A stretch of DNA of 64,000 nt from an uncultured Candidatus Saccharimonas sp. (GCA_943354005.1 CALRBE010000002.1:25810-89809), one strand, 5' to 3'; numbered from the stretch's first letter, positions 1 through 64,000 are shown. Notes: generated by a model not told the origin, from the sequence alone. A program made the numbers and translations.

Positions 1-574
1 AGGTACTGAATTTAAACCCTTTGTCTGGGTCAAACTTTTCTACAGCGCGTAGTAAGCCGGTATTTCCTTCTTGAATAAGATCAAGTAGATCAAGTCCTCT
101 TCCAACATAACGCTTAGCAATGCTCACAACTAGTCGCATGTTTGCTTCAGCCATCTGGTCTTTAGCTTCTTTATCGCCTGCAACGACACGGTTTGCTAGT
201 GCTAGTTCCTCGTCGGCCTTAAGTAGTGGTATCTTTCCAATTTCACGCAAATAAAGTCGCACTGAGTCGTCTGCAACGTCGTCAAGATATACTTGGTCAG
301 TTACAACAACTTCTTCATTGTCCTCAGCAACCCATGCATCACTAAACTCGGTTCCTGCAGGATCAGATGCAGTAACGATTTTAATATTATTGTCTGCAAG
401 CTCAGTATAAAGACGGTCTAGGATATCTACGTTATCCGGTGAATCAGGAAATACTTCAGTGATATCACGCTGTTTAATCTCTCCGGCTTTTTTTGCTTTG
501 TCTACTAGACTAGCTCTAAGCTGTTCAACTGTTATAACTTCTGGTTCTTTTTTTGGTGCAGATTTCTTTGGCAT
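1..574 (-). CDS. rpoD: RNA polymerase sigma-70 factor RpoD, N-terminal part (C-terminus lies beyond the window start)
   Basis: Minus-strand translation starts [13 protein letters not shown] at the ATG at 574..572. It runs open to position 1 through [53 protein letters not shown], which is sigma-70 region 1.2/2. The start overlaps the dnaG stop (TAATG). Confidence 0.9.
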
Positions 575-2340
575 TATTTTGTAGTCTCCTTAGCTGATTT
601 TAATAGTACATCAAGTTTTTTTGCTGTTTCGAGTAATGCATCTAACTCTTCGTCGTTAGCCTGTTGCATCGATATCGCAAGGGCAGCTTTTTTTCGTTTT
701 ACGTACGTTTCTATCTGGCGGACCTGCAACCGAGCGGCTTCGTAACGAAGCTCTATAACCTCGAGGCTCTGATAGAGTTCTTCATATAATAATGATAAAA
801 TTGTACCATATTCTGCCAACTCTTGCAAAACACCAGATTCGCTACTTGTCTCGAACTGAAGCTCTGGGTTTGCCTTAATAGTAAAAAGTAGTTTCTGTGC
901 TTTCTCTTGAGTAAACATTTCGGGAGTTAAAGCGCCTAGGTAAGTCCGTAGACTTGGGAGAAAAAGACCAAGTGACAGTAACTTATTTTCAGCCTTAATC
1001 TGATCTGCATTCTGACTTCCAACAGAAGGCATTGGTTGTACATATTTATACTTTTTTTGTTCAGGGCTAACAGCTATTTTTTTACTTTTCTGGCGTAAGG
1101 CATCAACGCTTACATCAAGTATCTTTGCAACCTTTACATAATAATGGTCCTGTTCTACGCTATCATCTATGTTACTTATTATTTCGAGTGTCTTATCGCT
1201 AAAAGCTCGTTTTCCCTGCGCACTTGTTAGATCAAGCTGTTTTGAATAAATTGATATGATCCAATCAATCACATATTGAGGCTTTGTAACGACCTCTCTC
1301 CAGGCATCAGGATCTTTTTTACAGAGATCGTCTGGGTCTTTACCTTCCGGCACACTAACGATACTTAAATTGACTCCTACTTTGCTTGCAATAGGTATGG
1401 CACGTTCGGTAGCTTTAAGACCGGCATTATCTTGGTCAAATGCTAGGCGTATATCAGAAGTAAACCGACTCAGCGCCTTTAGATGCTGTTCGGTTAGTGC
1501 AGTACCGGCCGTAGCTACAACATTGTGCACTCCAGCCTGATGACTAGCAATAACATCTAAGTTACCTTCTACTACGATAACGTAACCAGCCTGCCGAATT
1601 GCGTCCTTTGCTAGATGTAGTCCGAAAACATGACGACTTTTATCATAAACTGGGCTCTGCGGTGTGTTTATGTACTTAGGCGCCTCAGGATTGGAATCTA
1701 GTTGACGTGCGGTAAAACCAATAACCCTACCAGTGCCGTCCATCAGTGGCACCATTAAGCGTCCGCGGAACATATCGCTGAAACCCTTGTATCGCTTCGT
1801 ACCAAGCCCTGCAAGCTTCATTAGGCTCTCAGCAAAGCCTTTTGTTCTTAAAAATGTCACGAGTGCAGTATCTTGGCTAGGAGCGTAACCCAACCTAAAT
1901 GTTGTTGCTGTTTGTTTTGTAAATTTTCGCTCATTAACAACATAATCGAGTGTCTTTTTACTTCGACTTAAATGTACTTGATAAAACTTAGCGGCTAGTT
2001 CAAGTATTTCGTGTAGCGACTCTTTTTGTTTTCCGGCAGTTCCGCTACCTTTTGATTGGAATTTAGAAAGATCTACTCCTGCCTGACGTGCTAATAATTC
2101 TAATGTTGCTTTGAAGTCGATGCCCTCACGCTCCATTACAAAACTAAACATATCTCCACCCTTACCGCTACTAAAGTCATGCCAGATCTGTTTTTCTGGA
2201 CTTACCATGAGGCTGGGAGTCCTTTCCTGGCTAAACGGACTGAGTCCTTTAAAGTTTCTGCCGGAACGCTTAAGCTCTAGATATTGACCGACAACATCCT
2301 CAATACTCAAACGGCTCTTGATTTCTTCTACAGCGTCCAT
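574..2340 (-). CDS. dnaG: DNA primase DnaG
   Basis: 588 aa. It has the N-terminal zinc-ribbon region, a TOPRIM core ([17 protein letters not shown] ... [12 protein letters not shown]) and sits in the dnaG-rpoD operon order. Confidence 0.9.
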
Positions 2341-2582
2341 GTCTCTAGTCTATATCTGATCGAGCAAACCTGAAAGCACTACTAGTATTAAATAATTGTT
2401 ACTTTAATTGTTTAACAAGTAGCTAGAGTTCTCTAGCTTTTTGCTGTGCTGCTTCTAGTATCTGCCCTATTTGTCATTTATCCATACCAATTACCATTTC
2501 GGGCTTAACGAGAGTATGCCTTACTAATAATACTTATTCGGCAAGCACAATAAGGTTTTGTTACTTCTCTGCTTATGGTTAA

Positions 2583-3218
2583 ATGTATTGTATGCAACCA
2601 GATCAACAATCAGGATCCAATCAAGCACCTTCTACACTGCCTCAGTATGACTTCATAATGAACCCCGGATCCCAACAAAAAAAACCTAAGTTTGGTCTTC
2701 CAAGTGGCAACTCCACAAAGCAACGTGTCCTTATTGTTGTCGGAGGAATTGGTGTCTTACTAATAGTAGGATTCATAATAATGTCTCTTCTAGGTGGAGG
2801 GTCTGGCTCAAAAGACAACTTAACCCTTCTCGCACAACAGCAGAATGAAATTATTCGCATAACTGAAGCTGCCCTAAATGGAAAATCAATTAGAAATAAT
2901 ACTACCTTACAGGCAACATCCACGATTGGTCTTGTGATCCAGAGCGAGCAGAATCAAACTTTAGCTTTATTTGCCAAAAAACCTAATCCCAAAACATTAG
3001 GTCTCAAGAAGAGCGCAAAAACAGATGCAGTACTTTTAGCCGCTACACAGAATAATACTTACGATGAAACGCTACTAAACACCCTACAAACACAGCTCAC
3101 TCAGTACCAACAGCAGCTTAAGCTAACTTTTGACTCTACAAAATCAGATAAAGAAAAAATCGTAATAAATAGTGCCTTCAAAAGCACTGGCATACTTCTA
3201 ACTATCCCTACGAAGTAA
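2583..3218 (+). CDS. hypothetical single-pass membrane protein (Q/N/T-rich)
   Basis: 211-aa ORF with one hydrophobic helix (VLIVVGGIGVLLIVGFIIMSLL). No family recognised. Confidence 0.45.
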   Translation: MYCMQPDQQSGSNQAPSTLPQYDFIMNPGSQQKKPKFGLPSGNSTKQRVLIVVGGIGVLLIVGFIIMSLLGGGSGSKDNLTLLAQQQNEIIRITEAALNGKSIRNNTTLQATSTIGLVIQSEQNQTLALFAKKPNPKTLGLKKSAKTDAVLLAATQNNTYDETLLNTLQTQLTQYQQQLKLTFDSTKSDKEKIVINSAFKSTGILLTIPTK

Positions 3219-3576
3219 ACGTTGGTCGAGCATTATCTGCTCCCCGCGCCAGGTCATAGCTATGCTGAATAAATCCTTTAACCTCTTCCCAGTCAATTTC
3301 ACCACTTAAAATAATTGTATTCCAATACTTCTTATCCAGCTTATATCCCTGCATTACAGTGACATATTTTTCACGTAGTATCCTCGAGAGTCTAGGGTCG
3401 CATTTAAGACTTAATTGCACAGGGTCAGAATCAATAGCAATCAGTGCAAACATCTGAGTATCTTCTGGGTTATTATCGTCCGGAGTGAAATACACTGCCG
3501 TTTCTTTACCGTATGGAAAGTCTTTAGTTGCCCCAGTAAAAGATAGTAGATACTTATTGACTGTTTTGAAGTCCAC
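3208..3576 (-). CDS. MmcQ/YjbR family DNA-binding protein
   Basis: 122 aa. N-terminus LLSFTGATKDFPYGKETAVYFTP and C-terminal YWNTIILSGEIDWEEV are typical of the YjbR/MmcQ fold family. Confidence 0.65.
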   Translation of the reverse strand: MDFKTVNKYLLSFTGATKDFPYGKETAVYFTPDDNNPEDTQMFALIAIDSDPVQLSLKCDPRLSRILREKYVTVMQGYKLDKKYWNTIILSGEIDWEEVKGFIQHSYDLARGADNARPTFTS

Positions 3577-4130
3577 TAAGCAATTTCCTTGAAACGTTTA
3601 ATGTAGTCCTGTAGCTCAGCGATTGATGCCTGAATATCGTCAAAAGCTCGATGGTTAGAGTCTTTTTCGAATACATATTTGTACTTGCCTTGCATCAGAA
3701 TCTTAAAGCTACTGACATCAAGCATTCGGTAATGTAACCTGGAATCTAGCTTTGGCCAATGAGCTTTAATAAATGCCCTGTCGCTGTGAATTGAGTTTCC
3801 CGCAAGTATCGCAGGTTCAGCACCAAAGTGATCCTTTACTAGTGTTACAAGCTCTTGCTCAGCGACATCAAGATCTATGCCGTTATCTAAATTATCGACA
3901 AAGCTGTTACGATTTTTTGGATACTGTTGCCACCATTTATTAGCTTTCATACGATCAATAACAACTTCTTTAGATTGCTTGATCCTAGCTTGATAGCTGG
4001 CGATTGGATTACAATCAAAATCTGTAATCTCAGCAGCAATCTCAAGAATGACATCTTTTGTAGCATCTAGACCTGTCATTTCGAGATCCACCCATAAAAG
4101 CTTGGTGGGAATCATATTTTTATCTTTCAT
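3576..4130 (-). CDS. orn: oligoribonuclease (DEDDh 3'-5' exonuclease)
   Basis: 184 aa. LLWVDLEMTGLD (Exo I), AGNSIHSDRAFI (Exo II/III) and a size typical of Orn. Confidence 0.85.
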   Translation of the reverse strand: MKDKNMIPTKLLWVDLEMTGLDATKDVILEIAAEITDFDCNPIASYQARIKQSKEVVIDRMKANKWWQQYPKNRNSFVDNLDNGIDLDVAEQELVTLVKDHFGAEPAILAGNSIHSDRAFIKAHWPKLDSRLHYRMLDVSSFKILMQGKYKYVFEKDSNHRAFDDIQASIAELQDYIKRFKEIA

Positions 4131-4154
4131 GGTTGCTAGTATACAGGAGTCGTC

Positions 4155-4730
4155 TTACTTTTTTTTGAGTAAGCTAGACATTGCCCTTCCCCAATCGTCA
4201 AGTTGCGTGAACTCTGTTCGTAAAACTTTATTAAGGTTCTCGTCTTTACAGGTTCCCTTTTCATCAATAATATCTTGAGCTCTTCCTATAGTTAGGCCAG
4301 TCCTAACAGTAGCTACTGCAAGTGTCGCAAGAATGTTACGCAAATGTTCAATAGCCCGTGCTCCTCCAGTTGAAGAGGTTGAATAACCTACAAGGGCTGC
4401 AGGCTTATTTGCCCATTCTGGATATAGCCAGTCGATGGCATTTTTAAGAGGCGCAGGGACACTATGATTATATTCAGGTGTAATTATTAAATAGGCATCT
4501 GCCTCTTCTATAGATTTAGACCAAGCCTGAACTTTTGGATTAGGGTATTTTCTGTCCATTTCGGCAGGCACACTTATCTCGTCATAAAAAGGCAGGCTAA
4601 TTTTTTTGAGATCTAGAACTGTAATATCCCAATCTTTCATTTCTTTTGACGCTAGCTCCACCCATTGCGCAACTCGCTCACCAAGACGGTGTGACCGAGT
4701 ACTTCCGATAATTATTGCTACTTTTAACAT
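4155..4730 (-). CDS. NADPH-dependent FMN reductase family oxidoreductase
   Basis: MLKVAIIIGSTRSHRLG... flavodoxin-like N-terminus. Start moved to the ATG at 4730, which is preceded by GGAG (revcomp of ttgtttctcc). Confidence 0.75.
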   Translation of the reverse strand: MLKVAIIIGSTRSHRLGERVAQWVELASKEMKDWDITVLDLKKISLPFYDEISVPAEMDRKYPNPKVQAWSKSIEEADAYLIITPEYNHSVPAPLKNAIDWLYPEWANKPAALVGYSTSSTGGARAIEHLRNILATLAVATVRTGLTIGRAQDIIDEKGTCKDENLNKVLRTEFTQLDDWGRAMSSLLKKK

Positions 4731-4768
4731 TTGTTTCTCCTTAGCTTCCATTATACATGGAAGATCTA

Positions 4769-5218
4769 TTAGAGGTCAGCAAGTGCTTCATAACCGACCT
4801 TAGCAGCAATTGCATATTCGTCTGGACTAGACTGATATGAACTAAATACCTGGGCTTCTAGCTCAGTGGGCGTAATAGATTCAATTTCCGGGCACGCTGT
4901 AAAGTCGTAGGTCGTTTCAAGACCACGAAGAGGATTATCACCGTTACGCAAATGAGCGTCAAAATGCTTTGCCATGTCTAGCCTTGACTCAACATCCTCA
5001 GGATCTATTCCATTACTCGTTGCATAGTCATGTATAGCTAAGATTATGTTATCGGCAAGTGCACCTACAAGTTCATTTATCCAGGAATTGTATTCTGTCT
5101 TTTCACGTTCCTCAAAACGAATCAAAGCATCCATTGCGTCACTTAGCTTTTGCTGAGCAATAAGCTCCCGCCTATCAGGGGTTACTGTTTCGAAATTGTT
5201 TTGAGTAATAATATCCAT
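4769..5218 (-). CDS. hypothetical acidic protein
   Basis: ORF with the likely ATG at 5218 (MDIITQNNFETV...). No recognisable motif. Confidence 0.4.
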   Translation of the reverse strand: MDIITQNNFETVTPDRRELIAQQKLSDAMDALIRFEEREKTEYNSWINELVGALADNIILAIHDYATSNGIDPEDVESRLDMAKHFDAHLRNGDNPLRGLETTYDFTACPEIESITPTELEAQVFSSYQSSPDEYAIAAKVGYEALADL

Positions 5219-5264
5219 AGTTTGTAAGTGTAAAATACTATAACACAATTAATTGATTTAGGGG

Positions 5265-5657
5265 TTACTGATTGCCTGCAGCGTCAATATATAGTCTCAA
5301 ACCCTGAAGCGCAACATAGTTCGGGTCATTGATAGCGAACGGGTTCACTTCACCGTCATGGAGGGTGGCTTCATTGGTTTCTATAGCTCTTATTTCAGCT
5401 GTGATGCAATTAGTAAGATCACTTAGACGAACGCATCGAGTTTCTCCGGTCGTTCGTTCAATAATGTCTGATGCTTCTTGTGCACAATCAAGGTAATTAA
5501 AAAGACCGCCAACTACATAATCATACGCCCTGCGTTGTTCTTCAGATTCAACTGGCACACCTAAAGCAATATTGCCTGCATCCCAAACTATCCCACGCGC
5601 AGCAGGAATGCTAAGACTTTCATTTTTAGAGTTGCTTGAAGAAGGATCAAAATTCAT
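5265..5657 (-). CDS. hypothetical protein
   Basis: 130-aa ORF, co-oriented and adjacent to the previous orphan gene. No recognisable motif. Confidence 0.4.
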   Translation of the reverse strand: MNFDPSSSNSKNESLSIPAARGIVWDAGNIALGVPVESEEQRRAYDYVVGGLFNYLDCAQEASDIIERTTGETRCVRLSDLTNCITAEIRAIETNEATLHDGEVNPFAINDPNYVALQGLRLYIDAAGNQ

Positions 5658-5706
5658 TTGCGTAATATATCATATTTACCTATTAATGTCAAAGTAGCCA
5701 TGTATA

Positions 5707-6096
5707 CTAAGTCTTCTTGAAATCTAGGGCGACTGAGTTTATACAGTAGTGGGTTCCACTTGGTGAATCATTGGCCGGAAAAACATGACCAAGATGACTG
5801 CTGCATTTCGAGCACAGGACCTCTTGCCTCTTCATGCCTGCACTGTTGTCGTCAACAATTTTTACGACGCCCTTTTTTAACACATCTGAAAAACTTGGCC
5901 AACCAATAAGTCCCGGTTCTGTAGATTCATATTTTTCGTCGCTACGAAACAGCTCTTGACCGCATGCCCCACAAACATATGTACCATTATCTTTTTTATC
6001 GAGAAACTCACCCGAGAATGGCGCTTCGGTGGCATGGCAACGCAGCACATTATATTGTGCTTTTGAAAGCTTCTTCTTCCATTCGGCGTCATCCAT
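5707..6096 (-). CDS. msrB: peptide-methionine (R)-S-oxide reductase MsrB
   Basis: 129 aa. Two CxxC pairs (CGACGQ, CSKCSS) plus GWPSF and HLGHVF, the SelR/MsrB signature. Confidence 0.9.
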   Translation of the reverse strand: MDDAEWKKKLSKAQYNVLRCHATEAPFSGEFLDKKDNGTYVCGACGQELFRSDEKYESTEPGLIGWPSFSDVLKKGVVKIVDDNSAGMKRQEVLCSKCSSHLGHVFPANDSPSGTHYCINSVALDFKKT

Positions 6097-6111
6097 AATT
6101 GATCCTTTTTT

Positions 6112-6516
6112 TTAGAATAGTTTTGTATATACAGTGTACGTTATAGAGGATATTGCTGCTGTTAAGAATGTACCCCAGATAAGATCAATAATGACTATCC
6201 TGAGAGGAAAACCCTTAATGGTTGCATAGTTAGTTAGGTCATAAGTCATATATGTAGCAAACCCAAATAGAGCCCCCCTAGTGGCTGCCGTCTGAAGTGA
6301 TCCGCCTTGAAGTGCGGGTTGTAATACGAAAAATATTACAAATCCAAGGAATAATAAATAGAACAAAATAGCACCAGCCCATTTAACATCATTGGTTAAA
6401 AGACCTTTCAATTCCTTAGCGTACAAATTTTTTGCGATCAGACCAAGCCACAGGCCATCGATAGCTACAAAGGCAGCTAGTGCGATCGCATAGAGCGCTA
6501 CGTAGTTAATTTTCAT
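6112..6516 (-). CDS. DUF2177-like small integral membrane protein
   Basis: 134 aa with four predicted TM helices. The N-terminus (IALAAFVAIDGLWLGLIAKNLY) resembles the DUF2177 family. Confidence 0.5.
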   Translation of the reverse strand: MKINYVALYAIALAAFVAIDGLWLGLIAKNLYAKELKGLLTNDVKWAGAILFYLLFLGFVIFFVLQPALQGGSLQTAATRGALFGFATYMTYDLTNYATIKGFPLRIVIIDLIWGTFLTAAISSITYTVYTKLF

Positions 6517-6572
6517 GTTTTATACTCCTTGTGCTTACTATATGTATATATTACACGAATTGGGATTATTTT

Positions 6573-8246
6573 TTACATCTTGTTGGGAGCGACTATTCCA
6601 AGTAAATCTAGGCCTTTTTCTAAGACATCGGCGTAGGTTGTGACCAGTTGAGCACGAAAACTTTCGCGTGGGTCGCCGACCACCCGTTGGTTTTCATAGA
6701 ATCTGTTAAACTCTTGGGCTAGTTCATAGAGATAATTAGCAACAATATGAGGCGACAGTTCAGTCGTGGCGCGCGTAATAACATCTTTGTAGTCTAGGAG
6801 TTTGTTAACAAGATTACGCTCCCCTTCTTCGATATCGATAAACTTATTATCTACTGGGTTTATTTTAGATAGAATACTGCGAGCTCTAGCGTGCGCGTAC
6901 TGCAAATAAGGACCGCTATTACCCTCGATTGCTACTGCTTCAGCTGGATCATATACGATATCGCCACCAATTCGGAATTTTAAAAATCCGTATTTTATTG
7001 CAGCGAGTACATTGTCATGAGTATGACCGTGTTCAGCTTGAGCACTTGCCTGTTCAGCTGCGTCAATTATATCGCTAGCTCTTAGAATATTACCTTTACG
7101 GCTGCTCATTTTGAGACCGCCAGGAAGTTTAATAATTCCATGTGTTAAGTGTCTTGTACGTTCGGCTGCTTCAGGGTAAAAGTTAGAAACGACCTTTAGT
7201 ACGACCTTCATATATTCGGATATTTCATTAGCTGTAATGATAACGCTTATATCAAATTTGTATTCATTCCACTTCTGAGAAGCTAGCCCAAGGTCTTTTG
7301 TCTCATATAATGGTATACCTTGTGAGTTTATAAATACACGAGTGTGCAGCCCATGGTCTTCACCCTTGAATACAATAGCCCCTTCAGAGGATACAAACAC
7401 TCCCTTGGACACTCCTTCTTCCACGAGTCGGGTTCCCTCTTCTACGACTGAGCTTTCAGGTATATATTTTTCAAACGGCTTAATCGCCAGCTGCTGATAC
7501 AGATTGTCGAACCCTGCATAGCTCCAAGTTCTACAAGTCCAATATATTTGAGCGAATGCACTCTCCTTATCTGACTCGGCATGTAAGGCGTATACCCTTG
7601 CATTAGCTGCAATAATCTCAGCCTTAGATTTTTCACTATCTTCGTATGCATCATTTCCTTCAACGTAGCGAGCACTTAACCAATCGAGCCTATCTTTTTC
7701 CGGCACTTTACTAAGTTCTTCAGGGTTTTCGCCTCCAATAAACTGGCAGATGGCCCACATAGTCATTCCGACATGAAGTCCAAGATCGCCTCCGAAATTT
7801 AATCGGTGGACTTTAGCCCCAGCCTCTTCAAGTAGCCTTGCGACAACGTCTCCGACTATTGTGGTGTAGAGATGTCCTGCATGCAGAACTTTAAATGGAT
7901 TAGGGTCTGAATACTCGGCTAATACCACTTTTCCCTGCAATTTTTTTGGTACATTCGTAGCTGATTTCAATTGCTCAATAAGCGTAGCGTCGTTAATTTT
8001 TAGGTTAATGAATCCTGGTCCAGCAATCGTTAGCTCAGCTATATTGTGATTAGCTTCATTCTGTATCGCTTCCTTAATCTTTTCGGCAACTTCCCTAGGG
8101 TTTAGTCCTTCTTTTTGGGCTATTTGTAGAGCAATATTTGTAGCATAATCACCAAACTTAGGGTCAGGACGAGTCAGAACAACGTCTTGCTTTGTGCCAA
8201 AAAGTTGTTCAACAATTGCTTCAATCTGTTTTTGTATGTCTTCCAT
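6573..8246 (-). CDS. argS: arginine--tRNA ligase
   Basis: 557 aa. HIGH-like HAGH, KMSSRKG (KMSK loop) and a C-terminal DALR anticodon-binding region. Confidence 0.95.
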   Translation of the reverse strand: MEDIQKQIEAIVEQLFGTKQDVVLTRPDPKFGDYATNIALQIAQKEGLNPREVAEKIKEAIQNEANHNIAELTIAGPGFINLKINDATLIEQLKSATNVPKKLQGKVVLAEYSDPNPFKVLHAGHLYTTIVGDVVARLLEEAGAKVHRLNFGGDLGLHVGMTMWAICQFIGGENPEELSKVPEKDRLDWLSARYVEGNDAYEDSEKSKAEIIAANARVYALHAESDKESAFAQIYWTCRTWSYAGFDNLYQQLAIKPFEKYIPESSVVEEGTRLVEEGVSKGVFVSSEGAIVFKGEDHGLHTRVFINSQGIPLYETKDLGLASQKWNEYKFDISVIITANEISEYMKVVLKVVSNFYPEAAERTRHLTHGIIKLPGGLKMSSRKGNILRASDIIDAAEQASAQAEHGHTHDNVLAAIKYGFLKFRIGGDIVYDPAEAVAIEGNSGPYLQYAHARARSILSKINPVDNKFIDIEEGERNLVNKLLDYKDVITRATTELSPHIVANYLYELAQEFNRFYENQRVVGDPRESFRAQLVTTYADVLEKGLDLLGIVAPNKM

Positions 8247-8293
8247 TGCTCTTATTTTACCTGCAAAACGATAAACTGACCACTGATGCTTGG

Positions 8294-8965
8294 CTATTTA
8301 TGTTTTTTGAACTGTAGAATAGATGCAAAACGACATATTATTGCGTACAAAGAACTAATAAACACAAAGAATAAAGCAGTCGTAAGGAAAGACTGCCCAT
8401 ATGCCCCTGGGTTTATAAACTGGTCTGTAACGTCAAAGAGTATTCCTGCTGGATTAATTAATACATCCCATGAATTCCAACGTAAGTACCTACCCAGATA
8501 TATTGCAAAGCTACAGGCCAAGAATACTATTCCAAGTACAATTCGCACATCCCTGATTTGTAACCTTTTTTTGAGCTCCTGATGAACCTGAGCAATACTG
8601 ACGTATCCGAGCATAAAGCCGTTAAGACTGAATGAAAACAGTAGTACTGCGTCATACAACAGTGAAGAATTTGCCGTATGTTGGAGATGAATAAAATCTG
8701 TAACAAGATAAAAGCTATTCGGTAAAAAGCCAATCCAAAGGATTGTAGTCAATATCGTCTGCCAACGTAGCCATCTATGTGATTTTAACTGTTGTACGAG
8801 AATCCATGAAAACAGTAGTGGTAGCCATGCAAGTAGCAGGTTCCAGTTAAGATACCAGTAGTCGTTACTTTGAAAATAAAGTGCTCTAAAAATAAACAGC
8901 GCAATACTTCCGAGACTCGCCAACGCCATTGTCTTAAGGACATATTGTCTATGCATACCTAACAT
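8294..8965 (-). CDS. DUF1361-like polytopic membrane protein
   Basis: 223 aa, multi-TM. The NWNLLLAWLPLLFS motif is typical of DUF1361. Confidence 0.5.
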   Translation of the reverse strand: MLGMHRQYVLKTMALASLGSIALFIFRALYFQSNDYWYLNWNLLLAWLPLLFSWILVQQLKSHRWLRWQTILTTILWIGFLPNSFYLVTDFIHLQHTANSSLLYDAVLLFSFSLNGFMLGYVSIAQVHQELKKRLQIRDVRIVLGIVFLACSFAIYLGRYLRWNSWDVLINPAGILFDVTDQFINPGAYGQSFLTTALFFVFISSLYAIICRFASILQFKKHK

Positions 8966-9005
8966 TATACCCTGCTACCAATAAATACTGCGGTATAATA
9001 AAACC

Positions 9006-9635
9006 ATGAAGTTACTTGACCAGTTTATCGATATTATTCGTAATGCAATAAAAGCGCTGATGTCCGCATTGGCAATTACTCTAAATAAAGCGACTGGCGG
9101 CAAACTTTCAGCAGATGTTATTACACTGATTGGTCTTTTTTCCCACATCCCTATCGCCTGGCTTATAGCTATTCAGAAAAACTATCTAGCAGCTGCGCTT
9201 TTAGTCTTCTTTGGCCTCTTTGATAGTGTCGACGGGGCACTTGCTAGGGCACAGAAAAAATCTAGCAGTCGAGGTATGTTACTTGATGCCAGCACAGACC
9301 GAATTAAAGAGGTTATCCTATATATCGGTGCTAGTAGCGCTCTGGTTGCATCAGGTTACGCTGGATGGGCCGGTTGGGCAGTGGCAGCTTGTGGTGCATC
9401 GCTTGTAGTTAGCTACGTAAAAGCCAAGGGCGAGACTGCTATATCTGACAAAAAATTAAGTCCGAGTGATATAAACCGTATCTTTGCAGATGGCATAATG
9501 CGCTATGAAATACGCATGTTTGTCTTAATCGTCGGACTTTTATCTAATACACTGCGCTACGCTCTAGTATTTATTGCCGTCACTAGTGCTATCACGGCAA
9601 TTGGAAGATTCCATAAAATCAGCCAGAAGCTATGA
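9006..9635 (+). CDS. CDP-alcohol phosphatidyltransferase family protein
   Basis: Exact family signature D-x2-DG-x2-AR-x8-G-x3-D-x3-D, read as FDSVDGALARAQKKSSSRGMLLDASTDRI. Polytopic membrane protein. Confidence 0.8.
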   Translation: MKLLDQFIDIIRNAIKALMSALAITLNKATGGKLSADVITLIGLFSHIPIAWLIAIQKNYLAAALLVFFGLFDSVDGALARAQKKSSSRGMLLDASTDRIKEVILYIGASSALVASGYAGWAGWAVAACGASLVVSYVKAKGETAISDKKLSPSDINRIFADGIMRYEIRMFVLIVGLLSNTLRYALVFIAVTSAITAIGRFHKISQKL

Positions 9636-10279
9636 TAAAAATAGATCTCCATACGCACTCTATTGGATCTACAGATGGAGGTATTACAATAGAGGAATAT
9701 GGCAGACTTCTAGATGATAAAGTCCTAGATATGATTGCAGTTACCGATCATGACTCAATCGAGCAGGCGCTAGTAATTCAAAATAAGCTAGGTCCTAGAA
9801 TTATTATTGGTGAAGAAATAACTAGCCTTGAGGGAGAAATCATTGGTCTCTTCCTGAATCAAAAGGTCGAGCCAGGACTAAGTGCTATAAAGACCGTACA
9901 GGCAATAAAATCCCAAGGTGGTCTTGTTTATATACCTCACCCTTTTGAAACCGTACGCAAAGGAATAACTCAGTCAGCAATTGACAGTATTTCTGATGAA
10001 ATAGATATTGTTGAAGTTTATAACGGTCGTGCTGTGTTTCAGAATAAAGGACCGCAGGCACTTACCTGGGCAAGGCTTCATAATAAAATTGGTGCCGCTA
10101 GTAGTGATGCTCATGGATTAAAAGGCATTGGAACCACATATTCTTCAGTCGAAAGTGTTCCCACTAAAGAGTCCTTCCTCGAAGTGCTTAAGACGGCACG
10201 ACTAACAACTAAGCGCCCTCCTCTCTTAAGCCTATTCTATCCAAAATACAATCGCTTTCGTGCTAAAATAAAAAAATAA
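9632..10279 (+). CDS. PHP-domain metal-dependent phosphoesterase
   Basis: IDLHTHSIGSTDG ... AVTDHD ... PHPF ... SSDAH histidine/aspartate clusters of the PHP fold. The start overlaps the upstream stop (ATGA). Confidence 0.75.
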   Translation: MIKIDLHTHSIGSTDGGITIEEYGRLLDDKVLDMIAVTDHDSIEQALVIQNKLGPRIIIGEEITSLEGEIIGLFLNQKVEPGLSAIKTVQAIKSQGGLVYIPHPFETVRKGITQSAIDSISDEIDIVEVYNGRAVFQNKGPQALTWARLHNKIGAASSDAHGLKGIGTTYSSVESVPTKESFLEVLKTARLTTKRPPLLSLFYPKYNRFRAKIKK

Positions 10280-10281
10280 AC

Positions 10282-10806
10282 ATGAGCACCTATATTTCAG
10301 CACTACTCCTCTTTCTTCCTGCCGGCATAGCCAATGCAGTACCTGTTTTAGTGAAAAAAGTACCAGGCCTAAGTAAATTAAAAGCCCCAATAGATGGCGG
10401 AATATCGTTTAGGGGAAAGCGCCTTCTAGGAGCCAACAAGACCTGGCGAGGCTTAATTTCTGGAACATTAGTATCTGGTTTTATTGCCTGGATACTTTAT
10501 CCTATGATCAGTATCGATACTGGATCTACTCTAAACGGAATTGCCCTCGGTTGTGCTATCGGTTTTGGTGCACTACTGGGAGATGCCGTAGAAAGCTTCT
10601 TTAAGCGTCAGAAAGAAATTCCATCCGGAAGTAGCTGGCTACTCTTTGACCAGCTTGATTACGTAATGGGTGCCCTACTCTTTAGCCTGCCTTTTGTTAG
10701 GTTAGCAGGAATCGACTATCTTCTAGTGATACTTACTTATTTTGTACTGCACTTTATTGTAAGTTATGTAGGATACCTGCTTGGACTAAAAGATAAGCCG
10801 ATTTAA
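10282..10806 (+). CDS. CDP-archaeol synthase (CarS/DUF46)-like CTP-transferase membrane protein
   Basis: LPAGIANAVPVL ... PIDGG ... GANKTWRGLISG ... GFGALLGDAVESFFKRQ ... FDQLDYVMGALLF follows the CarS-family conserved blocks. Confidence 0.7.
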   Translation: MSTYISALLLFLPAGIANAVPVLVKKVPGLSKLKAPIDGGISFRGKRLLGANKTWRGLISGTLVSGFIAWILYPMISIDTGSTLNGIALGCAIGFGALLGDAVESFFKRQKEIPSGSSWLLFDQLDYVMGALLFSLPFVRLAGIDYLLVILTYFVLHFIVSYVGYLLGLKDKPI

Positions 10807-11834
10807 GCTAGTTCTTTTTTCATTTTTTCAACAAGATCAACTGGAGTAGGATTTTGCCCATTTAAGAGTCCGAGATAGATTGATACAAAATCACCCATCA
10901 TAATTGTCCATAAAATATGTTGTAGCGGCGTTTCACCTAGAGCATTTAGAGTATGTGGCTGCGGTCTTTTTCCTGAAAGGAGCCTTGTACTCACAGAAAA
11001 CCGCTTCGTGACCTGAGGATGGTCGTATGATGTCTCTAGGTCAATCACTGTGTATGGCTTTACTTGGGGGTGAGAGCTCCAGCCGATAAATTCATTGTGG
11101 CTGAATTCCGGCAGTGTACCGTACCATGCGATATTCTTGGCGTTTTCATTAAAGCTTATCTTCCATTTATAGGCAGCCGGAGTCAGGAAAGGTCCAGAGT
11201 AAATAACGATGCTCTTCCCCATACACTCAAGGGCAAGCTGTTTTGCTGGGTTTTGTTTAATGGGAACGGTAGGAATAAGTTTTGCAGCTTCGTTATCTAG
11301 AAATGCTGCCGTTTGTTTTAGCTCATTTTCGTTAATTTCACTTGCTAGAAGCTTAGAAGAATCTAAAAGTTGAAGCAACGCCTTGAGATTATAAAATACT
11401 GCGTAGCGAGGCTGCTCTGCTTTCGGTAGCTGAATATGTAGATAACCTTTTTCTTTGGCAATTTCCTGTAGTTTACCACCCCCTGAAATGATTACAATCT
11501 GCGCTTTACGGGCTATGGCTTCTTCCAGAGCCGAAATAGTTTCTTCGGTATTACCTGAGTAGCTAGCGGCTATAAATAACGTATTGCCGGATACATAGTT
11601 TGGGATATTGTACTGACGAGATATTTCAAAAGGTACCTTGAACCCTGGAATCGAAGAAGCGATAGTTGCAGCTAAAGCGGAGCCGCCCATGCCAGCGTAT
11701 ACGATATTTGTTACACTTTTGAAGTCTTGCTTTTGAATCTTAAAATCGTGAAGAAGTTGGTGTGGCTGTTTAGCGGCTATACCAAGTGCATCCTGAGCAT
11801 CTTTATCGTGAATGTATTTTAAGTCATCAAGCAT
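10803..11834 (-). CDS. bifunctional phosphoglucose/phosphomannose isomerase (SIS domain)
   Basis: 343 aa. GMGGSALAA and SYSGNTEET SIS motifs, plus the C-terminal PGI/PMI domain. Confidence 0.8.
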   Translation of the reverse strand: MLDDLKYIHDKDAQDALGIAAKQPHQLLHDFKIQKQDFKSVTNIVYAGMGGSALAATIASSIPGFKVPFEISRQYNIPNYVSGNTLFIAASYSGNTEETISALEEAIARKAQIVIISGGGKLQEIAKEKGYLHIQLPKAEQPRYAVFYNLKALLQLLDSSKLLASEINENELKQTAAFLDNEAAKLIPTVPIKQNPAKQLALECMGKSIVIYSGPFLTPAAYKWKISFNENAKNIAWYGTLPEFSHNEFIGWSSHPQVKPYTVIDLETSYDHPQVTKRFSVSTRLLSGKRPQPHTLNALGETPLQHILWTIMMGDFVSIYLGLLNGQNPTPVDLVEKMKKELA

Positions 11835-11937
11835 TATTTTTACCTTATTTATTCTAATAGTATACGGTATTTTTACTAAATAATTCTTATGCTATACTTA
11901 TTATAAATAAGCTTAAATCAATCAATGGGGGTGGGAA

Positions 11938-12435
11938 ATGTTCGATCAGAATCAACAAGCACAAAGTACGGCAGTTGTACCGGAGCCAGCAGCAACAACT
12001 GACACGACAGTAGCGCCAGCAACAACAGCTGATACTGGAACATTTAATACAACTGCAGTAACTCCTGAGCCCTCAGCAGAAACAGTAGCTCCAACTGCAA
12101 TTGAGCCAACACCAACTATGACTCCTGAAACTTCAACCAGTGATCCTGCTCCTTCTGAGATAAAAGAAAGCACGAGTTCAGATAACGACTTAATGTCTAT
12201 CAAAAAAAATGCTCTTCAAGATCTTACCCCACTTCTCAGCCAGTTAGAACAAACACCTGAGGAAAAATTTAGAACCACGATGATGCTTATACAAGCTTCC
12301 GACGATCAAAGCCTAGTGCAGTCAGCCTACGACGCAGCAAAAGATATTACTGACGAAAAAGTTCGCGCACAAGCACTTCTAGATATAGTTAATGAGATCA
12401 ACTACTTCACACAAGAAAAAGAAGAAGAAAAATAG
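11938..12435 (+). CDS. hypothetical acidic T/P/E-rich protein
   Basis: 165-aa ORF with a low-complexity N-terminal half. A GGGGGTGGG purine run precedes the ATG. Confidence 0.4.
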   Translation: MFDQNQQAQSTAVVPEPAATTDTTVAPATTADTGTFNTTAVTPEPSAETVAPTAIEPTPTMTPETSTSDPAPSEIKESTSSDNDLMSIKKNALQDLTPLLSQLEQTPEEKFRTTMMLIQASDDQSLVQSAYDAAKDITDEKVRAQALLDIVNEINYFTQEKEEEK

Positions 12436-12436
12436 C

Positions 12437-12847
12437 TTAGAGATCTTGATCAGGACCAGTAGTTGGTAGCGCTGATGACGGAGCAGCAGGTGTAGTTGGA
12501 TTTTCAGATTGCTGTGCAGGATTCGCTGGAGTACTTGCAGCAGCTTCTGAGGTATTAGATGTACCTTTTTGGCTATCTTGCTTTGACGTAGCTTTAGCCT
12601 CGTCTGTGCTCTTCTCAACTACAGTTGTGCTATTTGATTTATTGTCAGTTCCAGCTATCTTACGATACATCCATCTTCCACCGACAAACATACCAAATAA
12701 TACGATTAACGTAAGTATTAAAGAAATAAATCCAACAAGCACTGCAACACCCATCTTTTCTCGATGCTCAGTCTGTGAGTAGTCTTGAATTTCCTGTGGG
12801 ATAACAGAATTACTTACATTTTTTTGCCGACGCTTAAATAGTTTCAT
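12437..12847 (-). CDS. hypothetical single-pass membrane protein with S/T/P-rich tail
   Basis: 136 aa with one TM helix (VAVLVGFISLILTLIVLFGMFV). Confidence 0.4.
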   Translation of the reverse strand: MKLFKRRQKNVSNSVIPQEIQDYSQTEHREKMGVAVLVGFISLILTLIVLFGMFVGGRWMYRKIAGTDNKSNSTTVVEKSTDEAKATSKQDSQKGTSNTSEAAASTPANPAQQSENPTTPAAPSSALPTTGPDQDL

Positions 12848-12904
12848 GTAACACCTTTAAATAATGTACATATAATAATACATTATTGGATGTTTTGCAA
12901 CTAA

Positions 12905-13483
12905 CTAGAAGTCTTCATCAAAGCGCACTTGATCTGAATCGTAAGTAGATTGATGCGGAGCATGAATAGAAACAATGTCGGCAATGGTTGGTATCTCTTT
13001 TTTCTGGACGCCAGCACGACCAGCATATTCCTTGAGTCCGTCCTTAAGCGTAAAGAACTCTATAGATTTATTTGAATAACTATCAGAATCATTTGGCACC
13101 TTGCTAAATTGTGGCTTCTCGTCTGCCCTATTAAGCCTAAAATCACATTCATATTGTTGATTATCTATATTAAGCAGAAGAACAACATGCTTTAAGTCAG
13201 GCACCTGGTCGCCTATCATGCCCTTTTTGATCATTTTTCCGTGAGAAGAGCTAAAACGTACACTTAAGTCTTCTTCCTTAACTTTATCTTTGTAGAGCAA
13301 ACCTCCAGAAACATATAGGAGCTCAGACATACACCCGCCAGCATGGTCTTTTATTGCCTTTTCAGGAGACCAAATCTCACGATCGTACTGAGGAACTAAT
13401 TTATAGAAATCTTCGTGAAACTTATTAATTTGCTCAAATATCTGAACAGGCCTAGGTACTTCAGGATTACTTAAGTTTTCCAT
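12905..13483 (-). CDS. hypothetical protein, possible transglutaminase-like Cys-His-Asp fold
   Basis: 192 aa. GGCMSEL, then KHVVLLLNIDNQQYECDF, with spacing reminiscent of transglutaminase-like cysteine peptidases. Motif-level only. Confidence 0.4.
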   Translation of the reverse strand: MENLSNPEVPRPVQIFEQINKFHEDFYKLVPQYDREIWSPEKAIKDHAGGCMSELLYVSGGLLYKDKVKEEDLSVRFSSSHGKMIKKGMIGDQVPDLKHVVLLLNIDNQQYECDFRLNRADEKPQFSKVPNDSDSYSNKSIEFFTLKDGLKEYAGRAGVQKKEIPTIADIVSIHAPHQSTYDSDQVRFDEDF

Positions 13484-13500
13484 TAAATTTTATAAAATAA

Positions 13501-14001
13501 CTAAACTATTTTTTTGGCATTTCTAATAGCTTTTTCTCTAATTTCTTCTTGAGAAAGACGTATGTGAGCAGGCGATCTGTCTATTTCTACTTTTACGCTA
13601 GTTGGATGTAACTCTGTTATAGTCTCCATGCCGCCATCTAATGCCCGAATTCTTCTTTCTCCACTTGTTTGTACTCCTTTATTAGCAATAACTTCTGAAA
13701 CATAAAGGGCATTTCTTTTGACTTGTTCGTGAGTGGCTCCCCTGTTTAAATCACCTCGGCTTTGTTCTTGTTGAACGGCCGAGGCCTTTTCTGCGTATTC
13801 ACCGGCCTTGTCTGACCATTGCTGCATTTCTAGCGATCGAGCCATTGCATTTGGATCACTATCTAAGATGACTTGGCTATTATTATAGGCAGTCTCGTTT
13901 GGGACTGGTAAGCCTTGTTCGTCTTTAGGCATTGCAGCAATAGCTTCTGCTGCTTTTGAATTATATCCATGTGTTTGATTTTGTTGCTGTTTCTCACTCA
14001 T
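13501..14001 (-). CDS. hypothetical protein (second gene of duplicated cassette, copy A)
   Basis: 166 aa, starts MSEKQQQNQ. AGGAG lies 12 nt upstream. The upstream ~70 bp is repeated before 15288. Confidence 0.5.
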   Translation of the reverse strand: MSEKQQQNQTHGYNSKAAEAIAAMPKDEQGLPVPNETAYNNSQVILDSDPNAMARSLEMQQWSDKAGEYAEKASAVQQEQSRGDLNRGATHEQVKRNALYVSEVIANKGVQTSGERRIRALDGGMETITELHPTSVKVEIDRSPAHIRLSQEEIREKAIRNAKKIV

Positions 14002-14068
14002 TTTTTAATTGCTCCTGTTTAATGTTCCACGGTTAGTTTAAGCTCTTATACAAGATTAATTATTAGGT

Positions 14069-14683
14069 TTAGTCTTTCCCTACATTCTCTACAGTACGAC
14101 GTGCTGCTTCTACTGCAGCTGGCCCCCACAGATCATCTTCTACTTTTGGAGCTTGATTAGCTTGGTCAGCATTTTGTAAATCATTTGCCATACCCTCAAC
14201 TTGTCTGTCTGATGGCTCTCCCCATCCCTCAGGGGCAGTGCCAGCAACTAATTTAGTAGCCAGCGCTTCCCTACGTGACTTAGCTAATTCATCTTGTTCT
14301 TCAGTTGTTTTATCCGTAGTTTCTCCTGAATTAAATCTTTTACCTGCATCAGTAGCTTCTTGTTCAGCTCCTGCTAATAGATCTTGAGATTCTTGATTCA
14401 AAATTTTTGAGTCACTTTTACGATCCTCATAACTTCTTCCGGGTAAAAGAGTCCTGAATTTAGATCCAGTTTTAGGATCGTCGTACAAACTATCAGTAGA
14501 GTTAGCATCCGCAACCTTTTCGGGATTTTCCACTAACCATTTTGCAGCTTGAGCGTCTTTTCCACGTTCAATTGACTCGTCTAACAATGGCTTCATAGCG
14601 TAGGCTTCTACTTCAGCTTGCTCATGACTAATCGCCGTATCAGGAATTGGTACTTCCTTAGGAGGTCTGTTAAACATTTTCAT
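14069..14683 (-). CDS. hypothetical protein (first gene of duplicated cassette, copy A)
   Basis: Start trimmed to MKMFNRPPKEVPIPD. The first ~45 aa are near-identical to the paralog at 15396..16028, and the C-termini diverge. Confidence 0.5.
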   Translation of the reverse strand: MKMFNRPPKEVPIPDTAISHEQAEVEAYAMKPLLDESIERGKDAQAAKWLVENPEKVADANSTDSLYDDPKTGSKFRTLLPGRSYEDRKSDSKILNQESQDLLAGAEQEATDAGKRFNSGETTDKTTEEQDELAKSRREALATKLVAGTAPEGWGEPSDRQVEGMANDLQNADQANQAPKVEDDLWGPAAVEAARRTVENVGKD

Positions 14684-14760
14684 TTTATTTTTTACCCTTT
14701 TTTTATTTTTTGCTACTTCACATAAAATGCTAGCACGCTTACGCTTATGTGTCAATGTTA
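14547..14760 (-). repeat. ~214-bp repeat copy A (promoter + 5' leader + first ~45 codons)
   Basis: By eye it aligns with only a handful of mismatches to 15892..16105. Confidence 0.85.
14727..14755 (-). promoter_or_regulatory. putative sigma-70 promoter of cassette copy A
   Basis: Minus strand reads TTGACA, a 17-nt spacer, then TAGCAT. It lies ~45 nt upstream of the ATG at 14683. Confidence 0.4.
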
Positions 14761-14850
14761 GGCGAAGTTGAATCACCACAATTCACTATTGTTGAGCAAT
14801 CCACTTGGAAGATTTGACCAAAATCTTACCAAAATTGTACTGAAACAAAG

Positions 14851-15288
14851 CTACTGCTGGTCAGTTTGTTTCTGTTCTATCAGTTTGTCACGATGACGAA
14901 AGGCAAATGTCGCAGCTACTGGTGGTATTAGGTCTCTATTTTGAACACTTTCAAGTATATTACCTGCAATGCCTCTGGCTTCAACTTTTGTAGGGTCATT
15001 TTCAAGCATTACCTGATATTCAGGGTCTTGCAATAGCTCCCTAATCGGAAGGTAACCTCTTACCTTCAGCGACCTAACAACTTTTTCTCTCTGGTCATCA
15101 CTAAACTCTATACCTGTTCTGTCACTAGCCTCAACTAGTCTACCAAGTGCATCAAAAAGCTGGATTTCACCACCCTCCTGCAGTAAATCAACAACGGCCT
15201 TATCTAGACCTTGCTGTGCTTCATTCAAACTCTCCGTAGGATCTACCGGAGTCGGAACAACTTGGTCTTGTGGCTTTTGCTCACTCAT
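14851..15288 (-). CDS. hypothetical protein (second gene of duplicated cassette, copy B)
   Basis: 145 aa, starts MSEQKPQDQ. It shares the start and upstream leader with 13501..14001. Confidence 0.5.
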   Translation of the reverse strand: MSEQKPQDQVVPTPVDPTESLNEAQQGLDKAVVDLLQEGGEIQLFDALGRLVEASDRTGIEFSDDQREKVVRSLKVRGYLPIRELLQDPEYQVMLENDPTKVEARGIAGNILESVQNRDLIPPVAATFAFRHRDKLIEQKQTDQQ

Positions 15289-15395
15289 TTTTTAATTGCT
15301 CCACGGTTAATTTAAGCTCTTATACAAAATTAATTATTAGGTTTATTAGGCTCTGCAGCATGTTTTGCTAATGCCACTGCTTTAACACTATAATA

Positions 15396-16028
15396 TTAAC
15401 TCGACAGATCATCTAGATCACGTGGCCTTTTTGCCCATTCACTAGCACTTTTATTTTCACTGTCCATACCCTCTAACTCAACTTTCATTACTTCAGTTGG
15501 TTCTTTGTCATGGTCGAAGCCATACTCAATATCATACCAAGTGGGTTCTTCTGTTTTTTCACCTTTAATTAGTCTAGCGGCCAATGCTTCCCTACGTGCC
15601 ACAACTGCTTCAGCTGATTTTTTAGCCTTTTCGTCTAATTGTTCTTGTGTTAAATCTGGCGATTTTCGATAATAATTGCTTACTTTTTCACCCGCTTCAG
15701 TAGCTGCTTGTTCTGCTAATTCTAAAACATCTTCGGATTCTTGCTTTAAAATTTTGGCATCACTTTCACGTTCCTTACGCTTTCTTCCAGGTAAAACTTT
15801 TCTATTTACACTTCCAATAGCCGGATCGTAGTACGTATGAGTACGCTCCTCAGGATGAGTAGCAACATTGGGATCAGCCAACACTTGTGAAGCTTGAGCG
15901 TCTTTTCCACGTTCGATTGATTCGTCTAACAATGGCTTCATAGCGTAGGCTTCTTCAACGGCTTGATAATGACTAATCGCCGTATCAGGAATTGGTACTT
16001 CCTTAGGAGGTCTGTTAAACATTTTCAT
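15396..16028 (-). CDS. hypothetical protein (first gene of duplicated cassette, copy B)
   Basis: Start trimmed to MKMFNRPPKEVPIPD. Paralog of 14069..14683. Confidence 0.5.
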   Translation of the reverse strand: MKMFNRPPKEVPIPDTAISHYQAVEEAYAMKPLLDESIERGKDAQASQVLADPNVATHPEERTHTYYDPAIGSVNRKVLPGRKRKERESDAKILKQESEDVLELAEQAATEAGEKVSNYYRKSPDLTQEQLDEKAKKSAEAVVARREALAARLIKGEKTEEPTWYDIEYGFDHDKEPTEVMKVELEGMDSENKSASEWAKRPRDLDDLSS

Positions 16029-16105
16029 TTTCTTTTTTACCCTTTTTTTATTTTTTGCTACTTCACATAAAATGCTAGCACGCTTACGCTTATCTGTCAA
16101 TGTTA
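15892..16105 (-). repeat. ~214-bp repeat copy B (promoter + 5' leader + first ~45 codons)
   Basis: Near-identical to 14547..14760. It begins 9 nt after the groEL stop. Confidence 0.85.
16072..16100 (-). promoter_or_regulatory. putative sigma-70 promoter of cassette copy B
   Basis: The same TTGACA, 17-nt spacer, TAGCAT arrangement as copy A. It lies 14 nt downstream of the groEL stop codon, with no intervening terminator hairpin. Confidence 0.4.
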
Positions 16106-16113
16106 GCTTTTGA

Positions 16114-17757
16114 CTACATCATGCCCATGCCGCCACCCATTCCAGGAGCTGCGGCTGGTGACTCATTTTCAGGTACGTCAACAACTAGTGCACCCATAGT
16201 CATGCTTGTTCCGGCGATAGAGACAGCATTTTGGATTGCTTCTTTAGTAACTCGTGCTGGATCAACAACCCCATTGGACTTGAGGTCTACAAGAGTTGTT
16301 GGCTTATTTACGTTTATTCCCTGTCCGGCTTTACCTTTTTTCACTTGAGGAAGCCATTCGTCTGGATTGACGCCAGCATTTTCAAGTAAGATTCGGAATG
16401 GTTGTTCAAGTGCGTTTTGGAGTAGCTGTGCCCCTGCAGCCTGAGAGTCATGACCTGTCGTTTTGATATGGCCTGCAAGGTTAATGAGCGTAACTCCACC
16501 TCCGGCAACGATACCTTCGTCTAAGGCTGCTTTTGTAGCCGCTACAGCATCGTCGACACGGAATTTCTTTTCTTCTATTTCTGTTTCAGTAGCTCCACCA
16601 ACCTTTATTACGGCAACCTTGCCTTCTAGGCTGGCACGTCGTCGCTCACGGTCCTCTCGATCGTACTCACTGGTAGATTCTTTGATTTGAGCATTGATTT
16701 GAGTGATACGGGCTTTAATCTGGCTTGCTTTAGCCGCGCCTTCGATGATGGTTGTTTCATCTTTTGTGACGATAACTTTTCTGGCTGAACCGAGCATGGC
16801 TAGTTCAACTTCTTCAAAAGTCGTTCCTTGGTCTTCGCTAATAACTGTACCGCCAGTAAGAATAGCGATGTCTTCAAGTCGATCTTTACGCTTATCACCG
16901 AAACTTGGTGCTTTAACAGCTACAGTATTAAAGACACCCTTTAGTTTGTTTAGAATGAGCGTGCCTAAAGCTTCGCCTTCTACGTCTTCTGCGATAATAA
17001 AGAGATCTTTCTTACCTGCTTGAGCTAGTTTTTCGAGTAATGGTATAAATTCCTGTACGGAACTAATCTTTTTATCGGTAATAAGGATAGACGGCTTATT
17101 GAATACTGCTTCCATTCGAGTTGTATCAGTCACCATGTAAGCGCTCACAAAGCCACGGTCCATAGTGAAGCCTTCTACAACTTCACTCTCTAGTTCTAGG
17201 CCTTGTCCTTCTTCAACAGTTACAACACCGTCCTTGCCAACTTTATCTATAATATTGGCAATAAGATTACCAATCTCCGCGTCTCCAGCACTAATTGTTG
17301 CGACCTCTGCTACTCGAGATTTCTTACCCTTAATATCTTCGGCCATGCCGCCTAATTTTTTAATAACGTCATGTGCTGCAGCTTCTAGCCCTTTTCTAAG
17401 CATCATTGGGTTATGTCCAGCTGCAATCAGCTTATTTGCTTCATTTAAAATATGGTAGGTAAGTACAGTTACTGTAGTTGTACCGTCTCCGGCCACATCA
17501 TTCATCTTGTTGGCAGCTTGCTTTATAAGCTCGGCACCTACTTTATAGCCAAGTGTTTCATCGTCAACATCGGCAATATCTACTCCCTTAGCGACCGTTA
17601 CACCATCATGAGTTACAGTCACGCCACCGTAGCTCTTACTAATAACAACGTTACGGCCCTTTGGCCCCATAGTTGTCTTTACGGCGTCATATAATATTTT
17701 TGCACCGCCAAGTACACGTCTCCGTGCGTCATCATCATAAAATACTTTTTTAGACAT
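16114..17757 (-). CDS. groEL: chaperonin GroEL (Cpn60)
   Basis: 547 aa. AGDGTTTVTVL, the VAVKAPSFGD region and a C-terminal GGM repeat (PGMGGGMGMM). Confidence 0.97.
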   Translation of the reverse strand: MSKKVFYDDDARRRVLGGAKILYDAVKTTMGPKGRNVVISKSYGGVTVTHDGVTVAKGVDIADVDDETLGYKVGAELIKQAANKMNDVAGDGTTTVTVLTYHILNEANKLIAAGHNPMMLRKGLEAAAHDVIKKLGGMAEDIKGKKSRVAEVATISAGDAEIGNLIANIIDKVGKDGVVTVEEGQGLELESEVVEGFTMDRGFVSAYMVTDTTRMEAVFNKPSILITDKKISSVQEFIPLLEKLAQAGKKDLFIIAEDVEGEALGTLILNKLKGVFNTVAVKAPSFGDKRKDRLEDIAILTGGTVISEDQGTTFEEVELAMLGSARKVIVTKDETTIIEGAAKASQIKARITQINAQIKESTSEYDREDRERRRASLEGKVAVIKVGGATETEIEEKKFRVDDAVAATKAALDEGIVAGGGVTLINLAGHIKTTGHDSQAAGAQLLQNALEQPFRILLENAGVNPDEWLPQVKKGKAGQGINVNKPTTLVDLKSNGVVDPARVTKEAIQNAVSIAGTSMTMGALVVDVPENESPAAAPGMGGGMGMM

Positions 17758-17771
17758 TATTTAATACTCCT

Positions 17772-18035
17772 CTATTTAACCGTTGCTATGATGTTCGTTT
17801 TATTAACAAGCGTGTACTCATCTTTTCCAGACTTAACATTTGTTGCTTCGTACTCATTCTTATAAATTACCCTGTCGCCTACTTTGACGTCGTCAACATC
17901 TTTACCGATCGCCACAACTTTTGCTGTTGTTGGTTTCTCCTGGGCATTCCCCGGAAGATATAGTCCGCTAGCTGTTTTTAGTGCTGCTTCTTCTGCCTGT
18001 ACGACAATGTAGTCGGCCATTGGTTGTATAGTCAT
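17772..18035 (-). CDS. groES: co-chaperonin GroES (Cpn10)
   Basis: 87 aa, immediately upstream of groEL. AAGGAG Shine-Dalgarno sequence lies 10 nt upstream. Confidence 0.93.
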   Translation of the reverse strand: MTIQPMADYIVVQAEEAALKTASGLYLPGNAQEKPTTAKVVAIGKDVDDVKVGDRVIYKNEYEATNVKSGKDEYTLVNKTNIIATVK

Positions 18036-18068
18036 GTTGCTTCTACTCCTTAATACCTTTGTTCGCCA

Positions 18069-18095
18069 TTAGCACTATATATTTTAGAGTGCTAA
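18069..18095 (-). promoter_or_regulatory. CIRCE operator (HrcA-binding inverted repeat), copy 1
   Basis: TTAGCACTA-tatatttta-GAGTGCTAA against the consensus TTAGCACTC-N9-GAGTGCTAA: one mismatch and exact 9-nt spacing. Confidence 0.85.
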
Positions 18096-18098
18096 TAT

Positions 18099-18125
18099 TC
18101 AGCACTCATAATATCTGAGTGCCAA
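18099..18125 (-). promoter_or_regulatory. CIRCE-like operator, copy 2 (degenerate flanks)
   Basis: tcAGCACTC-ataatatct-GAGTGCcaa. The core AGCACTC-N9-GAGTGC is intact. It overlaps the putative -10, and a TTGACA -35 lies at 18132..18137 on the minus strand. Confidence 0.65.
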
Positions 18126-18148
18126 TTTATCTGTCAACATTTCTGTTG

Positions 18149-18667
18149 TTATCTGTTCTTAAGAACGAGTTGCTTATTAAAGCAACGGAGGATGTCGTCA
18201 TTTATGACTTCAACTTCTAAACAGGCTTTTTCTAAATAATTGCAATAGCCTTCGTAGGGGTCTGCGCTCCATATGAATGAATCGTAATCGGAGTTTTGTT
18301 TCTTAATTTCCATTGATCCATCATCGTAAGATTCAATTATTAGAGTTGGTTTTTCAGGAACGTAGAAGCGCGTTACAGCATGGCCCATCTTTAGATACGT
18401 GCCCTCTTTGCCTACGTAGTCACTGCCATGTTCTGGGTCAAATCCAAAATCAATGAAGTATAGGTTTTCATTTGGTAAAGCACGCCTTACAAGTAATGCG
18501 CCCATGTAGGAACGTGCTGCGCAGCTAGCTATTCCATTATCTATAGCTTCATTAATGTCAGCGGCATCAGGGTGATACTTAGGCATAACAACTGGAATAG
18601 TATGAATTGCGCCTTCTAAGACTTTATCAAACATCTGCACCTCATTAGTTAAAGTATATTTTATCAT
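18149..18667 (-). CDS. hypothetical protein
   Basis: 172-aa ORF. No recognisable family. Confidence 0.4.
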   Translation of the reverse strand: MIKYTLTNEVQMFDKVLEGAIHTIPVVMPKYHPDAADINEAIDNGIASCAARSYMGALLVRRALPNENLYFIDFGFDPEHGSDYVGKEGTYLKMGHAVTRFYVPEKPTLIIESYDDGSMEIKKQNSDYDSFIWSADPYEGYCNYLEKACLEVEVINDDILRCFNKQLVLKNR

Positions 18668-18734
18668 TTATACTGTTAATTGTCAATCCGCTAATGGTCT
18701 AGGGTTTAGGGCTTCTATTGGTATACTACTACCC

Positions 18735-19520
18735 ATGAATATACTTATGTGTGCGCCAAAGTTCTTTGATGTAGCCTATGAAATTAACCCATGGATGCAT
18801 ACCGACAACCCTGTTAATAAGCAGCTCGCGGAAACGCAGTGGCAACAGCTCTTTGCGACATATAAAGATAAGCTAGGCTGGAACGTCTCTCTGATTGAGC
18901 CCGTGGACGGTCTTCCGGACATGGTATTCACTGCTAACGGTGCGCTAGTGCATGGTAAAAAAGTGGTTTTACCTACCTTTCGCCAGCCTGATCGACAACC
19001 TGAAACCGCAAAATTTGAAGAATGGTTTAAATCACAGGGATATACTGAACTTTATAACCCAAAGTATGACTTTGAAGGTGAAGGAGATGCATTATTTTGG
19101 AATGATATTCTTTTTGCGGGATTTCCCTGGCGCTCCGACAAGCCCAGCCATAACGAAATCGCTGATTTTCTAGGTGTAAAGACAATCGGGTTACAGCTTA
19201 TTGATCCACGTTTTTACCATCTTGATACTGCACTTACGATAGTCAACGATACTACGGTCGCTATCTACCCTAAGGCTTTCAGCGAGGATTCTATCAAGGC
19301 TATTAAATCAGTTGTTCCTAACGTTATTGAAGCAACTGACGAAGATGCAGTGGCATATGGACTCAATAGTGCAAGCGATGGAAAAAGAATAGTAATCCCT
19401 GAAGGGGCAACTAATCTACAAGAAAAATATAGAGCTTTAGGCCTAGAAGTATTTCCAGTGCCAATTAGTGAGTTTCAAAAATCTGGTGGCGGCGTAAAGT
19501 GCCTAACCCTTTTTCTGTAA
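18735..19520 (+). CDS. amidinotransferase/DDAH-superfamily (guanidino-group modifying) enzyme
   Basis: 261 aa. YEINPWM near the N-terminus, FYHLDTAL, and a C-terminal GGGVKCLTL with the catalytic Cys typical of this pentein superfamily. Confidence 0.65.
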   Translation: MNILMCAPKFFDVAYEINPWMHTDNPVNKQLAETQWQQLFATYKDKLGWNVSLIEPVDGLPDMVFTANGALVHGKKVVLPTFRQPDRQPETAKFEEWFKSQGYTELYNPKYDFEGEGDALFWNDILFAGFPWRSDKPSHNEIADFLGVKTIGLQLIDPRFYHLDTALTIVNDTTVAIYPKAFSEDSIKAIKSVVPNVIEATDEDAVAYGLNSASDGKRIVIPEGATNLQEKYRALGLEVFPVPISEFQKSGGGVKCLTLFL

Positions 19521-20879
19521 TATTGCTCGAGCTACGCTAACTTCATCATACTGTCGTTTAATAACGCGCTTTGGGTCATTGTCATTCTGGAGCTCATGTC
19601 TCTTTTTTGCAGCATCTGGTCCATTCGTTAAAATAGACTTCTCATGTCCCTTGCCGAGCAATAGAATAACGTCTCCGGTTCGCGCAATACCTATCGCCTT
19701 CTCGACTGCATGCTCCCGCTTATGAATCAGATAAAGGTCTTTATCTATAGTCTTACCTTCACTCTGTGCGCCTGATGCAATATCTTTAAGTATTGCTTCG
19801 CCGTCAGCATCTCGGTCATCTTCTTCGGTCACGATGACTATATCGCAGTATTTTCCAGCTGTGGCACCCTGTACGGCGCGCTTTTTTTCATCTCTTCGTC
19901 CGGCACTTCCAAAAACCGTTATAAGCCTTCCCTTAGTAAGAGGCCTAATCTCTTGGAATAATTTTTCAAAGCTTTCTGGTGTGTGTGCATAATCTACAAT
20001 TACCTCGAAGTCTTGGCCTTCGTCTACTCGCGTCATGCGACCTTCTACTGATTTAATGCTAGCAATACCCTGCTCTATATCAACTGGATCAAGACCAATC
20101 GCTCGCCCAACTCCAATTGCAGCTAAACTGTTATATACATTGAAAGTCCCTGGCAAATGACACTCTATTTGGTAGTCTGAGTCACCCATGACTGCCGTAT
20201 ACGTCGAGCCAGTGGCTTTAACTTTCACATTTTCGGCTCTTAACTCACCGCTATGGATTCCATATGTTATCGGGGTTTCAATATCTTTAATGAAGTACTT
20301 TGCACTAGGATCATCGGCGTTAATGATGCCTATTCGTAATCCCTTTTTGCAAGCATCAGTTTGCTTGAACAGCATGCGTTTTGCGTCACGGTACCGTTCA
20401 AAAGTTTTGTGGTAGTCAAGGTGTTCATGTCCAAGATTAGTCCAGACGGCGATATAGTACGGTATACCCCAGACACGGTGCTGCGCTAAAGCATGGCTGG
20501 TAGTCTCTAGTACTAGCCATTCAACATCGTTAGAAGCGACGCGCTTTAAGATCTTCATGAGGCTCGATGCTCCCATTGTAGTCATACGACTAGGGTTAGG
20601 TCGTTCTCCTTTGCCATCGCCGTAGTCTACCGAGATTGTCGTCACCATAGCGACTGAGTAGCCAGCATGCCTCAACATCTGAGTAATGATCGTTGAAGTT
20701 GTGGTTTTACCGTCAGTACCTGTCACTCCAATGACTTTAAGCTTTCGTGCAGGAAAACCGTAGGCAACTTGAGAAGCAACTGCCTCTATTAAGTGTCCAG
20801 TAGGTTCCAGGTTAGAAAAAAGTTTTTGAGGTACTATTTTCTTTAGAATTGTTCGTAGTGCCATAACCTTAGTATACAA
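19503..20879 (-). CDS. murE: Mur ligase family protein, MurE-like (UDP-MurNAc-L-Ala-D-Glu:diamino acid ligase)
   Basis: 458 aa. GVTGTDGKTTTS P-loop, DYAHTPES and GKGHE motifs. It stands apart from any dcw cluster in this window. Confidence 0.7.
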   Translation of the reverse strand: MYTKVMALRTILKKIVPQKLFSNLEPTGHLIEAVASQVAYGFPARKLKVIGVTGTDGKTTTSTIITQMLRHAGYSVAMVTTISVDYGDGKGERPNPSRMTTMGASSLMKILKRVASNDVEWLVLETTSHALAQHRVWGIPYYIAVWTNLGHEHLDYHKTFERYRDAKRMLFKQTDACKKGLRIGIINADDPSAKYFIKDIETPITYGIHSGELRAENVKVKATGSTYTAVMGDSDYQIECHLPGTFNVYNSLAAIGVGRAIGLDPVDIEQGIASIKSVEGRMTRVDEGQDFEVIVDYAHTPESFEKLFQEIRPLTKGRLITVFGSAGRRDEKKRAVQGATAGKYCDIVIVTEEDDRDADGEAILKDIASGAQSEGKTIDKDLYLIHKREHAVEKAIGIARTGDVILLLGKGHEKSILTNGPDAAKKRHELQNDNDPKRVIKRQYDEVSVARAILQKKG

Positions 20880-20884
20880 GCGTT

Positions 20885-21733
20885 TTAGCTAGATGCCACT
20901 TTTACAAAATGCTGAAGCTTGTTTCTCATGGCCTCCACCTTGGATGCGGTTTCTTGAGGATCAAGTGGCCGTGCTGCAAGAACATCACCATCACACCAAT
21001 GAAGCGCGCCCCTGTAAAGTATAAAATTATCGAGCGATTCATCTTTTGTAGAAATATCATTACCGACATCGAGTCCGGCCTTTTCATAGCGATCCAACCA
21101 GTCGTCGAGCTCACTTTGGGTTATAGACTTTAGCTGTCCATCATCTTCAACAAATCTTACCGCAGCAATCACACTATCTTCAGTTAGAGCAACCTGACTC
21201 GGCAAGGTTACATAATTCAGGCTTTTCTCAATTTCTTCTTTTGATCGATGGTCTGATTCATGACGCTTAGTGACAAGGACTCTAGATACGACTTCGTTAT
21301 TTTTGATGGCTGGAAAACTATCGATTTTACTCCCATATATTGAGCTACCAGTAAAGGCTACTCGTAAAATAGCGCCCGCATTGTCAGCATCAAATAGAGA
21401 CGAAGCTGCGCGTAGCTCGTCAGATAAAATGCTAGTATCGATTGTAAAGAACGTAGGCTTATGCTCAAGAAGCTCACTTAGGGCAGCTGAATCAGCCGAT
21501 TCAATTGTTGCAGCTCCGGCAAGAACTTCTCCGCTATCTCCTAGTGCAGCTGTCATTGCAGTATTTTGCGCCTCAAGTCCAACACCATACGATATTCTAA
21601 ATTGGCGCGATAGTATGTTCGGAGTACAGTCGGTAGCTTGAATAATATTAAATCCGTCGTGCAGATCAGACAGTGTCTCTATCGCTTCAGGAGAAAGTTG
21701 GCTTTCGGGATGAATGTTCGGGTTATTTTCCAT
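20885..21733 (-). CDS. hypothetical protein
   Basis: 282-aa ORF. No recognisable family. Confidence 0.4.
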   Translation of the reverse strand: MENNPNIHPESQLSPEAIETLSDLHDGFNIIQATDCTPNILSRQFRISYGVGLEAQNTAMTAALGDSGEVLAGAATIESADSAALSELLEHKPTFFTIDTSILSDELRAASSLFDADNAGAILRVAFTGSSIYGSKIDSFPAIKNNEVVSRVLVTKRHESDHRSKEEIEKSLNYVTLPSQVALTEDSVIAAVRFVEDDGQLKSITQSELDDWLDRYEKAGLDVGNDISTKDESLDNFILYRGALHWCDGDVLAARPLDPQETASKVEAMRNKLQHFVKVASS

Positions 21734-21796
21734 ACGTACTTTTTTTATTTTGTATTTATTTCCATATCATAGCCTAAAAGAGGTAGAATTATCAAT

Positions 21797-22858
21797 ATGA
21801 GAGTTCTTGGTATAGAGTCGAGCTGCGACGAAACTGCTGCAGCGGTAGTTGAAGACGGAACACGTCTTCTATCTAATGTTGTTGCTAGCAGTATGGATTT
21901 GCATGCCAAATATGGCGGTGTCGTTCCGGAAATTGCAGCACGAAGTCACGTTGAATCAATAACTCCTGTCGTAGAACAGGCTCTAAGCGATGCTAACTGC
22001 TCTTGGGATGATATCGATGCTATCGCCGTAACCTACGGAGCTGGGCTTGGCGGTTGTCTGCTAGTTGGTGTTATGACGGCTAGAACACTTGCTATTACGC
22101 AGAATAAACCCCTTTACGCTATCAACCATGTCGAAGGCCATGTATATGCTAACTTCTTAACAGAAACTAATATGGAAGGATACGTCCTACCTACTGAGGC
22201 GCCTAAATTCCCTCTTCTTGCTCTTATTGTCAGTGGTGGGCATAGCCAATTGGTACTTTTTAAAGATCATTTTAACTATACGTTGCTTGGACAAACGCAT
22301 GACGATGCCATTGGAGAAGCTTTTGATAAGGTCGCTAAGATCTTAGGTCTTCCCTACCCTGGTGGTCCAAGCCTAAGCAAGGCAGCCGTGCATGGCGACG
22401 ACAGTGAATTTAAGTTTCCGAAAGCTAAACTTGAAGCCCCCTATGATTATTCATTCTCAGGGCCTAAAACAGCCGTTCTAAGAGCCGTCCAGCAACTGTG
22501 CGGTAAAGATCACGACTTCCCCAGCTTTAAGCTTGCAGAGCTTCTCAGCGAGTCTCAAATAGCAGACGTTGCTGCCAGCTTTCAGCGTACAGCTGTTGAA
22601 ACAGTAGTCGACAAAACCGTTAAAGCATTTGAAGAGTTCTCCCCTGCCTCAGTAGTCATTGGTGGAGGAGTTGCTGCCAATAAAGAGTTGCGAAAGCAAC
22701 TATCTGAACGTTTGCCAATTGAGATTCATTATACTGATCCAAAACTATGCACAGATAACGGAGCTATGATCGCCACTTTAGGTTGTTTTACAGCAACGAA
22801 TAATAGACCGAAAGCTGACCCTTATTCTCTAGATATAGCTCCCCAGCTTAGTATGTAA
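21797..22858 (+). CDS. tsaD: tRNA N6-adenosine threonylcarbamoyltransferase TsaD
   Basis: MRVLGIESSCDETAAAVV, HVEGHVYAN, SGGHSQL and a C-terminal TDNGAMIA. Confidence 0.93.
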   Translation: MRVLGIESSCDETAAAVVEDGTRLLSNVVASSMDLHAKYGGVVPEIAARSHVESITPVVEQALSDANCSWDDIDAIAVTYGAGLGGCLLVGVMTARTLAITQNKPLYAINHVEGHVYANFLTETNMEGYVLPTEAPKFPLLALIVSGGHSQLVLFKDHFNYTLLGQTHDDAIGEAFDKVAKILGLPYPGGPSLSKAAVHGDDSEFKFPKAKLEAPYDYSFSGPKTAVLRAVQQLCGKDHDFPSFKLAELLSESQIADVAASFQRTAVETVVDKTVKAFEEFSPASVVIGGGVAANKELRKQLSERLPIEIHYTDPKLCTDNGAMIATLGCFTATNNRPKADPYSLDIAPQLSM

Positions 22859-23157
22859 GTTATGTAATATTATAATGCTTATGTCAATATTGACGACCCT
22901 ACACATAGGCGAGTATTCTAAGTTTGAAAACAAACATTTTGTGTAACCTTGCAAAAAGCGAGGTTACACACAACTTAGAAATGATTGGCGCTGGTTATTA
23001 TAACTTTAGGGGATAGAGTTCTAAAAACTAGTGCCATTTTTCACGTGATTATAAGGTGACTTTTACATAAATCAACAGAGGTGATATGATACATGCAAGA
23101 CTCAACAGGGGAGCGAACACTGTTAAGTTCAAGAGCGTGGACTAATTAAGGAATCTG

Positions 23158-25710
23158 ATGAAGCTAACAAAAACGTATGACCCAGGAAAATATGAATCAA
23201 AGATCTATGATTTATGGGAAAAACATGACGCCTTTACTCCTAAGCACAGGGGTTCTAAGGAATCGTTTAGTATCGTTATTCCACCGCCGAATGCCAATGG
23301 TGACTTACATATCGGACATGGACTTACCCTTGCACTAGAAGATATCGTTGTTCGTTACCACCGCATGAAAGGGAAGGCCTCTTTACTTCTTCCAGGAGCG
23401 GATCATGCAGGCTTTGAAACATGGGTGGTATATGAAAAATACTTAGCAAGCATTGGAAAAAGCCGATTTGATTACAGTAGGGAAGAGCTATATGAACAAA
23501 TATGGGATTTTGTAGATAAAAATAAGACAAACTACCTCTCACAATTCAGAATCCTTGGAGCCAGCGCTGACTGGAAACGCTACACCTATACCCTTGATAA
23601 AAAAATTGTCGCCCAGGCCTATAAAACGTTCGAAAAGATGTGGCAAGACGGTCTAGTATATCGAGATGAGAAGCTAGTTAACTTCTGTACTTACCACGGT
23701 ACCGGGTTTGCAGACATCGAAGTGACACACAAAGAGACAAAAGGTTATTTATGGTACATAAAATACCCTCTTTCTGATGGATCCGATCATATAACTGTAG
23801 CGACTACTCGACCAGAGACGATGTTAGGCGATATGGCTGTTGCCGTACATCCAGATGACCCCCGTTATAAGGAGATGGTAGGCAAGACAGTTAGAGTACC
23901 AATAGTCGACAGAGATATTCCCGTAATAGCAGACGATACAGTGGACCAGACATTTGGTACAGGCGCCGTCAAGATTACTCCGGCTCACGACCAAAATGAC
24001 TTTGATATGGCAACTCGTCATAACCTGCCTCAACTGAGCGTAATTGGGCACGACGGCACAATGATTACTCCTTCACCTAAAGAATACGTTGGCCTAAGCG
24101 TAGCCGTGGCTAGAGAAAAGATAGTACAAGAACTTATAGATCGTGATTTTCACGAAAAACGCGAAGAAATAACCCACAACGTAGGACACTGCTATAAGTG
24201 TGGGACTGTTATAGAACCGCTTCTTAGGGAACAGTGGTTTGTGAGAGTAGAATCTTTAGCTAAGCCGGCTATCCAAGCCCTCAAAAAAGATAGTATTGTT
24301 TTCTACCCTGAAAATAAAAAGAAGCAGCTCATAACTTACTTTGAGAACTTGCGTGATTGGAATATAAGCCGTCAGATTGCATGGGGAATACCAATTCCTG
24401 CCTTCCAAAGCTCCGAAGACCCAAGTAAATGGATTTTTGACACCCGCGTTGAAGAAGAATCAATTACTGTGGATGGAGTTGTCTACCATCGAGATCATGA
24501 TGTATTCGATACTTGGTTCAGTAGTTCAAGCTGGCCGTATGCTACCCTCGATTATCCAGATGGGAATGACTTTAAATCATTCTATCCTCTGAGTGTCATG
24601 GAGACGGGCTCAGACATTCTCTACCCTTGGGTCAGCCGAATGATCATGTTAGGTCTCTATGAAACGAGGGAGATACCTTTTGAATCAGTATACCTCCACG
24701 GCCTTATCCAAGATGAACATGGTCAAAAGATGAGCAAGAGCAAGGGTAACGTTGTTAATCCAATAGAGAAAGTAAAAGAGTACGGCTCAGATGCCTTCCG
24801 CATGGGCATAGTCAGTGGAGAAGCAGCAGGCAGCAATAGACCTTTTACTGAATCCAAGATAATCGGCGCTCGAAACTTCTGTAACAAACTTTGGAACATT
24901 GCCCGTTTTGTTCAAGAAAACGTTCCTAAAGATACCGATCCTACACCAAAAGCTCACAGCGCAGCAGATCATTGGTTGTTGAGTAAATTACAACATACTG
25001 TAGATGCTGTCAGTAAAAATATTGAGTCAAATAGATTTAGTGAAGCCTATAATTCCGTTTACCACTTTGTGCGTGATGATTTTGCCGACTGGTACATTGA
25101 GGCTTATAAGTCCGAATCAAATCCCTCAATACTGCACTTTACTCTTGAAAGCATTCTTAAGATTAGCCATCCATTTGCACCTTTTATAACTGAAGCTATT
25201 TGGCAACAGCTCGGCTGGAGCGATGAGTTACTTATTACAAGTGCTTGGCCTATCATTCCAAAAGCGAATGTAGCTGCTTCTAAGGACTTTGAGGAAATTA
25301 AACGAGTAGTTATTGAATCACGTCAATTAATCCTGGCTATGGGCCTCAAAAAGCCTCAGATTGAACATACAAGTCCTGTCCTAGATGCTCATAAGGAAGC
25401 TATTGCGCGAATGGCTAAACTTGGTGATGTCATTTTAGTTAAAAAGGGAAGGGGCTTGCAGCTTCTTTCTACTAAGCACGCTGTCTGGATTAATGTAACT
25501 GATTCAGAAATTAAAGAATATAAAGACACAATCGTATTACAGCTCAATCAGCAGAAAGAGACCCAAGCAAGGCTGCGCCAAAGACTAGATAATCCAGGAT
25601 ACATGAAGAGCGCTCCGGAGAGTATTATTACTCAAACCCAGGAACAATTGGCAAGCTCTTTATCTGCTAGTGCACTACTCGAGAAAGAACTAGCTCGTTT
25701 CAGTAACTAG
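23158..25710 (+). CDS. valS: valine--tRNA ligase
   Basis: 850 aa. PPPNANGDLHIGHG (HIGH), KMSKSKGN (KMSKS), a CP1 editing domain and a C-terminal coiled coil. Confidence 0.96.
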   Translation: MKLTKTYDPGKYESKIYDLWEKHDAFTPKHRGSKESFSIVIPPPNANGDLHIGHGLTLALEDIVVRYHRMKGKASLLLPGADHAGFETWVVYEKYLASIGKSRFDYSREELYEQIWDFVDKNKTNYLSQFRILGASADWKRYTYTLDKKIVAQAYKTFEKMWQDGLVYRDEKLVNFCTYHGTGFADIEVTHKETKGYLWYIKYPLSDGSDHITVATTRPETMLGDMAVAVHPDDPRYKEMVGKTVRVPIVDRDIPVIADDTVDQTFGTGAVKITPAHDQNDFDMATRHNLPQLSVIGHDGTMITPSPKEYVGLSVAVAREKIVQELIDRDFHEKREEITHNVGHCYKCGTVIEPLLREQWFVRVESLAKPAIQALKKDSIVFYPENKKKQLITYFENLRDWNISRQIAWGIPIPAFQSSEDPSKWIFDTRVEEESITVDGVVYHRDHDVFDTWFSSSSWPYATLDYPDGNDFKSFYPLSVMETGSDILYPWVSRMIMLGLYETREIPFESVYLHGLIQDEHGQKMSKSKGNVVNPIEKVKEYGSDAFRMGIVSGEAAGSNRPFTESKIIGARNFCNKLWNIARFVQENVPKDTDPTPKAHSAADHWLLSKLQHTVDAVSKNIESNRFSEAYNSVYHFVRDDFADWYIEAYKSESNPSILHFTLESILKISHPFAPFITEAIWQQLGWSDELLITSAWPIIPKANVAASKDFEEIKRVVIESRQLILAMGLKKPQIEHTSPVLDAHKEAIARMAKLGDVILVKKGRGLQLLSTKHAVWINVTDSEIKEYKDTIVLQLNQQKETQARLRQRLDNPGYMKSAPESIITQTQEQLASSLSASALLEKELARFSN

Positions 25711-26549
25711 TTAGCTGGCTCAAGAGCTTTTCGTACTTGGTAAGCTGACTCCTGTGAGTCGTAGTCATCGAACCACATTACATGCCATCCGGCTTTTTGG
25801 GCAGGTGGAAGATTAGCTCTCGTGTCATCTATAAGCAGAATCTCTGACGAAGGTACACCGGCCATTGATTCGGCTATTTCGTAAATCTTAGGGTCCGGCT
25901 TAGTCACGCCTAACTTAGAAGAATCCACTATAGCTGTGTAGGAAATGTCTGGAATAAGCTTCTCTTTAATGAGCAGGTCAATAATGCCGCCAGCAATATT
26001 TGTAAAAAGTCCGACTTTGTATTTTTCAGCGGCCCATTCAATAAGTTCGTGCATCTCTGCAATAGGGATGACCGCATCAATGTAATATTTCTCCCAGTTG
26101 ATATGGTCTATCCCAAGTTCTTTTGCAAAAATAGTATTAAACGAATCGAGCGTAAATTTACCCTGGTTTACTGCATCGTTATATTGCCAGAATATAGTTT
26201 CAACGATATCAGGCGACAAATCATAGTCCTCTGCAATTTTAGTAAATGCACGATGGAAAAAGTGTACCAAACAGCCGTTAACATCAAAGTAGATGAAGCG
26301 TACTCCACCTTTTGTGATATGTTCTTTTGTTTTAGTTTTCTTAGAGTTGCCAACGAGCTGGTCTAGAGAGACGTCAAGCACCTCAGCAATGTTCATAATT
26401 GTAAAAATAGAAGGCGACTTAATAGCGCCACGCTCGATTTTTGCAAGCGTAGAGTAACTTAGTCCAGCCTTCTGACACATTGACTGTTGTGTTAGTCCAG
26501 CCTTCTGACGAGCACGTTGCAACGTCAGCCCCAATCCCTTTTCATCCAT
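25707..26549 (-). CDS. fusion protein: XRE-type HTH domain + HAD-superfamily hydrolase domain
   Basis: N-terminus LTLQRARQKAGLTQQSMCQKAGLSYSTLAKIERG (Cro/C1 HTH). The C-terminal half has FDVNG (HAD motif I), a TN motif and LLIDDTRANL (motif IV). Confidence 0.7.
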   Translation of the reverse strand: MDEKGLGLTLQRARQKAGLTQQSMCQKAGLSYSTLAKIERGAIKSPSIFTIMNIAEVLDVSLDQLVGNSKKTKTKEHITKGGVRFIYFDVNGCLVHFFHRAFTKIAEDYDLSPDIVETIFWQYNDAVNQGKFTLDSFNTIFAKELGIDHINWEKYYIDAVIPIAEMHELIEWAAEKYKVGLFTNIAGGIIDLLIKEKLIPDISYTAIVDSSKLGVTKPDPKIYEIAESMAGVPSSEILLIDDTRANLPPAQKAGWHVMWFDDYDSQESAYQVRKALEPAN

Positions 26550-26604
26550 AGCCTAATAATACCAGCTAACAGCTAAAAAAACTACCGAAAAAGGTACTAA
26601 GTGG

Positions 26605-26787
26605 CTAGGCTATTCGGTTAAGTAATGTACTGGCTAACGTAATAAATAGTATGAAGGCTATAACACCCGCAACCGCTGCACCAATAAGCGAGCGCTGCGT
26701 TAGTCCACCGTTACTTTTCTGGAATTTACCATACACCCAAGCACCGACGCCAACTGCAAAAACTACCGCAATAAAAACTCTATTCAT
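26605..26787 (-). CDS. small two-TM membrane protein (hypothetical)
   Basis: 60-aa ORF with two hydrophobic helices. Confidence 0.3.
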   Translation of the reverse strand: MNRVFIAVVFAVGVGAWVYGKFQKSNGGLTQRSLIGAAVAGVIAFILFITLASTLLNRIA

Positions 26788-26803
26788 AAGCTTAGTATAC
26801 CAT

Positions 26804-27196
26804 CTAGAGAGCTAGTTTCTGTGCCATTTCAGCTAATGCCTTGTGGTCCGGCGGGATGCTCTTATCTACGACAGTTCTATACTCCGGCATAGTGTCAAAA
26901 GGGAAGACGTGTACGTGTGCATGAGGAATATCTACACCCACAACGTGGATACCGACTCGTCCACGTTTTAGAACTTCTTTTTGCTTCTTGGCTATTTTTT
27001 TAACTACAGCCCAAAGTGCAACGTAATCTTCATCTGAAAGATCTTGAAAATGATCTACTTGGATTTTCGGCACAACAAGCACATGTCCTGGTTGGATAGG
27101 GTGAATATCCATGAAGGCGAAGATCCGGTCATCTTCATACACCTTATGGCAAGGTATCTCGCCTTTAATTATCATGGTAAAAATAGATGGTTTCAT
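26804..27196 (-). CDS. HIT family nucleotide hydrolase/transferase
   Basis: Histidine triad HAHVHVFP. Start trimmed to MKPSIFTMIIKGEIP. Confidence 0.85.
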   Translation of the reverse strand: MKPSIFTMIIKGEIPCHKVYEDDRIFAFMDIHPIQPGHVLVVPKIQVDHFQDLSDEDYVALWAVVKKIAKKQKEVLKRGRVGIHVVGVDIPHAHVHVFPFDTMPEYRTVVDKSIPPDHKALAEMAQKLAL

Positions 27197-27269
27197 GCGT
27201 ACAGTATATACCACCTGCAATAACTTATTAGGTTATGATATAATAAACATAAGAAGTAAAAATAAAAAC

Positions 27270-28823
27270 ATGGAAGATAACCCACCAACCCCAGTAATAC
27301 CTCCGGCTGAAAGCACTGGAATGCTGGACCGTGCAAAAGACTTTGCAAATAAGCTAAAACCTGCGGTAGCCATAGCACTTATCGCCTTAGGTGGAGCGGG
27401 ATGCAGTATAGATCGTGATTCGGTAGTTGAGCCACAGACTCAGCACGATGTAGCCGAACAAAGTATTGGAGATATTTCATTTGGAGCAGAAGGCGACGCC
27501 AATGGGATGTTCAATACTCGCGAAGAAGTCGATGTGCCGCACAATCAATACAACAAGGATGGCAGTATTATCGATGATATTGGAGGCTTACCCAGTTTAG
27601 TGGTCGGAATAAAAGACCCTAAGGCAGGTAATGCTCCTAAAAGTGACGGTAATGTATTTGAAGAGTCTACAGAAACTACTCCTGGCGAAACAACGTATGA
27701 AACTGTAGATGGTGGAACTAAGACTGTCATAACACCGGGTACTAAAGAAGTTACTACTGAAACATCAATATCTGGAGAAGATAAAGGCAATACTCAGTAT
27801 GAGCGTGATTTCGAAACGGACATAACAACCTATGACCAGGCACTGACTCCCGCCGAAAAAATCACTCAGGAGACAGTTGGCCTTATTGAGGATGGATACA
27901 CTGTCACTTCTGTTCGTGTCACTGGTAAGGCTAGTGGGGAAGATCATACAGTGAATAGTCCTTCTGCAAATATTGGCGAGCCTTCGCTCAACAATGCACA
28001 ACTTGCTGAACAGAGAGGGCAAAGAGGTGCCGACGCATTACAGACTGAGATGGAAAAGCAAGGCGTTGAGTTATCGGGAGTTCCGATTATGGTCGGGGGA
28101 AATGAAGTAGAGCCGACGATAGAACAAATGGCGCAATTAACTTCAGCCGCCAGTGAGCTTGGTATCAGCGTCAGCGAACTAACGGAACGCTTTAATACGC
28201 ATGTTGGTGGACTTAGTCCCGAGCAGACCCAACTACTAATGGAGACTCTGGTGAATAACCGTGGCGTGGCATTTGAAATTCGTGCATCTAAGACCGAAAA
28301 TGTAGAAGACGGTACTTTTATAACGACTGTAGTAGAACTGCCTCCAGAAGTTCGAGCGACCGTACAGCCTTCTATTGAGAAAAATAGCTGGCTGTTCAGA
28401 ATAGAGATCCCAGGAGAAGTTTTGCTATTACTGGCAGCGGTTGGAATTGGAGCAGGATTAGGTTCTATAAGGGGAGGTATTAGTCCTAGGACACCAGGCC
28501 TAACATCAATTGGACCAAGACCCACTGGGGGATTTGGTCCCAGGCCAATACCTGGCGGCCCAGGAACAATCGAAGTAAAACCAACCCCAATACCTCCGCC
28601 AGAGGAACCCCCTACTTCAACTCCTCGACCAAGACAAAGGTCAAGACAGGAACTTAATAAAGGCCCCGGTAGAGAAGATAGATCGGCGCGAGGAAATCCG
28701 AGAAAGCAACCTAGACCATTTAATATGAGTGGAAAACGCGGCCAAAATAGACCACAAGCTGCTGGCGGCAAAGGTCGTAGGGGTCTTGATAAGGGTGGGA
28801 GCGGAAGAGGAAGAAGAGGTTAA
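27270..28823 (+). CDS. hypothetical lipoprotein-like surface protein with C-terminal TM helix and R/G/P-rich basic tail
   Basis: Start trimmed to MEDNPPTP. Lipobox-like LIALGGAGC, a T/E/G-rich ectodomain, a TM helix (VLLLLAAVGIGAGLG), then a ~115-aa tail rich in RGG/PRP. Confidence 0.55.
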   Translation: MEDNPPTPVIPPAESTGMLDRAKDFANKLKPAVAIALIALGGAGCSIDRDSVVEPQTQHDVAEQSIGDISFGAEGDANGMFNTREEVDVPHNQYNKDGSIIDDIGGLPSLVVGIKDPKAGNAPKSDGNVFEESTETTPGETTYETVDGGTKTVITPGTKEVTTETSISGEDKGNTQYERDFETDITTYDQALTPAEKITQETVGLIEDGYTVTSVRVTGKASGEDHTVNSPSANIGEPSLNNAQLAEQRGQRGADALQTEMEKQGVELSGVPIMVGGNEVEPTIEQMAQLTSAASELGISVSELTERFNTHVGGLSPEQTQLLMETLVNNRGVAFEIRASKTENVEDGTFITTVVELPPEVRATVQPSIEKNSWLFRIEIPGEVLLLLAAVGIGAGLGSIRGGISPRTPGLTSIGPRPTGGFGPRPIPGGPGTIEVKPTPIPPPEEPPTSTPRPRQRSRQELNKGPGREDRSARGNPRKQPRPFNMSGKRGQNRPQAAGGKGRRGLDKGGSGRGRRG

Positions 28824-28826
28824 AAA

Positions 28827-28854
28827 AAGACTAACTTAAAAGTTAGTCTTTTTA
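28827..28854 (+). terminator. rho-independent terminator
   Basis: AAGACTAACT-taaa-AGTTAGTCTT perfect 10-bp stem followed by a T-run. Confidence 0.8.
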
Positions 28855-28866
28855 TAAACGGCTATA

Positions 28867-28959
28867 TGGCGGAGGAGGAGGGATTCGAACCCTCGCTGGA
28901 ACTTGCGCCCCACTAACGATTTAGCAAACCGTCCCCTTAAGCCACTTGGGTACCCCTCC
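28867..28959 (-). tRNA. tRNA-Ser (anticodon GCU), CCA encoded
   Basis: Manual fold: acceptor GGAGGGG/CTCCTCC, anticodon loop TTGCTAA, long variable arm, T-arm GAGGG-TTCGAAT-CCCTC, discriminator G plus CCA. Confidence 0.85.
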
Positions 28960-29091
28960 GCAACTGTACTAGGCTTCTTATGATACCTAACAGAGGCCAA
29001 TTATACCATCAAAGGGCATACGAGTGCCAGTCTTTCTCTTAGTTACTGGTTATGCATAGCATAGTGGGTGATAATTATATACAATAGATAC

Positions 29092-29601
29092 ATGCAGAAC
29101 GAAGATCTAATGGAGAAGCCACTAACTAAAGAGGGTGCTAAAGCCTCTCAAGAACTATCATGGACGGCTTCTGAATTTATTGAACACAAAAAAAATGCCG
29201 GCTGGTATATAATACTTGGCCTCATTAGTGCAGGCCTAGCAGCTATAGCATTTATTTTTGCTGACATTTTTACTACTGTAGTCGTACTATTGTCTGCAGC
29301 CCTTTTTGGATATATAGCTTCAAAGAAACCTCGCGAACTGCCTTATTTAATTAGCAGTGAGGGAGTCAAGGTAGATAAGAAGCTCTATCGTTATAGTAAC
29401 TTTAAGTCTTTTTCTATAATTCAGGAAGAGGGCATACAAAGCGTATGGTTCATGCCAATGCAACGCTTTGCACCAGGCCTTAGTATCTATTTCTCTCCTG
29501 AAGAAGGTCAGAAGATCGTCAATCTACTTGGTACATTCATTCCTTACGAGGAAAGAAAATTAGATCCGATAGACCATCTTATGCACCGCCTAAGATTCTA
29601 G
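29092..29601 (+). CDS. hypothetical two-TM membrane protein
   Basis: ORF trimmed to the first ATG (MQNEDLMEKPL). Two adjacent hydrophobic helices. Confidence 0.45.
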   Translation: MQNEDLMEKPLTKEGAKASQELSWTASEFIEHKKNAGWYIILGLISAGLAAIAFIFADIFTTVVVLLSAALFGYIASKKPRELPYLISSEGVKVDKKLYRYSNFKSFSIIQEEGIQSVWFMPMQRFAPGLSIYFSPEEGQKIVNLLGTFIPYEERKLDPIDHLMHRLRF

Positions 29602-29656
29602 TAGCAGTTCAACTGGAACAAATATCTATATCATGGTATTATAACCCCTGTTGTTT

Positions 29657-29733
29657 GTACCCGTAGCTCAGCTGGATAGAGCGTCGGCTTGCGGAGCCGA
29701 AGGTCGTAGGTTCGAATCCTGTCGGGTACACCA
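29657..29733 (+). tRNA. tRNA-Arg (anticodon GCG), CCA encoded
   Basis: Manual fold: acceptor GTACCCG/CGGGTAC, D-arm GCTC-AGCTGGATA-GAGC, anticodon stem TCGGC/GCCGA with loop TTGCGGA, T-loop TTCGAAT, then A-CCA. Confidence 0.8.
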
Positions 29734-29741
29734 CTTAAGAT

Positions 29742-29764
29742 CCTAGTTAGACTAGGGTTTTTTT
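29742..29764 (+). terminator. rho-independent terminator after tRNA-Arg
   Basis: CCTAGT-tag-ACTAGG hairpin followed by a T7 run. Confidence 0.6.
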
Positions 29765-29823
29765 AATTTTTAGATAAAAAGGGTAAATAAAAAAAGCTCC
29801 TATGAGCTCTTTTGTTTAACTAC

Positions 29824-29913
29824 TGGCGGAAGGGGTGGGATTCGAACCCACGGTACCGTTGCCGGCACGACGGTTTTCAAGACCGTTTCCTTCGACCACT
29901 CGGACACCCTTCC
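29824..29913 (-). tRNA. tRNA-Ser (anticodon UGA), CCA encoded
   Basis: Manual fold: acceptor GGAAGGG/CCCTTCC, anticodon loop CTTGAAA, long variable arm, T-arm GTGGG-TTCGAAT-CCCAC, G plus CCA. Confidence 0.85.
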
Positions 29914-30127
29914 GCAACAGGGGTGATTATAGCAGGGAATAGATCCTAGAACAAGGCTAGTTCTATTGACCCCACTGGTTAAGACTATTAACTATCGGGG
30001 TGTTGTAGATATTGTGTTGTAAATATACTGTCATTACTTGCGACTCCTATATACCTAACGTATACTTCAGGTAAGACAAAAATGTAGAAATAATAATATA
30101 TCTGATACGTGGAGGGTAATAACTACA

Positions 30128-30598
30128 ATGGCGCGAAGAAACCGCGATGAAGATCTACTAATGGAAGATGAGCTGACCGCAGCCTTTTTAGGTGAAGATG
30201 ATGCTCCATCTGCTTCTGTACCAGTCGAAGAAACAGTAGCAATTGCAGAAGAATGGGATGAAGAAGAAGCAGTTCCAGGACAGCTTGCAGTAGACGTCTA
30301 TGAGACAAAAGAGAAGATTGTCGTTAAGGCAAGAACTGCTGGAGTCAACAAGAGCGAACTCGATGTAAGTATTGCAGACAATACTCTAAGTATTCGTGGA
30401 ACACTTTCTGCGGGTAACGAAGACGACGTAGAGAACTACTTTGTACAAGAATGTTATTGGGGAGAGTTCTCTCGTAGCATCACTCTACCAGTTCCTGTAA
30501 AAGAAGAAGAGATTGAAGCTGTACTTAAAGACGGAGTCCTAACAATTAGTTTTGCTAAACTTAAGCAAGATTCAGTTAAGAAAATCCAAGTCCTTTAG
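30128..30598 (+). CDS. Hsp20/alpha-crystallin family small heat-shock protein
   Basis: 156 aa with an alpha-crystallin domain (LAVDVYETKEKIVVKARTAGV ... GVLTISFAK). Confidence 0.88.
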   Translation: MARRNRDEDLLMEDELTAAFLGEDDAPSASVPVEETVAIAEEWDEEEAVPGQLAVDVYETKEKIVVKARTAGVNKSELDVSIADNTLSIRGTLSAGNEDDVENYFVQECYWGEFSRSITLPVPVKEEEIEAVLKDGVLTISFAKLKQDSVKKIQVL

Positions 30599-30620
30599 GA
30601 TAATTCCAAAATCATATAGA

Positions 30621-30645
30621 AAAGCCCCTATGTAAGGGGCTTTTC
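30621..30645 (+). terminator. rho-independent terminator after hsp20
   Basis: GCCCCT-atgta-AGGGGC stem followed by TTTT. Confidence 0.7.
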
Positions 30646-30684
30646 TAATTCTATATCCCATATCCCAAGAAAGATCATGGTTAT

Positions 30685-30708
30685 AATAAAAGCCCCCCGA
30701 AGGGGGCT
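30685..30708 (-). terminator. rho-independent terminator of the pilin operon
   Basis: Minus strand reads GCCCCC-TTCG-GGGGGC followed by TTTTATTAT, 9 nt after the stop of 30717..31130. Confidence 0.75.
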
Positions 30709-30716
30709 TGGCGACA

Positions 30717-31130
30717 TTAGACTGTGTCGCTACCAATGAATCGATTGAGAACAAATCTTACGATAACCTGCGATAGTGCGACTACAACAAGTCCTACTAA
30801 AGCGTAAAGGATTGTGTTCTTTGCAGATGTTACATTTGCAGATTCACCCTGTGATGTAATATATTTTACACCTCCAAGGATAATCATGACGACAGCAATA
30901 ATACCAACAACTGCAGAGAATATATTTAGGGCAAGTGTAATAGTACTATTAACTTTGGTCTCGGCTTCAGGATTAACACAGTTACCCCCCTCTGTGAGAG
31001 TTAGATTAGTACCGCCACATAGACTCTGATCTATGGTAGCAGCGTATACGCCAGCAGGAACAGCGAGAGGGACGATTAGTGCCGCTGCTGCCATTATACT
31101 TATTAGTGTTGTTTTTATTTTCTTGATCAT
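30717..31130 (-). CDS. T4SS pilin-like protein (VirB2/TrbC topology), paralog 1
   Basis: Signal peptide (..VPAGVYA), a Cys pair (LCGGTNLTLTEGGNC), then the conserved two-TM hairpin NIFSAVVGIIAVVMIILGGVKYITSQGE..AKNTILYALVGLVVVAL. Confidence 0.7.
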   Translation of the reverse strand: MIKKIKTTLISIMAAAALIVPLAVPAGVYAATIDQSLCGGTNLTLTEGGNCVNPEAETKVNSTITLALNIFSAVVGIIAVVMIILGGVKYITSQGESANVTSAKNTILYALVGLVVVALSQVIVRFVLNRFIGSDTV

Positions 31131-31204
31131 TATGAACCTTTCGTTAATCTTACCTATTTTTATACCATAACTATTTTAGTAATTACAAGTGGTTTTACTA
31201 CATA

Positions 31205-31600
31205 TCAAACAAACCTATCTAGAACAAATCTTACAATAACTTGAGCAAGAGCGACAACAACAAGGCCAATGGCAGCATAAAGTATCGTATTTTTAGCAGA
31301 AGCAGTTGCAGTTGCATCACCCTGTGAAGTAATATATTTCAATCCTCCAACCATAATCATTACTACCGCTATTATCCCTATTATGGCGCTAAATAAATTT
31401 AGCCCTTTCTTAATTAAAGAGTCTGGAGTAGGGGATCCAGGCGCTGCAGTACAACCTGAGTCTCCTGAACCTGCGGCTAGTCCGGCGCCGGAGCAGGCTG
31501 CTTCTTTGGGAGTAAGGGCGCCTACTGTTAGTGGAGCAACGATTATTGAACCTAAAATTAAAATCGTTAAAATTCTTAATGTAATAAATATTTGTTTCAT
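31205..31600 (-). CDS. T4SS pilin-like protein, paralog 2
   Basis: Same architecture. Cys pair ACSGAGLAAGSGDSGC; hairpin NLFSAIIGIIAVVMIMVGGLKYITSQGD..AKNTILYAAIGLVVVAL. Confidence 0.7.
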   Translation of the reverse strand: MKQIFITLRILTILILGSIIVAPLTVGALTPKEAACSGAGLAAGSGDSGCTAAPGSPTPDSLIKKGLNLFSAIIGIIAVVMIMVGGLKYITSQGDATATASAKNTILYAAIGLVVVALAQVIVRFVLDRFV

Positions 31601-31995
31601 GATACCAACCTTAATATAAATTCTACTATAACTCTTGCTAAAGCAATCACAACAATACCTACTGCAGCATAAATGATAGTATTCTTAGCATCACTAAGTT
31701 TCTTACTATCTCCAGAAGAGGTTATCATTTTTAGTCCTCCAAGCATAATCATTACTACCGCTATAATTCCACCGACTGCAGCAATTAGGTTAGCTGCTTT
31801 AGTTAATATCCCATTAGGGCCATATATTGGGCTTGGGTCAGAATTGTTTTTACTCTGGCAGACTGCAGAATCTTTAACCTCAGGATCACTACAGGTTGTC
31901 GCATAGGGATCTAACGCTGCACTTGCATAAACTGGAACCACAAATAGGCCCGCCATCAAAAGCAAAGAAAGTAAGAATAATTTTTTATTCTTCAT
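31597..31995 (-). CDS. T4SS pilin-like protein, paralog 3
   Basis: Same architecture. Cys pair TCSDPEVKDSAVC. ATGA stop/start overlap with paralog 2. Confidence 0.7.
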   Translation of the reverse strand: MKNKKLFLLSLLLMAGLFVVPVYASAALDPYATTCSDPEVKDSAVCQSKNNSDPSPIYGPNGILTKAANLIAAVGGIIAVVMIMLGGLKMITSSGDSKKLSDAKNTIIYAAVGIVVIALARVIVEFILRLVS

Positions 31996-32291
31996 AGTCT
32001 TCCTACCACAAAGGTTACTATCGTAAATGCACCCAAGCTGACCGCTAGACCTACTGCAGCATAAATGATAGTATTCTTAGCTTTCGTAAGACTATCAGGG
32101 TTACCCTGTGATGTCATAAACTTAATGCCCGCAATAATGATTATAATGACAGCGATGGCCCCCATAGTTCCAAATACTATCTGCAAGATATTATTAACGT
32201 TATCACTAGTAACATCGTTTACTGGAACATCGATTTCTTCAAGATCTTTTTTTGTTACTATAGCTGCGACTAATAGGAATAAGCTATTCAT
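31992..32291 (-). CDS. T4SS pilin-like protein, paralog 4 (short, no Cys pair)
   Basis: 99 aa. It keeps the hairpin (GAIAVIIIIIAGIKFMTSQGN..AKNTIIYAAVGLAV) but has a shortened N-terminus. ATGA overlap with paralog 3. Confidence 0.65.
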   Translation of the reverse strand: MNSLFLLVAAIVTKKDLEEIDVPVNDVTSDNVNNILQIVFGTMGAIAVIIIIIAGIKFMTSQGNPDSLTKAKNTIIYAAVGLAVSLGAFTIVTFVVGRL

Positions 32292-32737
32292 TACAATGAT
32301 GCTCCTACGAAACTGACTATTGTAACTGCAAGAATTGCAATTACAAGGCCAACCAATGCATTAATAATAGTTTTTTGGGCCATTTTATAAGCTTCAGGCT
32401 CACCTTGACTTGTAAGGTATCTAAAACCTCCATATATAATGAAGGCGACAGCAACCATGCCAGAAATACGCAGTAATATTTCAATTATAGCTAGGCCAAT
32501 TCTTGGGGCAGCCTTTGCGACATCAATACCCTTATCATCTCCAATAGGACCAATAATGGCACAAGGGTCTTCTCCTTTTGCGCCTACGTCAAGATATTTA
32601 TACCAGGTAGGAAATCCGAGAAAAGAAGAGCTTGTATCACATTTAGCATCAACTGCGGCAGAAACCGGCAATGCATAGAAAACACCGCAGAACATAGATA
32701 TAAAAATGCTTATTAAGAATACTCTTGTTAATTTCAT
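32291..32737 (-). CDS. T4SS pilin-like protein, paralog 5
   Basis: Start trimmed to MKLTRVFLIS (ATGA overlap with paralog 6). Cys pair KCDTSS...EDPC; hairpin GMVAVAFIIYGGFRYLTSQGE..AQKTIINALVGLVIAIL. Confidence 0.65.
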   Translation of the reverse strand: MKLTRVFLISIFISMFCGVFYALPVSAAVDAKCDTSSSFLGFPTWYKYLDVGAKGEDPCAIIGPIGDDKGIDVAKAAPRIGLAIIEILLRISGMVAVAFIIYGGFRYLTSQGEPEAYKMAQKTIINALVGLVIAILAVTIVSFVGASL

Positions 32738-33165
32738 AGTACTCCTCCGGGAACAATCCATTGTAGAAAACCAAACATAAAGGCAAAAACAACAAGAGCT
32801 AAAATAGCATTAGATATACGCTTCTTTGAAGCTTCAACAGCCTGAGGATTACCGGCAGAAGCGGAATACTGAATACCAGCGACAATGATAGATATTGTTA
32901 TAACTACACCCAGAATGGCAGATAATACATTAATAAAAATAATTATGTACTTAGTGATGCCACAATCATCTTTGCCTATACCGTTCTTGCAGTTTATGCT
33001 AGATTCATCTCCTGGAAGCGCTACTTTCCCATTGGATGTCTCTACAGGTGTTTCTTTACCTCCCGCGTAGCCTTTTACTGGAAAAAAAGACCAAACAGAA
33101 AGCAACATAAAGACTGTAGATATTAGCGCTAAGGTAATGATGCTTTTTCTTTGTGTAACGATCAT
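32734..33165 (-). CDS. T4SS pilin-like protein, paralog 6 (most divergent)
   Basis: Signal/TM helix, Cys pair NCKNGIGKDDC, hairpin NVLSAILGVVITISIIVAGIQYSASAGN..SKKRISNAILALVVFAF. Confidence 0.6.
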   Translation of the reverse strand: MIVTQRKSIITLALISTVFMLLSVWSFFPVKGYAGGKETPVETSNGKVALPGDESSINCKNGIGKDDCGITKYIIIFINVLSAILGVVITISIIVAGIQYSASAGNPQAVEASKKRISNAILALVVFAFMFGFLQWIVPGGVL

Positions 33166-33286
33166 AGTTTGGATATTTTATTACTTGTTTATTATAGTAG
33201 TTAATTATAGACGGATGAGACATATATGTACAACAAGTTCCATAGTATTAATAGTTATAAAGAGTGTATTATAGTGGTATTAATAG

Positions 33287-33315
33287 TTGTATAGCTGATG
33301 CATTAGCACTATAAT
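33287..33315 (+). promoter_or_regulatory. putative sigma-70 promoter of the T4SS-like structural operon
   Basis: TTGTAT, a 17-nt spacer, then TATAAT. It lies ~40 nt upstream of the ATG at 33354, in the divergent AT-rich intergenic region. Confidence 0.4.
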
Positions 33316-33353
33316 TACTATATAGAATAAGGTTGGGATCCCAAATCATAAAT

Positions 33354-36254
33354 ATGTTTAAATATTTGAACAAAATTTCATCAATAACTCTAGCATTTGT
33401 TTTTATGCTTAGTTTTGTTGGAGCTTCTTTATTGTCACCGCAAAAAGCTAGTGCAGCAATTAGTAACGGAGAATTACAGGCCAAAGCGCAAAAAATACAG
33501 AAGCTAGAGTTATTCAAAAAATGTGTAGACGCAGTGCTAACAGTATCTTTCGCTAAAACAACATCACCCTTTGAAAGTGGAAGATTCAAAGTTGGACACC
33601 TAGTTGATTCTGATGATGGTAAGTGGGACTGTGGAGGCGATGGTACTAGAGAAGATCAACTATTTAAGCTACTTCTAGTTAATGGTGATGATAATAAAAC
33701 CTACACTGGATTCTACGGTGGTAATAACGCTTATACTCTTCCGGAAAGAGGAAATGTAAAAAATGTCGTTGGAGACGATAAGCCGTTTCTTAAATTTATT
33801 AACGAGGCTAATAAGAGTAATTACGACTTAAATAGTAAAGATGATGGCCTATCACTAGATGCTGCAAAAAAGAAAATAAGAGGTCAAATTAATAGAACGC
33901 TTGATTCCATAAAGGCTGATGGAAAAGAGCTTAATGCTCTTCGTTATGAAAACATGGCGGCTTCATTTTTTGGTAAAGGAGCATGTGGCGCAAGAGAGAT
34001 TAAAAATATTAATAATGCGTCAAAAGATGTTGTTAAAGTCGGCAGTACCTCGTATGAAGTAAACGACGACACCGGTCTAGTAGCTGTAGGCTACGGCCGC
34101 CTTGGAACAGAAGATGGGGACTTTAGTTGTGAGAATATAGCAAAGTCGCTAGGCAATCTTCAAGCGGATTATAACTCTGTCTCGGGCACGAAAGGGCAGA
34201 TACCTCCCGGTGCAGTTGATGGTGACTCCGGGTCATCAACTGCTGGAGAAGACGAGAGTTGTGAAGCAAAAAGTGGTGTAACAGCCTGGTTCGCATGTCC
34301 ATTTGTAGCATTAATAGGTGAGGCACTAAATTGGATCGATGAACAGATAAATAGGTACATGGTACTAACGCCCGATTTATATAAAGATAATGATGACCTT
34401 TATGAGGCCTGGACATCATTTCGTAATATTGCCTTGTCTTTATTAATAGCGGCCATGATGGTGATAGTTATTAGCACCGCTTTAGGCCTAAGTTTCTTGG
34501 ATGCATATACTGTAAAAAAGGCTTTTCCTAGACTTGTAGTTTCAATCATATTCATTTTGCTTTCTTGGTGGGTCTGCGTATTTTTAATCGATCTAGTAAA
34601 TGTTATTGGTCAAGGAATATTAGGCCTAATGACCTCGCCATTCCCAGCATCGGATAGTCTAGGAAAAATGTTTACCACAGAAAATGCAGGCGCCAATGTT
34701 GCAGGCGCCGCTGGATCATGGGCTGTTTTGGGTATTGGTATTTATTTTCTCGGAAATGTACCTGGCACGTTAGGAATTATCGGAAGTTGGATTGGCGCAG
34801 CAGTACTAGTGCTGCTAGCTGCTTACGTTACTTTGATTGCGCGTCAAATGTTTATAATTGTTCTTATTATTTTCTCCCCTTTGGCGATTCTTGCATGGAT
34901 TTTTCCAGCAACTTCAAAAGCATGGAGGTTCTGGTGGGAGGGATTCATTAAGGCATTGTTAATGTACCCAATGGTGATGGCATTAATTGGTGCAGGCCGT
35001 ATCTTTTCATCAGTTGCCGGTCAATCTAAGGAAGGCTTGTTGGCTGCAATTCTAACACTTACTGCCTACGTCATACCATATGCATTTATTCCTTTCACCT
35101 TTAAGGCTGCTGGGGGCTTGTTTGGTAACTTTGCTGGAATGGTGAATAACCGTTCTAAGGGTGGCTTTGATAGGTTGCGTAAAGTTCGTCAAAAGAATAC
35201 AGCCGAAATGGGTCAACGTGCCAAGACTGGCCAATTAACTAAGGGTTCCGGTCGTTTCAATAATAGAGTAAACCGAGCTGTACGTGGTGCAGCTGCTGGG
35301 CCTTCAGGTGGCTTCGGCTTAACAAGCACTGCCCGGGGTCGTATTTTCGATGATGAGCAGGCAGCCGTAGATGCAGTGGAAATGAAAAAGACTGCCGCCT
35401 GGCAAGGAGCGCAGTTTAAAAATAATACTATGCGAGCTTTAACTCATACTAACGAAAGGGATGCTCGCGCGGAGCTTGTTAGTAGAGGCGTCAGTGAAGC
35501 GGCAATAGAAGAGGCTTTAGTAGGTGCTAAAAAGATAGGCTACGGTCGTACAAGCCAAATAGCGGCTTCCCAGCAACTTGCAGTTAATAAGGACGGTTTC
35601 ACCAATGCTGTAGATGCATCGAAATTAGTAGATCGAGTAGCGGGCAGTAACGGGACTCTTCGTTCAAGCCTCAGGGAAAATGTTAAATACACTAGTAAAC
35701 AAGTTGGAAGGAATGATCTGGGTGCATTGCAAGATCGTCAAGCTGGCGAAACGGAACAGCAATGGAATGATAGGATGACAAACGCTGGGTTTGAAAATAT
35801 AGACCCTTATTCATTGGGACGCGAACATGCAAAAAGTTATGAAAATCTTGCAGCTTCAAACGCTAATGAGTTTGAAGATGCCGTTAGATCATGGTCATCT
35901 CCTGGAGGTAGGACTACAATGAATAAAGATCGGGTAATTGCTGCCCGAACCCGAATAGAAGAAACTATGAAAAATGCGCCGTCTGCTACTGGAACTAATG
36001 CCAGAGAAGCCGTTAGGTTATCAGACAGAATTGCCGGAGCGGATGAACGAATAAGACAAATAGATGAAACGCAGGTTCAAGTTGGTACAGACCCGAATAC
36101 TGGTGCACCGATCTTCAGAGGTTACTCTGAAATACTTGGATGGAGAGCAGACTTACCGGTACAAGGGGTCGTACAAGGTCAAGTTGGTACTGGAGGACTA
36201 GCAAGAACAACTAACCCCAGGGATGAAGAAAGAATGAGAAACCAGGGTCCGTAA
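33354..36254 (+). CDS. VirB6/TcpH-like polytopic T4SS channel protein with large N-terminal ectodomain and C-terminal soluble domain
   Basis: Start trimmed to MFKYLNKISSITLAFVFMLSFVGASLLSPQKASA (signal peptide). A ~330-aa ectodomain, then ~7 TM helices (residues ~350-600), then a ~370-aa hydrophilic C-terminus. The call rests on position and topology, not a motif. Confidence 0.55.
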   Translation: MFKYLNKISSITLAFVFMLSFVGASLLSPQKASAAISNGELQAKAQKIQKLELFKKCVDAVLTVSFAKTTSPFESGRFKVGHLVDSDDGKWDCGGDGTREDQLFKLLLVNGDDNKTYTGFYGGNNAYTLPERGNVKNVVGDDKPFLKFINEANKSNYDLNSKDDGLSLDAAKKKIRGQINRTLDSIKADGKELNALRYENMAASFFGKGACGAREIKNINNASKDVVKVGSTSYEVNDDTGLVAVGYGRLGTEDGDFSCENIAKSLGNLQADYNSVSGTKGQIPPGAVDGDSGSSTAGEDESCEAKSGVTAWFACPFVALIGEALNWIDEQINRYMVLTPDLYKDNDDLYEAWTSFRNIALSLLIAAMMVIVISTALGLSFLDAYTVKKAFPRLVVSIIFILLSWWVCVFLIDLVNVIGQGILGLMTSPFPASDSLGKMFTTENAGANVAGAAGSWAVLGIGIYFLGNVPGTLGIIGSWIGAAVLVLLAAYVTLIARQMFIIVLIIFSPLAILAWIFPATSKAWRFWWEGFIKALLMYPMVMALIGAGRIFSSVAGQSKEGLLAAILTLTAYVIPYAFIPFTFKAAGGLFGNFAGMVNNRSKGGFDRLRKVRQKNTAEMGQRAKTGQLTKGSGRFNNRVNRAVRGAAAGPSGGFGLTSTARGRIFDDEQAAVDAVEMKKTAAWQGAQFKNNTMRALTHTNERDARAELVSRGVSEAAIEEALVGAKKIGYGRTSQIAASQQLAVNKDGFTNAVDASKLVDRVAGSNGTLRSSLRENVKYTSKQVGRNDLGALQDRQAGETEQQWNDRMTNAGFENIDPYSLGREHAKSYENLAASNANEFEDAVRSWSSPGGRTTMNKDRVIAARTRIEETMKNAPSATGTNAREAVRLSDRIAGADERIRQIDETQVQVGTDPNTGAPIFRGYSEILGWRADLPVQGVVQGQVGTGGLARTTNPRDEERMRNQGP

Positions 36255-36270
36255 AGAGAGCATCAGTATA

Positions 36271-37257
36271 ATGGCAACTTACAAAGTATTACAAGACATA
36301 GAAGCAGAGGATAAGTTTTTAGGACCCTTAACCCTAAAGCAGTTCATCTTTGGTGCCATCACTTTAGTGAGTGGATACTTAAGTTTTCTGTTTATAACAA
36401 AGGGGTTGCCGCTTCTAGCGATACCACTATTTCCACTGATTATTGTGACAGGTTTTCTAGCCTTCCCTTGGGGAAGAGACCAGCCAACGGAAACATGGCT
36501 CCTAGCTAAACTGCGATTTTACTTTAAGCCTCGTAAAAGAATATGGGATCAGACGGGAATTCAAGAACTCGTTAAAATTACTGTTCCTAAAGTGGTCAAT
36601 CAATATACTAGCGATAACCTATCGCAAGATGAGGTAAGGCAAAGACTTAGAGCTTTAGCAGAGACTGTAGATACTAGAGGCTGGGCCACTAAGAATATTG
36701 TCAGTAATCCTGCCTACGCCGTAGCTGGAGGAGCTGCCAGTGATAGACTGATGAATCCTACAATGCTTCCTTCAGTAATATCGGCTGTAGATATCCCGGA
36801 TAGCGAGGATATATTTGATAATCCGCAAGCCGCTCAGATAGCTGCAAAGATAGAAGAGAACAGCCAAAAACATAAGAATGAAATAATTGAGCAGATGCAT
36901 AAACCAGATGATTCTCGACCAAGTTGGTTTATGCAGAATAATCCTAGTAATGATGGAAATCTTCCAGCTGCTTTTAGAAATAAAGAAAGTAGTCTCGATC
37001 CAAATGAAAAAGCTTTTCTTGATGAAATTCATGAGAATAAAAGTCAATTTGGTCAATCATTCAGAAACCACAAATCATTGTCACCTATTAGTGATGTCCC
37101 AGTGCAAAAAAGTCCAGTTTCACAAGTGACAGTAGCCCCTGACCCTGTTACAATTGAACTTGCAAGGAACAATGACAGAACCGTTGAAAGTCTTGCGCGT
37201 GAGACCAATCAAGCTCACGAACAACTCGACGAAGAAGTAATTGTTTCTCTTCATTAG
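36271..37257 (+). CDS. PrgI-family (VirB3-like) T4SS membrane protein with extended C-terminus
   Basis: N-terminus MATYKVLQDIEAEDKFLGPLTLKQFIFGAITLVSGYL, followed by a second TM helix. This matches the PrgI family pattern, and the gene lies upstream of virB4. Confidence 0.6.
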   Translation: MATYKVLQDIEAEDKFLGPLTLKQFIFGAITLVSGYLSFLFITKGLPLLAIPLFPLIIVTGFLAFPWGRDQPTETWLLAKLRFYFKPRKRIWDQTGIQELVKITVPKVVNQYTSDNLSQDEVRQRLRALAETVDTRGWATKNIVSNPAYAVAGGAASDRLMNPTMLPSVISAVDIPDSEDIFDNPQAAQIAAKIEENSQKHKNEIIEQMHKPDDSRPSWFMQNNPSNDGNLPAAFRNKESSLDPNEKAFLDEIHENKSQFGQSFRNHKSLSPISDVPVQKSPVSQVTVAPDPVTIELARNNDRTVESLARETNQAHEQLDEEVIVSLH

Positions 37258-37287
37258 TACTAGAGCGGGTGGGTAGTAAACAAATAT

Positions 37288-38241
37288 ATGAATCCTTCTT
37301 ATAATCAGCCTCAAATGGGTCAAGCGAATACAACTGGCGTCCCATCTAATCCTTATGGGCCACCTCCGACGAGTGGGGTAGCTTCTCAGTCTATTGCTAT
37401 GCCTGGGTCAGTGCCAGTAACAAATGTTCCTGGAAATACCTATGAGCCTCAGATGAGATCAGGTTCACAGCAGCCAGGCGTAATACAAACTCCTGTTGCT
37501 GCACCCAAATCAAATCCTAATAGCACTCAAAATGCTTTGCAGATGGCAGAGATACGTGACGGTATTGTTATTATGAATGATGGCAGCTTCCGTTCGGTTA
37601 TCATGGTTAAATCTATTAATTTTGATCTTATGAGTCCTGAGGAAAGGGAAGCAGTTGAATTTAGTTATCAGGGCTTTTTAAACTCTTTGTATTTTCCTAT
37701 TCAAATTACGATTCGTTCTCAAAAGGTTGATCTCGGTCCCTACATTCAAAAGCTCGATAAGATACGCTCAGAGCATGACAATATGCTCTTAGCGGTACTT
37801 ATGGATGACTACATTAATTATATGGACACCTTAAGCCAGCAAGTAAATATCATGGACAAGAAGTTTTATTTAGTAATTCCTTATTACCCGGTAGTAGATG
37901 TACAAAAGGCGTTGTCCTCAAGTAAGGGTCTCGTTAAAGGTGTTTCAGCATTGTTCAGTAGGAAGCCTCAAAACCAGGTACTAATTAATGAAGCCGATCT
38001 ATTGAAGGCAAAGGATGAACTACGCAACAGGGTACAGGCGGTATTAGGGGGGCTTATGCAGTGCGGTGTTCAAGGACTGCCACTTGATACCCAGGAATTA
38101 ATTGAACTTTACTATGACAGCTACAACCCCGACACTGCAACCCGCCAACCACTCAAGAATTTCGAAGATCTTTCAGTGCCTGTGGTATCTAAAGGAGTTG
38201 GTGAGGCACCACAGCCTGGCCTAGATAGGGAGATGCTGTAA
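37288..38241 (+). CDS. hypothetical T4SS-associated protein (P/Q-rich N-terminus + globular domain)
   Basis: 317 aa, with a TAATG overlap onto virB4. The globular part (EIRDGIVIMNDGSFRSVIMVKSINFDLMSPEEREAVEFSYQGFLNSLYFPIQI) resembles N-terminal regions of Gram-positive VirB4-type proteins. Confidence 0.5.
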   Translation: MNPSYNQPQMGQANTTGVPSNPYGPPPTSGVASQSIAMPGSVPVTNVPGNTYEPQMRSGSQQPGVIQTPVAAPKSNPNSTQNALQMAEIRDGIVIMNDGSFRSVIMVKSINFDLMSPEEREAVEFSYQGFLNSLYFPIQITIRSQKVDLGPYIQKLDKIRSEHDNMLLAVLMDDYINYMDTLSQQVNIMDKKFYLVIPYYPVVDVQKALSSSKGLVKGVSALFSRKPQNQVLINEADLLKAKDELRNRVQAVLGGLMQCGVQGLPLDTQELIELYYDSYNPDTATRQPLKNFEDLSVPVVSKGVGEAPQPGLDREML

Positions 38242-40154
38242 TGGCGTTCGGAAAGAAAAAACAAGCTGTAGATCCTGTCGCGATAGCTCAAGCTCAAAAA
38301 GTTAAAGAAGAGCAAGAGGTAGGAGCAGCCTTTCAAAAAGGTGTTACTGCGCTACGCGATTTTATTGCGCCAAGCTCTCTAGTTTATGAAAATAATTTCT
38401 TTCATATTGGAACCCGTTTCGCTCGCACCATGTATGTATATGGATACCCAAGACAAGTTTTCACTGGTTGGCTTAGTAGTATGGTTAACATGGATGAAGT
38501 TATGGATCTTTCCATGTATATTTACCCTGTAGAAAGTCAAGTTGTACTTGAAAACCTCAGAAAAAAGGTTACTCAGCTTGAAGCTGGATTGCAGATTGAC
38601 GCAGAAAAGGGTAGAACACGTGACCCAGGTAAGCAAGCTGCTATTCAAGATGCTGAAGAAATGCGGGATAAGCTTCAAGTTGGCGAAGAACGTTTCTTCC
38701 GATTTGGCATGTATTTCACAATTTACGGTACTAGCATGGACGAATTAGAGTTTGTGACACATAAAATTGAGTCCGTTCTAGGTCAACAACTCGTTTATTC
38801 TAAAACAGCAACGTCCCAGCAGGAGCAAGCTTTTAATAGCGTTATACCGCAATTCACAGATCAACTTCTAATTAGAAGAAATATGAACACTGGTGCTATC
38901 AGTACAAGTTTTCCATTTACTAGCGCAGATTTAAGTCAAGATAATGGAATAATGTATGGCATAAACATGCATAACTCAGGACTAGTTATTTTTGATAGAT
39001 TTAGTCTTGAAAACGGAAACTCTGTTGTATTTGCTAAATCCGGAGCTGGAAAATCTTTTGCAGTAAAACTTGAGGCTCTTCGAAGCTTAATGTTCGGAAC
39101 AGAGATATTTATCATCGACCCAGAGAACGAATACCAGAGAATGTGCGAGTCCGTTGGAGGTGCTTACGTAAGATTAAGCCTGAACTCAGCTACACGTATT
39201 AACCCTTTTGATCTTCCTTTAGTTATCGATAACGAGGATGCAGACAACGCTCTTAGAAGTAACATCATAACGTTGCATGGTCTGCTTCGTCTCATGATGG
39301 GTGGAGCACAATCACAAATGGTTTCAGGTGGAACAGCTTCGATGCCTGCGCTTAACCCGGTAGAAGAATCTGATCTAGATGCTGCCCTTATTGAAACTTA
39401 CGCAAAAGCCGGTATTACAAACGACCCGCTAACCCATAAAGCTCAGCCGCCAACGATCGTAGATCTTTACGATGTCTTATTACATATGGGAGGTACTGGC
39501 CCTCAGCTTGCTCAACGATTACGTAAATATACCACCGGAACTTTCGCGGGCATATTCAGCCAGCAATCCAATACCAATATTAACAATCCAATGGTTGTTT
39601 TTAATATTCGTGATCTAGAAGATGAGCTACGTCCGGTCGCTATGTATATTGTTCTTAACTACATCTGGAATAAGACTAAGAGCGATAAGAAAAGACGCAT
39701 CCTCATTATCGATGAGGCTTGGCAGCTCATGAAGTACGAAGATTCAGCAAACTTCATGTTCAGTCTAGCAAAACGATCTCGTAAATATAACCTCGGAATT
39801 ACAACCATAAGCCAAGATGTCGAAGACTTCATGAATAGCCGTATGGGCCGTGCGATCGTGGCTAACGCTAGCATGCAGCTTCTTCTAAAACAATCTTCAT
39901 CTGCTATAGATAAGCTGGCTGAAGTCTTTAAGCTGACGAGTGAGGAAAAGAAGCGTCTTAGCCAATTCCCAGTTGGTCAGGGTCTATTCTTTGCAGGTCA
40001 AAGTCACGTGCACATACAGATTAGCGGCAGTCCGACAGAAACTGCACTTATTACGACTAACCCTGAGCAGGTTAAGGAAATAGAACAGCAGGGTGAATTA
40101 AATCAACCTCAAGGTACAATTGACCTTACTAACAGACTAACTCCGGGATCATAG
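38241..40154 (+). CDS. virB4: VirB4/TrsE-family T4SS ATPase
   Basis: 637 aa. Walker A FAKSGAGKSF, Walker B RRILIIDEAW. The N-terminal ARTMYVYGYPRQVFTGWLS block is typical of the CagE/TrbE/VirB4 family. Confidence 0.85.
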   Translation: MAFGKKKQAVDPVAIAQAQKVKEEQEVGAAFQKGVTALRDFIAPSSLVYENNFFHIGTRFARTMYVYGYPRQVFTGWLSSMVNMDEVMDLSMYIYPVESQVVLENLRKKVTQLEAGLQIDAEKGRTRDPGKQAAIQDAEEMRDKLQVGEERFFRFGMYFTIYGTSMDELEFVTHKIESVLGQQLVYSKTATSQQEQAFNSVIPQFTDQLLIRRNMNTGAISTSFPFTSADLSQDNGIMYGINMHNSGLVIFDRFSLENGNSVVFAKSGAGKSFAVKLEALRSLMFGTEIFIIDPENEYQRMCESVGGAYVRLSLNSATRINPFDLPLVIDNEDADNALRSNIITLHGLLRLMMGGAQSQMVSGGTASMPALNPVEESDLDAALIETYAKAGITNDPLTHKAQPPTIVDLYDVLLHMGGTGPQLAQRLRKYTTGTFAGIFSQQSNTNINNPMVVFNIRDLEDELRPVAMYIVLNYIWNKTKSDKKRRILIIDEAWQLMKYEDSANFMFSLAKRSRKYNLGITTISQDVEDFMNSRMGRAIVANASMQLLLKQSSSAIDKLAEVFKLTSEEKKRLSQFPVGQGLFFAGQSHVHIQISGSPTETALITTNPEQVKEIEQQGELNQPQGTIDLTNRLTPGS

Positions 40155-40156
40155 TA

Positions 40157-43100
40157 ATGGCGACAGATCTAGAAGAACGAAATGCTGGAATATACGATGA
40201 CGATAATCCCGCTTGGAAAACGTCCGTAGATAAAACAGGTGAAACTGGCGACGAAGGATCTTCTAGTGATGCCCTGGCATCAAAAGATATTCAAGCTAAG
40301 GAAAAATCAGGAGCTAAATCCTCTTCAACTAAAGCAGACAAATCCGAAGGAGGCTCACTGTACAAAGCAGGAAAGCCAAAAAAACTTTCCATTGCATCAA
40401 CTTTTTCCAGAAAAAGGGCAGCTATTGGTTTCGGTATTGCTTCTTCATTAATTACTGTATTTGTAGTAATTTTCTTACAAATTCCAAACTTACTCGTCAA
40501 TCAGCTTAAAGAAATGCTCATTGGCCGGATTGGTAATGTGCAAATGTACCAGCAAAGAAGCTATCGGCAAAAAAAAGTCCCTAAGATGAAAAATTTCTTT
40601 AGTCGAGAAGGAAGAATGGGCGAAAAGATGTTAGCAGAGATGAAAATTGATGGATATGAAGCGATCTTTAGTCCAGACGGTAAATCAATAATTGGATTAA
40701 AAAGTAGCAGTACTGCTGATGGTTTAATTGGAGATGGTATAGGTGACAATACAGAGGGTTGGATCAACGAAAGGCATCCATTTAGATCCGCGCGATGGAG
40801 AACTAAAAGGATGAATGCTTTTAAAAAGGTCTTCGGTGTTACGAGTACTTCAGTTATAGATGCAGAAAAAGCAAAGAGTGGTCCAGATAAGGATCTTTCG
40901 GCAAAACAACAAGTCAATAAAGGCGTTGGTACAGATGTGCTTGATCCTGATAAAGGTGGGGCTATAGATGATGATCTTAAAGTTACCGGTAATGATGCCG
41001 ATCCAGCAAGTACTCCTGAAGCTGATGCTGAAGCTGAACGCAGAGTTACAGGGGCTTTAGAAACTGATAATGCAATTGGCGACGAGATAGAAGCGAGCCG
41101 TGACGCCATTTTAAAAGATGGGGCAGACGTCAAGCCAAACGGGATTGTTGAAGGAATCGCAAGCGGCGGCTTAGATGAACCGCTTAAAAATGCCCTGGAT
41201 GATGTGAATGCCCCATCAGTAGGCAGCACACTTAAGGGGGCTAAGGGGGTTTTAAGTCCTTTGGATTTTGTTGATAAAATTTGTACGATTAGAAAACGTA
41301 CACAGGGCGCCCTACAATTAGCTAGAGCAGCGAGATCTATTAAACTCATTAGATATACAATGGTTTTTATTAATGCGGCTGACGACACTCGTAGAGGCAA
41401 TGCGAATCCAAAACTTCTTAGTGAACTAATGAAACGTGTTACATCAGAAGACAAAAATGGCAACGCAATCGGAGGATCTCCCGGTTTTGCATATATGATG
41501 AAGGGTAAGTTTAGTAAGAGCAGGAATAAAAACGTAAAACAATCAGTAGCGGTAGACGGTAAGCTGACAGGAATTGTTGGAGGAATTAGCGAGCAAACTG
41601 ATAAACTTCCGGGCCTTGGTGTTGGTTGTCCAATAGCGCAAAACCCACTTGTCCAAGTTGCAGCGGGAGTTGGGTCTATTGTTGCAGGATTAAGTTCGGG
41701 AGGTTTGAGTGCTGCAGCACAGAAAGCAGCACTCGAAGCAGTTGAATTTGGTGTAAAGCAAGCCGTCAAAAAAACTGTAATATCGATTATTAAGAGTAAA
41801 GCTACACAGGGAGCAGCTCTTTCCATTGCTGGAGGATTTACTTTTGAGGCTTTCATGGGATATCTTGACGCTTATGTCCAGCAACAGCTTACCTTACCAT
41901 TCACTGGACAAGAAAAAGGGGGGCAACTTGGCGATATTCTTGTAGCTGGAGCGGGAGCCTCAAACAAACAGCGTTCGCTATCTGCTGGAATGGTTCCTGC
42001 AACGTCAGAACAGTATGCAGCTGCAGAATCAGAGTACATTGCATGGAGAGATGAACAGTTTAAGAATCTAAGTTTTAAAGAAAGAATTTTTAATTCCGAA
42101 CATCCTAATAATCTAGCGTTCAACCTTGCACTAGCCTCCCCGACGAGTGCTACCGATTTTGCTAATAAGACAAAAGACGCCTCAGTTTCTTTAGCATCTT
42201 CAGTCTTGAACCCTGGAAAATACATTAGCTTATTAGGTAATATCTTTAGTGGAAAAGTGTCTGCTGAAGATGAAGACTATGTACCGTATGAAACTTATAC
42301 TTTAAATGGGGGAAATGGGGATAGAACAGAATTAGCGACTGATCCCGCAGGTAATCTTCAGGTTATCATGAGGTCAGATATTGAAGCTATCGACCCTGAA
42401 CCAAACATGGATTCTCTTGTTGCCGAAGAACAGGTAAATCCCGAAACAGCCTTGCCAATTGATGGAACTCCTTTTGACCGACATATAAAGAACTGTGTTG
42501 ATAACCCTGACATACTTAGTCAAATTGAAGAAGATGATGAGTTCGATTGTCTTGCAAAAAAACCTGAAACTAAAAGATTTAAGGCTCACTTAGCTTATCT
42601 AGATACAAGAGATGCATATGAGGCTGAGTTTTTTCCTGAAGACATAGATACTCCCACTGCAGCAGACTCGGCAGCGGTAGGATCAGGTAACAATAAAGTA
42701 TACACAGTTGGTGATTCCCTAACAGTAGGTATGCGAGATGCTGGAGGACTGAGGGATAAATATACTGCTGCAGGCTGGGATTCAACCGACATTGAAGCAA
42801 CTGTTGGAGAAAGAACTGAGCAGGCAATAGTTAAAGTTACTGCAGATAGCGCAATAGTAGCTCAGGCAGGAACGGTAGTTGTAATGCTTGGCACGAACCA
42901 ATCTACTGGTTATGCAGATAAAATAAAGCAGATGGTCGACACTATACGAGGGATAAATCCAACGGCTAATATAGTCTGGATGAATTCTCGTACGGATAAA
43001 CAAGACTATGCAGCGGACAATGCTAGCCTACTGCTTCAATCATTGGCATTAAAATTCAAGGTTATTGATTGGAGTTCTGAATATGCGAAAAACAAAGCCA

Positions 43101-43720
43101 AATATCCTGGTGCTGGCGATGGAATACATTTAAACGGAGCTGGCTATGCAGCAAAGTCTACTTTTCTTATTTCACAGTTAGGGCCACCTCCGACTGCGGG
43201 TACTGCTGGTGTTTCAGCAGGACTAACTTGGCCGCTTCAACAAACAAAAGCACAGGTCCAAAGCTCTCTTGGTTCATGTCTACAGATAGCTCAAAAATCA
43301 ATATGTGATGCTGGTCATAAGTATAAAGCACATGATCTATTTGCAGCTCAAGGTACACCAGTTTTTGCAGCCGCTTCTGGAACGGTATTAAAGGCAAGTG
43401 TCGGTGGTTGTGGCCACGGTTTCGGTAAAGCATTCACTGTTACGGTATACGATTCTGTGAATGATACTACGTATTTCTATCAGCATATGGATCCCGGTGC
43501 AGGAGGCGTAGCTAACGGTGCGGTATTAAAACCAGGAGATAAGATTGGAGTAGTAGGATCAACCACGGCTGCCTGCAATACACCACCGCACCTACATTTT
43601 GATGCCATCAAAGGCAAGGGTAGGGCCTCATGCAGTAGAGAAGGCTGTTCGGCCGAAGTAAAAGCAAGATTTATTGATATTTCAAAAGGACTATACCAGG
43701 GCTATGAAGTACTACCATAA
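40157..43720 (+). CDS. membrane-anchored multi-domain cell-wall hydrolase (SGNH/GDSL esterase + M23 metallopeptidase)
   Basis: 1187 aa. TM helix AAIGFGIASSLITVFVVIFLQI. SGNH block I VYTVGDSLTVG and block V GDGIHLNGAGY. M23 motifs HKYKAHD (HxxxD) and PPHLHFD (HxH) at the C-terminus. Confidence 0.75.
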   Translation: MATDLEERNAGIYDDDNPAWKTSVDKTGETGDEGSSSDALASKDIQAKEKSGAKSSSTKADKSEGGSLYKAGKPKKLSIASTFSRKRAAIGFGIASSLITVFVVIFLQIPNLLVNQLKEMLIGRIGNVQMYQQRSYRQKKVPKMKNFFSREGRMGEKMLAEMKIDGYEAIFSPDGKSIIGLKSSSTADGLIGDGIGDNTEGWINERHPFRSARWRTKRMNAFKKVFGVTSTSVIDAEKAKSGPDKDLSAKQQVNKGVGTDVLDPDKGGAIDDDLKVTGNDADPASTPEADAEAERRVTGALETDNAIGDEIEASRDAILKDGADVKPNGIVEGIASGGLDEPLKNALDDVNAPSVGSTLKGAKGVLSPLDFVDKICTIRKRTQGALQLARAARSIKLIRYTMVFINAADDTRRGNANPKLLSELMKRVTSEDKNGNAIGGSPGFAYMMKGKFSKSRNKNVKQSVAVDGKLTGIVGGISEQTDKLPGLGVGCPIAQNPLVQVAAGVGSIVAGLSSGGLSAAAQKAALEAVEFGVKQAVKKTVISIIKSKATQGAALSIAGGFTFEAFMGYLDAYVQQQLTLPFTGQEKGGQLGDILVAGAGASNKQRSLSAGMVPATSEQYAAAESEYIAWRDEQFKNLSFKERIFNSEHPNNLAFNLALASPTSATDFANKTKDASVSLASSVLNPGKYISLLGNIFSGKVSAEDEDYVPYETYTLNGGNGDRTELATDPAGNLQVIMRSDIEAIDPEPNMDSLVAEEQVNPETALPIDGTPFDRHIKNCVDNPDILSQIEEDDEFDCLAKKPETKRFKAHLAYLDTRDAYEAEFFPEDIDTPTAADSAAVGSGNNKVYTVGDSLTVGMRDAGGLRDKYTAAGWDSTDIEATVGERTEQAIVKVTADSAIVAQAGTVVVMLGTNQSTGYADKIKQMVDTIRGINPTANIVWMNSRTDKQDYAADNASLLLQSLALKFKVIDWSSEYAKNKAKYPGAGDGIHLNGAGYAAKSTFLISQLGPPPTAGTAGVSAGLTWPLQQTKAQVQSSLGSCLQIAQKSICDAGHKYKAHDLFAAQGTPVFAAASGTVLKASVGGCGHGFGKAFTVTVYDSVNDTTYFYQHMDPGAGGVANGAVLKPGDKIGVVGSTTAACNTPPHLHFDAIKGKGRASCSREGCSAEVKARFIDISKGLYQGYEVLP

Positions 43721-45014
43721 ATATTTATTGAATACTCTCAAGACACTTAAGATACTAATGTTTATTAGTGTTTTCAGTATTTCAGCATTAGTACCAAGAG
43801 TTGCATTCGCGCTAACTGAAAGGCAATGTGATCAAAGTTATTTGAGAAATATTGGAGCGGTTAACCTTAGTTGCGCGATAGAAGAAAAATGTTCTGTGCC
43901 TGATAGCGCAGTATCGATAAATCTAAGTGGTAACGACAATCCTGAAAAAATATGGAACTTTTTAATTCAGAAGGGACTTTCACCTCAAAATGCAGCAGGT
44001 TTCTTGGGTAATATTCAAGCTGAGTCTGGATTTAATCCAAAATTGGTAGAGTATGCATATTCTAAGAAACCTCACTTATCGGATACATTACCTCCTGCGC
44101 AAAACAGTAAAGGACAGCCGGGATATGGCCTAATACAATGGACATTCCCTACACGAAGAGATAAGTTACAAGAAAAGGTAGATAATGACCCCCAAAAAAG
44201 AATAGCTGGTGATCTTTCACTCCAGCTTGAATTAATATGGGAAGAGCTGAATGGAGGATTTAAAAAAAGTACATTAGATCCTCTTAAGAATGCCAAGACT
44301 GCTACAGAATCTAGTATTATCATCACCAAAAACTATGAGATCCCGGGCGATCCAGCTAAAGAAATACCCAAGAGGGCTGCTGCTGCTGAGGAGTTTCTTA
44401 AAAAATACTCTTCACTAGGTCAAGGTGTGCCTATACCTGGAGGGGCCGCTGTTACTCCAAGTGCATCAGCTGAATGCGATGCAGGTATTTCGGGCCCGGG
44501 TGCTAATACTAAGTTCATAGATGGTTTTACGGTTTATAGTCAGTATGATCCAGCCTGGAAAGACTTGCCATATTCTTCAAGTACGATTGGTAAGTCAGGC
44601 TGTGGTCCTGCGGCCATGGCAATGATTATAACTAATTTAACAGGTAAAAGCGTAGGTGTAGTAGAAACCGCAAACTTTGCTGCTAGTAATGGACAATACA
44701 TACCAGGCGCAGGAAGCGCCTGGACTATAGCGCCAGTCTTAGCTCAAAAATATGGTCTAAAAGCAACACAAATAGGAAAAGATCTTGCAAGAATAACTCA
44801 AACTCTACAAGCTGGAGGTCTAGTCATTGCTTCAGGTAAAGGTCCTGTGCCTTTTACTACGGGTGGCCACTTTATCGTGATAAGGGCAGTTACACCATCA
44901 GGTAAATTCCTGGTGGGTGATTCAGCACATGAAGCTGCCAACACACAGGAATGGGATCCTCAACAATTATTAAGCGCAATGCCAGGAGGCAGTACTTATG
45001 CAGTTACTAAGTAA
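43704..45014 (+). CDS. secreted two-domain cell-wall hydrolase (lysozyme-like + C39/papain-like cysteine peptidase domain)
   Basis: Start trimmed to MKYYHKYLL... (signal peptide ending AFA). FLGNIQAESGFNP and GYGLIQWT (phage-tail-lysozyme-like). C-terminal SGCGPAAMAMI and GGHFIVIRAV (Cys/His pair). Confidence 0.65.
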   Translation: MKYYHKYLLNTLKTLKILMFISVFSISALVPRVAFALTERQCDQSYLRNIGAVNLSCAIEEKCSVPDSAVSINLSGNDNPEKIWNFLIQKGLSPQNAAGFLGNIQAESGFNPKLVEYAYSKKPHLSDTLPPAQNSKGQPGYGLIQWTFPTRRDKLQEKVDNDPQKRIAGDLSLQLELIWEELNGGFKKSTLDPLKNAKTATESSIIITKNYEIPGDPAKEIPKRAAAAEEFLKKYSSLGQGVPIPGGAAVTPSASAECDAGISGPGANTKFIDGFTVYSQYDPAWKDLPYSSSTIGKSGCGPAAMAMIITNLTGKSVGVVETANFAASNGQYIPGAGSAWTIAPVLAQKYGLKATQIGKDLARITQTLQAGGLVIASGKGPVPFTTGGHFIVIRAVTPSGKFLVGDSAHEAANTQEWDPQQLLSAMPGGSTYAVTK

Positions 45015-45585
45015 TTTTCAAGAGAATGTTAATCTATCCAGGAATAAAAAAATAGGGCTATCTATAGGGGCTTTTATAGTTATTGCGATGATTGTATTAT
45101 TCGTGTCTTTCCTAGGTAAAGATCCGCAAAACAAAACGGAAGTATACTATGATCCTGCATCAAAAGAAACTATAGATGAGAAAGAAGATAAGACTCCTGA
45201 AACACTTTTAGATAACGCGTCTACAGAGCCAGTATTTTTAGGTTTTGGTAAAATTATTGAATACGGAATTTCTCAGGATCAGCTTACAAATTTAAAAACT
45301 GCCTTCAATACTTATTTAGGTAAAGGAAACAATGGTAAAAGGGAAGTAAGTATATATGTTGACTCTATATCTTCATATAAAGTAAATGATGTGCCTGATT
45401 CAGATTTTGGTTTATCATTTGATGTAATTATTGATAGAAAAACAAAATTATCAGCGATTATGTATCAATTGAAAGTTTCAGATATTCAATTAAAACTTTA
45501 TAAAGAGGGCTCAGATAAGGCAATTTTCGATTCAGGTATAGTAACTAATTCTCCTAATGTTAATACTGAGGACTTAGTAGATTAG
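44998..45585 (+). CDS. hypothetical bitopic membrane protein, last gene of the T4SS-like operon
   Basis: 195 aa. N-terminal TM helix (IGLSIGAFIVIAMIVLFVSFL) plus a ~150-aa ectodomain. Only its size and topology resemble VirB8. Confidence 0.45.
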   Translation: MQLLSNFQENVNLSRNKKIGLSIGAFIVIAMIVLFVSFLGKDPQNKTEVYYDPASKETIDEKEDKTPETLLDNASTEPVFLGFGKIIEYGISQDQLTNLKTAFNTYLGKGNNGKREVSIYVDSISSYKVNDVPDSDFGLSFDVIIDRKTKLSAIMYQLKVSDIQLKLYKEGSDKAIFDSGIVTNSPNVNTEDLVD

Positions 45586-46634
45586 GTAATCGGTATAATT
45601 CTGCACTTATCCATAAAGTGATGTACTACTATGTCAGCGTCTGTAGTTGTTATAAACGTTTGGTAGTCTTGAAGATAGTTTGTTAAAGCTTTACGTCTTG
45701 AACCATCTAATTCGCTAAAGACATCGTCAAGTAAAAAAATAGGTTTCTTGTTTCGGCTTTTTTCTATGATCTTCAGTTCAAGAATTTTTAACGTTAATAA
45801 GATCGTACGACTCTCTCCACGGGACGCACTAATTGCAGCTGGGTGTGAGTCTATTTTTATAACAATATCGTCTCTATGGGGCCCATATGACGTAAAGCCG
45901 CGTTGTTTATCCTCGTCTATGTTCTGTTCGAGATGCTTCATTAGATCCGTCGAATAATTAGAAATATTACAGCTACTTAAGTAATTAATTGTTATCTCAT
46001 TATTAGTTTTAGAAAGAGATTGATATATAGTTGAAATCTCTTCTTGAAGCTTATCGATTAGAATAGTACGGTATAGAACTATTTTTCCAGCCAGTTCGGA
46101 CAAGCGTACGTTCCAAACAAACATTTCATCAGTATTTATATGAATACTTTTAAGTAATCTATTTCGTTGAGCTAATGTTCTTTTATATTCTCGCCTAAGA
46201 GTTGCATATCCGGTAATTGTTTGTTCTAGTATTCCATCTATATATTCTCGACGTCTTTCAGGTCCACCGCTTAGTAGTCGTAAGTGGTCTGGCTCAAAGA
46301 CTACAACTGGAATCGTTTTATTTAAAACAAGGCGTTTAAGTGGCACCGATTGAATAACATACTTTTTTTCAGAGTTAGTATCTTTACGCTCTAGTGTGAC
46401 AGTACGTTTTCCGTCTTGAGTTGTCATATCTAGCCTAGTCCATGGTGCATCAAAAGAAATAAGATCGATATCTTTAGCCCTATACGATGATCCGCGACAA
46501 AGAACCAAAATAGCTTCAAGAAGATTTGTTTTACCGCTGGCATTAGCTCCAACGATAATGTTCACTCCTTTGCCAAATTCAAAAGTAGCATCGCCATATG
46601 AACGATAGCTTTGAAGCCGTAAATCAGAAATCAT
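45582..46634 (-). CDS. recF: DNA replication and repair protein RecF
   Basis: 350 aa. GANASGKTNLLEAI Walker A and FLLDDVFSELD Walker B. Sits in the dnaA-dnaN-recF order. Confidence 0.92.
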   Translation of the reverse strand: MISDLRLQSYRSYGDATFEFGKGVNIIVGANASGKTNLLEAILVLCRGSSYRAKDIDLISFDAPWTRLDMTTQDGKRTVTLERKDTNSEKKYVIQSVPLKRLVLNKTIPVVVFEPDHLRLLSGGPERRREYIDGILEQTITGYATLRREYKRTLAQRNRLLKSIHINTDEMFVWNVRLSELAGKIVLYRTILIDKLQEEISTIYQSLSKTNNEITINYLSSCNISNYSTDLMKHLEQNIDEDKQRGFTSYGPHRDDIVIKIDSHPAAISASRGESRTILLTLKILELKIIEKSRNKKPIFLLDDVFSELDGSRRKALTNYLQDYQTFITTTDADIVVHHFMDKCRIIPIT

Positions 46635-46643
46635 ACTACTACT

Positions 46644-47735
46644 TTAACTCTTGAGTGGCATAATCACATGGATATAATCCGTTGATTTTGCTTCCTTAAG
46701 AACACAGGGCTCAAGTTTACCGTTAAAACAGAGCATAACTGTATCACCACTAAGCGTTCCGAGAGCATCTAAAAGATATCGAGAGTTTAAGGTAATTGAG
46801 CCCTCAGCCGTTACCTCGGCGTCAGCTTGAGCAGTATTCTCTCCGAGTTGAGAGGCAACAGAGCGAATACTGACAGATTTAGCTTCTGGGTCAGCGTGAA
46901 TAGTGACGCTTCCGGCACTTTCTTTTGCAAACAAGCTCGATACTTTTGTGATATTCGCGAAATCTGCTCGCTTCAATGTAGCGGTAACTGCAAAAGTACT
47001 AGGAATCAGTTTCTTGTAGTCAGGATAATTGCCATCAATAAGTCTAGTCATAAGCTCAACTTCACCGACCTTAAATAGAACCTGCTGATCATCGTGGATT
47101 ATTTCAATATCTGTATCCTGGTCTCCGATAACTCTAAGTAGCTCCTGCATTGAGCTGGCTGGCACTAGAATATTTATATCTTCCTCAAGTGGCATAATTT
47201 CTTTTTCAGCTAAACGGTAACTGTCTGTGGAGGCAATATATAGTTTTCCACCTGATGTGTGGATATAAAGGCCAGTAAGAACTGGACGTGCTTCATCATT
47301 ACTAGCAGCTACGAGTACTTGCTGTAGGCCTTTTTTGAAAACTTTCACTGGTATTGTCCAAGTTTTTCCTTCAGTAATTGCTGGCATAACAGGGAACTCT
47401 TCAGCAGATACACCATTGATTACAGAGTTATATTGATCGGTAGTGATATGCAGCTTATAGTCATCGAGCTTTAGTTCAATAACACCACTAGGTAGACTAC
47501 CTACAAAGTCTTGCATGAGTCGGGCTGGAACAGTAATACTTCCTTCTTCACTTACTTTTGATCCAATGTAGTGAGTTATTGCAATATCTAGGTTTGTTGC
47601 AGCGATTGTCAGTCTTGTACCAACTGTCCTTAAAACTACGTTTGCTAGAATCGGTAATGTGCCACGAGTATTAGCAATACGGGCAACACTAGATAGTGCT
47701 TTATTTAGATTTTCTTGAGTTACTTGTAATTTCAT
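46644..47735 (-). CDS. dnaN: DNA polymerase III beta sliding clamp
   Basis: 363 aa with typical three-domain length. MKLQVTQENLNKALSSVARIANTRGTLPILANV. Position between dnaA and recF. Confidence 0.93.
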   Translation of the reverse strand: MKLQVTQENLNKALSSVARIANTRGTLPILANVVLRTVGTRLTIAATNLDIAITHYIGSKVSEEGSITVPARLMQDFVGSLPSGVIELKLDDYKLHITTDQYNSVINGVSAEEFPVMPAITEGKTWTIPVKVFKKGLQQVLVAASNDEARPVLTGLYIHTSGGKLYIASTDSYRLAEKEIMPLEEDINILVPASSMQELLRVIGDQDTDIEIIHDDQQVLFKVGEVELMTRLIDGNYPDYKKLIPSTFAVTATLKRADFANITKVSSLFAKESAGSVTIHADPEAKSVSIRSVASQLGENTAQADAEVTAEGSITLNSRYLLDALGTLSGDTVMLCFNGKLEPCVLKEAKSTDYIHVIMPLKS

Positions 47736-48023
47736 ACACAGCTCCTTGCCATTGTCTTATTATTAAATGAATTCTTATTTAGAAATATAGTACTTATAGT
47801 AGGGCCTGTGGGTAATGAGTATAAGTCGTTACTAACAGGGAATAAACCAACAATAAGTCGAGTAAAAGATAGGGGCATAAGTAGTGTAAAAGTACCACTA
47901 TTTACACACAGGCTGCGCACAAAATGTGTGCAAAAAGCAGGGGAGGGGACAAAACTCGTAGTTATACTACAAACTGTCCATATACGCTGCACAGCTTGTC
48001 CACAATACAAGACTACATTTTTA
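47736..48023. promoter_or_regulatory. dnaA-dnaN intergenic region with DnaA-box-like sites (possible second half of a bipartite oriC)
   Basis: TGTGGGTAA at 47807..47815 (= TTACCCACA) and TTGTCCACA at 47996..48004. Each is one mismatch from TTATCCACA. Confidence 0.45.
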
Positions 48024-49391
48024 CTATGCATACAAGCGATCCTTTATTTCAGAAATTGCAGTTCTTAAGTCGGCATCAAGTGTACTTTCCTTGGCTATTT
48101 TTTCTACTGAATGAATTGCTGTCGTATGATCTTTACGTCCAAGCTCCCTTGCGATTTTAGGAAAACTTAAATGCAGCTCACTACGTAATATATACATTGC
48201 TATTTGTCTTGGTACTACGATATCTTTATCTCGCTTAGGACCCATTATGTCTTCCATGCTGACATGATAGTGTTTTGCAGTCCTTTCGACTATTTGCTTA
48301 GCATTAATGTGCTTCGGGCGAACCTTACTAGAACCAAGCAAGCTTTTAGCAATTTGGAGCTCAGGTTGTAGCCCTCTCATTTCACAAAAAGCTAATAATT
48401 GGTTTAAGGCCCCTTCTAATTCTCTAATGTTTGTTTGGACATGAGTCGCTAGATATTCAACGACGCTCGGTTCTAATGTAATTCCATGAGTTGTGGACTT
48501 TGTTTGGACAATAGCACAGCGAGTTTCGAAATCTGGAATTTGCATATCAATACTCATTCCCCAGTTGAATCGTGACCTGAGACGCTCTTCCAGTGTAGGA
48601 ATATCTTTAGGTGGCTTATCACTACTTATAATAATCTGCTTATTTGCCTGATGGAGTGCATTAAAAGTATGGAAGAATTCTTCCTGAGTCTTCTCTTTAC
48701 CTGCGATAAACTGCATATCATCCACGATAAGAACATCTGCACTTCTATAGAATCCTGCAAAGTCAGTATTTTTCTTATAACGAATAGCGTCTAAGAATTC
48801 CTGGACAAATTGCTCGGAAGAAATATAGACAACATGAGCTTTAGGATCGTTAGATAGAATCGCATTACCAACAGCCTGAATAAGGTGTGTCTTACCGATT
48901 CCTACTCCACCATAAAGAAATAGCGGGTTATATCGTGTTCCTGGTGCGCTAGCGATAGCTTGGCACGCCGCATAGGCTAATTCATTCCCAGAACCAACGA
49001 TAAAGTTATCAAAAGTATATTTCTCATTCAAACCCTGTCGATATGAATGGCGAACACTGGAACTAGATTTTGGTTTTGTGTCAGTTTGCTGAGGGGCGAC
49101 TACCATGACAGTTTCCTCACTACTTCGCTTATGTAGTGTGCTCTTTCCTTTTGTATGGATCTTGTAGTCAACTTTAGTAGGTTCAACGCCATTCTTTTTC
49201 AGGGTATCTATAATAAGGTCATTAAATTTTCGCTCTAATTGATTCTTAACGAAAACAGTAGGGACGCCTACTACGAGTAGGCCGTCTTTATTTGTGAGAA
49301 GCTCAGTGTTTTTAAACCAGGTAATAAAGCTGGCACGAGAAACAGTAAGTTCAATCTCACCGAGTACTGACTTCCATAAAATGTCTTTCAT
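48024..49391 (-). CDS. dnaA: chromosomal replication initiator DnaA
   Basis: Start trimmed to MKDILWKSVLGEIE (ATG at 49391). Walker A GGVGIGKTHL, AAA+ boxes and a C-terminal DnaA-box-binding HTH (KDHTTAIHSV). Confidence 0.95.
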   Translation of the reverse strand: MKDILWKSVLGEIELTVSRASFITWFKNTELLTNKDGLLVVGVPTVFVKNQLERKFNDLIIDTLKKNGVEPTKVDYKIHTKGKSTLHKRSSEETVMVVAPQQTDTKPKSSSSVRHSYRQGLNEKYTFDNFIVGSGNELAYAACQAIASAPGTRYNPLFLYGGVGIGKTHLIQAVGNAILSNDPKAHVVYISSEQFVQEFLDAIRYKKNTDFAGFYRSADVLIVDDMQFIAGKEKTQEEFFHTFNALHQANKQIIISSDKPPKDIPTLEERLRSRFNWGMSIDMQIPDFETRCAIVQTKSTTHGITLEPSVVEYLATHVQTNIRELEGALNQLLAFCEMRGLQPELQIAKSLLGSSKVRPKHINAKQIVERTAKHYHVSMEDIMGPKRDKDIVVPRQIAMYILRSELHLSFPKIARELGRKDHTTAIHSVEKIAKESTLDADLRTAISEIKDRLYA

Positions 49392-49720
49392 AACCCCTAC
49401 TACCGCCCTATCTAATTGGTATAAATGTATTCTATACAAAAAAGACTGAGTTTTCCACAAGCTAGATTTTCTTTTAGGGGTAGCGTATCAAAAGTCTTGC
49501 AAACAGTAGTAAACTTGTGCACAGAGGAAGGCCCTCTCTTGTAATCTGTGGAAAAGACTTGGAGTATGGTGGAAAACTTGATAGAATTAGTGGGTTAAAT
49601 ATTGTCAATTTGACTCAACTACGTAGTAATATTTGTCACAGAACTAAGTACTTCGTACAACAGAGCCAAACTTTCGACAGTAAACTTGGATAAGTAAGCA
49701 AATAAGGATACAGTAACACT
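49392..49720. promoter_or_regulatory. candidate oriC / dnaA promoter region
   Basis: TTTTCCACA at 49451..49459, TGTGGAAAA at 49547..49555 and GGTGGAAAA at 49568..49576, followed by an AT-rich stretch at about 49590..49640. It lies between divergent dnaA and rpmH. Confidence 0.6.
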
Positions 49721-49858
49721 ATGCCAAAAAGAACATACCAACCGAAGAAACGACATCGCTCACGCGAACACGGATTCTTAAAAAGAATGGCGACCAAAGC
49801 TGGCCGTAACATTCTACGTGCACGCCGCAACAAAGGTCGAGCACGACTCACACATTAA
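49721..49858 (+). CDS. rpmH: 50S ribosomal protein L34
   Basis: Not in the ORF track (45 aa). Translation reads [45 protein letters not shown], and the gene lies upstream of rnpA. Confidence 0.93.
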
Positions 49859-49895
49859 AGATATTATTCTTTAGAAAACCACATATACTAGTAAC

Positions 49896-50237
49896 ATGAT
49901 TTCCTATAAAAACCGCTTTCACGGACGTAATAGTCTGCGATTCGTGTATACCAACGGAAAAACATACCGTTCTACGGCCTTAGCCCTTCGTATTGTTGAT
50001 AACGCACGAACTGTAAATTATCGCTGCGCAGTTGTTGTCAGTAAGAAAATTAGTAAGTCTGCAGTTAAGCGCAACAGAATGCGCCGCCGGCTATATGAGA
50101 TTATTCGAAAGAATGAAAAACATATAGCTGCGCATACTGACATCATCGTGACCGTCTATACCGATCAGGTTGCGACAATGCCAGCCTCTGAACTTGAAGA
50201 AACAGTTTTAAAGCTACTTCAGCAATATCAGCAATAA
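49896..50237 (+). CDS. rnpA: ribonuclease P protein component
   Basis: 113 aa and basic. The KSAVKRNRMRRRLYEIIR (RNR) motif, located after rpmH. Confidence 0.88.
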   Translation: MISYKNRFHGRNSLRFVYTNGKTYRSTALALRIVDNARTVNYRCAVVVSKKISKSAVKRNRMRRRLYEIIRKNEKHIAAHTDIIVTVYTDQVATMPASELEETVLKLLQQYQQ

Positions 50238-50323
50238 CCCTGCCTAACAGTGATAATCATGGTATTATAACTATAGCTTTACCGAAGAGTCCAATATACT
50301 AACCTACACATAGAGGAGCTTTC

Positions 50324-51247
50324 ATGTTTAATACACTTATCGTTAATCCTATCTTTAACCTTCTGGTTTTTATTTACGCAATTATCCCAGGACATAACTT
50401 TGGCCTGGCAATAATCATATTCACAGTTCTAGTTCGTCTTCTAATGTGGCCACTTATTAAGAAGCAGCTACACCAAGCTAAGGCTATGCGTGAATTGCAG
50501 CCTGAACTTAAGCGCATAAAGTTGGCCGCAAAGGGCGACAAACAAAAAGAATCAACGATGATGATGGAACTCTATAAAGAACGAGAGATTAATCCATTCT
50601 CAAGTATCGGACTACTGATCGTACAGATTCCTATTTTCCTTGGGCTATATAGCGGACTCAATAGAATCGTAAAAGACCAGGGAGCGATTATTGATTATTC
50701 CTATTCTTTTATTGCAAAACTACCATGGATTAAAACACTTGCAGCAGATCCTTCTAAATTCGATAGTACCCTCTTTGGAATTGTTGACCTTACTAAAGCT
50801 GCCGTCGAAAAGGGAGGCGTTATCTATTGGCCGGCAATGATTATTGTGGCTGCCAGTGCCGTTATGCAGTACTTCCAGGCAAAACAACTAATGCCAGATA
50901 CTAAAGATAAGAAGTCACTTCGTCAGATTCTAGGACAGGCCGGTGAAGGTAAACAAGCAGATCAAGCTGAAGTTAGTGCAGCTGTCGGGCGAAGTACTAA
51001 GTTTATTCTTCCAATATTTATATTCATCGTTACTGTTAATATAGCTTCCGCCCTATCCTTGTACTGGCTCACCAGCGGTATCGTAGCCTTTATCCAGCAA
51101 TCTAGAGTCCTAGGACAAGATAAGACAGAAATGACCACTGCTACGACCAGTAATAAGAAAGTCATTGAAGCTGAGATAATTCCTCCTAAAAACAAAAAAC
51201 CAAAAAAGAAGACTCCAAAAAAAGGAACTAAAAAAACAAGGAGTTAG
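50324..51247 (+). CDS. yidC: YidC/Oxa1 family membrane protein insertase
   Basis: 307 aa. NFGLAIIIFTVLVRLLMWPL, five TM helices, a basic K-rich C-terminal tail and conserved synteny. Confidence 0.88.
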   Translation: MFNTLIVNPIFNLLVFIYAIIPGHNFGLAIIIFTVLVRLLMWPLIKKQLHQAKAMRELQPELKRIKLAAKGDKQKESTMMMELYKEREINPFSSIGLLIVQIPIFLGLYSGLNRIVKDQGAIIDYSYSFIAKLPWIKTLAADPSKFDSTLFGIVDLTKAAVEKGGVIYWPAMIIVAASAVMQYFQAKQLMPDTKDKKSLRQILGQAGEGKQADQAEVSAAVGRSTKFILPIFIFIVTVNIASALSLYWLTSGIVAFIQQSRVLGQDKTEMTTATTSNKKVIEAEIIPPKNKKPKKKTPKKGTKKTRS

Positions 51248-51250
51248 AAT

Positions 51251-51706
51251 ATGGACGAATCAATCATTTATGCTAAGAAGTATCTTGAGGATCTTCTATC
51301 TTTCTTCGGCCTTAACACTGTAGTAGTAGCGCATAATAGTGAAGATGAAGTTATTGAACTAAACATCCCTTCAACACACCTCAATGGCTTTCTTATCGGA
51401 CAACATGGCGACACTGTAAGGGCACTGCAATTCATTGTAAGTAACGCGCTCAAGAATAATGACTATCCAATTACACGAGTTAATGTAGACGTTGCAGACT
51501 ACAAGAAATCTCACTCCGAAAGACTAGCTGAAGTAGCGACAGAGTGGATTACAAAAGTAAAAGAAACTAAAGAAGACATGCATTTAAAACCTATGAATGC
51601 CGCTGATCGACGTACAGTACATAAAGTTGCCAGTGAACACGGAATAGTAACTGAATCTGTCGGTGAAGGTCGAGAACGTCACATTGTGCTTAAAAAATCC
51701 GAATAG
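51251..51706 (+). CDS. jag: Jag/KhpB RNA-binding protein (KH + R3H domains)
   Basis: 151 aa. GQHGDTVRALQ (KH GxxG) and PMNAADRRTVHKV (R3H). Located after yidC. Confidence 0.8.
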   Translation: MDESIIYAKKYLEDLLSFFGLNTVVVAHNSEDEVIELNIPSTHLNGFLIGQHGDTVRALQFIVSNALKNNDYPITRVNVDVADYKKSHSERLAEVATEWITKVKETKEDMHLKPMNAADRRTVHKVASEHGIVTESVGEGRERHIVLKKSE

Positions 51707-51782
51707 CAACAATCGTTTGAATACAGTTTTATTTGTGCTACCATAAGCATAATTATATAAATTAAATATAGGCGAAAATAAA

Positions 51783-52739
51783 ATGCAAGGCTCAGAAAAT
51801 AATGAATCACCAGCGGTACCAAATCCTAACCAGGCAGCTCCTGTAATGCCTCAACCTCCAACTGCAGTTCCTCCCATGGCTCCAGCTGTTCCCGCAGCCC
51901 CGATCCCAGCTCCTCAAGCCGTACCTCAAGCTAGCATGAACATGACTAGTCAACCAGTTGCGCCTATTGTACCTGGACAAATGGAACCCCAAGCCAATAG
52001 CCAGAACCCTAAAAGTAGTAAAGATTTTTTTGTACTACTAGCAGCGCTTATACCTATAGTAGGAATTGTAATGGGTATTATATTTACAGCAAAAGGAGCC
52101 AAGCAAAAAGATAAAAGAAAAGGAATTATTGGTATTTCTACCGTAATCCTTTCCTTAATCATCGGTAGCCTAAGTTTCTTTTTCTTACTACCATTAATTT
52201 CAGGCGCAAAATACTCTAAGACTCAAGTAGTCAATTTAAAGCTAGGTGACTCTGAATATAAAATTACTATCCCAGAAGCGTTTAAATCGGATAATCCGCC
52301 AGACAATACACAGGGAAGTTATGTGATTAATTCAGAAAAAAAAGACGAAACTGAAGATGTTGCTCAATTTAGATACGATATTTTAGACCAAAGTTTCTTG
52401 AATGGCGAATTCGAAGGAGTGACTTTAACACCTGATAATTTGATAGATGAGTTATTAACCAGAGAAGATAAATATAAGAGTGACTTAAAATCTACAGCCG
52501 AATCAGCTGGGTTAAAAGACGTCGTGGTCAGCAATATAGTCAGAGAAGGAAAATCTATTACAACTAACTTTACGGGCAAAAATTCAGACGGCACCGTAAT
52601 GAAAGGTGTAGCTAAGGATTATGTGGATAAAAACTTTTACATTGTACAATTAACAGTTATTGCTTCAAAAAAGGTATGGGATTCCAATAGCAAGTCTTTC
52701 AATGGAATCTTAACCAGCCTAGACTCACAAATAAACTAG
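51783..52739 (+). CDS. hypothetical membrane protein with proline-rich N-terminus
   Basis: 318 aa. PAVPxxP repeats, two TM helices, then a ~190-aa ectodomain. Confidence 0.45.
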   Translation: MQGSENNESPAVPNPNQAAPVMPQPPTAVPPMAPAVPAAPIPAPQAVPQASMNMTSQPVAPIVPGQMEPQANSQNPKSSKDFFVLLAALIPIVGIVMGIIFTAKGAKQKDKRKGIIGISTVILSLIIGSLSFFFLLPLISGAKYSKTQVVNLKLGDSEYKITIPEAFKSDNPPDNTQGSYVINSEKKDETEDVAQFRYDILDQSFLNGEFEGVTLTPDNLIDELLTREDKYKSDLKSTAESAGLKDVVVSNIVREGKSITTNFTGKNSDGTVMKGVAKDYVDKNFYIVQLTVIASKKVWDSNSKSFNGILTSLDSQIN

Positions 52740-52828
52740 TAAATTACGAACATTTAATGGACTTGATCCAAGGTAAATAGTTTAATATTTAGAGCAAGCA
52801 AAACTTGATGCTATAAATGATACAAGCT

Positions 52829-53944
52829 TTAATTTAAAGCTTTCACGTATATATCATGTGTCTCTTTAGCCATCTTTTCCCATGAGTACTTTTTAACCTG
52901 GGCATGACCCTTTTTAATCAAATCTTTACGAAGCTCAGTATCGCTTAGGATCCGCTCTATTTTAAGCGATATGTCTTCAATATTTTCTGGATTAAAGAAT
53001 AGAGCAGCACTGCCATAAATTTCTGGCAGGCAAGTTGCGTTACTGCTAACAACTGGGGCACCATGCACCATAGCTTCAAGACCTGGCAAGCCAAAACCTT
53101 CTGAAAGAGAAGGGAATACATATGCCTGGCAATGAGTGTATAGCCACTTAAGTTCAGCATCTGATACAAAGCCCGGAGTTATAACATGGTCAGATAATCC
53201 AAGTTTACGGACTGCTTTATCTAACTTCTCGTAGTACTGCTCTTTCTTCCCAGCAAGCACCAGCTTAAGTTCGGGGTGTTTTTCTAATAATTCAGGCATG
53301 ACACTTAAGAGGGAAGACAGGTTCTTATGAGGAAAAGCTGTACCGACATACATTAAGAACTGATCTTTATTCCCTATAAAGCCAGGCTGTACGGCAGCCA
53401 TAGAAAGGGGAGGCTCACTGGCGCAGTATGTTGTAGTAGTTTTGCCTTTTGTGAATGGATAATTCTTAGCTAGATCATTCTTAACATAGTTACTTATCGT
53501 AATAATAGCTTTGGACTTCTTATTGCTGTACCAAAATAGGAACCGGTAGGCTGCCATTTTTACCCAAAAAATAGGTAAAGGTGTTTTCCCTGCTCGAGTA
53601 AAACGTAACATCGTCAGATCAAGTGTTGAAGTAACGACTGGCCTGAAGTAGAACAAAGGTTGTTGATTCAAAGGAAAATGTACTAAATCTGCCCGTAGTC
53701 TGTATAGAAGATGTGCAAACCCTATCTGGTCGATTGGATTAAATGAGAATTGTTTGTACTTACACGGTGTGCCGCAGAAGTTTTCTTTACGGGGCTTCCA
53801 ATCATCATCTGGCTGCAGGAGTATCGTGTAGTTATTCTCAGAATCGATATCCTGTAAGTGTTCAATTAGCCTATCGACATAACGACCAGTGCTGGCTCTA
53901 CGAATTCGAGCATCTATGACAATGTGTTTTTGTGGTTGTTTCAT
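52829..53944 (-). CDS. glycosyltransferase family 4 (GT-B, GT1 Pfam class)
   Basis: EGFGLPGLEAMVHGAPVV motif. Start trimmed to MKQPQKHIVIDARI; the alternative upstream ATG is at 53959. Confidence 0.8.
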   Translation of the reverse strand: MKQPQKHIVIDARIRRASTGRYVDRLIEHLQDIDSENNYTILLQPDDDWKPRKENFCGTPCKYKQFSFNPIDQIGFAHLLYRLRADLVHFPLNQQPLFYFRPVVTSTLDLTMLRFTRAGKTPLPIFWVKMAAYRFLFWYSNKKSKAIITISNYVKNDLAKNYPFTKGKTTTTYCASEPPLSMAAVQPGFIGNKDQFLMYVGTAFPHKNLSSLLSVMPELLEKHPELKLVLAGKKEQYYEKLDKAVRKLGLSDHVITPGFVSDAELKWLYTHCQAYVFPSLSEGFGLPGLEAMVHGAPVVSSNATCLPEIYGSAALFFNPENIEDISLKIERILSDTELRKDLIKKGHAQVKKYSWEKMAKETHDIYVKALN

Positions 53945-53966
53945 AAAGTAATAGTACAATTATAAG

Positions 53967-55271
53967 ATGAATGACATAAAACGCCTACCAGCTAAAGCAG
54001 TATACCTATTGTTAGCCTATATGCCCTTCCATATTTTCCTAGCTCAATCCCTAAGCTTATTGACTGGAGGACTAAGTGTCTGGAAGGTCGCAAAGGACGT
54101 TTTCTTAGGTCTAGCCGTTCTGATTACTATCTTTTTGGTATATAAACATAAGAAACAGAATAAGATATTCACCCTACTATTAATACTTGCAATCGCCTAC
54201 GGCCTACAACACTTGCTAGTCTGGTTTATGCAGCCAGGGATATATAAGCCAACTGCAATACTCGGAACGGTATATAACGTAAGGGTCGTTCTATTTGCTG
54301 TGCTTGGCCTTGGGGCTGCGCTACTAGCCCCAGATTATCTAACCGAAAAGAAAGTTGTACGACTAGTAGTAATAGCCGGCACAGTCATTGCAGCTCTCGG
54401 AGTTATACAATACTTTTTACCCAAAGACTTACTTACTAACTTTGGATATAGCGTTGCACGAGGAGTAAGGCCAGCCTTCTTCATTGATGACAAAGTCAAC
54501 CTCCCAAGGATAATGTCGACTTTAAGAGACCCAAACTCCCTAGCGGTATACTTACTTGTTCCAATTTGTCTTACAATTAGCCTGTTATTTACAAACAAAA
54601 AAGCAAGACAACTATACGTAGGAGCACTGAGCCTGCAGTTACTGGCTCTTTTCTTAACATTCTCTCGGGCTGGCTGGCTAGGAGCGATAATTGCAATAAG
54701 TTCCCTGTTAGCTCTTCACTTTAGGGGCTGGATCCACAAGCATATAAAAATAATCTCAATCTCAATAATCTCAGCAATATTAGTTCTAGGCATCGGAGGG
54801 TATTTATTAAGGGACCAATATGTCGTACAGAACCTAATATTACATAGCGACGAAAGTACAAAGGCAAGCGAAGACTCTAATGCGCTACATCTACGTCTAG
54901 CAAAAGATGGTGCCATAGCCTCATTTAAGGTCCCTGAAGGCTATGGGCCGGGAACTGCAGGTATAGTGTCCATCCAGAGTCCAAGTGGCGGTAAGCTTAC
55001 TGAAAACTACTATATCCAAATAAGTTATGAAATTGGTTTTGTTGGCTTGCTCATTTTCATAGGTATTTGGGGATATGTACTGTTTATACTGCAAAAGAAG
55101 AAGGGAATACTAACCTCAAGCCTACTAGCCAGTGGTATAGCCTATCTTGCGCTAAGCATGCTTATGCACCTATGGACCAATGAAGCTGTTGCTGCACAAT
55201 GGTGGATAATGTCAGGCGTAGTAATTGGTTTGCCGCTCCTACAGAAGAAGAGCAAAAGAATCAAAGGCTAG
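53967..55271 (+). CDS. O-antigen ligase/polymerase (Wzy_C) family membrane protein
   Basis: 434 aa with ~10-12 TM helices. The FSRAGWLGAIIA loop motif is typical of the family. Confidence 0.7.
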   Translation: MNDIKRLPAKAVYLLLAYMPFHIFLAQSLSLLTGGLSVWKVAKDVFLGLAVLITIFLVYKHKKQNKIFTLLLILAIAYGLQHLLVWFMQPGIYKPTAILGTVYNVRVVLFAVLGLGAALLAPDYLTEKKVVRLVVIAGTVIAALGVIQYFLPKDLLTNFGYSVARGVRPAFFIDDKVNLPRIMSTLRDPNSLAVYLLVPICLTISLLFTNKKARQLYVGALSLQLLALFLTFSRAGWLGAIIAISSLLALHFRGWIHKHIKIISISIISAILVLGIGGYLLRDQYVVQNLILHSDESTKASEDSNALHLRLAKDGAIASFKVPEGYGPGTAGIVSIQSPSGGKLTENYYIQISYEIGFVGLLIFIGIWGYVLFILQKKKGILTSSLLASGIAYLALSMLMHLWTNEAVAAQWWIMSGVVIGLPLLQKKSKRIKG

Positions 55272-56232
55272 GTATCTTGGGGGGTCTCTTTTTGTAGAGC
55301 ATTGAATTTATATATCTGGCAGTAACTTTTTTGCTAGATTGTATCCGCTTTCTGTCAGCCAATACTTGTTTTGAATAGGATATAGATTTTAACTTCCCTT
55401 TAATGAACACCAAACCGGATCCTTGCAGAAGGGAGCTTAAGAACAGTCGTACTGATTGAAGGAAAAATAATGGCAAGTATCTGATAAATAGGGAAGTTGG
55501 CATATTTTTAACATATAACATGAAGAAATTCTTTGTTGCATGGTATCTACTGAAATCCCCTAGTTTACTACTTGTGCCAGATACATGATGATAGGCTAAG
55601 GCAGTTGGCTCATACCAGACTTTCCAGCCAGCAAGTTGGGCACGAAAACTTATATCAACATCTTCGTAGTATGCAAAGAATTTCTCATCGAAGAGTCCAA
55701 TTTTTTCAAACATTGAAGCTCTATATAATGAAGCTCCACCGGTCGCACTAAATACGTGTTGGCCTTTAGAAAAAGACTCGTTATCTAGCAGATTGCGATT
55801 ACTAGGAAACGGCATGCCCCATATACTGTACTGATCCCCTGTGCTGTCTATGTGCTTCTTATCCATCCGCATAAATTTACCGGTTATTATTCCAGACTCC
55901 TTATGAAGTTCAGCGGCAGTTACTAAATGCTCTAGCCAATGTTTATCTGCTACAGCATCGTTATTGAATAACGCTATATATTCATATCCACTCTTTAAAG
56001 CAGGCCGTATGCCACGATTAACTCCTCCGGCAAAGCCTGCATTGTCTTTAAACTCAATAAGTTTAACTTTAGGGTGAAAGGCTTTTATCATTGAGACCGA
56101 TTTATCTATGGATCCGTTATCTACAACAATAATGTCATGAGGGAGAGATTGCTTCTCCAATGATTGTAAAGACTCCTTGATAAAGTCTTCGCCATTCCAA
56201 TTTGGTATTACTACAACAACTTTAGTTTTCAT
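55261..56232 (-). CDS. glycosyltransferase family 2
   Basis: Start trimmed to MKTKVVVVIPNWNG. VVDNGSIDKS, FNNDAV (DxD-like) and YYEDVDISFR. Confidence 0.82.
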   Translation of the reverse strand: MKTKVVVVIPNWNGEDFIKESLQSLEKQSLPHDIIVVDNGSIDKSVSMIKAFHPKVKLIEFKDNAGFAGGVNRGIRPALKSGYEYIALFNNDAVADKHWLEHLVTAAELHKESGIITGKFMRMDKKHIDSTGDQYSIWGMPFPSNRNLLDNESFSKGQHVFSATGGASLYRASMFEKIGLFDEKFFAYYEDVDISFRAQLAGWKVWYEPTALAYHHVSGTSSKLGDFSRYHATKNFFMLYVKNMPTSLFIRYLPLFFLQSVRLFLSSLLQGSGLVFIKGKLKSISYSKQVLADRKRIQSSKKVTARYINSMLYKKRPPKIPSL

Positions 56233-56274
56233 ACTGCTAATAAGTATTCTATAATAAATAGGTAAGAACTCCTC

Positions 56275-57075
56275 ATGAAACATATATTCTCAAAGAAAAA
56301 CCGCGCACTATTAAGTGAACTAGTACGAACTGATTTCAAGATTAGATACCAAGGTTCAATACTGGGGTATGCTTGGTCACTGCTAAAGCCACTACTACTT
56401 TTTGTCATTCTATATATTGTATTTGTAAAATTTCTAAAACTTGGAAGTGGCATTCCTAATTACCCAATTTATCTACTTCTTGGAATTGTCATGTGGAGCT
56501 TTTTCGCAGAGATGACAGGATTGGGCATGGGCAGTATCGTTGGCAGAGGAGACCTAATTAGGAAGATTAGAATTCCAAGGTGGATAATAGTCCTCTCGAG
56601 TAGCATAACTGCCCTAATTAATCTGTTCTTGAACTTACTTATAGTATTTGTTTTTCTGCTTATTAACAGCGTAGACATTACAATAAGCATTCTGCTACTG
56701 CCCTTTGCGCTATTTCAGTTGTACCTATTTTCGTTAGGAGTATCTCTTATCCTGGCAACAGCATTCGTTAAATACCGTGATGTCACGCATATTTGGGATG
56801 TTGTATTGCAGGCCTTATTTTACTTAACGCCAATTTTGTACCCACTTTCCATAATAACCCGAACATCTTTTCAAAAGATTTTATTAATCAGTCCGATCGC
56901 AAGTACTATCCAGAACGCGAGGTATGCGACAGTTACGAAAGAAACTATGACCATTGGTCAAGTTTTTTCAAATCAATGGGTAAATATGATACCGATTTTA
57001 ATAACAGTCATCACATTAACTATAGGTATTTTATACTTTAAGAAAGAATCTAAAGACTTCGCGGAGAACTTATAA
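56275..57075 (+). CDS. ABC-2 type polysaccharide exporter permease (Wzm/TagG-like)
   Basis: 266 aa with six TM helices. N-terminal FKIRYQGSILGYAWSLLKPLL signature. Confidence 0.82.
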   Translation: MKHIFSKKNRALLSELVRTDFKIRYQGSILGYAWSLLKPLLLFVILYIVFVKFLKLGSGIPNYPIYLLLGIVMWSFFAEMTGLGMGSIVGRGDLIRKIRIPRWIIVLSSSITALINLFLNLLIVFVFLLINSVDITISILLLPFALFQLYLFSLGVSLILATAFVKYRDVTHIWDVVLQALFYLTPILYPLSIITRTSFQKILLISPIASTIQNARYATVTKETMTIGQVFSNQWVNMIPILITVITLTIGILYFKKESKDFAENL

Positions 57076-58256
57076 TGGAAACAGATGCAATAGTAGTTCA
57101 AGATGTTAGCAAGTCATTCAAGTTACCCCACGAGAAACAGGGTTCAGTAAAAAGTACATTTATTAATATCTTTAAAAGTAAAAAGGGTTATGAGAAACAA
57201 GTTGTTTTAAGAAATGTAAGTTTTAAAGTTAAATCAGGAGAGTTCTTTGGTATTGTTGGGCGTAATGGCTCTGGAAAAAGCACCCTTTTAAAACTATTAG
57301 CCGGAATATATAGCCCTAACGAAGGTGCTCTGCAAGTGAATGGTAGGCTAACCCCTTTTATTGAATTGGGCGTAGGATTTAATCCAGAACTAACTGGTAA
57401 AGAGAATGTATTTTTAAACGGAGCATTATTAGGTTTTGATCGCAAGCAAATGGAAAAAATGTATGATTCAATAGTTTCATTTGCGGAGCTTGAAAGATTC
57501 ATGGATCAAAAACTAAAAAATTATTCATCAGGAATGCAAGTACGACTAGCTTTTTCTATAGCCATTAGGGCAGAGAGTGACATACTCTTGATTGATGAGG
57601 TGTTAGCCGTGGGTGATGCTGCATTTCAACGAAAGTGCTTTGATTATTTCATGAAAATTAAAAAAGATAAGCACACACTTGTTTTAGTTACTCACGATAT
57701 GGGTGCCGTTAGAAGATATTGTGATCGAGCAATAATGATAGATAAAGGCAGGATTGTTTCTAGCGGAAGTCCCGAGAAAGTAGCACAAGCATACCAGAGA
57801 TTGTTCAGTAGCGAATCAGAAGCAAGCTCGACTGAAACCAATACAACTGCAAAAAGATGGGGAAATAAAAAAATGATAGCTACAAAAACTAAGGCACTGA
57901 TATCAGAAGAGAGCATAGCAGTTACAGTTAAATACGAAGCCATGCAAGATATTGGATCTCCAATTCTAGGTTTTCAGATATTAGGCCCTTCCGGTGATAA
58001 CATTGTTGAAGGCAACACAATGCGTGAAAAGATAATAACAAAACCTATGAAGAAGGGCCAGAAAGCAGAAATTACTTGGCGGATACCTAACATAATGGGT
58101 AGCGGTAAATATGAGGTAAGTGTTGCTTCTTGCGATGAATCTACAACTGAGTTCTACGATTGGTACAACGGTGCTGCCTCATTTATAATTAATAAAGATA
58201 ACGAGACAGCAGCTGTCGTAGATCCTAAAATTCAAATTAGTTATCATAAAATATGA
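57075..58256 (+). CDS. polysaccharide ABC exporter ATP-binding protein (Wzt/TagH-like) with C-terminal extension domain
   Basis: GRNGSGKSTLLK, YSSGMQVRLAFS and LLIDEVLAVGD, plus a ~150-aa C-terminal beta-rich domain in the position of the Wzt glycan-terminus-binding module. TAATG overlap with the permease. Confidence 0.85.
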   Translation: METDAIVVQDVSKSFKLPHEKQGSVKSTFINIFKSKKGYEKQVVLRNVSFKVKSGEFFGIVGRNGSGKSTLLKLLAGIYSPNEGALQVNGRLTPFIELGVGFNPELTGKENVFLNGALLGFDRKQMEKMYDSIVSFAELERFMDQKLKNYSSGMQVRLAFSIAIRAESDILLIDEVLAVGDAAFQRKCFDYFMKIKKDKHTLVLVTHDMGAVRRYCDRAIMIDKGRIVSSGSPEKVAQAYQRLFSSESEASSTETNTTAKRWGNKKMIATKTKALISEESIAVTVKYEAMQDIGSPILGFQILGPSGDNIVEGNTMREKIITKPMKKGQKAEITWRIPNIMGSGKYEVSVASCDESTTEFYDWYNGAASFIINKDNETAAVVDPKIQISYHKI

Positions 58257-58960
58257 GCAAAGTAGACACTGCTATAGCTATAAAAACGTGCCCTTGTTGT
58301 GCTGGTATTAATTTTGAACAACAAAAAATTATATGGGATGAGCTTGCAGCTGAATGGGATTTAAGTAAATCAGAACGAAAATATATTGATAGACAGCAAG
58401 GACTGCAGTGCACAAACTGCAGGGCAAATTTAAGATCGATGTGTCTTGCCGCTGCAATCATTAATATATATAACTTTAAGGGAACATTGCAAAATTCTGT
58501 TAAAAAAATGAAACGTAAGTTATCCGTTCTTGAAATTAACGAAGCGGGAACTTTGTCGGAATATTTTGCTAATTTTAATAGGCATACACTCGCAAAATAT
58601 CCAGATGTTAAAATTGAAAATTTACCATATATGGATAATGAGTTTAATCTAGTCATTCATTCAGATACTTTAGAACACGTTAAAGACCCCATTAAGGGGC
58701 TAAAAGAAGTACACAGAGTATTAAAGCCAGGTGGCTTTACATTGTATACGATTCCAATAATACTAGATCGTTTAAGTAAAAGGCGGGTTGGAAAAAAAAG
58801 TTATCATGGCAGTCCCGGCAATGATGAGTACCAAGTTATAACAGAATACGGAGCTGACATGTGGACGCAACTTATGGATGCTGGCTTTAATGAGTGTCGG
58901 CTAATAACCATTGATTACCCAGCAAGCATTGCAATTATTGGATGCAAGCCTAAACAGTAG
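58253..58960 (+). CDS. class I SAM-dependent methyltransferase with N-terminal Cys4 zinc-ribbon
   Basis: CPCC...CTNC, then LEINEAG and DTLEHVKDPIKGLKEVHRVLKPGG (Methyltransf_11-like). Confidence 0.75.
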   Translation: MSKVDTAIAIKTCPCCAGINFEQQKIIWDELAAEWDLSKSERKYIDRQQGLQCTNCRANLRSMCLAAAIINIYNFKGTLQNSVKKMKRKLSVLEINEAGTLSEYFANFNRHTLAKYPDVKIENLPYMDNEFNLVIHSDTLEHVKDPIKGLKEVHRVLKPGGFTLYTIPIILDRLSKRRVGKKSYHGSPGNDEYQVITEYGADMWTQLMDAGFNECRLITIDYPASIAIIGCKPKQ

Positions 58961-59002
58961 TATATAATTAAAAGAGTAGTTGAAAAATTGGAGTTTCATA
59001 GT

Positions 59003-59962
59003 ATGGCTAATAACAAAAATAATAACGCAACATTAAAAGATACCGGCGAGCGAATGATACCCGAATTTAGTGCCGGGCGTGTTGTTTACGGTGAGCATAT
59101 AGTGCGATACGAGGCTGTTTTGCCAATCGTTAAAAATAAAACTGTTTTAGATATAGCCTCTGGCTCAGGATACGGTACAAAACTTCTATCCTCTAATGCA
59201 AAGCACGTTACGGGTGTGGATGTAAGTAAGGAGGCAATTGAGTACTCAAAAGCAAATTATGCCGCCAAAAATGTGACTTTTAAACAAGGTGACGGGGTTA
59301 TTATTCCTCTTGAAGACAATTCTGTTGATATTGTGGTTAGCTTTGAGACAATCGAGCATATAGATAAATATGTTAGCTTTATGAAAGAGATAAAGCGTGT
59401 TTTAAAGAAAGACGGAATATTTATCTTGTCTACACCGAATGATATTGAGTATTCAGTCGAGAATCACTTTCATATTCATGAATTTCAGAAAAAAGAGCTG
59501 CAAGACTTAGTTAATGAGTATTACAGCAACTTACAGACATATTTACAGGTTGACTGGGTCTACTCAGCTATTATGGAAGAAGCTAAAGTAGGCAAAGAAT
59601 GGCGAGAGGAAGTAGATACATTAAACCGCTCTGCAGTAGGATTTGAAAAAGCACTTTATTTTCTTATTATTGCTTCCGACTTAGAGCTTAATTTTAAAAT
59701 AAATTCACTTGCAGTTATATCTGAGCACTGGAGTGAAAGGCAGAACCGTGAAACTGAAATGGTTTTCAAAAAACATATGGATGATCAAGCAGAAATTATT
59801 AAACATTTTCAGAATGAGGCAATACAAGCTCAAGAACGATCAAAAGTTTTTGAGGACCAACTAAAAAAGACAATTAAAGAACTTGATGACATTAAAAGCT
59901 CACCCACATGGAGAGTAACGCACAAATTAAAATCAATAAAGAAAAATACTACTCGACCTTAA
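59003..59962 (+). CDS. class I SAM-dependent methyltransferase with C-terminal coiled coil
   Basis: VLDIASGSGYG (motif I) and SFETIEHIDKYVSFMKEIKRVLKKDG. The C-terminal ~70 aa are heptad-like (QAEIIKHFQNEAIQAQERSKVFEDQLKKTIKELDDIK). Start moved to the first ATG. Confidence 0.75.
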   Translation: MANNKNNNATLKDTGERMIPEFSAGRVVYGEHIVRYEAVLPIVKNKTVLDIASGSGYGTKLLSSNAKHVTGVDVSKEAIEYSKANYAAKNVTFKQGDGVIIPLEDNSVDIVVSFETIEHIDKYVSFMKEIKRVLKKDGIFILSTPNDIEYSVENHFHIHEFQKKELQDLVNEYYSNLQTYLQVDWVYSAIMEEAKVGKEWREEVDTLNRSAVGFEKALYFLIIASDLELNFKINSLAVISEHWSERQNRETEMVFKKHMDDQAEIIKHFQNEAIQAQERSKVFEDQLKKTIKELDDIKSSPTWRVTHKLKSIKKNTTRP

Positions 59963-59969
59963 AGCAGCG

Positions 59970-62531
59970 CTAGTTTTTTAATATGGCAGAAGTGTATGTA
60001 TTTTTGCCATAGTCACTAATCATCTTTTGCGATAGTTTACCCATACTATTCAACTCGTCATTACTGCTGGTCTTTTTGTTTAGCAGTTTTTCAAGAACAC
60101 TAGCAAACTGCACGACATTAGTATGGTCAATAAAATAGCCGTTCTTTCCGTTTTGAAGTTGCTCGTCAACGCCAGCACTATTATTGCGTAAAACAATATG
60201 TCCCATAAGCATACCTTCAGCAACGTAAAGTGCAAAAGTCTCGTTTAACGAACAGCAAATTACCGCATTGCATTTAGATGTGATTTTCAATGCATCATCT
60301 CTTGGCATGCTTGGATAAAATGTAACATGTTCTTTCATTAAGGAGTTACCCACCCACCTGATTTGTTGTGATAAGTAATCATCGCCAATACTAACAAGAT
60401 TTAAGCTAAAGCCGCGATAATCACTTGGCGATTTAGTGTAGTAGTGCTCAATAAAATAAGAGAAGGCTGCCAAAGCAATCATTTGACCTTTGCGTCCATC
60501 AGATGGAGTTCCCGAAATTAAAAAGTTAAGCTTATCATAGTCAGTTACGGGTCTAGGGTGTAAATATTTTTTACTTACGGTCACCCTTAGCGGTATTACT
60601 CGTGTAGACTTAATGCCCAGTAATTGATTATATTCCTTGCGGACTCGTTCTGAAGGCACTAGAATTGTTAGTTTTTTGTTCTCACTCAAAGATCGAATAT
60701 TTTTAATTGTCACAGGTTCGATAAAGGTATGATTAACAGCTGGAATCTGATCTTTATCTTCATGAATGAACCAGTATGCATGTTTAAGTCGTCCAAGGCG
60801 AAGCCATAGCAAAATGAATTCGCGATAGTTGTCGTATATTGCAATAGTATTCATTAACAGAAAGTCATCACTGCGCAGTCCAAGCTGCAAACGTATCATT
60901 CTGAAACTTAGTGCATGCGCACTTTTATCAACCCGTACACCAAGTTTATGAAGACTTTTGCGGTGCTCAGGCATGATAGAAGGTGTTATAAGATGAACAT
61001 TTTTTGCACCGTAAGTTTCTGCAAACTCTTTTATCATCTGCATTAAAACAAGTGGCGCCCCGGTATTATCCATTGGATGTCCAATGAAAACATACTTTCT
61101 CGCTCGACCTGAGGGTACGCTGTTCTTTGCCTGAGTTTTTACGATTGAAAGAGCAATTTTTGCTGAGGAACGTATGCCCTTTTTACGTACATGAGCAATA
61201 GTTTTACTCGTTAGTCCTAGTATGCTACCTTTTGATTGGGGCACAGCAACATTATCATCTGCATAGGATAGTTTAATATCGTGCTCCTGCTTAAACGAGA
61301 GCTCATCATTATAGGGTAGTTTGCCAGCTTTTATAATATTAGAAATAGGTTTAAGTATATTTACCCAGTAATAAGTTGGCTTCAGGCCATGCATATTACT
61401 AGTTATTCTCTTCAGTTCCTGGGGTTTGGCTTGCAACTCTTCAATTGAGTGACTAATGCTTTTTGACGACAAATCTGTAAGGCGTACAGCTGCAGACTTT
61501 TCTATTAATGCCTCACTAAGCGGATCTCCACCATTAGTTAAAACTGGAATTTCACCCCACACAAAATCCATTACCCGAGTTCTCCAAGAAAAGCCATTTT
61601 CCTCTCCTGGCTGGTTTAAACTAATGACGATGTCTGCACCTGTGTACCAATTGATTCTGTCATTAAAATCTACCCAGTCAACAAAAAAAACTGACTTATT
61701 AGTGTAACCATGTTCTTTGGCAAAATTAATTGTACGATTGTATTGCTTAGCAAAATCAGGATTTGGATTAAAAGGGTTTTTACCACCTACAAATACAAAC
61801 TTAATTGATTTATTGGATGCAAGTGTACGTATTGCCCCAAGGAGCTCATCTACCCGAAACCAAGGATATAGTCCGCCAAACCATAGTACGACGAAGTCGG
61901 TCGACTTGATGCCAAGATCGCCATAAGGATTCTTTGCATTATTAATTGGTTCGTCATGTATACCAAATGGAGCAATCAAAATACGCTCTTGTCGGTACGA
62001 GCGAGGATTTATGACTCCCAGACTAGATAGTACTCCAAGATAAAGAGTCTTTTGACTTTCGTTAGCACACAAAAAGAAGTCGCCACGTCTCAAAACATGA
62101 TTGAAACGTTGTATATCAGCGAGATAGTTTCTTAATTCTGCCTCTACATCATTAGAGTCACGTGCAGACACCTCTATATATATTGGAACATATGCATCAA
62201 GAATAAGTTGAACATCATCTTTAATGCGGTCTGCTATAAATACTGAAGCATCGCCCATACTGTAGCTCACTATAACGGCATCAAAAGTATTTAGGTATTC
62301 AGCAAATTGATTATCGAGGCTCCAATTGACAAGATCTATATTGTCGTGGCTGCTTAGTTCTTGCGGGAATGAGTCATTAACTGCAATAGTAATATCAATA
62401 CCATTTGACTGAAGACCTTTTGCAAGACCCCAAGCGCGCATACCACCACCCTCGACTGTTTGATATTGAGATGTTGGTACCGGACCATAAGTAACAACAA
62501 GACACGTTTTCAATTTTTTATCGACATTCAT
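59970..62531 (-). CDS. large multi-domain glycosyltransferase (two GT-B-like halves)
   Basis: 853 aa. The C-terminal half has the GT4-like motif ETFALYVAEGMLMGHIV. The N-terminal half also appears Rossmann-like. Located within the polysaccharide cluster. Confidence 0.6.
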   Translation of the reverse strand: MNVDKKLKTCLVVTYGPVPTSQYQTVEGGGMRAWGLAKGLQSNGIDITIAVNDSFPQELSSHDNIDLVNWSLDNQFAEYLNTFDAVIVSYSMGDASVFIADRIKDDVQLILDAYVPIYIEVSARDSNDVEAELRNYLADIQRFNHVLRRGDFFLCANESQKTLYLGVLSSLGVINPRSYRQERILIAPFGIHDEPINNAKNPYGDLGIKSTDFVVLWFGGLYPWFRVDELLGAIRTLASNKSIKFVFVGGKNPFNPNPDFAKQYNRTINFAKEHGYTNKSVFFVDWVDFNDRINWYTGADIVISLNQPGEENGFSWRTRVMDFVWGEIPVLTNGGDPLSEALIEKSAAVRLTDLSSKSISHSIEELQAKPQELKRITSNMHGLKPTYYWVNILKPISNIIKAGKLPYNDELSFKQEHDIKLSYADDNVAVPQSKGSILGLTSKTIAHVRKKGIRSSAKIALSIVKTQAKNSVPSGRARKYVFIGHPMDNTGAPLVLMQMIKEFAETYGAKNVHLITPSIMPEHRKSLHKLGVRVDKSAHALSFRMIRLQLGLRSDDFLLMNTIAIYDNYREFILLWLRLGRLKHAYWFIHEDKDQIPAVNHTFIEPVTIKNIRSLSENKKLTILVPSERVRKEYNQLLGIKSTRVIPLRVTVSKKYLHPRPVTDYDKLNFLISGTPSDGRKGQMIALAAFSYFIEHYYTKSPSDYRGFSLNLVSIGDDYLSQQIRWVGNSLMKEHVTFYPSMPRDDALKITSKCNAVICCSLNETFALYVAEGMLMGHIVLRNNSAGVDEQLQNGKNGYFIDHTNVVQFASVLEKLLNKKTSSNDELNSMGKLSQKMISDYGKNTYTSAILKN

Positions 62532-62559
62532 TTCTTCAATTAGTATACCATAAATAGTA

Positions 62560-64000
62560 CTATTGAATCGTCAATTGATTTGATATGTAATGACCTTTCC
62601 AGCTGCTTAAATCAGGGTTCCAGACGTGAAACTCAATTTTACCCGTTGAAGTTTTAGACTTTCCAACAAGCACGGCATCATCAATTTTATCTCCATTAAG
62701 ATCTGCAAATGACAAATCCGTAATTGAGACATTTATAATATCCGAGTTTGAGACAATATGATTTTTCCATGAACTTAAATCAGGGTTCCAGACGTGAAAC
62801 TCAATTTTACCCGTTGAAGTGTTGTTTAAGCCAATTGCGATAGGTTCATCTTTGCCATCTCCATTCAGATCTGCAAATCGTATTTGCATGTTCATTGGAT
62901 CTATTGGTGCAGGAAGATTAGATATAGTGTGACTTTGCCATGTGCTGACTCCGGGACCCCAGACGTGAAACTCAATTTTACCCGTTGAAGTGTCTTTGTA
63001 GCCAATTGTAATAGGTTCATCGATTTTATCTCCATTCAGATCTGCAAAATAAAAACTGAGGTTAGAAGTGCTCGAAGTAGATAAATTAGATATTGCATGA
63101 ACTATCCATTTCTTCATAGAGTACTCCCAAACATGAAACTCTATCATTCCACTGCCTGTATTTTTTTGAGCAATGAATATAGGTTCATCTTTGCCATCTC
63201 CATTCAGATCTGCAAATGTTATAAACCCGAGGGATGGATCTATAGCGGGTAGATTTGATGCAGTGTGATCTTGCCAACTTCCAAATCCACTATTCCACTC
63301 GTGCGTTTCCAGACAATTAGTACTAGAACCCGTATAAATAACAAAAGAACCAGACGCTACGTCTTTATTTAATTTTCTAAATTTTACATCTGTTATTGCA
63401 GGTAAAGGAGTTTCGTAATTACATCTGTCAGTCAAGGTGCTGCCAAACCATAAGTTAAAAAGTTTCCAAAAATTTCTATTCCCGTAAGCACTACATCCAT
63501 CTCCTGTTCCATAAAGATTATTCAATGCTGCTGCGTTGGGTTGATACGGTGTGTAATTATAGAGGGCAGCAGTCGCCGAATTTTGTATAGTAATGTTTGT
63601 TCCCCCACATCCAGGATTATTGGCTTGGTATGATACAAAACTAGTTTTCCCGTAGGCAAAGTTAAAACTTTGAGGTTGTTTTACGTATCGTTGAAATTGT
63701 CGTGCTGCATACCAAATCTGGTTAAAAAAGCCCGCAAATTCAGGATCGCATGGCGCAGTATCAGAGCATGCATAACCAGTCGCTTTTTCATATTGATTCG
63801 GCCACGGCCATGTATCGGTTATAAGACTTTGCTCTTTTTGGAGCAATACTATTAGTACCTTAGGGCTAATAGAGCAAGCCACAGAAACATCCTTAATGAT
63901 CTGTGCAGCAGACTTCGTCCCACCACCAACGGCACCGGTGCAGTATGCATCAGCTGATTTACCTGATATATTTTGGCGGTAATCTTTTAAGCATGTAAAA
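62560..64000 (-). CDS. secreted FG-GAP/VCBS-repeat (beta-propeller) protein with conserved Cys-containing N-terminal module; N-terminus beyond the window end
   Basis: The reading frame stays open upstream of the GTG at 63882 through to position 64000 (..CTGAVGGGTKSAAQIIKDVSVACSISPKVL..). There are at least five blades with ADLNGDGKDEPI / TGKIEFHVW motifs. Confidence 0.7.
   Translation of the reverse strand, partial: FTCLKDYRQNISGKSADAYCTGAVGGGTKSAAQIIKDVSVACSISPKVLIVLLQKEQSLITDTWPWPNQYEKATGYACSDTAPCDPEFAGFFNQIWYAARQFQRYVKQPQSFNFAYGKTSFVSYQANNPGCGGTNITIQNSATAALYNYTPYQPNAAALNNLYGTGDGCSAYGNRNFWKLFNLWFGSTLTDRCNYETPLPAITDVKFRKLNKDVASGSFVIYTGSSTNCLETHEWNSGFGSWQDHTASNLPAIDPSLGFITFADLNGDGKDEPIFIAQKNTGSGMIEFHVWEYSMKKWIVHAISNLSTSSTSNLSFYFADLNGDKIDEPITIGYKDTSTGKIEFHVWGPGVSTWQSHTISNLPAPIDPMNMQIRFADLNGDGKDEPIAIGLNNTSTGKIEFHVWNPDLSSWKNHIVSNSDIINVSITDLSFADLNGDKIDDAVLVGKSKTSTGKIEFHVWNPDLSSWKGHYISNQLTIQ
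62607..62991 (-). repeat. intragenic near-identical nucleotide repeats (period 168-171 bp)
   Basis: A 46-nt block (ttaaatcagggttccagacgtgaaactcaattttacccgttgaagt) is identical at 62607..62652 and 62775..62820. A 33-nt core recurs at 62959..62991. Confidence 0.85.

Follow-up and report, generated by a model that had tools for sequence, protein, structure and literature searches.

The window, that is, the whole 64-kb stretch of DNA that was analysed, carries a T4SS locus at 30717-45585 in which six pilin genes on the minus strand (30717-33165) diverge from a seven-gene operon on the plus strand (33333-45585). The operon's products are a polytopic VirB6-like protein, PrgI/VirB3, a protein of 317 aa and VirB4, followed by a pair of hydrolases of the cell wall and one small anchored protein (Table 1). 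The locus is flanked by hsp20 and tRNA genes on one side and by recF-dnaN-dnaA on the other. A first-pass annotation had described six VirB2/TrbC-like genes divergent from seven plus-strand genes, and all 13 ORFs were confirmed at the coordinates that it gave; what it observed held in all details, including families and absences within 64 kb. The plus-strand genes are tightly packed, with gaps of 16, 30 and 2 nt and overlaps of 1 and 17 nt, in agreement with the overlaps of 1-17 nt and gaps under 35 nt first described. One nuance concerns the 446-aa hydrolase gene: its longest ORF, from a TTG at 43674, overlaps the preceding gene by 47 nt, and the 17-nt overlap is conditional on the ATG at 43704, which is likely to be the true start. 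In the divergent control region, promoter-like sites at 33232-33204 (minus, 10/12 matches) and 33248-33275 (plus) are consensus matches only, and an 18-nt direct repeat is present at 33245-33262 and 33277-33294. A second hairpin, which is bidirectional, lies at 30617-30647, between hsp20 and the pilin operon.

Table 1. Features of the T4SS locus, in window coordinates.
Feature	Coordinates	Strand	Evidence or remark
Terminator-like hairpin	30690..30709	-	8-bp GC-rich stem and T run; immediately past last pilin gene
Pilin 1, 137 aa, VirB2-like T4SS pilin	30717..31130	-	PF18895 E 9e-12; NF045849 Mbov_0395-type pilin-like E 4e-8
Pilin 2, 131 aa	31205..31600	-	PF18895 E 1.4e-14; NF045849 E 1.3e-8
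Pilin 3, 132 aa	31597..31995	-	PF18895 E 1.2e-13; NF045849 E 3e-6
Pilin 4, 99 aa, without signal peptide or Cys	31992..32291	-	PF18895 E 7e-11
Pilin 5, 156 aa	32291..32761	-	PF18895 E 1e-11; positional orthologue in 28/28 six-pilin loci
Pilin 6, 143 aa, most divergent paralogue	32734..33165	-	PF18895 E 1e-6, 29.2 bits; positional orthologue in 28/28 six-pilin loci
Divergent control region, pilin versus machinery operon	33166..33332	.	Consensus matches only
Polytopic VirB6-like protein, 973 aa	33333..36254	+	Topology and conservation profile
PrgI/VirB3-like protein, 328 aa, long C-terminal tail	36271..37257	+	PF12666 E 7.7e-12, above cut-off
TrsD-like protein, 317 aa, detached VirB4 N-terminal module	37288..38241	+	NCBIfam TrsD E 1.4e-5
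VirB4 ATPase, 637 aa	38241..40154	+	PF19044, PF12846, DUF87
N-terminally anchored SGNH/GDSL and M23 protein, 1187 aa	40157..43720	+	PF13472 aa 851-999; PF01551 aa 1057-1152
Anchored hydrolase, lysozyme-like and C39-like Cys peptidase, 446 aa	43674..45014	+	PF18013 E 1.6e-31; PF13529 E 1.4e-14
Bitopic protein, 195 aa, narrow clade only	44998..45585	+	One TM helix at 16-44

With scores of 29.2-54.3 bits, the six minus-strand proteins are all above the T4SS_pilin gathering cut-off of Pfam (26.6), and a profile built from 304 Saccharimonadia pilins has exactly six matches in the window. Each protein has two C-terminal hydrophobic helices, as the VirB2/TrbC topology first assigned to them implies. 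An N-terminal signal-like helix and a Cys pair are found in five of the six (in pilin 1, Cys38/Cys51 together with two TM helices). Pilin 4, which has neither, nevertheless passes the TrbC/VirB2 profile PF04956 (30.4 bits, cut-off 27.9) and scores 42.2 bits with NF045849 (cut-off 40), while pilin 3 falls slightly below the PF04956 cut-off at 26.9 bits. Additionally, pilin 2 matches a Pontibacillus plasmid pilin-like protein in blastp (E 6e-12). Judged from sequence comparison, the six are conserved positional orthologues and not recent duplicates. Relative to one close relative, synonymous sites are saturated in pilins 3-6 and in the VirB6-like gene, which suggests allele exchange.

The 973-aa protein has an N-terminal hydrophobic segment followed by about six TM segments within aa 360-590, and the Pfam scan found no family for it. 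It consists of a hypervariable ectodomain (~aa 40-300), a conserved TM core (~aa 350-625) and a variable hydrophilic C-terminal domain; C310, C322 and further TM-core residues are invariant across 46 orthologues. Four of these 46 match PF04610 (TrbL/VirB6; best E 8.5e-4), for which the window copy gives E 0.5. In a Foldseek search of the PDB with a model of pLDDT 62, the top matches were R388 TrwI/VirB6 chains (prob 0.99, E 0.06, TM 0.34-0.45). Together, these matches weakly suggest a VirB6-like protein.

The VirB4 and PrgI/VirB3 assignments both held above their cut-offs in profile searches. PrgI has two TM helices, at 24-68, and is present in 72 of 80 related loci; VirB4 is 79-98% identical across the 80 best Saccharimonadia loci. 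The Walker A (AKSGAGKS, aa 265) and Walker B (ILIIDEAW, aa 487) motifs noted earlier in VirB4 agree with its Pfam families, with NCBIfam CD1110 (357 bits, cut-off 325, aligned over profile positions 185-734) and with PDB 4AG5 (E 6e-47). No other Walker A motif occurs in the locus, of which VirB4 is the sole NTPase. Strong purifying selection is indicated by dN/dS values of 0.02-0.07 for VirB4 (0.019), the TrsD-like protein and PrgI. The system had been called Gram-positive-type (MPF-FATA-like), and this is supported by the CD1110 match and by the plasmid relatives of VirB4, all of which are monoderm or archaeal.

The 317-aa protein between them had been described as a P/Q-rich unknown. It does have a variable P/Q/S/G-rich head (aa 1-75), ahead of a highly conserved body (aa 76-317), and the Pfam scan gave no family; however, the protein matches NCBIfam TrsD as well as the N-terminal portions of three NCBIfam VirB4 profiles. 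Its homologues adjoin VirB4 on 129 plasmids, nearly all from Bacillota, and the 898-aa protein P0250 is a fusion of a TrsD-like module (37% identity) with VirB4 (49% identity). In the window, the stop codon of the TrsD-like gene and the start codon of virB4 overlap by 1 nt (TAATG). The present analysis replaces 'unknown' with an identity: a VirB4 N-terminal module of TrsD type, detached from the motor.

The domains first proposed for both hydrolases were recovered in the Pfam scan. The 1187-aa protein has a TM helix at 86-117, and its N-terminal 848 aa have no relatives in the PDB. In relatives and on Firmicutes plasmids, the same slot holds an M23, M15, NlpC/P60 or C39 hydrolase, and the 1187-aa protein is the occupant of this large VirB1-type wall hydrolase slot. 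In the 446-aa protein, Phage_lysozyme2 spans 89-245 and Peptidase_C39_2 spans 285-418. The 195-aa protein is bitopic, as first read, and a search of 5.8 billion proteins gave only 5 homologues of it; by tblastn it is found in 6/80 loci, its position being usually held by an anchored ORF of 140-520 aa. Its AF2 model (pLDDT 42) is unusable.

The locus is the already described relaxase-less chromosomal T4SS of Saccharibacteria with six pilin genes, and the first-pass reading was therefore right but not new. Its collinear orthologue is SEML1_0004-0019 of Southlakia epibionticum ML1 (Cell; Wang et al. 2023, PMC10633639), which, from the hsp20 side, reads Hsp20, six PF18895 pilins, a large polytopic VirB6-like protein, PrgI, an unannotated protein of ~300 aa (TrsD-like), VirB4, a ~1100-aa protein with a terminal peptidase domain, a lysozyme and Cys-peptidase protein, small exported proteins and recF-dnaN-dnaA. 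Like the window, this cluster is without T4CP or relaxase; that study already remarked on the pilins and on the lack of coupling and relaxase proteins. By Tn-seq, all of its genes were scored essential, including each of the six pilins and SEML1_0006, the orthologue of the 446-aa hydrolase, with the exception of NTF2-like SEML1_0012. There are also differences. In ML1, two large polytopic proteins (0011, 0013) flank the non-essential TAT/NTF2-like 0012, whereas the window carries a single polytopic protein and lacks an NTF2-like ORF; the C-terminal end of the large hydrolase is an M15-type DD-peptidase in ML1 instead of SGNH plus M23; and nothing among the tail-end exported proteins (PEGA, prealbumin-like) could be matched to the 195-aa protein. 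Similarly, a phylum-wide survey (Quinonero-Coronel et al. 2025, Microb Genom, PMC12102498) reported MPF-FATA ancestry, TrsD, PrgI, VirB6, arrays of 2-11 VirB2 pilin genes, relaxase absence and dnaA proximity. The Patescibacteria-clade T4SS that it describes shares the MPF-FATA-related VirB4 clade, TrsD and PrgI adjoining virB4, downstream hydrolases, near-absent relaxases and nearby dnaA/dnaN/rnpA, and shows no essential difference from the window locus.

Plasmids of Bacillota and Actinomycetota share the gene order pilin, VirB6-like, PrgI, TrsD, VirB4 and hydrolase. Monoderm plasmids on which VirB4 is split (MPF-FATA, TrsC-TrsD-TrsE-TrsG type), for instance Pontibacillus NZ_CP062975, Geobacillus pGspE55-1, Paenibacillus pSC2 and Embleya NZ_CP108778, follow the window order: pilin-like ORFs (one or two, compared with six in the window), a large polytopic gene (before PrgI or after VirB4), PrgI, TrsD-like, a VirB4 27-37% identical to that of the window, and finally a hydrolase of very large size (M23, NlpC/P60 or C39). 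In contrast to the chromosomal window locus, these clusters are plasmid-borne, and next to VirB4 both the Embleya plasmid and the classical plasmid of Brevibacillus have a T4CP of VirD4 type together with a relaxase or replication-relaxation protein. On the Embleya plasmid the two genes are directly 3' of VirB4, which shows what the window locus lacks. Since the core order is shared, and one such plasmid has a T4CP and replication-relaxation gene, the pilins look ancestral to this monoderm T4SS subclass. Co-option of pilins from diderm systems was left open by Quinonero-Coronel et al. (PMC12102498); the plasmid comparisons argue that the pilins would have come along with the monoderm module.

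Several functions are conceivable for such a machine. Like the window locus, Bordetella Ptl, Brucella VirB, Helicobacter ComB and archaeal Ced are without a VirD4 coupling protein. ComB and Ced are systems of import, not export. Unlike the window locus, the diderm T4CP-less T4SSs carry outer-membrane core components, and none of the four is known to be needed for growth, as the S. epibionticum cluster is. Ptl and the Brucella T4SS show operation without a T4CP (PMC12102498). One possibility is an effector translocator: proteins delivered into the host bacterium would reprogramme or damage it, and the pilus would be no more than the delivery needle. Wang et al. (2023, PMC10633639) suggest that the system 'may instead export proteins', effectors were assumed by McLean 2020 and in the TM7x transcriptome paper, and the hypervariability of the exposed components is what a host interface would lead one to expect. 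However, a T4CP, the usual substrate receptor, was not found in the window. It may lie elsewhere in the genome. T4CP homologues distant from virB4 are common in Patescibacteria, and that of S. epibionticum is not essential (PMC12102498). Furthermore, Pfam and NCBIfam searches of the locus revealed no recognisable toxin domain that would mark an effector candidate, the wall hydrolases being the only secreted enzymes, and this function is considered unlikely.

Comparably improbable is an import machine, in which macromolecules or nutrients of the host (RNA, nucleotides or lipids, for example) enter through the tube in the manner of T4CP-less DNA uptake by Helicobacter ComB or Sulfolobales Ced, but independently of ComEC. 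A T4CP-less, VirB4-only system would suit import, the organism is without nucleotide biosynthesis (Wang 2023), and uptake of host RNA and tubular connections have been observed in one cultured member of the Patescibacteria. Uptake via T4SS pili was proposed in a 2025 review, which restates the 'conduit for uptake' idea, and in a 2026 preprint. Yet there is no link between the observed tubes and these genes, and Pfam and NCBIfam found no nuclease or nucleic-acid-binding domain in the locus. VirB4 does match the DNA-import ATPase CedB (E 1e-14), but weakly, at 54 bits with a cut-off of 700, far below its conjugative VirB4 match.

On another reading (McLean 2020), the T4SS secretes the six small proteins as the subunits of a toxin or as an array of effectors, after the manner of Bordetella ptx/ptl; this is very unlikely. 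Five of them bear signal peptides and the array adjoins T4SS genes without a T4CP, as in Ptl, but all six combine a passing T4SS_pilin score with the VirB2 two-helix hairpin, they match the Mbov_0395 pilin-like family, single homologues precede PrgI in ordinary monoderm conjugation clusters, and similarity to pertussis S1 is only 11%.

The first-pass annotation read the locus as embedded in the core chromosome and not an obvious ICE, with a role that may differ from classical conjugation. Consistent with this, Pfam searches (E <= 0.001) covered the 63 other ORFs of the 64-kb window, 62 of which have 110 aa or more, and none matched a relaxase, T4CP/FtsK, VirB11 or integrase family. There is no att-like repeat within 64 kb; the sole repeat touching a tRNA 3' end reflects similarity between two tRNA-Ser genes. 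GC content is flat throughout, and position and gene order are fixed across the dozens of Saccharimonadia species compared. In the 80 related species loci, many of them truncated contigs, the neighbours include recF (66), dnaN (63), dnaA (55) and hsp20 (40). It is hardly credible that the locus is a decaying ICE remnant, or one piece of an ICE that has its relaxase, T4CP and integrase beyond the 64 kb searched: VirB4 belongs to a conjugative family and three tRNA genes, common ICE targets, lie within 2 kb, but flanks and gene order are identical in dozens of species, every ORF is intact, core genes are under the purifying selection noted above, the orthologous cluster is essential and relaxases have been found in only 103 Patescibacteria genomes (PMC12102498). 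The explanation preferred here combines a vertically inherited chromosomal T4SS of Saccharimonadia, orthologous to SEML1_0004-0019, with the pilus-building mechanism outlined next, and as a whole it is of moderate confidence.

In diderm systems, pilus biogenesis requires VirB4 and not VirD4. For the present system a pilus is, in every organism, a prediction from gene content; tubular connections, possibly T4SS pili, have been observed at a Patescibacteria-host interface. Deletion of comEC abolishes competence and spares viability, so the essential role of the orthologous cluster is not exerted via ComEC-dependent DNA uptake. A monoderm (MPF-FATA) conjugation machine already bearing VirB2-like pilins was probably the origin, of which only the pilus-building part would have been retained: six pilins, a VirB6-like platform, PrgI/VirB3, a VirB4 split into TrsD-like N-module and motor, and anchored peptidoglycan hydrolases. 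The DNA-processing half (T4CP and relaxase) would have been lost or never joined. A weak point of this model is that no VirB8-like component was found in the window. Sec would insert the pilins, and VirB4/TrsD, on PrgI and the VirB6-like protein, would pull them from the membrane and polymerise them, giving a tube or fibre that is probably heteromeric, although six individually essential pilins could have another meaning. The hydrolases would open a hole in the epibiont's own wall through which the fibre exits, and the host envelope would be met by variable pilin N-termini, the VirB6-like ectodomain and hydrolases. To the extent that gene content can indicate it, the locus would probably encode a machine with VirB4 as its only ATPase, making a pilus for contact with or penetration of the host, possibly a conduit, rather than for conjugation.

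The locus consists of two divergent operons, one of six small genes and one of seven, and all of these open reading frames (ORFs) were found as the first-pass annotation had claimed. Its reading of the six small proteins as VirB2/TrbC-type, which was made from topology, is borne out by profile searches: all six pass the Pfam gathering score of the PF18895 T4SS pilin family, one also passes the PF04956 TrbC/VirB2 cut-off, and 6/6 match the NCBIfam family NF045849 ('Mbov_0395 family pilin-like conjugal transfer protein'). Searched with a profile of 304 Saccharimonadia pilins, the 64 kb yield exactly six matches. The gene junctions are as tight as claimed; for instance, the 317-aa gene and virB4 share a 1-nt TAATG overlap. 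The pilin operon has a promoter-like site on one side and a terminator-like hairpin on the other; the 973-aa gene is preceded by a promoter-like site in divergent orientation. The promoter region between the operons also contains an 18-nt direct repeat, a possible operator or duplicated promoter element. At the far end, the 195-aa gene and recF are convergent and overlap, with no space for a terminator between them.

Features of the locus and of the sequence around it
Feature	Coordinates	Location and strand	Remarks
Exact 18-nt direct repeat	26459-26476 / 26492-26509	5' part of HTH-HAD gene	TTAGTCCAGCCTTCTGAC, 33 nt apart
570-aa and 177-aa ORFs	27111-29601		
570-aa ORF alone	27111-28823		
Pilin genes pil1-pil6	30717-33165	minus strand	
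18-nt direct repeat	33245-33262 / 33277-33294	between the two operons	GTATTAATAGTTATAAAG / GTATTAATAGTTGTATAG, 32 nt apart
Seven-gene operon	33333-45585	plus strand	
973-aa VirB6-like protein	33333-36254	operon, plus strand	
PrgI protein		operon, plus strand	PF12666 E 7.7e-12
317-aa TrsD-like protein		operon, plus strand	
VirB4		operon, plus strand	PF19044, PF12846, DUF87; PDB 4AG5 E 6e-47
1187-aa protein		operon, plus strand	GDSL and M23 domains
446-aa protein		operon, plus strand	Phage_lysozyme2 and Peptidase_C39_2 domains
195-aa protein		operon, plus strand	bitopic
Overlap of 195-aa gene and recF	45582-45585	plus / minus	4 nt
Six grouped DnaA-box-like sites	47.2-50.0 kb		
318-aa ORF	51783-52739	just past jag	

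One flank of the locus carries housekeeping genes (Mur ligase, TsaD, ValRS, an HTH-HAD protein, HIT, three tRNAs and Hsp20), and the opposite flank carries recF, dnaN, dnaA, rnpA, yidC and jag, followed by glycosyltransferases. Within the window, DnaA-box-like sites occur at a frequency expected by chance (21 versus 17.4 expected), even though six of them are grouped; the GC skew tracks gene strand and gives no position for the origin. Therefore, the description of the locus as origin-proximal rests mainly on its dnaA-dnaN-recF and rnpA-yidC-jag context. A family scan of 63 further ORFs in the window (62 of them 110 aa or longer) yielded no relaxase, coupling protein (T4CP)/FtsK, VirB11 or integrase at E <= 0.001, as had been claimed. 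Neither of two genes of conjugative MPF-FATA systems, a VirD4/TcpA-family T4CP and a MOB relaxase, has a family match among the ORFs scanned. The only repeat of the tRNA 3' ends is the mutual similarity of two tRNA-Ser genes; no att-like repeat was found, and GC content is flat across the window. Together with intact genes and a site that is fixed across species, these observations argue against an integrated conjugative element (ICE), in agreement with the earlier interpretation.

Two neighbouring ORFs of 570 and 177 aa were considered as further parts of the system and rejected, as they match no family and adjoin the cluster in 0 and 6 of 80 related loci, respectively. The 570-aa ORF encodes two hydrophobic segments and a Pro/Gly/Arg-rich C-terminus and is overlapped by a long antisense ORF; it has no Pfam or NCBIfam family and no T4SS-adjacent counterpart in the 80 loci. 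The 318-aa ORF has only a sub-threshold match to DUF6750 (E 2.6e-4) and no NCBIfam family. An exact direct repeat also lies within the HTH-HAD gene.

The locus is vertically inherited in a conserved position. VirB4 has an identical database entry and 8000 database matches, and in a one-genome-per-species collection at least 534 loci encode a relative. In the best 80 of these, almost all of which are titled Saccharibacteria, Saccharimonadales/Saccharimonadia or Patescibacteria MAGs, VirB4 is 79-98% identical to that of the window; the closest is from an uncultured Candidatus Saccharimonas sp. Comparison of synteny across these 80 loci, as the first-pass annotation had advised, gave a conserved order and site: hsp20, 5-7 pilins, a large polytopic protein, an optional ORF, PrgI, a protein of about 300 aa and VirB4, then an 800-1100-aa anchored protein, anchored hydrolases and recF-dnaN-dnaA. 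PrgI/VirB3 and the TrsD-like protein directly precede virB4 in 72-78 of the 80. The locus thus belongs with the Saccharimonadia-type T4SS in its VirB4 lineage, the placement of PrgI and TrsD-like genes, the pilin array and the chromosomal site beside recF-dnaN-dnaA, with neither relaxase nor T4CP in the cluster.

Both the family and its peculiarities are already known, and the window adds no new kind of system. Wang et al. 2023 (PMC10633639) described the orthologous cluster of Southlakia epibionticum ML1 as Gram-positive-like, noting its unusual pilins and that it lacks both coupling protein and relaxase; they suggested that it may export proteins or serve some other role. By Tn-seq in the same study, SEML1_0004-0011 and SEML1_0013-0019, including each of the six pilins, are essential, and the NTF2-like SEML1_0012 is non-essential; essentiality for epibiotic growth is known for S. 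epibionticum only. In a survey of the phylum (Quinonero-Coronel et al. 2025, PMC12102498), VirB4 formed an MPF-FATA-related clade, its gene had TrsD, PrgI and VirB6 nearby, and VirB2 genes stood in arrays of 2-11. Relaxases were very few, most T4CP homologues were encoded at a distance from virB4, and dnaA/dnaN/rnpA lay in its vicinity. In the light of these two studies, the interpretation in the first-pass annotation is right and not new.

The six pilins share 22-54% pairwise identity. Five of them have a signal-like N-terminal helix, a single Cys pair in the mature N-terminal part (e.g. C38/C51, C36/C50, C35/C46 and C59/C68) and two hydrophobic helices; pil4 consists of the two hydrophobic helices only, without signal peptide or Cys. 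Additionally, six Cys lie in the VirB6-like ectodomain, and two of these are invariant among 46 orthologues. These residues suggest that exposed loops of both proteins may be stabilised by disulfides. The six proteins were at one time taken as a pertussis-toxin-like secreted array (McLean et al. 2020). In the 28 loci with exactly six pilins, position predicts paralogue identity, without exception (28/28) for ranks 1, 5 and 6. Therefore, the six pilins are old, distinct genes, which, together with their individual essentiality in ML1, suggests non-redundant roles.

The VirB4 and PrgI assignments hold under profile search. VirB4 scores above the cut-off of the NCBIfam CD1110 family (NF045971; 356.9 bits versus 325), which places it, as judged by profile, in a monoderm conjugative (MPF-FATA) family. 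It fits poorly to DNA-import ATPases, with 54 bits to CedB and 24 bits to CedD versus cut-offs of 700 and 600. Its Walker A and Walker B motifs lie at residues 265 and 487, as described, and Walker A is confined to VirB4 among the locus proteins, which makes it the single ATPase. The 637-aa protein aligns to the CD1110 profile from position 185 onward only, and several lines of evidence suggest that the 317-aa protein supplies the remainder. Its P/Q-rich head varies, while conservation of the body (aa 76-317) among species is about 85% and exceeds that of PrgI; the protein matches NCBIfam TrsD (E 1.4e-5) and also three full-length VirB4 profiles, in each case over the N-terminal segment. An exhaustive search with it retrieved 2249 cluster representatives, and tblastn found homologues on 129 plasmids, almost all from Bacillota, where they are typically annotated as hypothetical and lie directly upstream of VirB4. 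One of the 2249 representatives, an 898-aa metagenomic protein (P0250), carries a TrsD-like module at 13-234 and a VirB4 at 312-889 that is 49% identical to that of the window, although this fusion could be an assembly or gene-calling artefact. A Pro-rich linker joins the two parts in its single chain. Direct profile-profile alignment of the two families by hhalign gave a probability of 0.4, both alignments being too shallow (Neff about 2), and the link is therefore made through NCBIfam and the fusion protein. On these similarities we conclude that the 317-aa protein is a TrsD-type module, the N-terminal part of VirB4 in detached form. TrsD homologues had been flagged earlier (Quinonero-Coronel et al. 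2025, PMC12102498).

The identity of the 973-aa protein as VirB6 is tentative. Its topology fits a VirB6-like protein, with one hydrophobic segment at the N-terminus and about six that span the membrane. Conservation is moderate in the TM core (about aa 350-625), which has invariant Cys, Pro and Trp residues, and the ectodomain (about aa 40-300) and C-terminal domain are hypervariable. PF04610 is matched by 4/46 orthologues (best E 8.5e-4; window copy E 0.5). Searching the PDB with a model of pLDDT 62, Foldseek ranked R388 TrwI/VirB6 chains highest (probability 0.99, E 0.06, TM 0.34-0.45); a PDB profile search with the family gave chance-level matches only, including influenza HA2 (E > 0.04). 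A word-indexed homologue search with the core returned four proteins only, and PF19590, their precomputed label, was not recovered at E <= 1. Peptidase_S74 occurs in 5/46 orthologues (best E 6e-8) and is absent from the window copy. In phage tail fibres and endosialidases this domain acts as an intramolecular chaperone, and its presence hints that some VirB6-like ectodomains may be fibre-like adhesins. The slot between the VirB6-like gene and PrgI holds one or more heterogeneous extra ORFs (100-700 aa) in 30 of 58 related loci, such as a very basic, repeat-containing 279-aa ORF in the closest relative (L001, 7131-7970), and is empty in 27 of the 58, as it is in the window. No homologue of these ORFs was found anywhere in the window, and there is thus no support for an NTF2-like domain fused into the 973-aa protein.

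No PDB entry is related in sequence to the first 848 aa of the 1187-aa protein. The 195-aa protein has five homologues only, and the AlphaFold model made with them (pLDDT 42; a TM helix, two helices and five strands, in that order) is unusable.

Divergence from L001 is uneven. The flanking housekeeping genes have dS of 0.19-0.30 and 98-100% amino-acid identity, and PrgI, TrsD-like and VirB4 have dS of 0.38-0.50 with dN/dS of 0.02-0.07. In pilins 3-6 and the VirB6-like protein (window 31600-36260 compared with L001 2060-7970), synonymous sites are saturated (pS 0.73-0.77) and amino-acid identity falls to 46-62%; nucleotide similarity is nearly gone across 33458-36262. Both hydrolases and the 195-aa protein are intermediate. 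VirB4 and VirB6-like divergence are uncoupled in all three of the closest genome pairs, which fits allele replacement by recombination. This pattern, seen in few pairs and in codon alignments of quite divergent proteins, suggests that exposed components may be replaced as alleles. As the exposed parts look exchangeable, they are candidate determinants of host range.

Plasmids of monoderm bacteria carry similar clusters. On a Pontibacillus megaplasmid, two pilin-like genes, a 779-aa polytopic protein and a 116-aa protein with a weak TraL/VirB3 match precede TrsD-like (32% identical), VirB4 (37% identical) and a 1050-aa M23 endopeptidase. Similarly, plasmids of Geobacillus, C. botulinum, Paenibacillus and B. 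thuringiensis encode a small ORF, PrgI, TrsD-like, VirB4 and an 850-1100-aa protein, then an M23, C39 or NlpC/P60 hydrolase. The actinobacterial Embleya plasmid has a pilin-like gene, VirB6-like, PrgI with a TrsD-like segment and VirB4, followed by a T4CP, a replication-relaxation protein and an NlpC/P60 hydrolase. As tblastn with the VirB6-like core and pilin 2 gave no match on plasmids, profiles were needed instead. The Saccharimonadia pilin profile matches a small cluster ORF in 6/7 plasmids (E 6e-26 to 9e-4), and the 973-aa family profile matches the Embleya polytopic protein (E 1e-4). In the Embleya cluster (NZ_CP108778, 4577-14441), the pilin-like ORF is unannotated (E 1.4e-13), and the 350-aa 'PrgI family' protein also matches the TrsD-like profile and looks like a PrgI-TrsD fusion. 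This cluster is a candidate piliated Gram-positive conjugation system. In contrast, on a small Brevibacillus plasmid of the classical kind, VirB4 is unsplit and accompanied by MobC, a relaxase, VirD4, PrgI and a hydrolase, and the pilin profile finds no match. By this comparison, the locus retains that half of a monoderm conjugation machine which spans the envelope and builds the pilus, and the DNA-processing half is absent from the 64 kb. Whether the pilins are of monoderm or diderm origin was left open by Quinonero-Coronel et al. 2025 (PMC12102498); the plasmid comparison indicates that they were most likely inherited with the monoderm module, and not grafted from diderm systems.

In diderm systems, pilus biogenesis requires VirB4 and not VirD4. 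By analogy, we infer that the gene set here would encode a machine that assembles a pilus in a monoderm envelope. VirB4/TrsD would dock on a platform of PrgI and the VirB6-like protein, pull out Sec-inserted pilins and polymerise them; the SGNH, M23, lysozyme and C39 enzymes would open the epibiont wall, and possibly the host wall too; and the variable surfaces would make host contact. The resulting structure might serve for attachment alone, for injecting proteins or for importing material of the host. A 2025 review called this the first T4SS essential for survival and speculated on a pilus conduit for uptake, and a 2026 preprint on another Patescibacteria reported feeding on host RNA, together with tubular connections 'that may be T4SS pili'; the filament evidence for any Patescibacteria T4SS is one tentative EM observation. 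A bolder joint reading, which we consider unlikely as a whole, would have the six pilins form a heteromeric hollow tube, assembled by VirB4 only, that pierces the host envelope and imports cytoplasmic material, e.g. RNA. A host-range cassette, exchanged between lineages by recombination, would comprise the N-termini of the pilins, the ectodomain of the VirB6-like protein and the hydrolases, and the ancestor would be a pilin-bearing member of an overlooked piliated subclass of Gram-positive conjugation systems.

The modest leads from this window are a probable monoderm origin of the pilins, the split VirB4, the six positional pilin orthologues and a possible mosaic exchange of exposed parts. 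The Patescibacteria T4SS is among the few machines known to be essential for epibiotic life, in a very large and mostly uncultured bacterial group. The question of what it moves, and which way, is sharpened in three ways: the gene set matches the pilus-building half of a monoderm conjugation machine, the pilins were most likely inherited with the machine, and the exposed parts look exchangeable.
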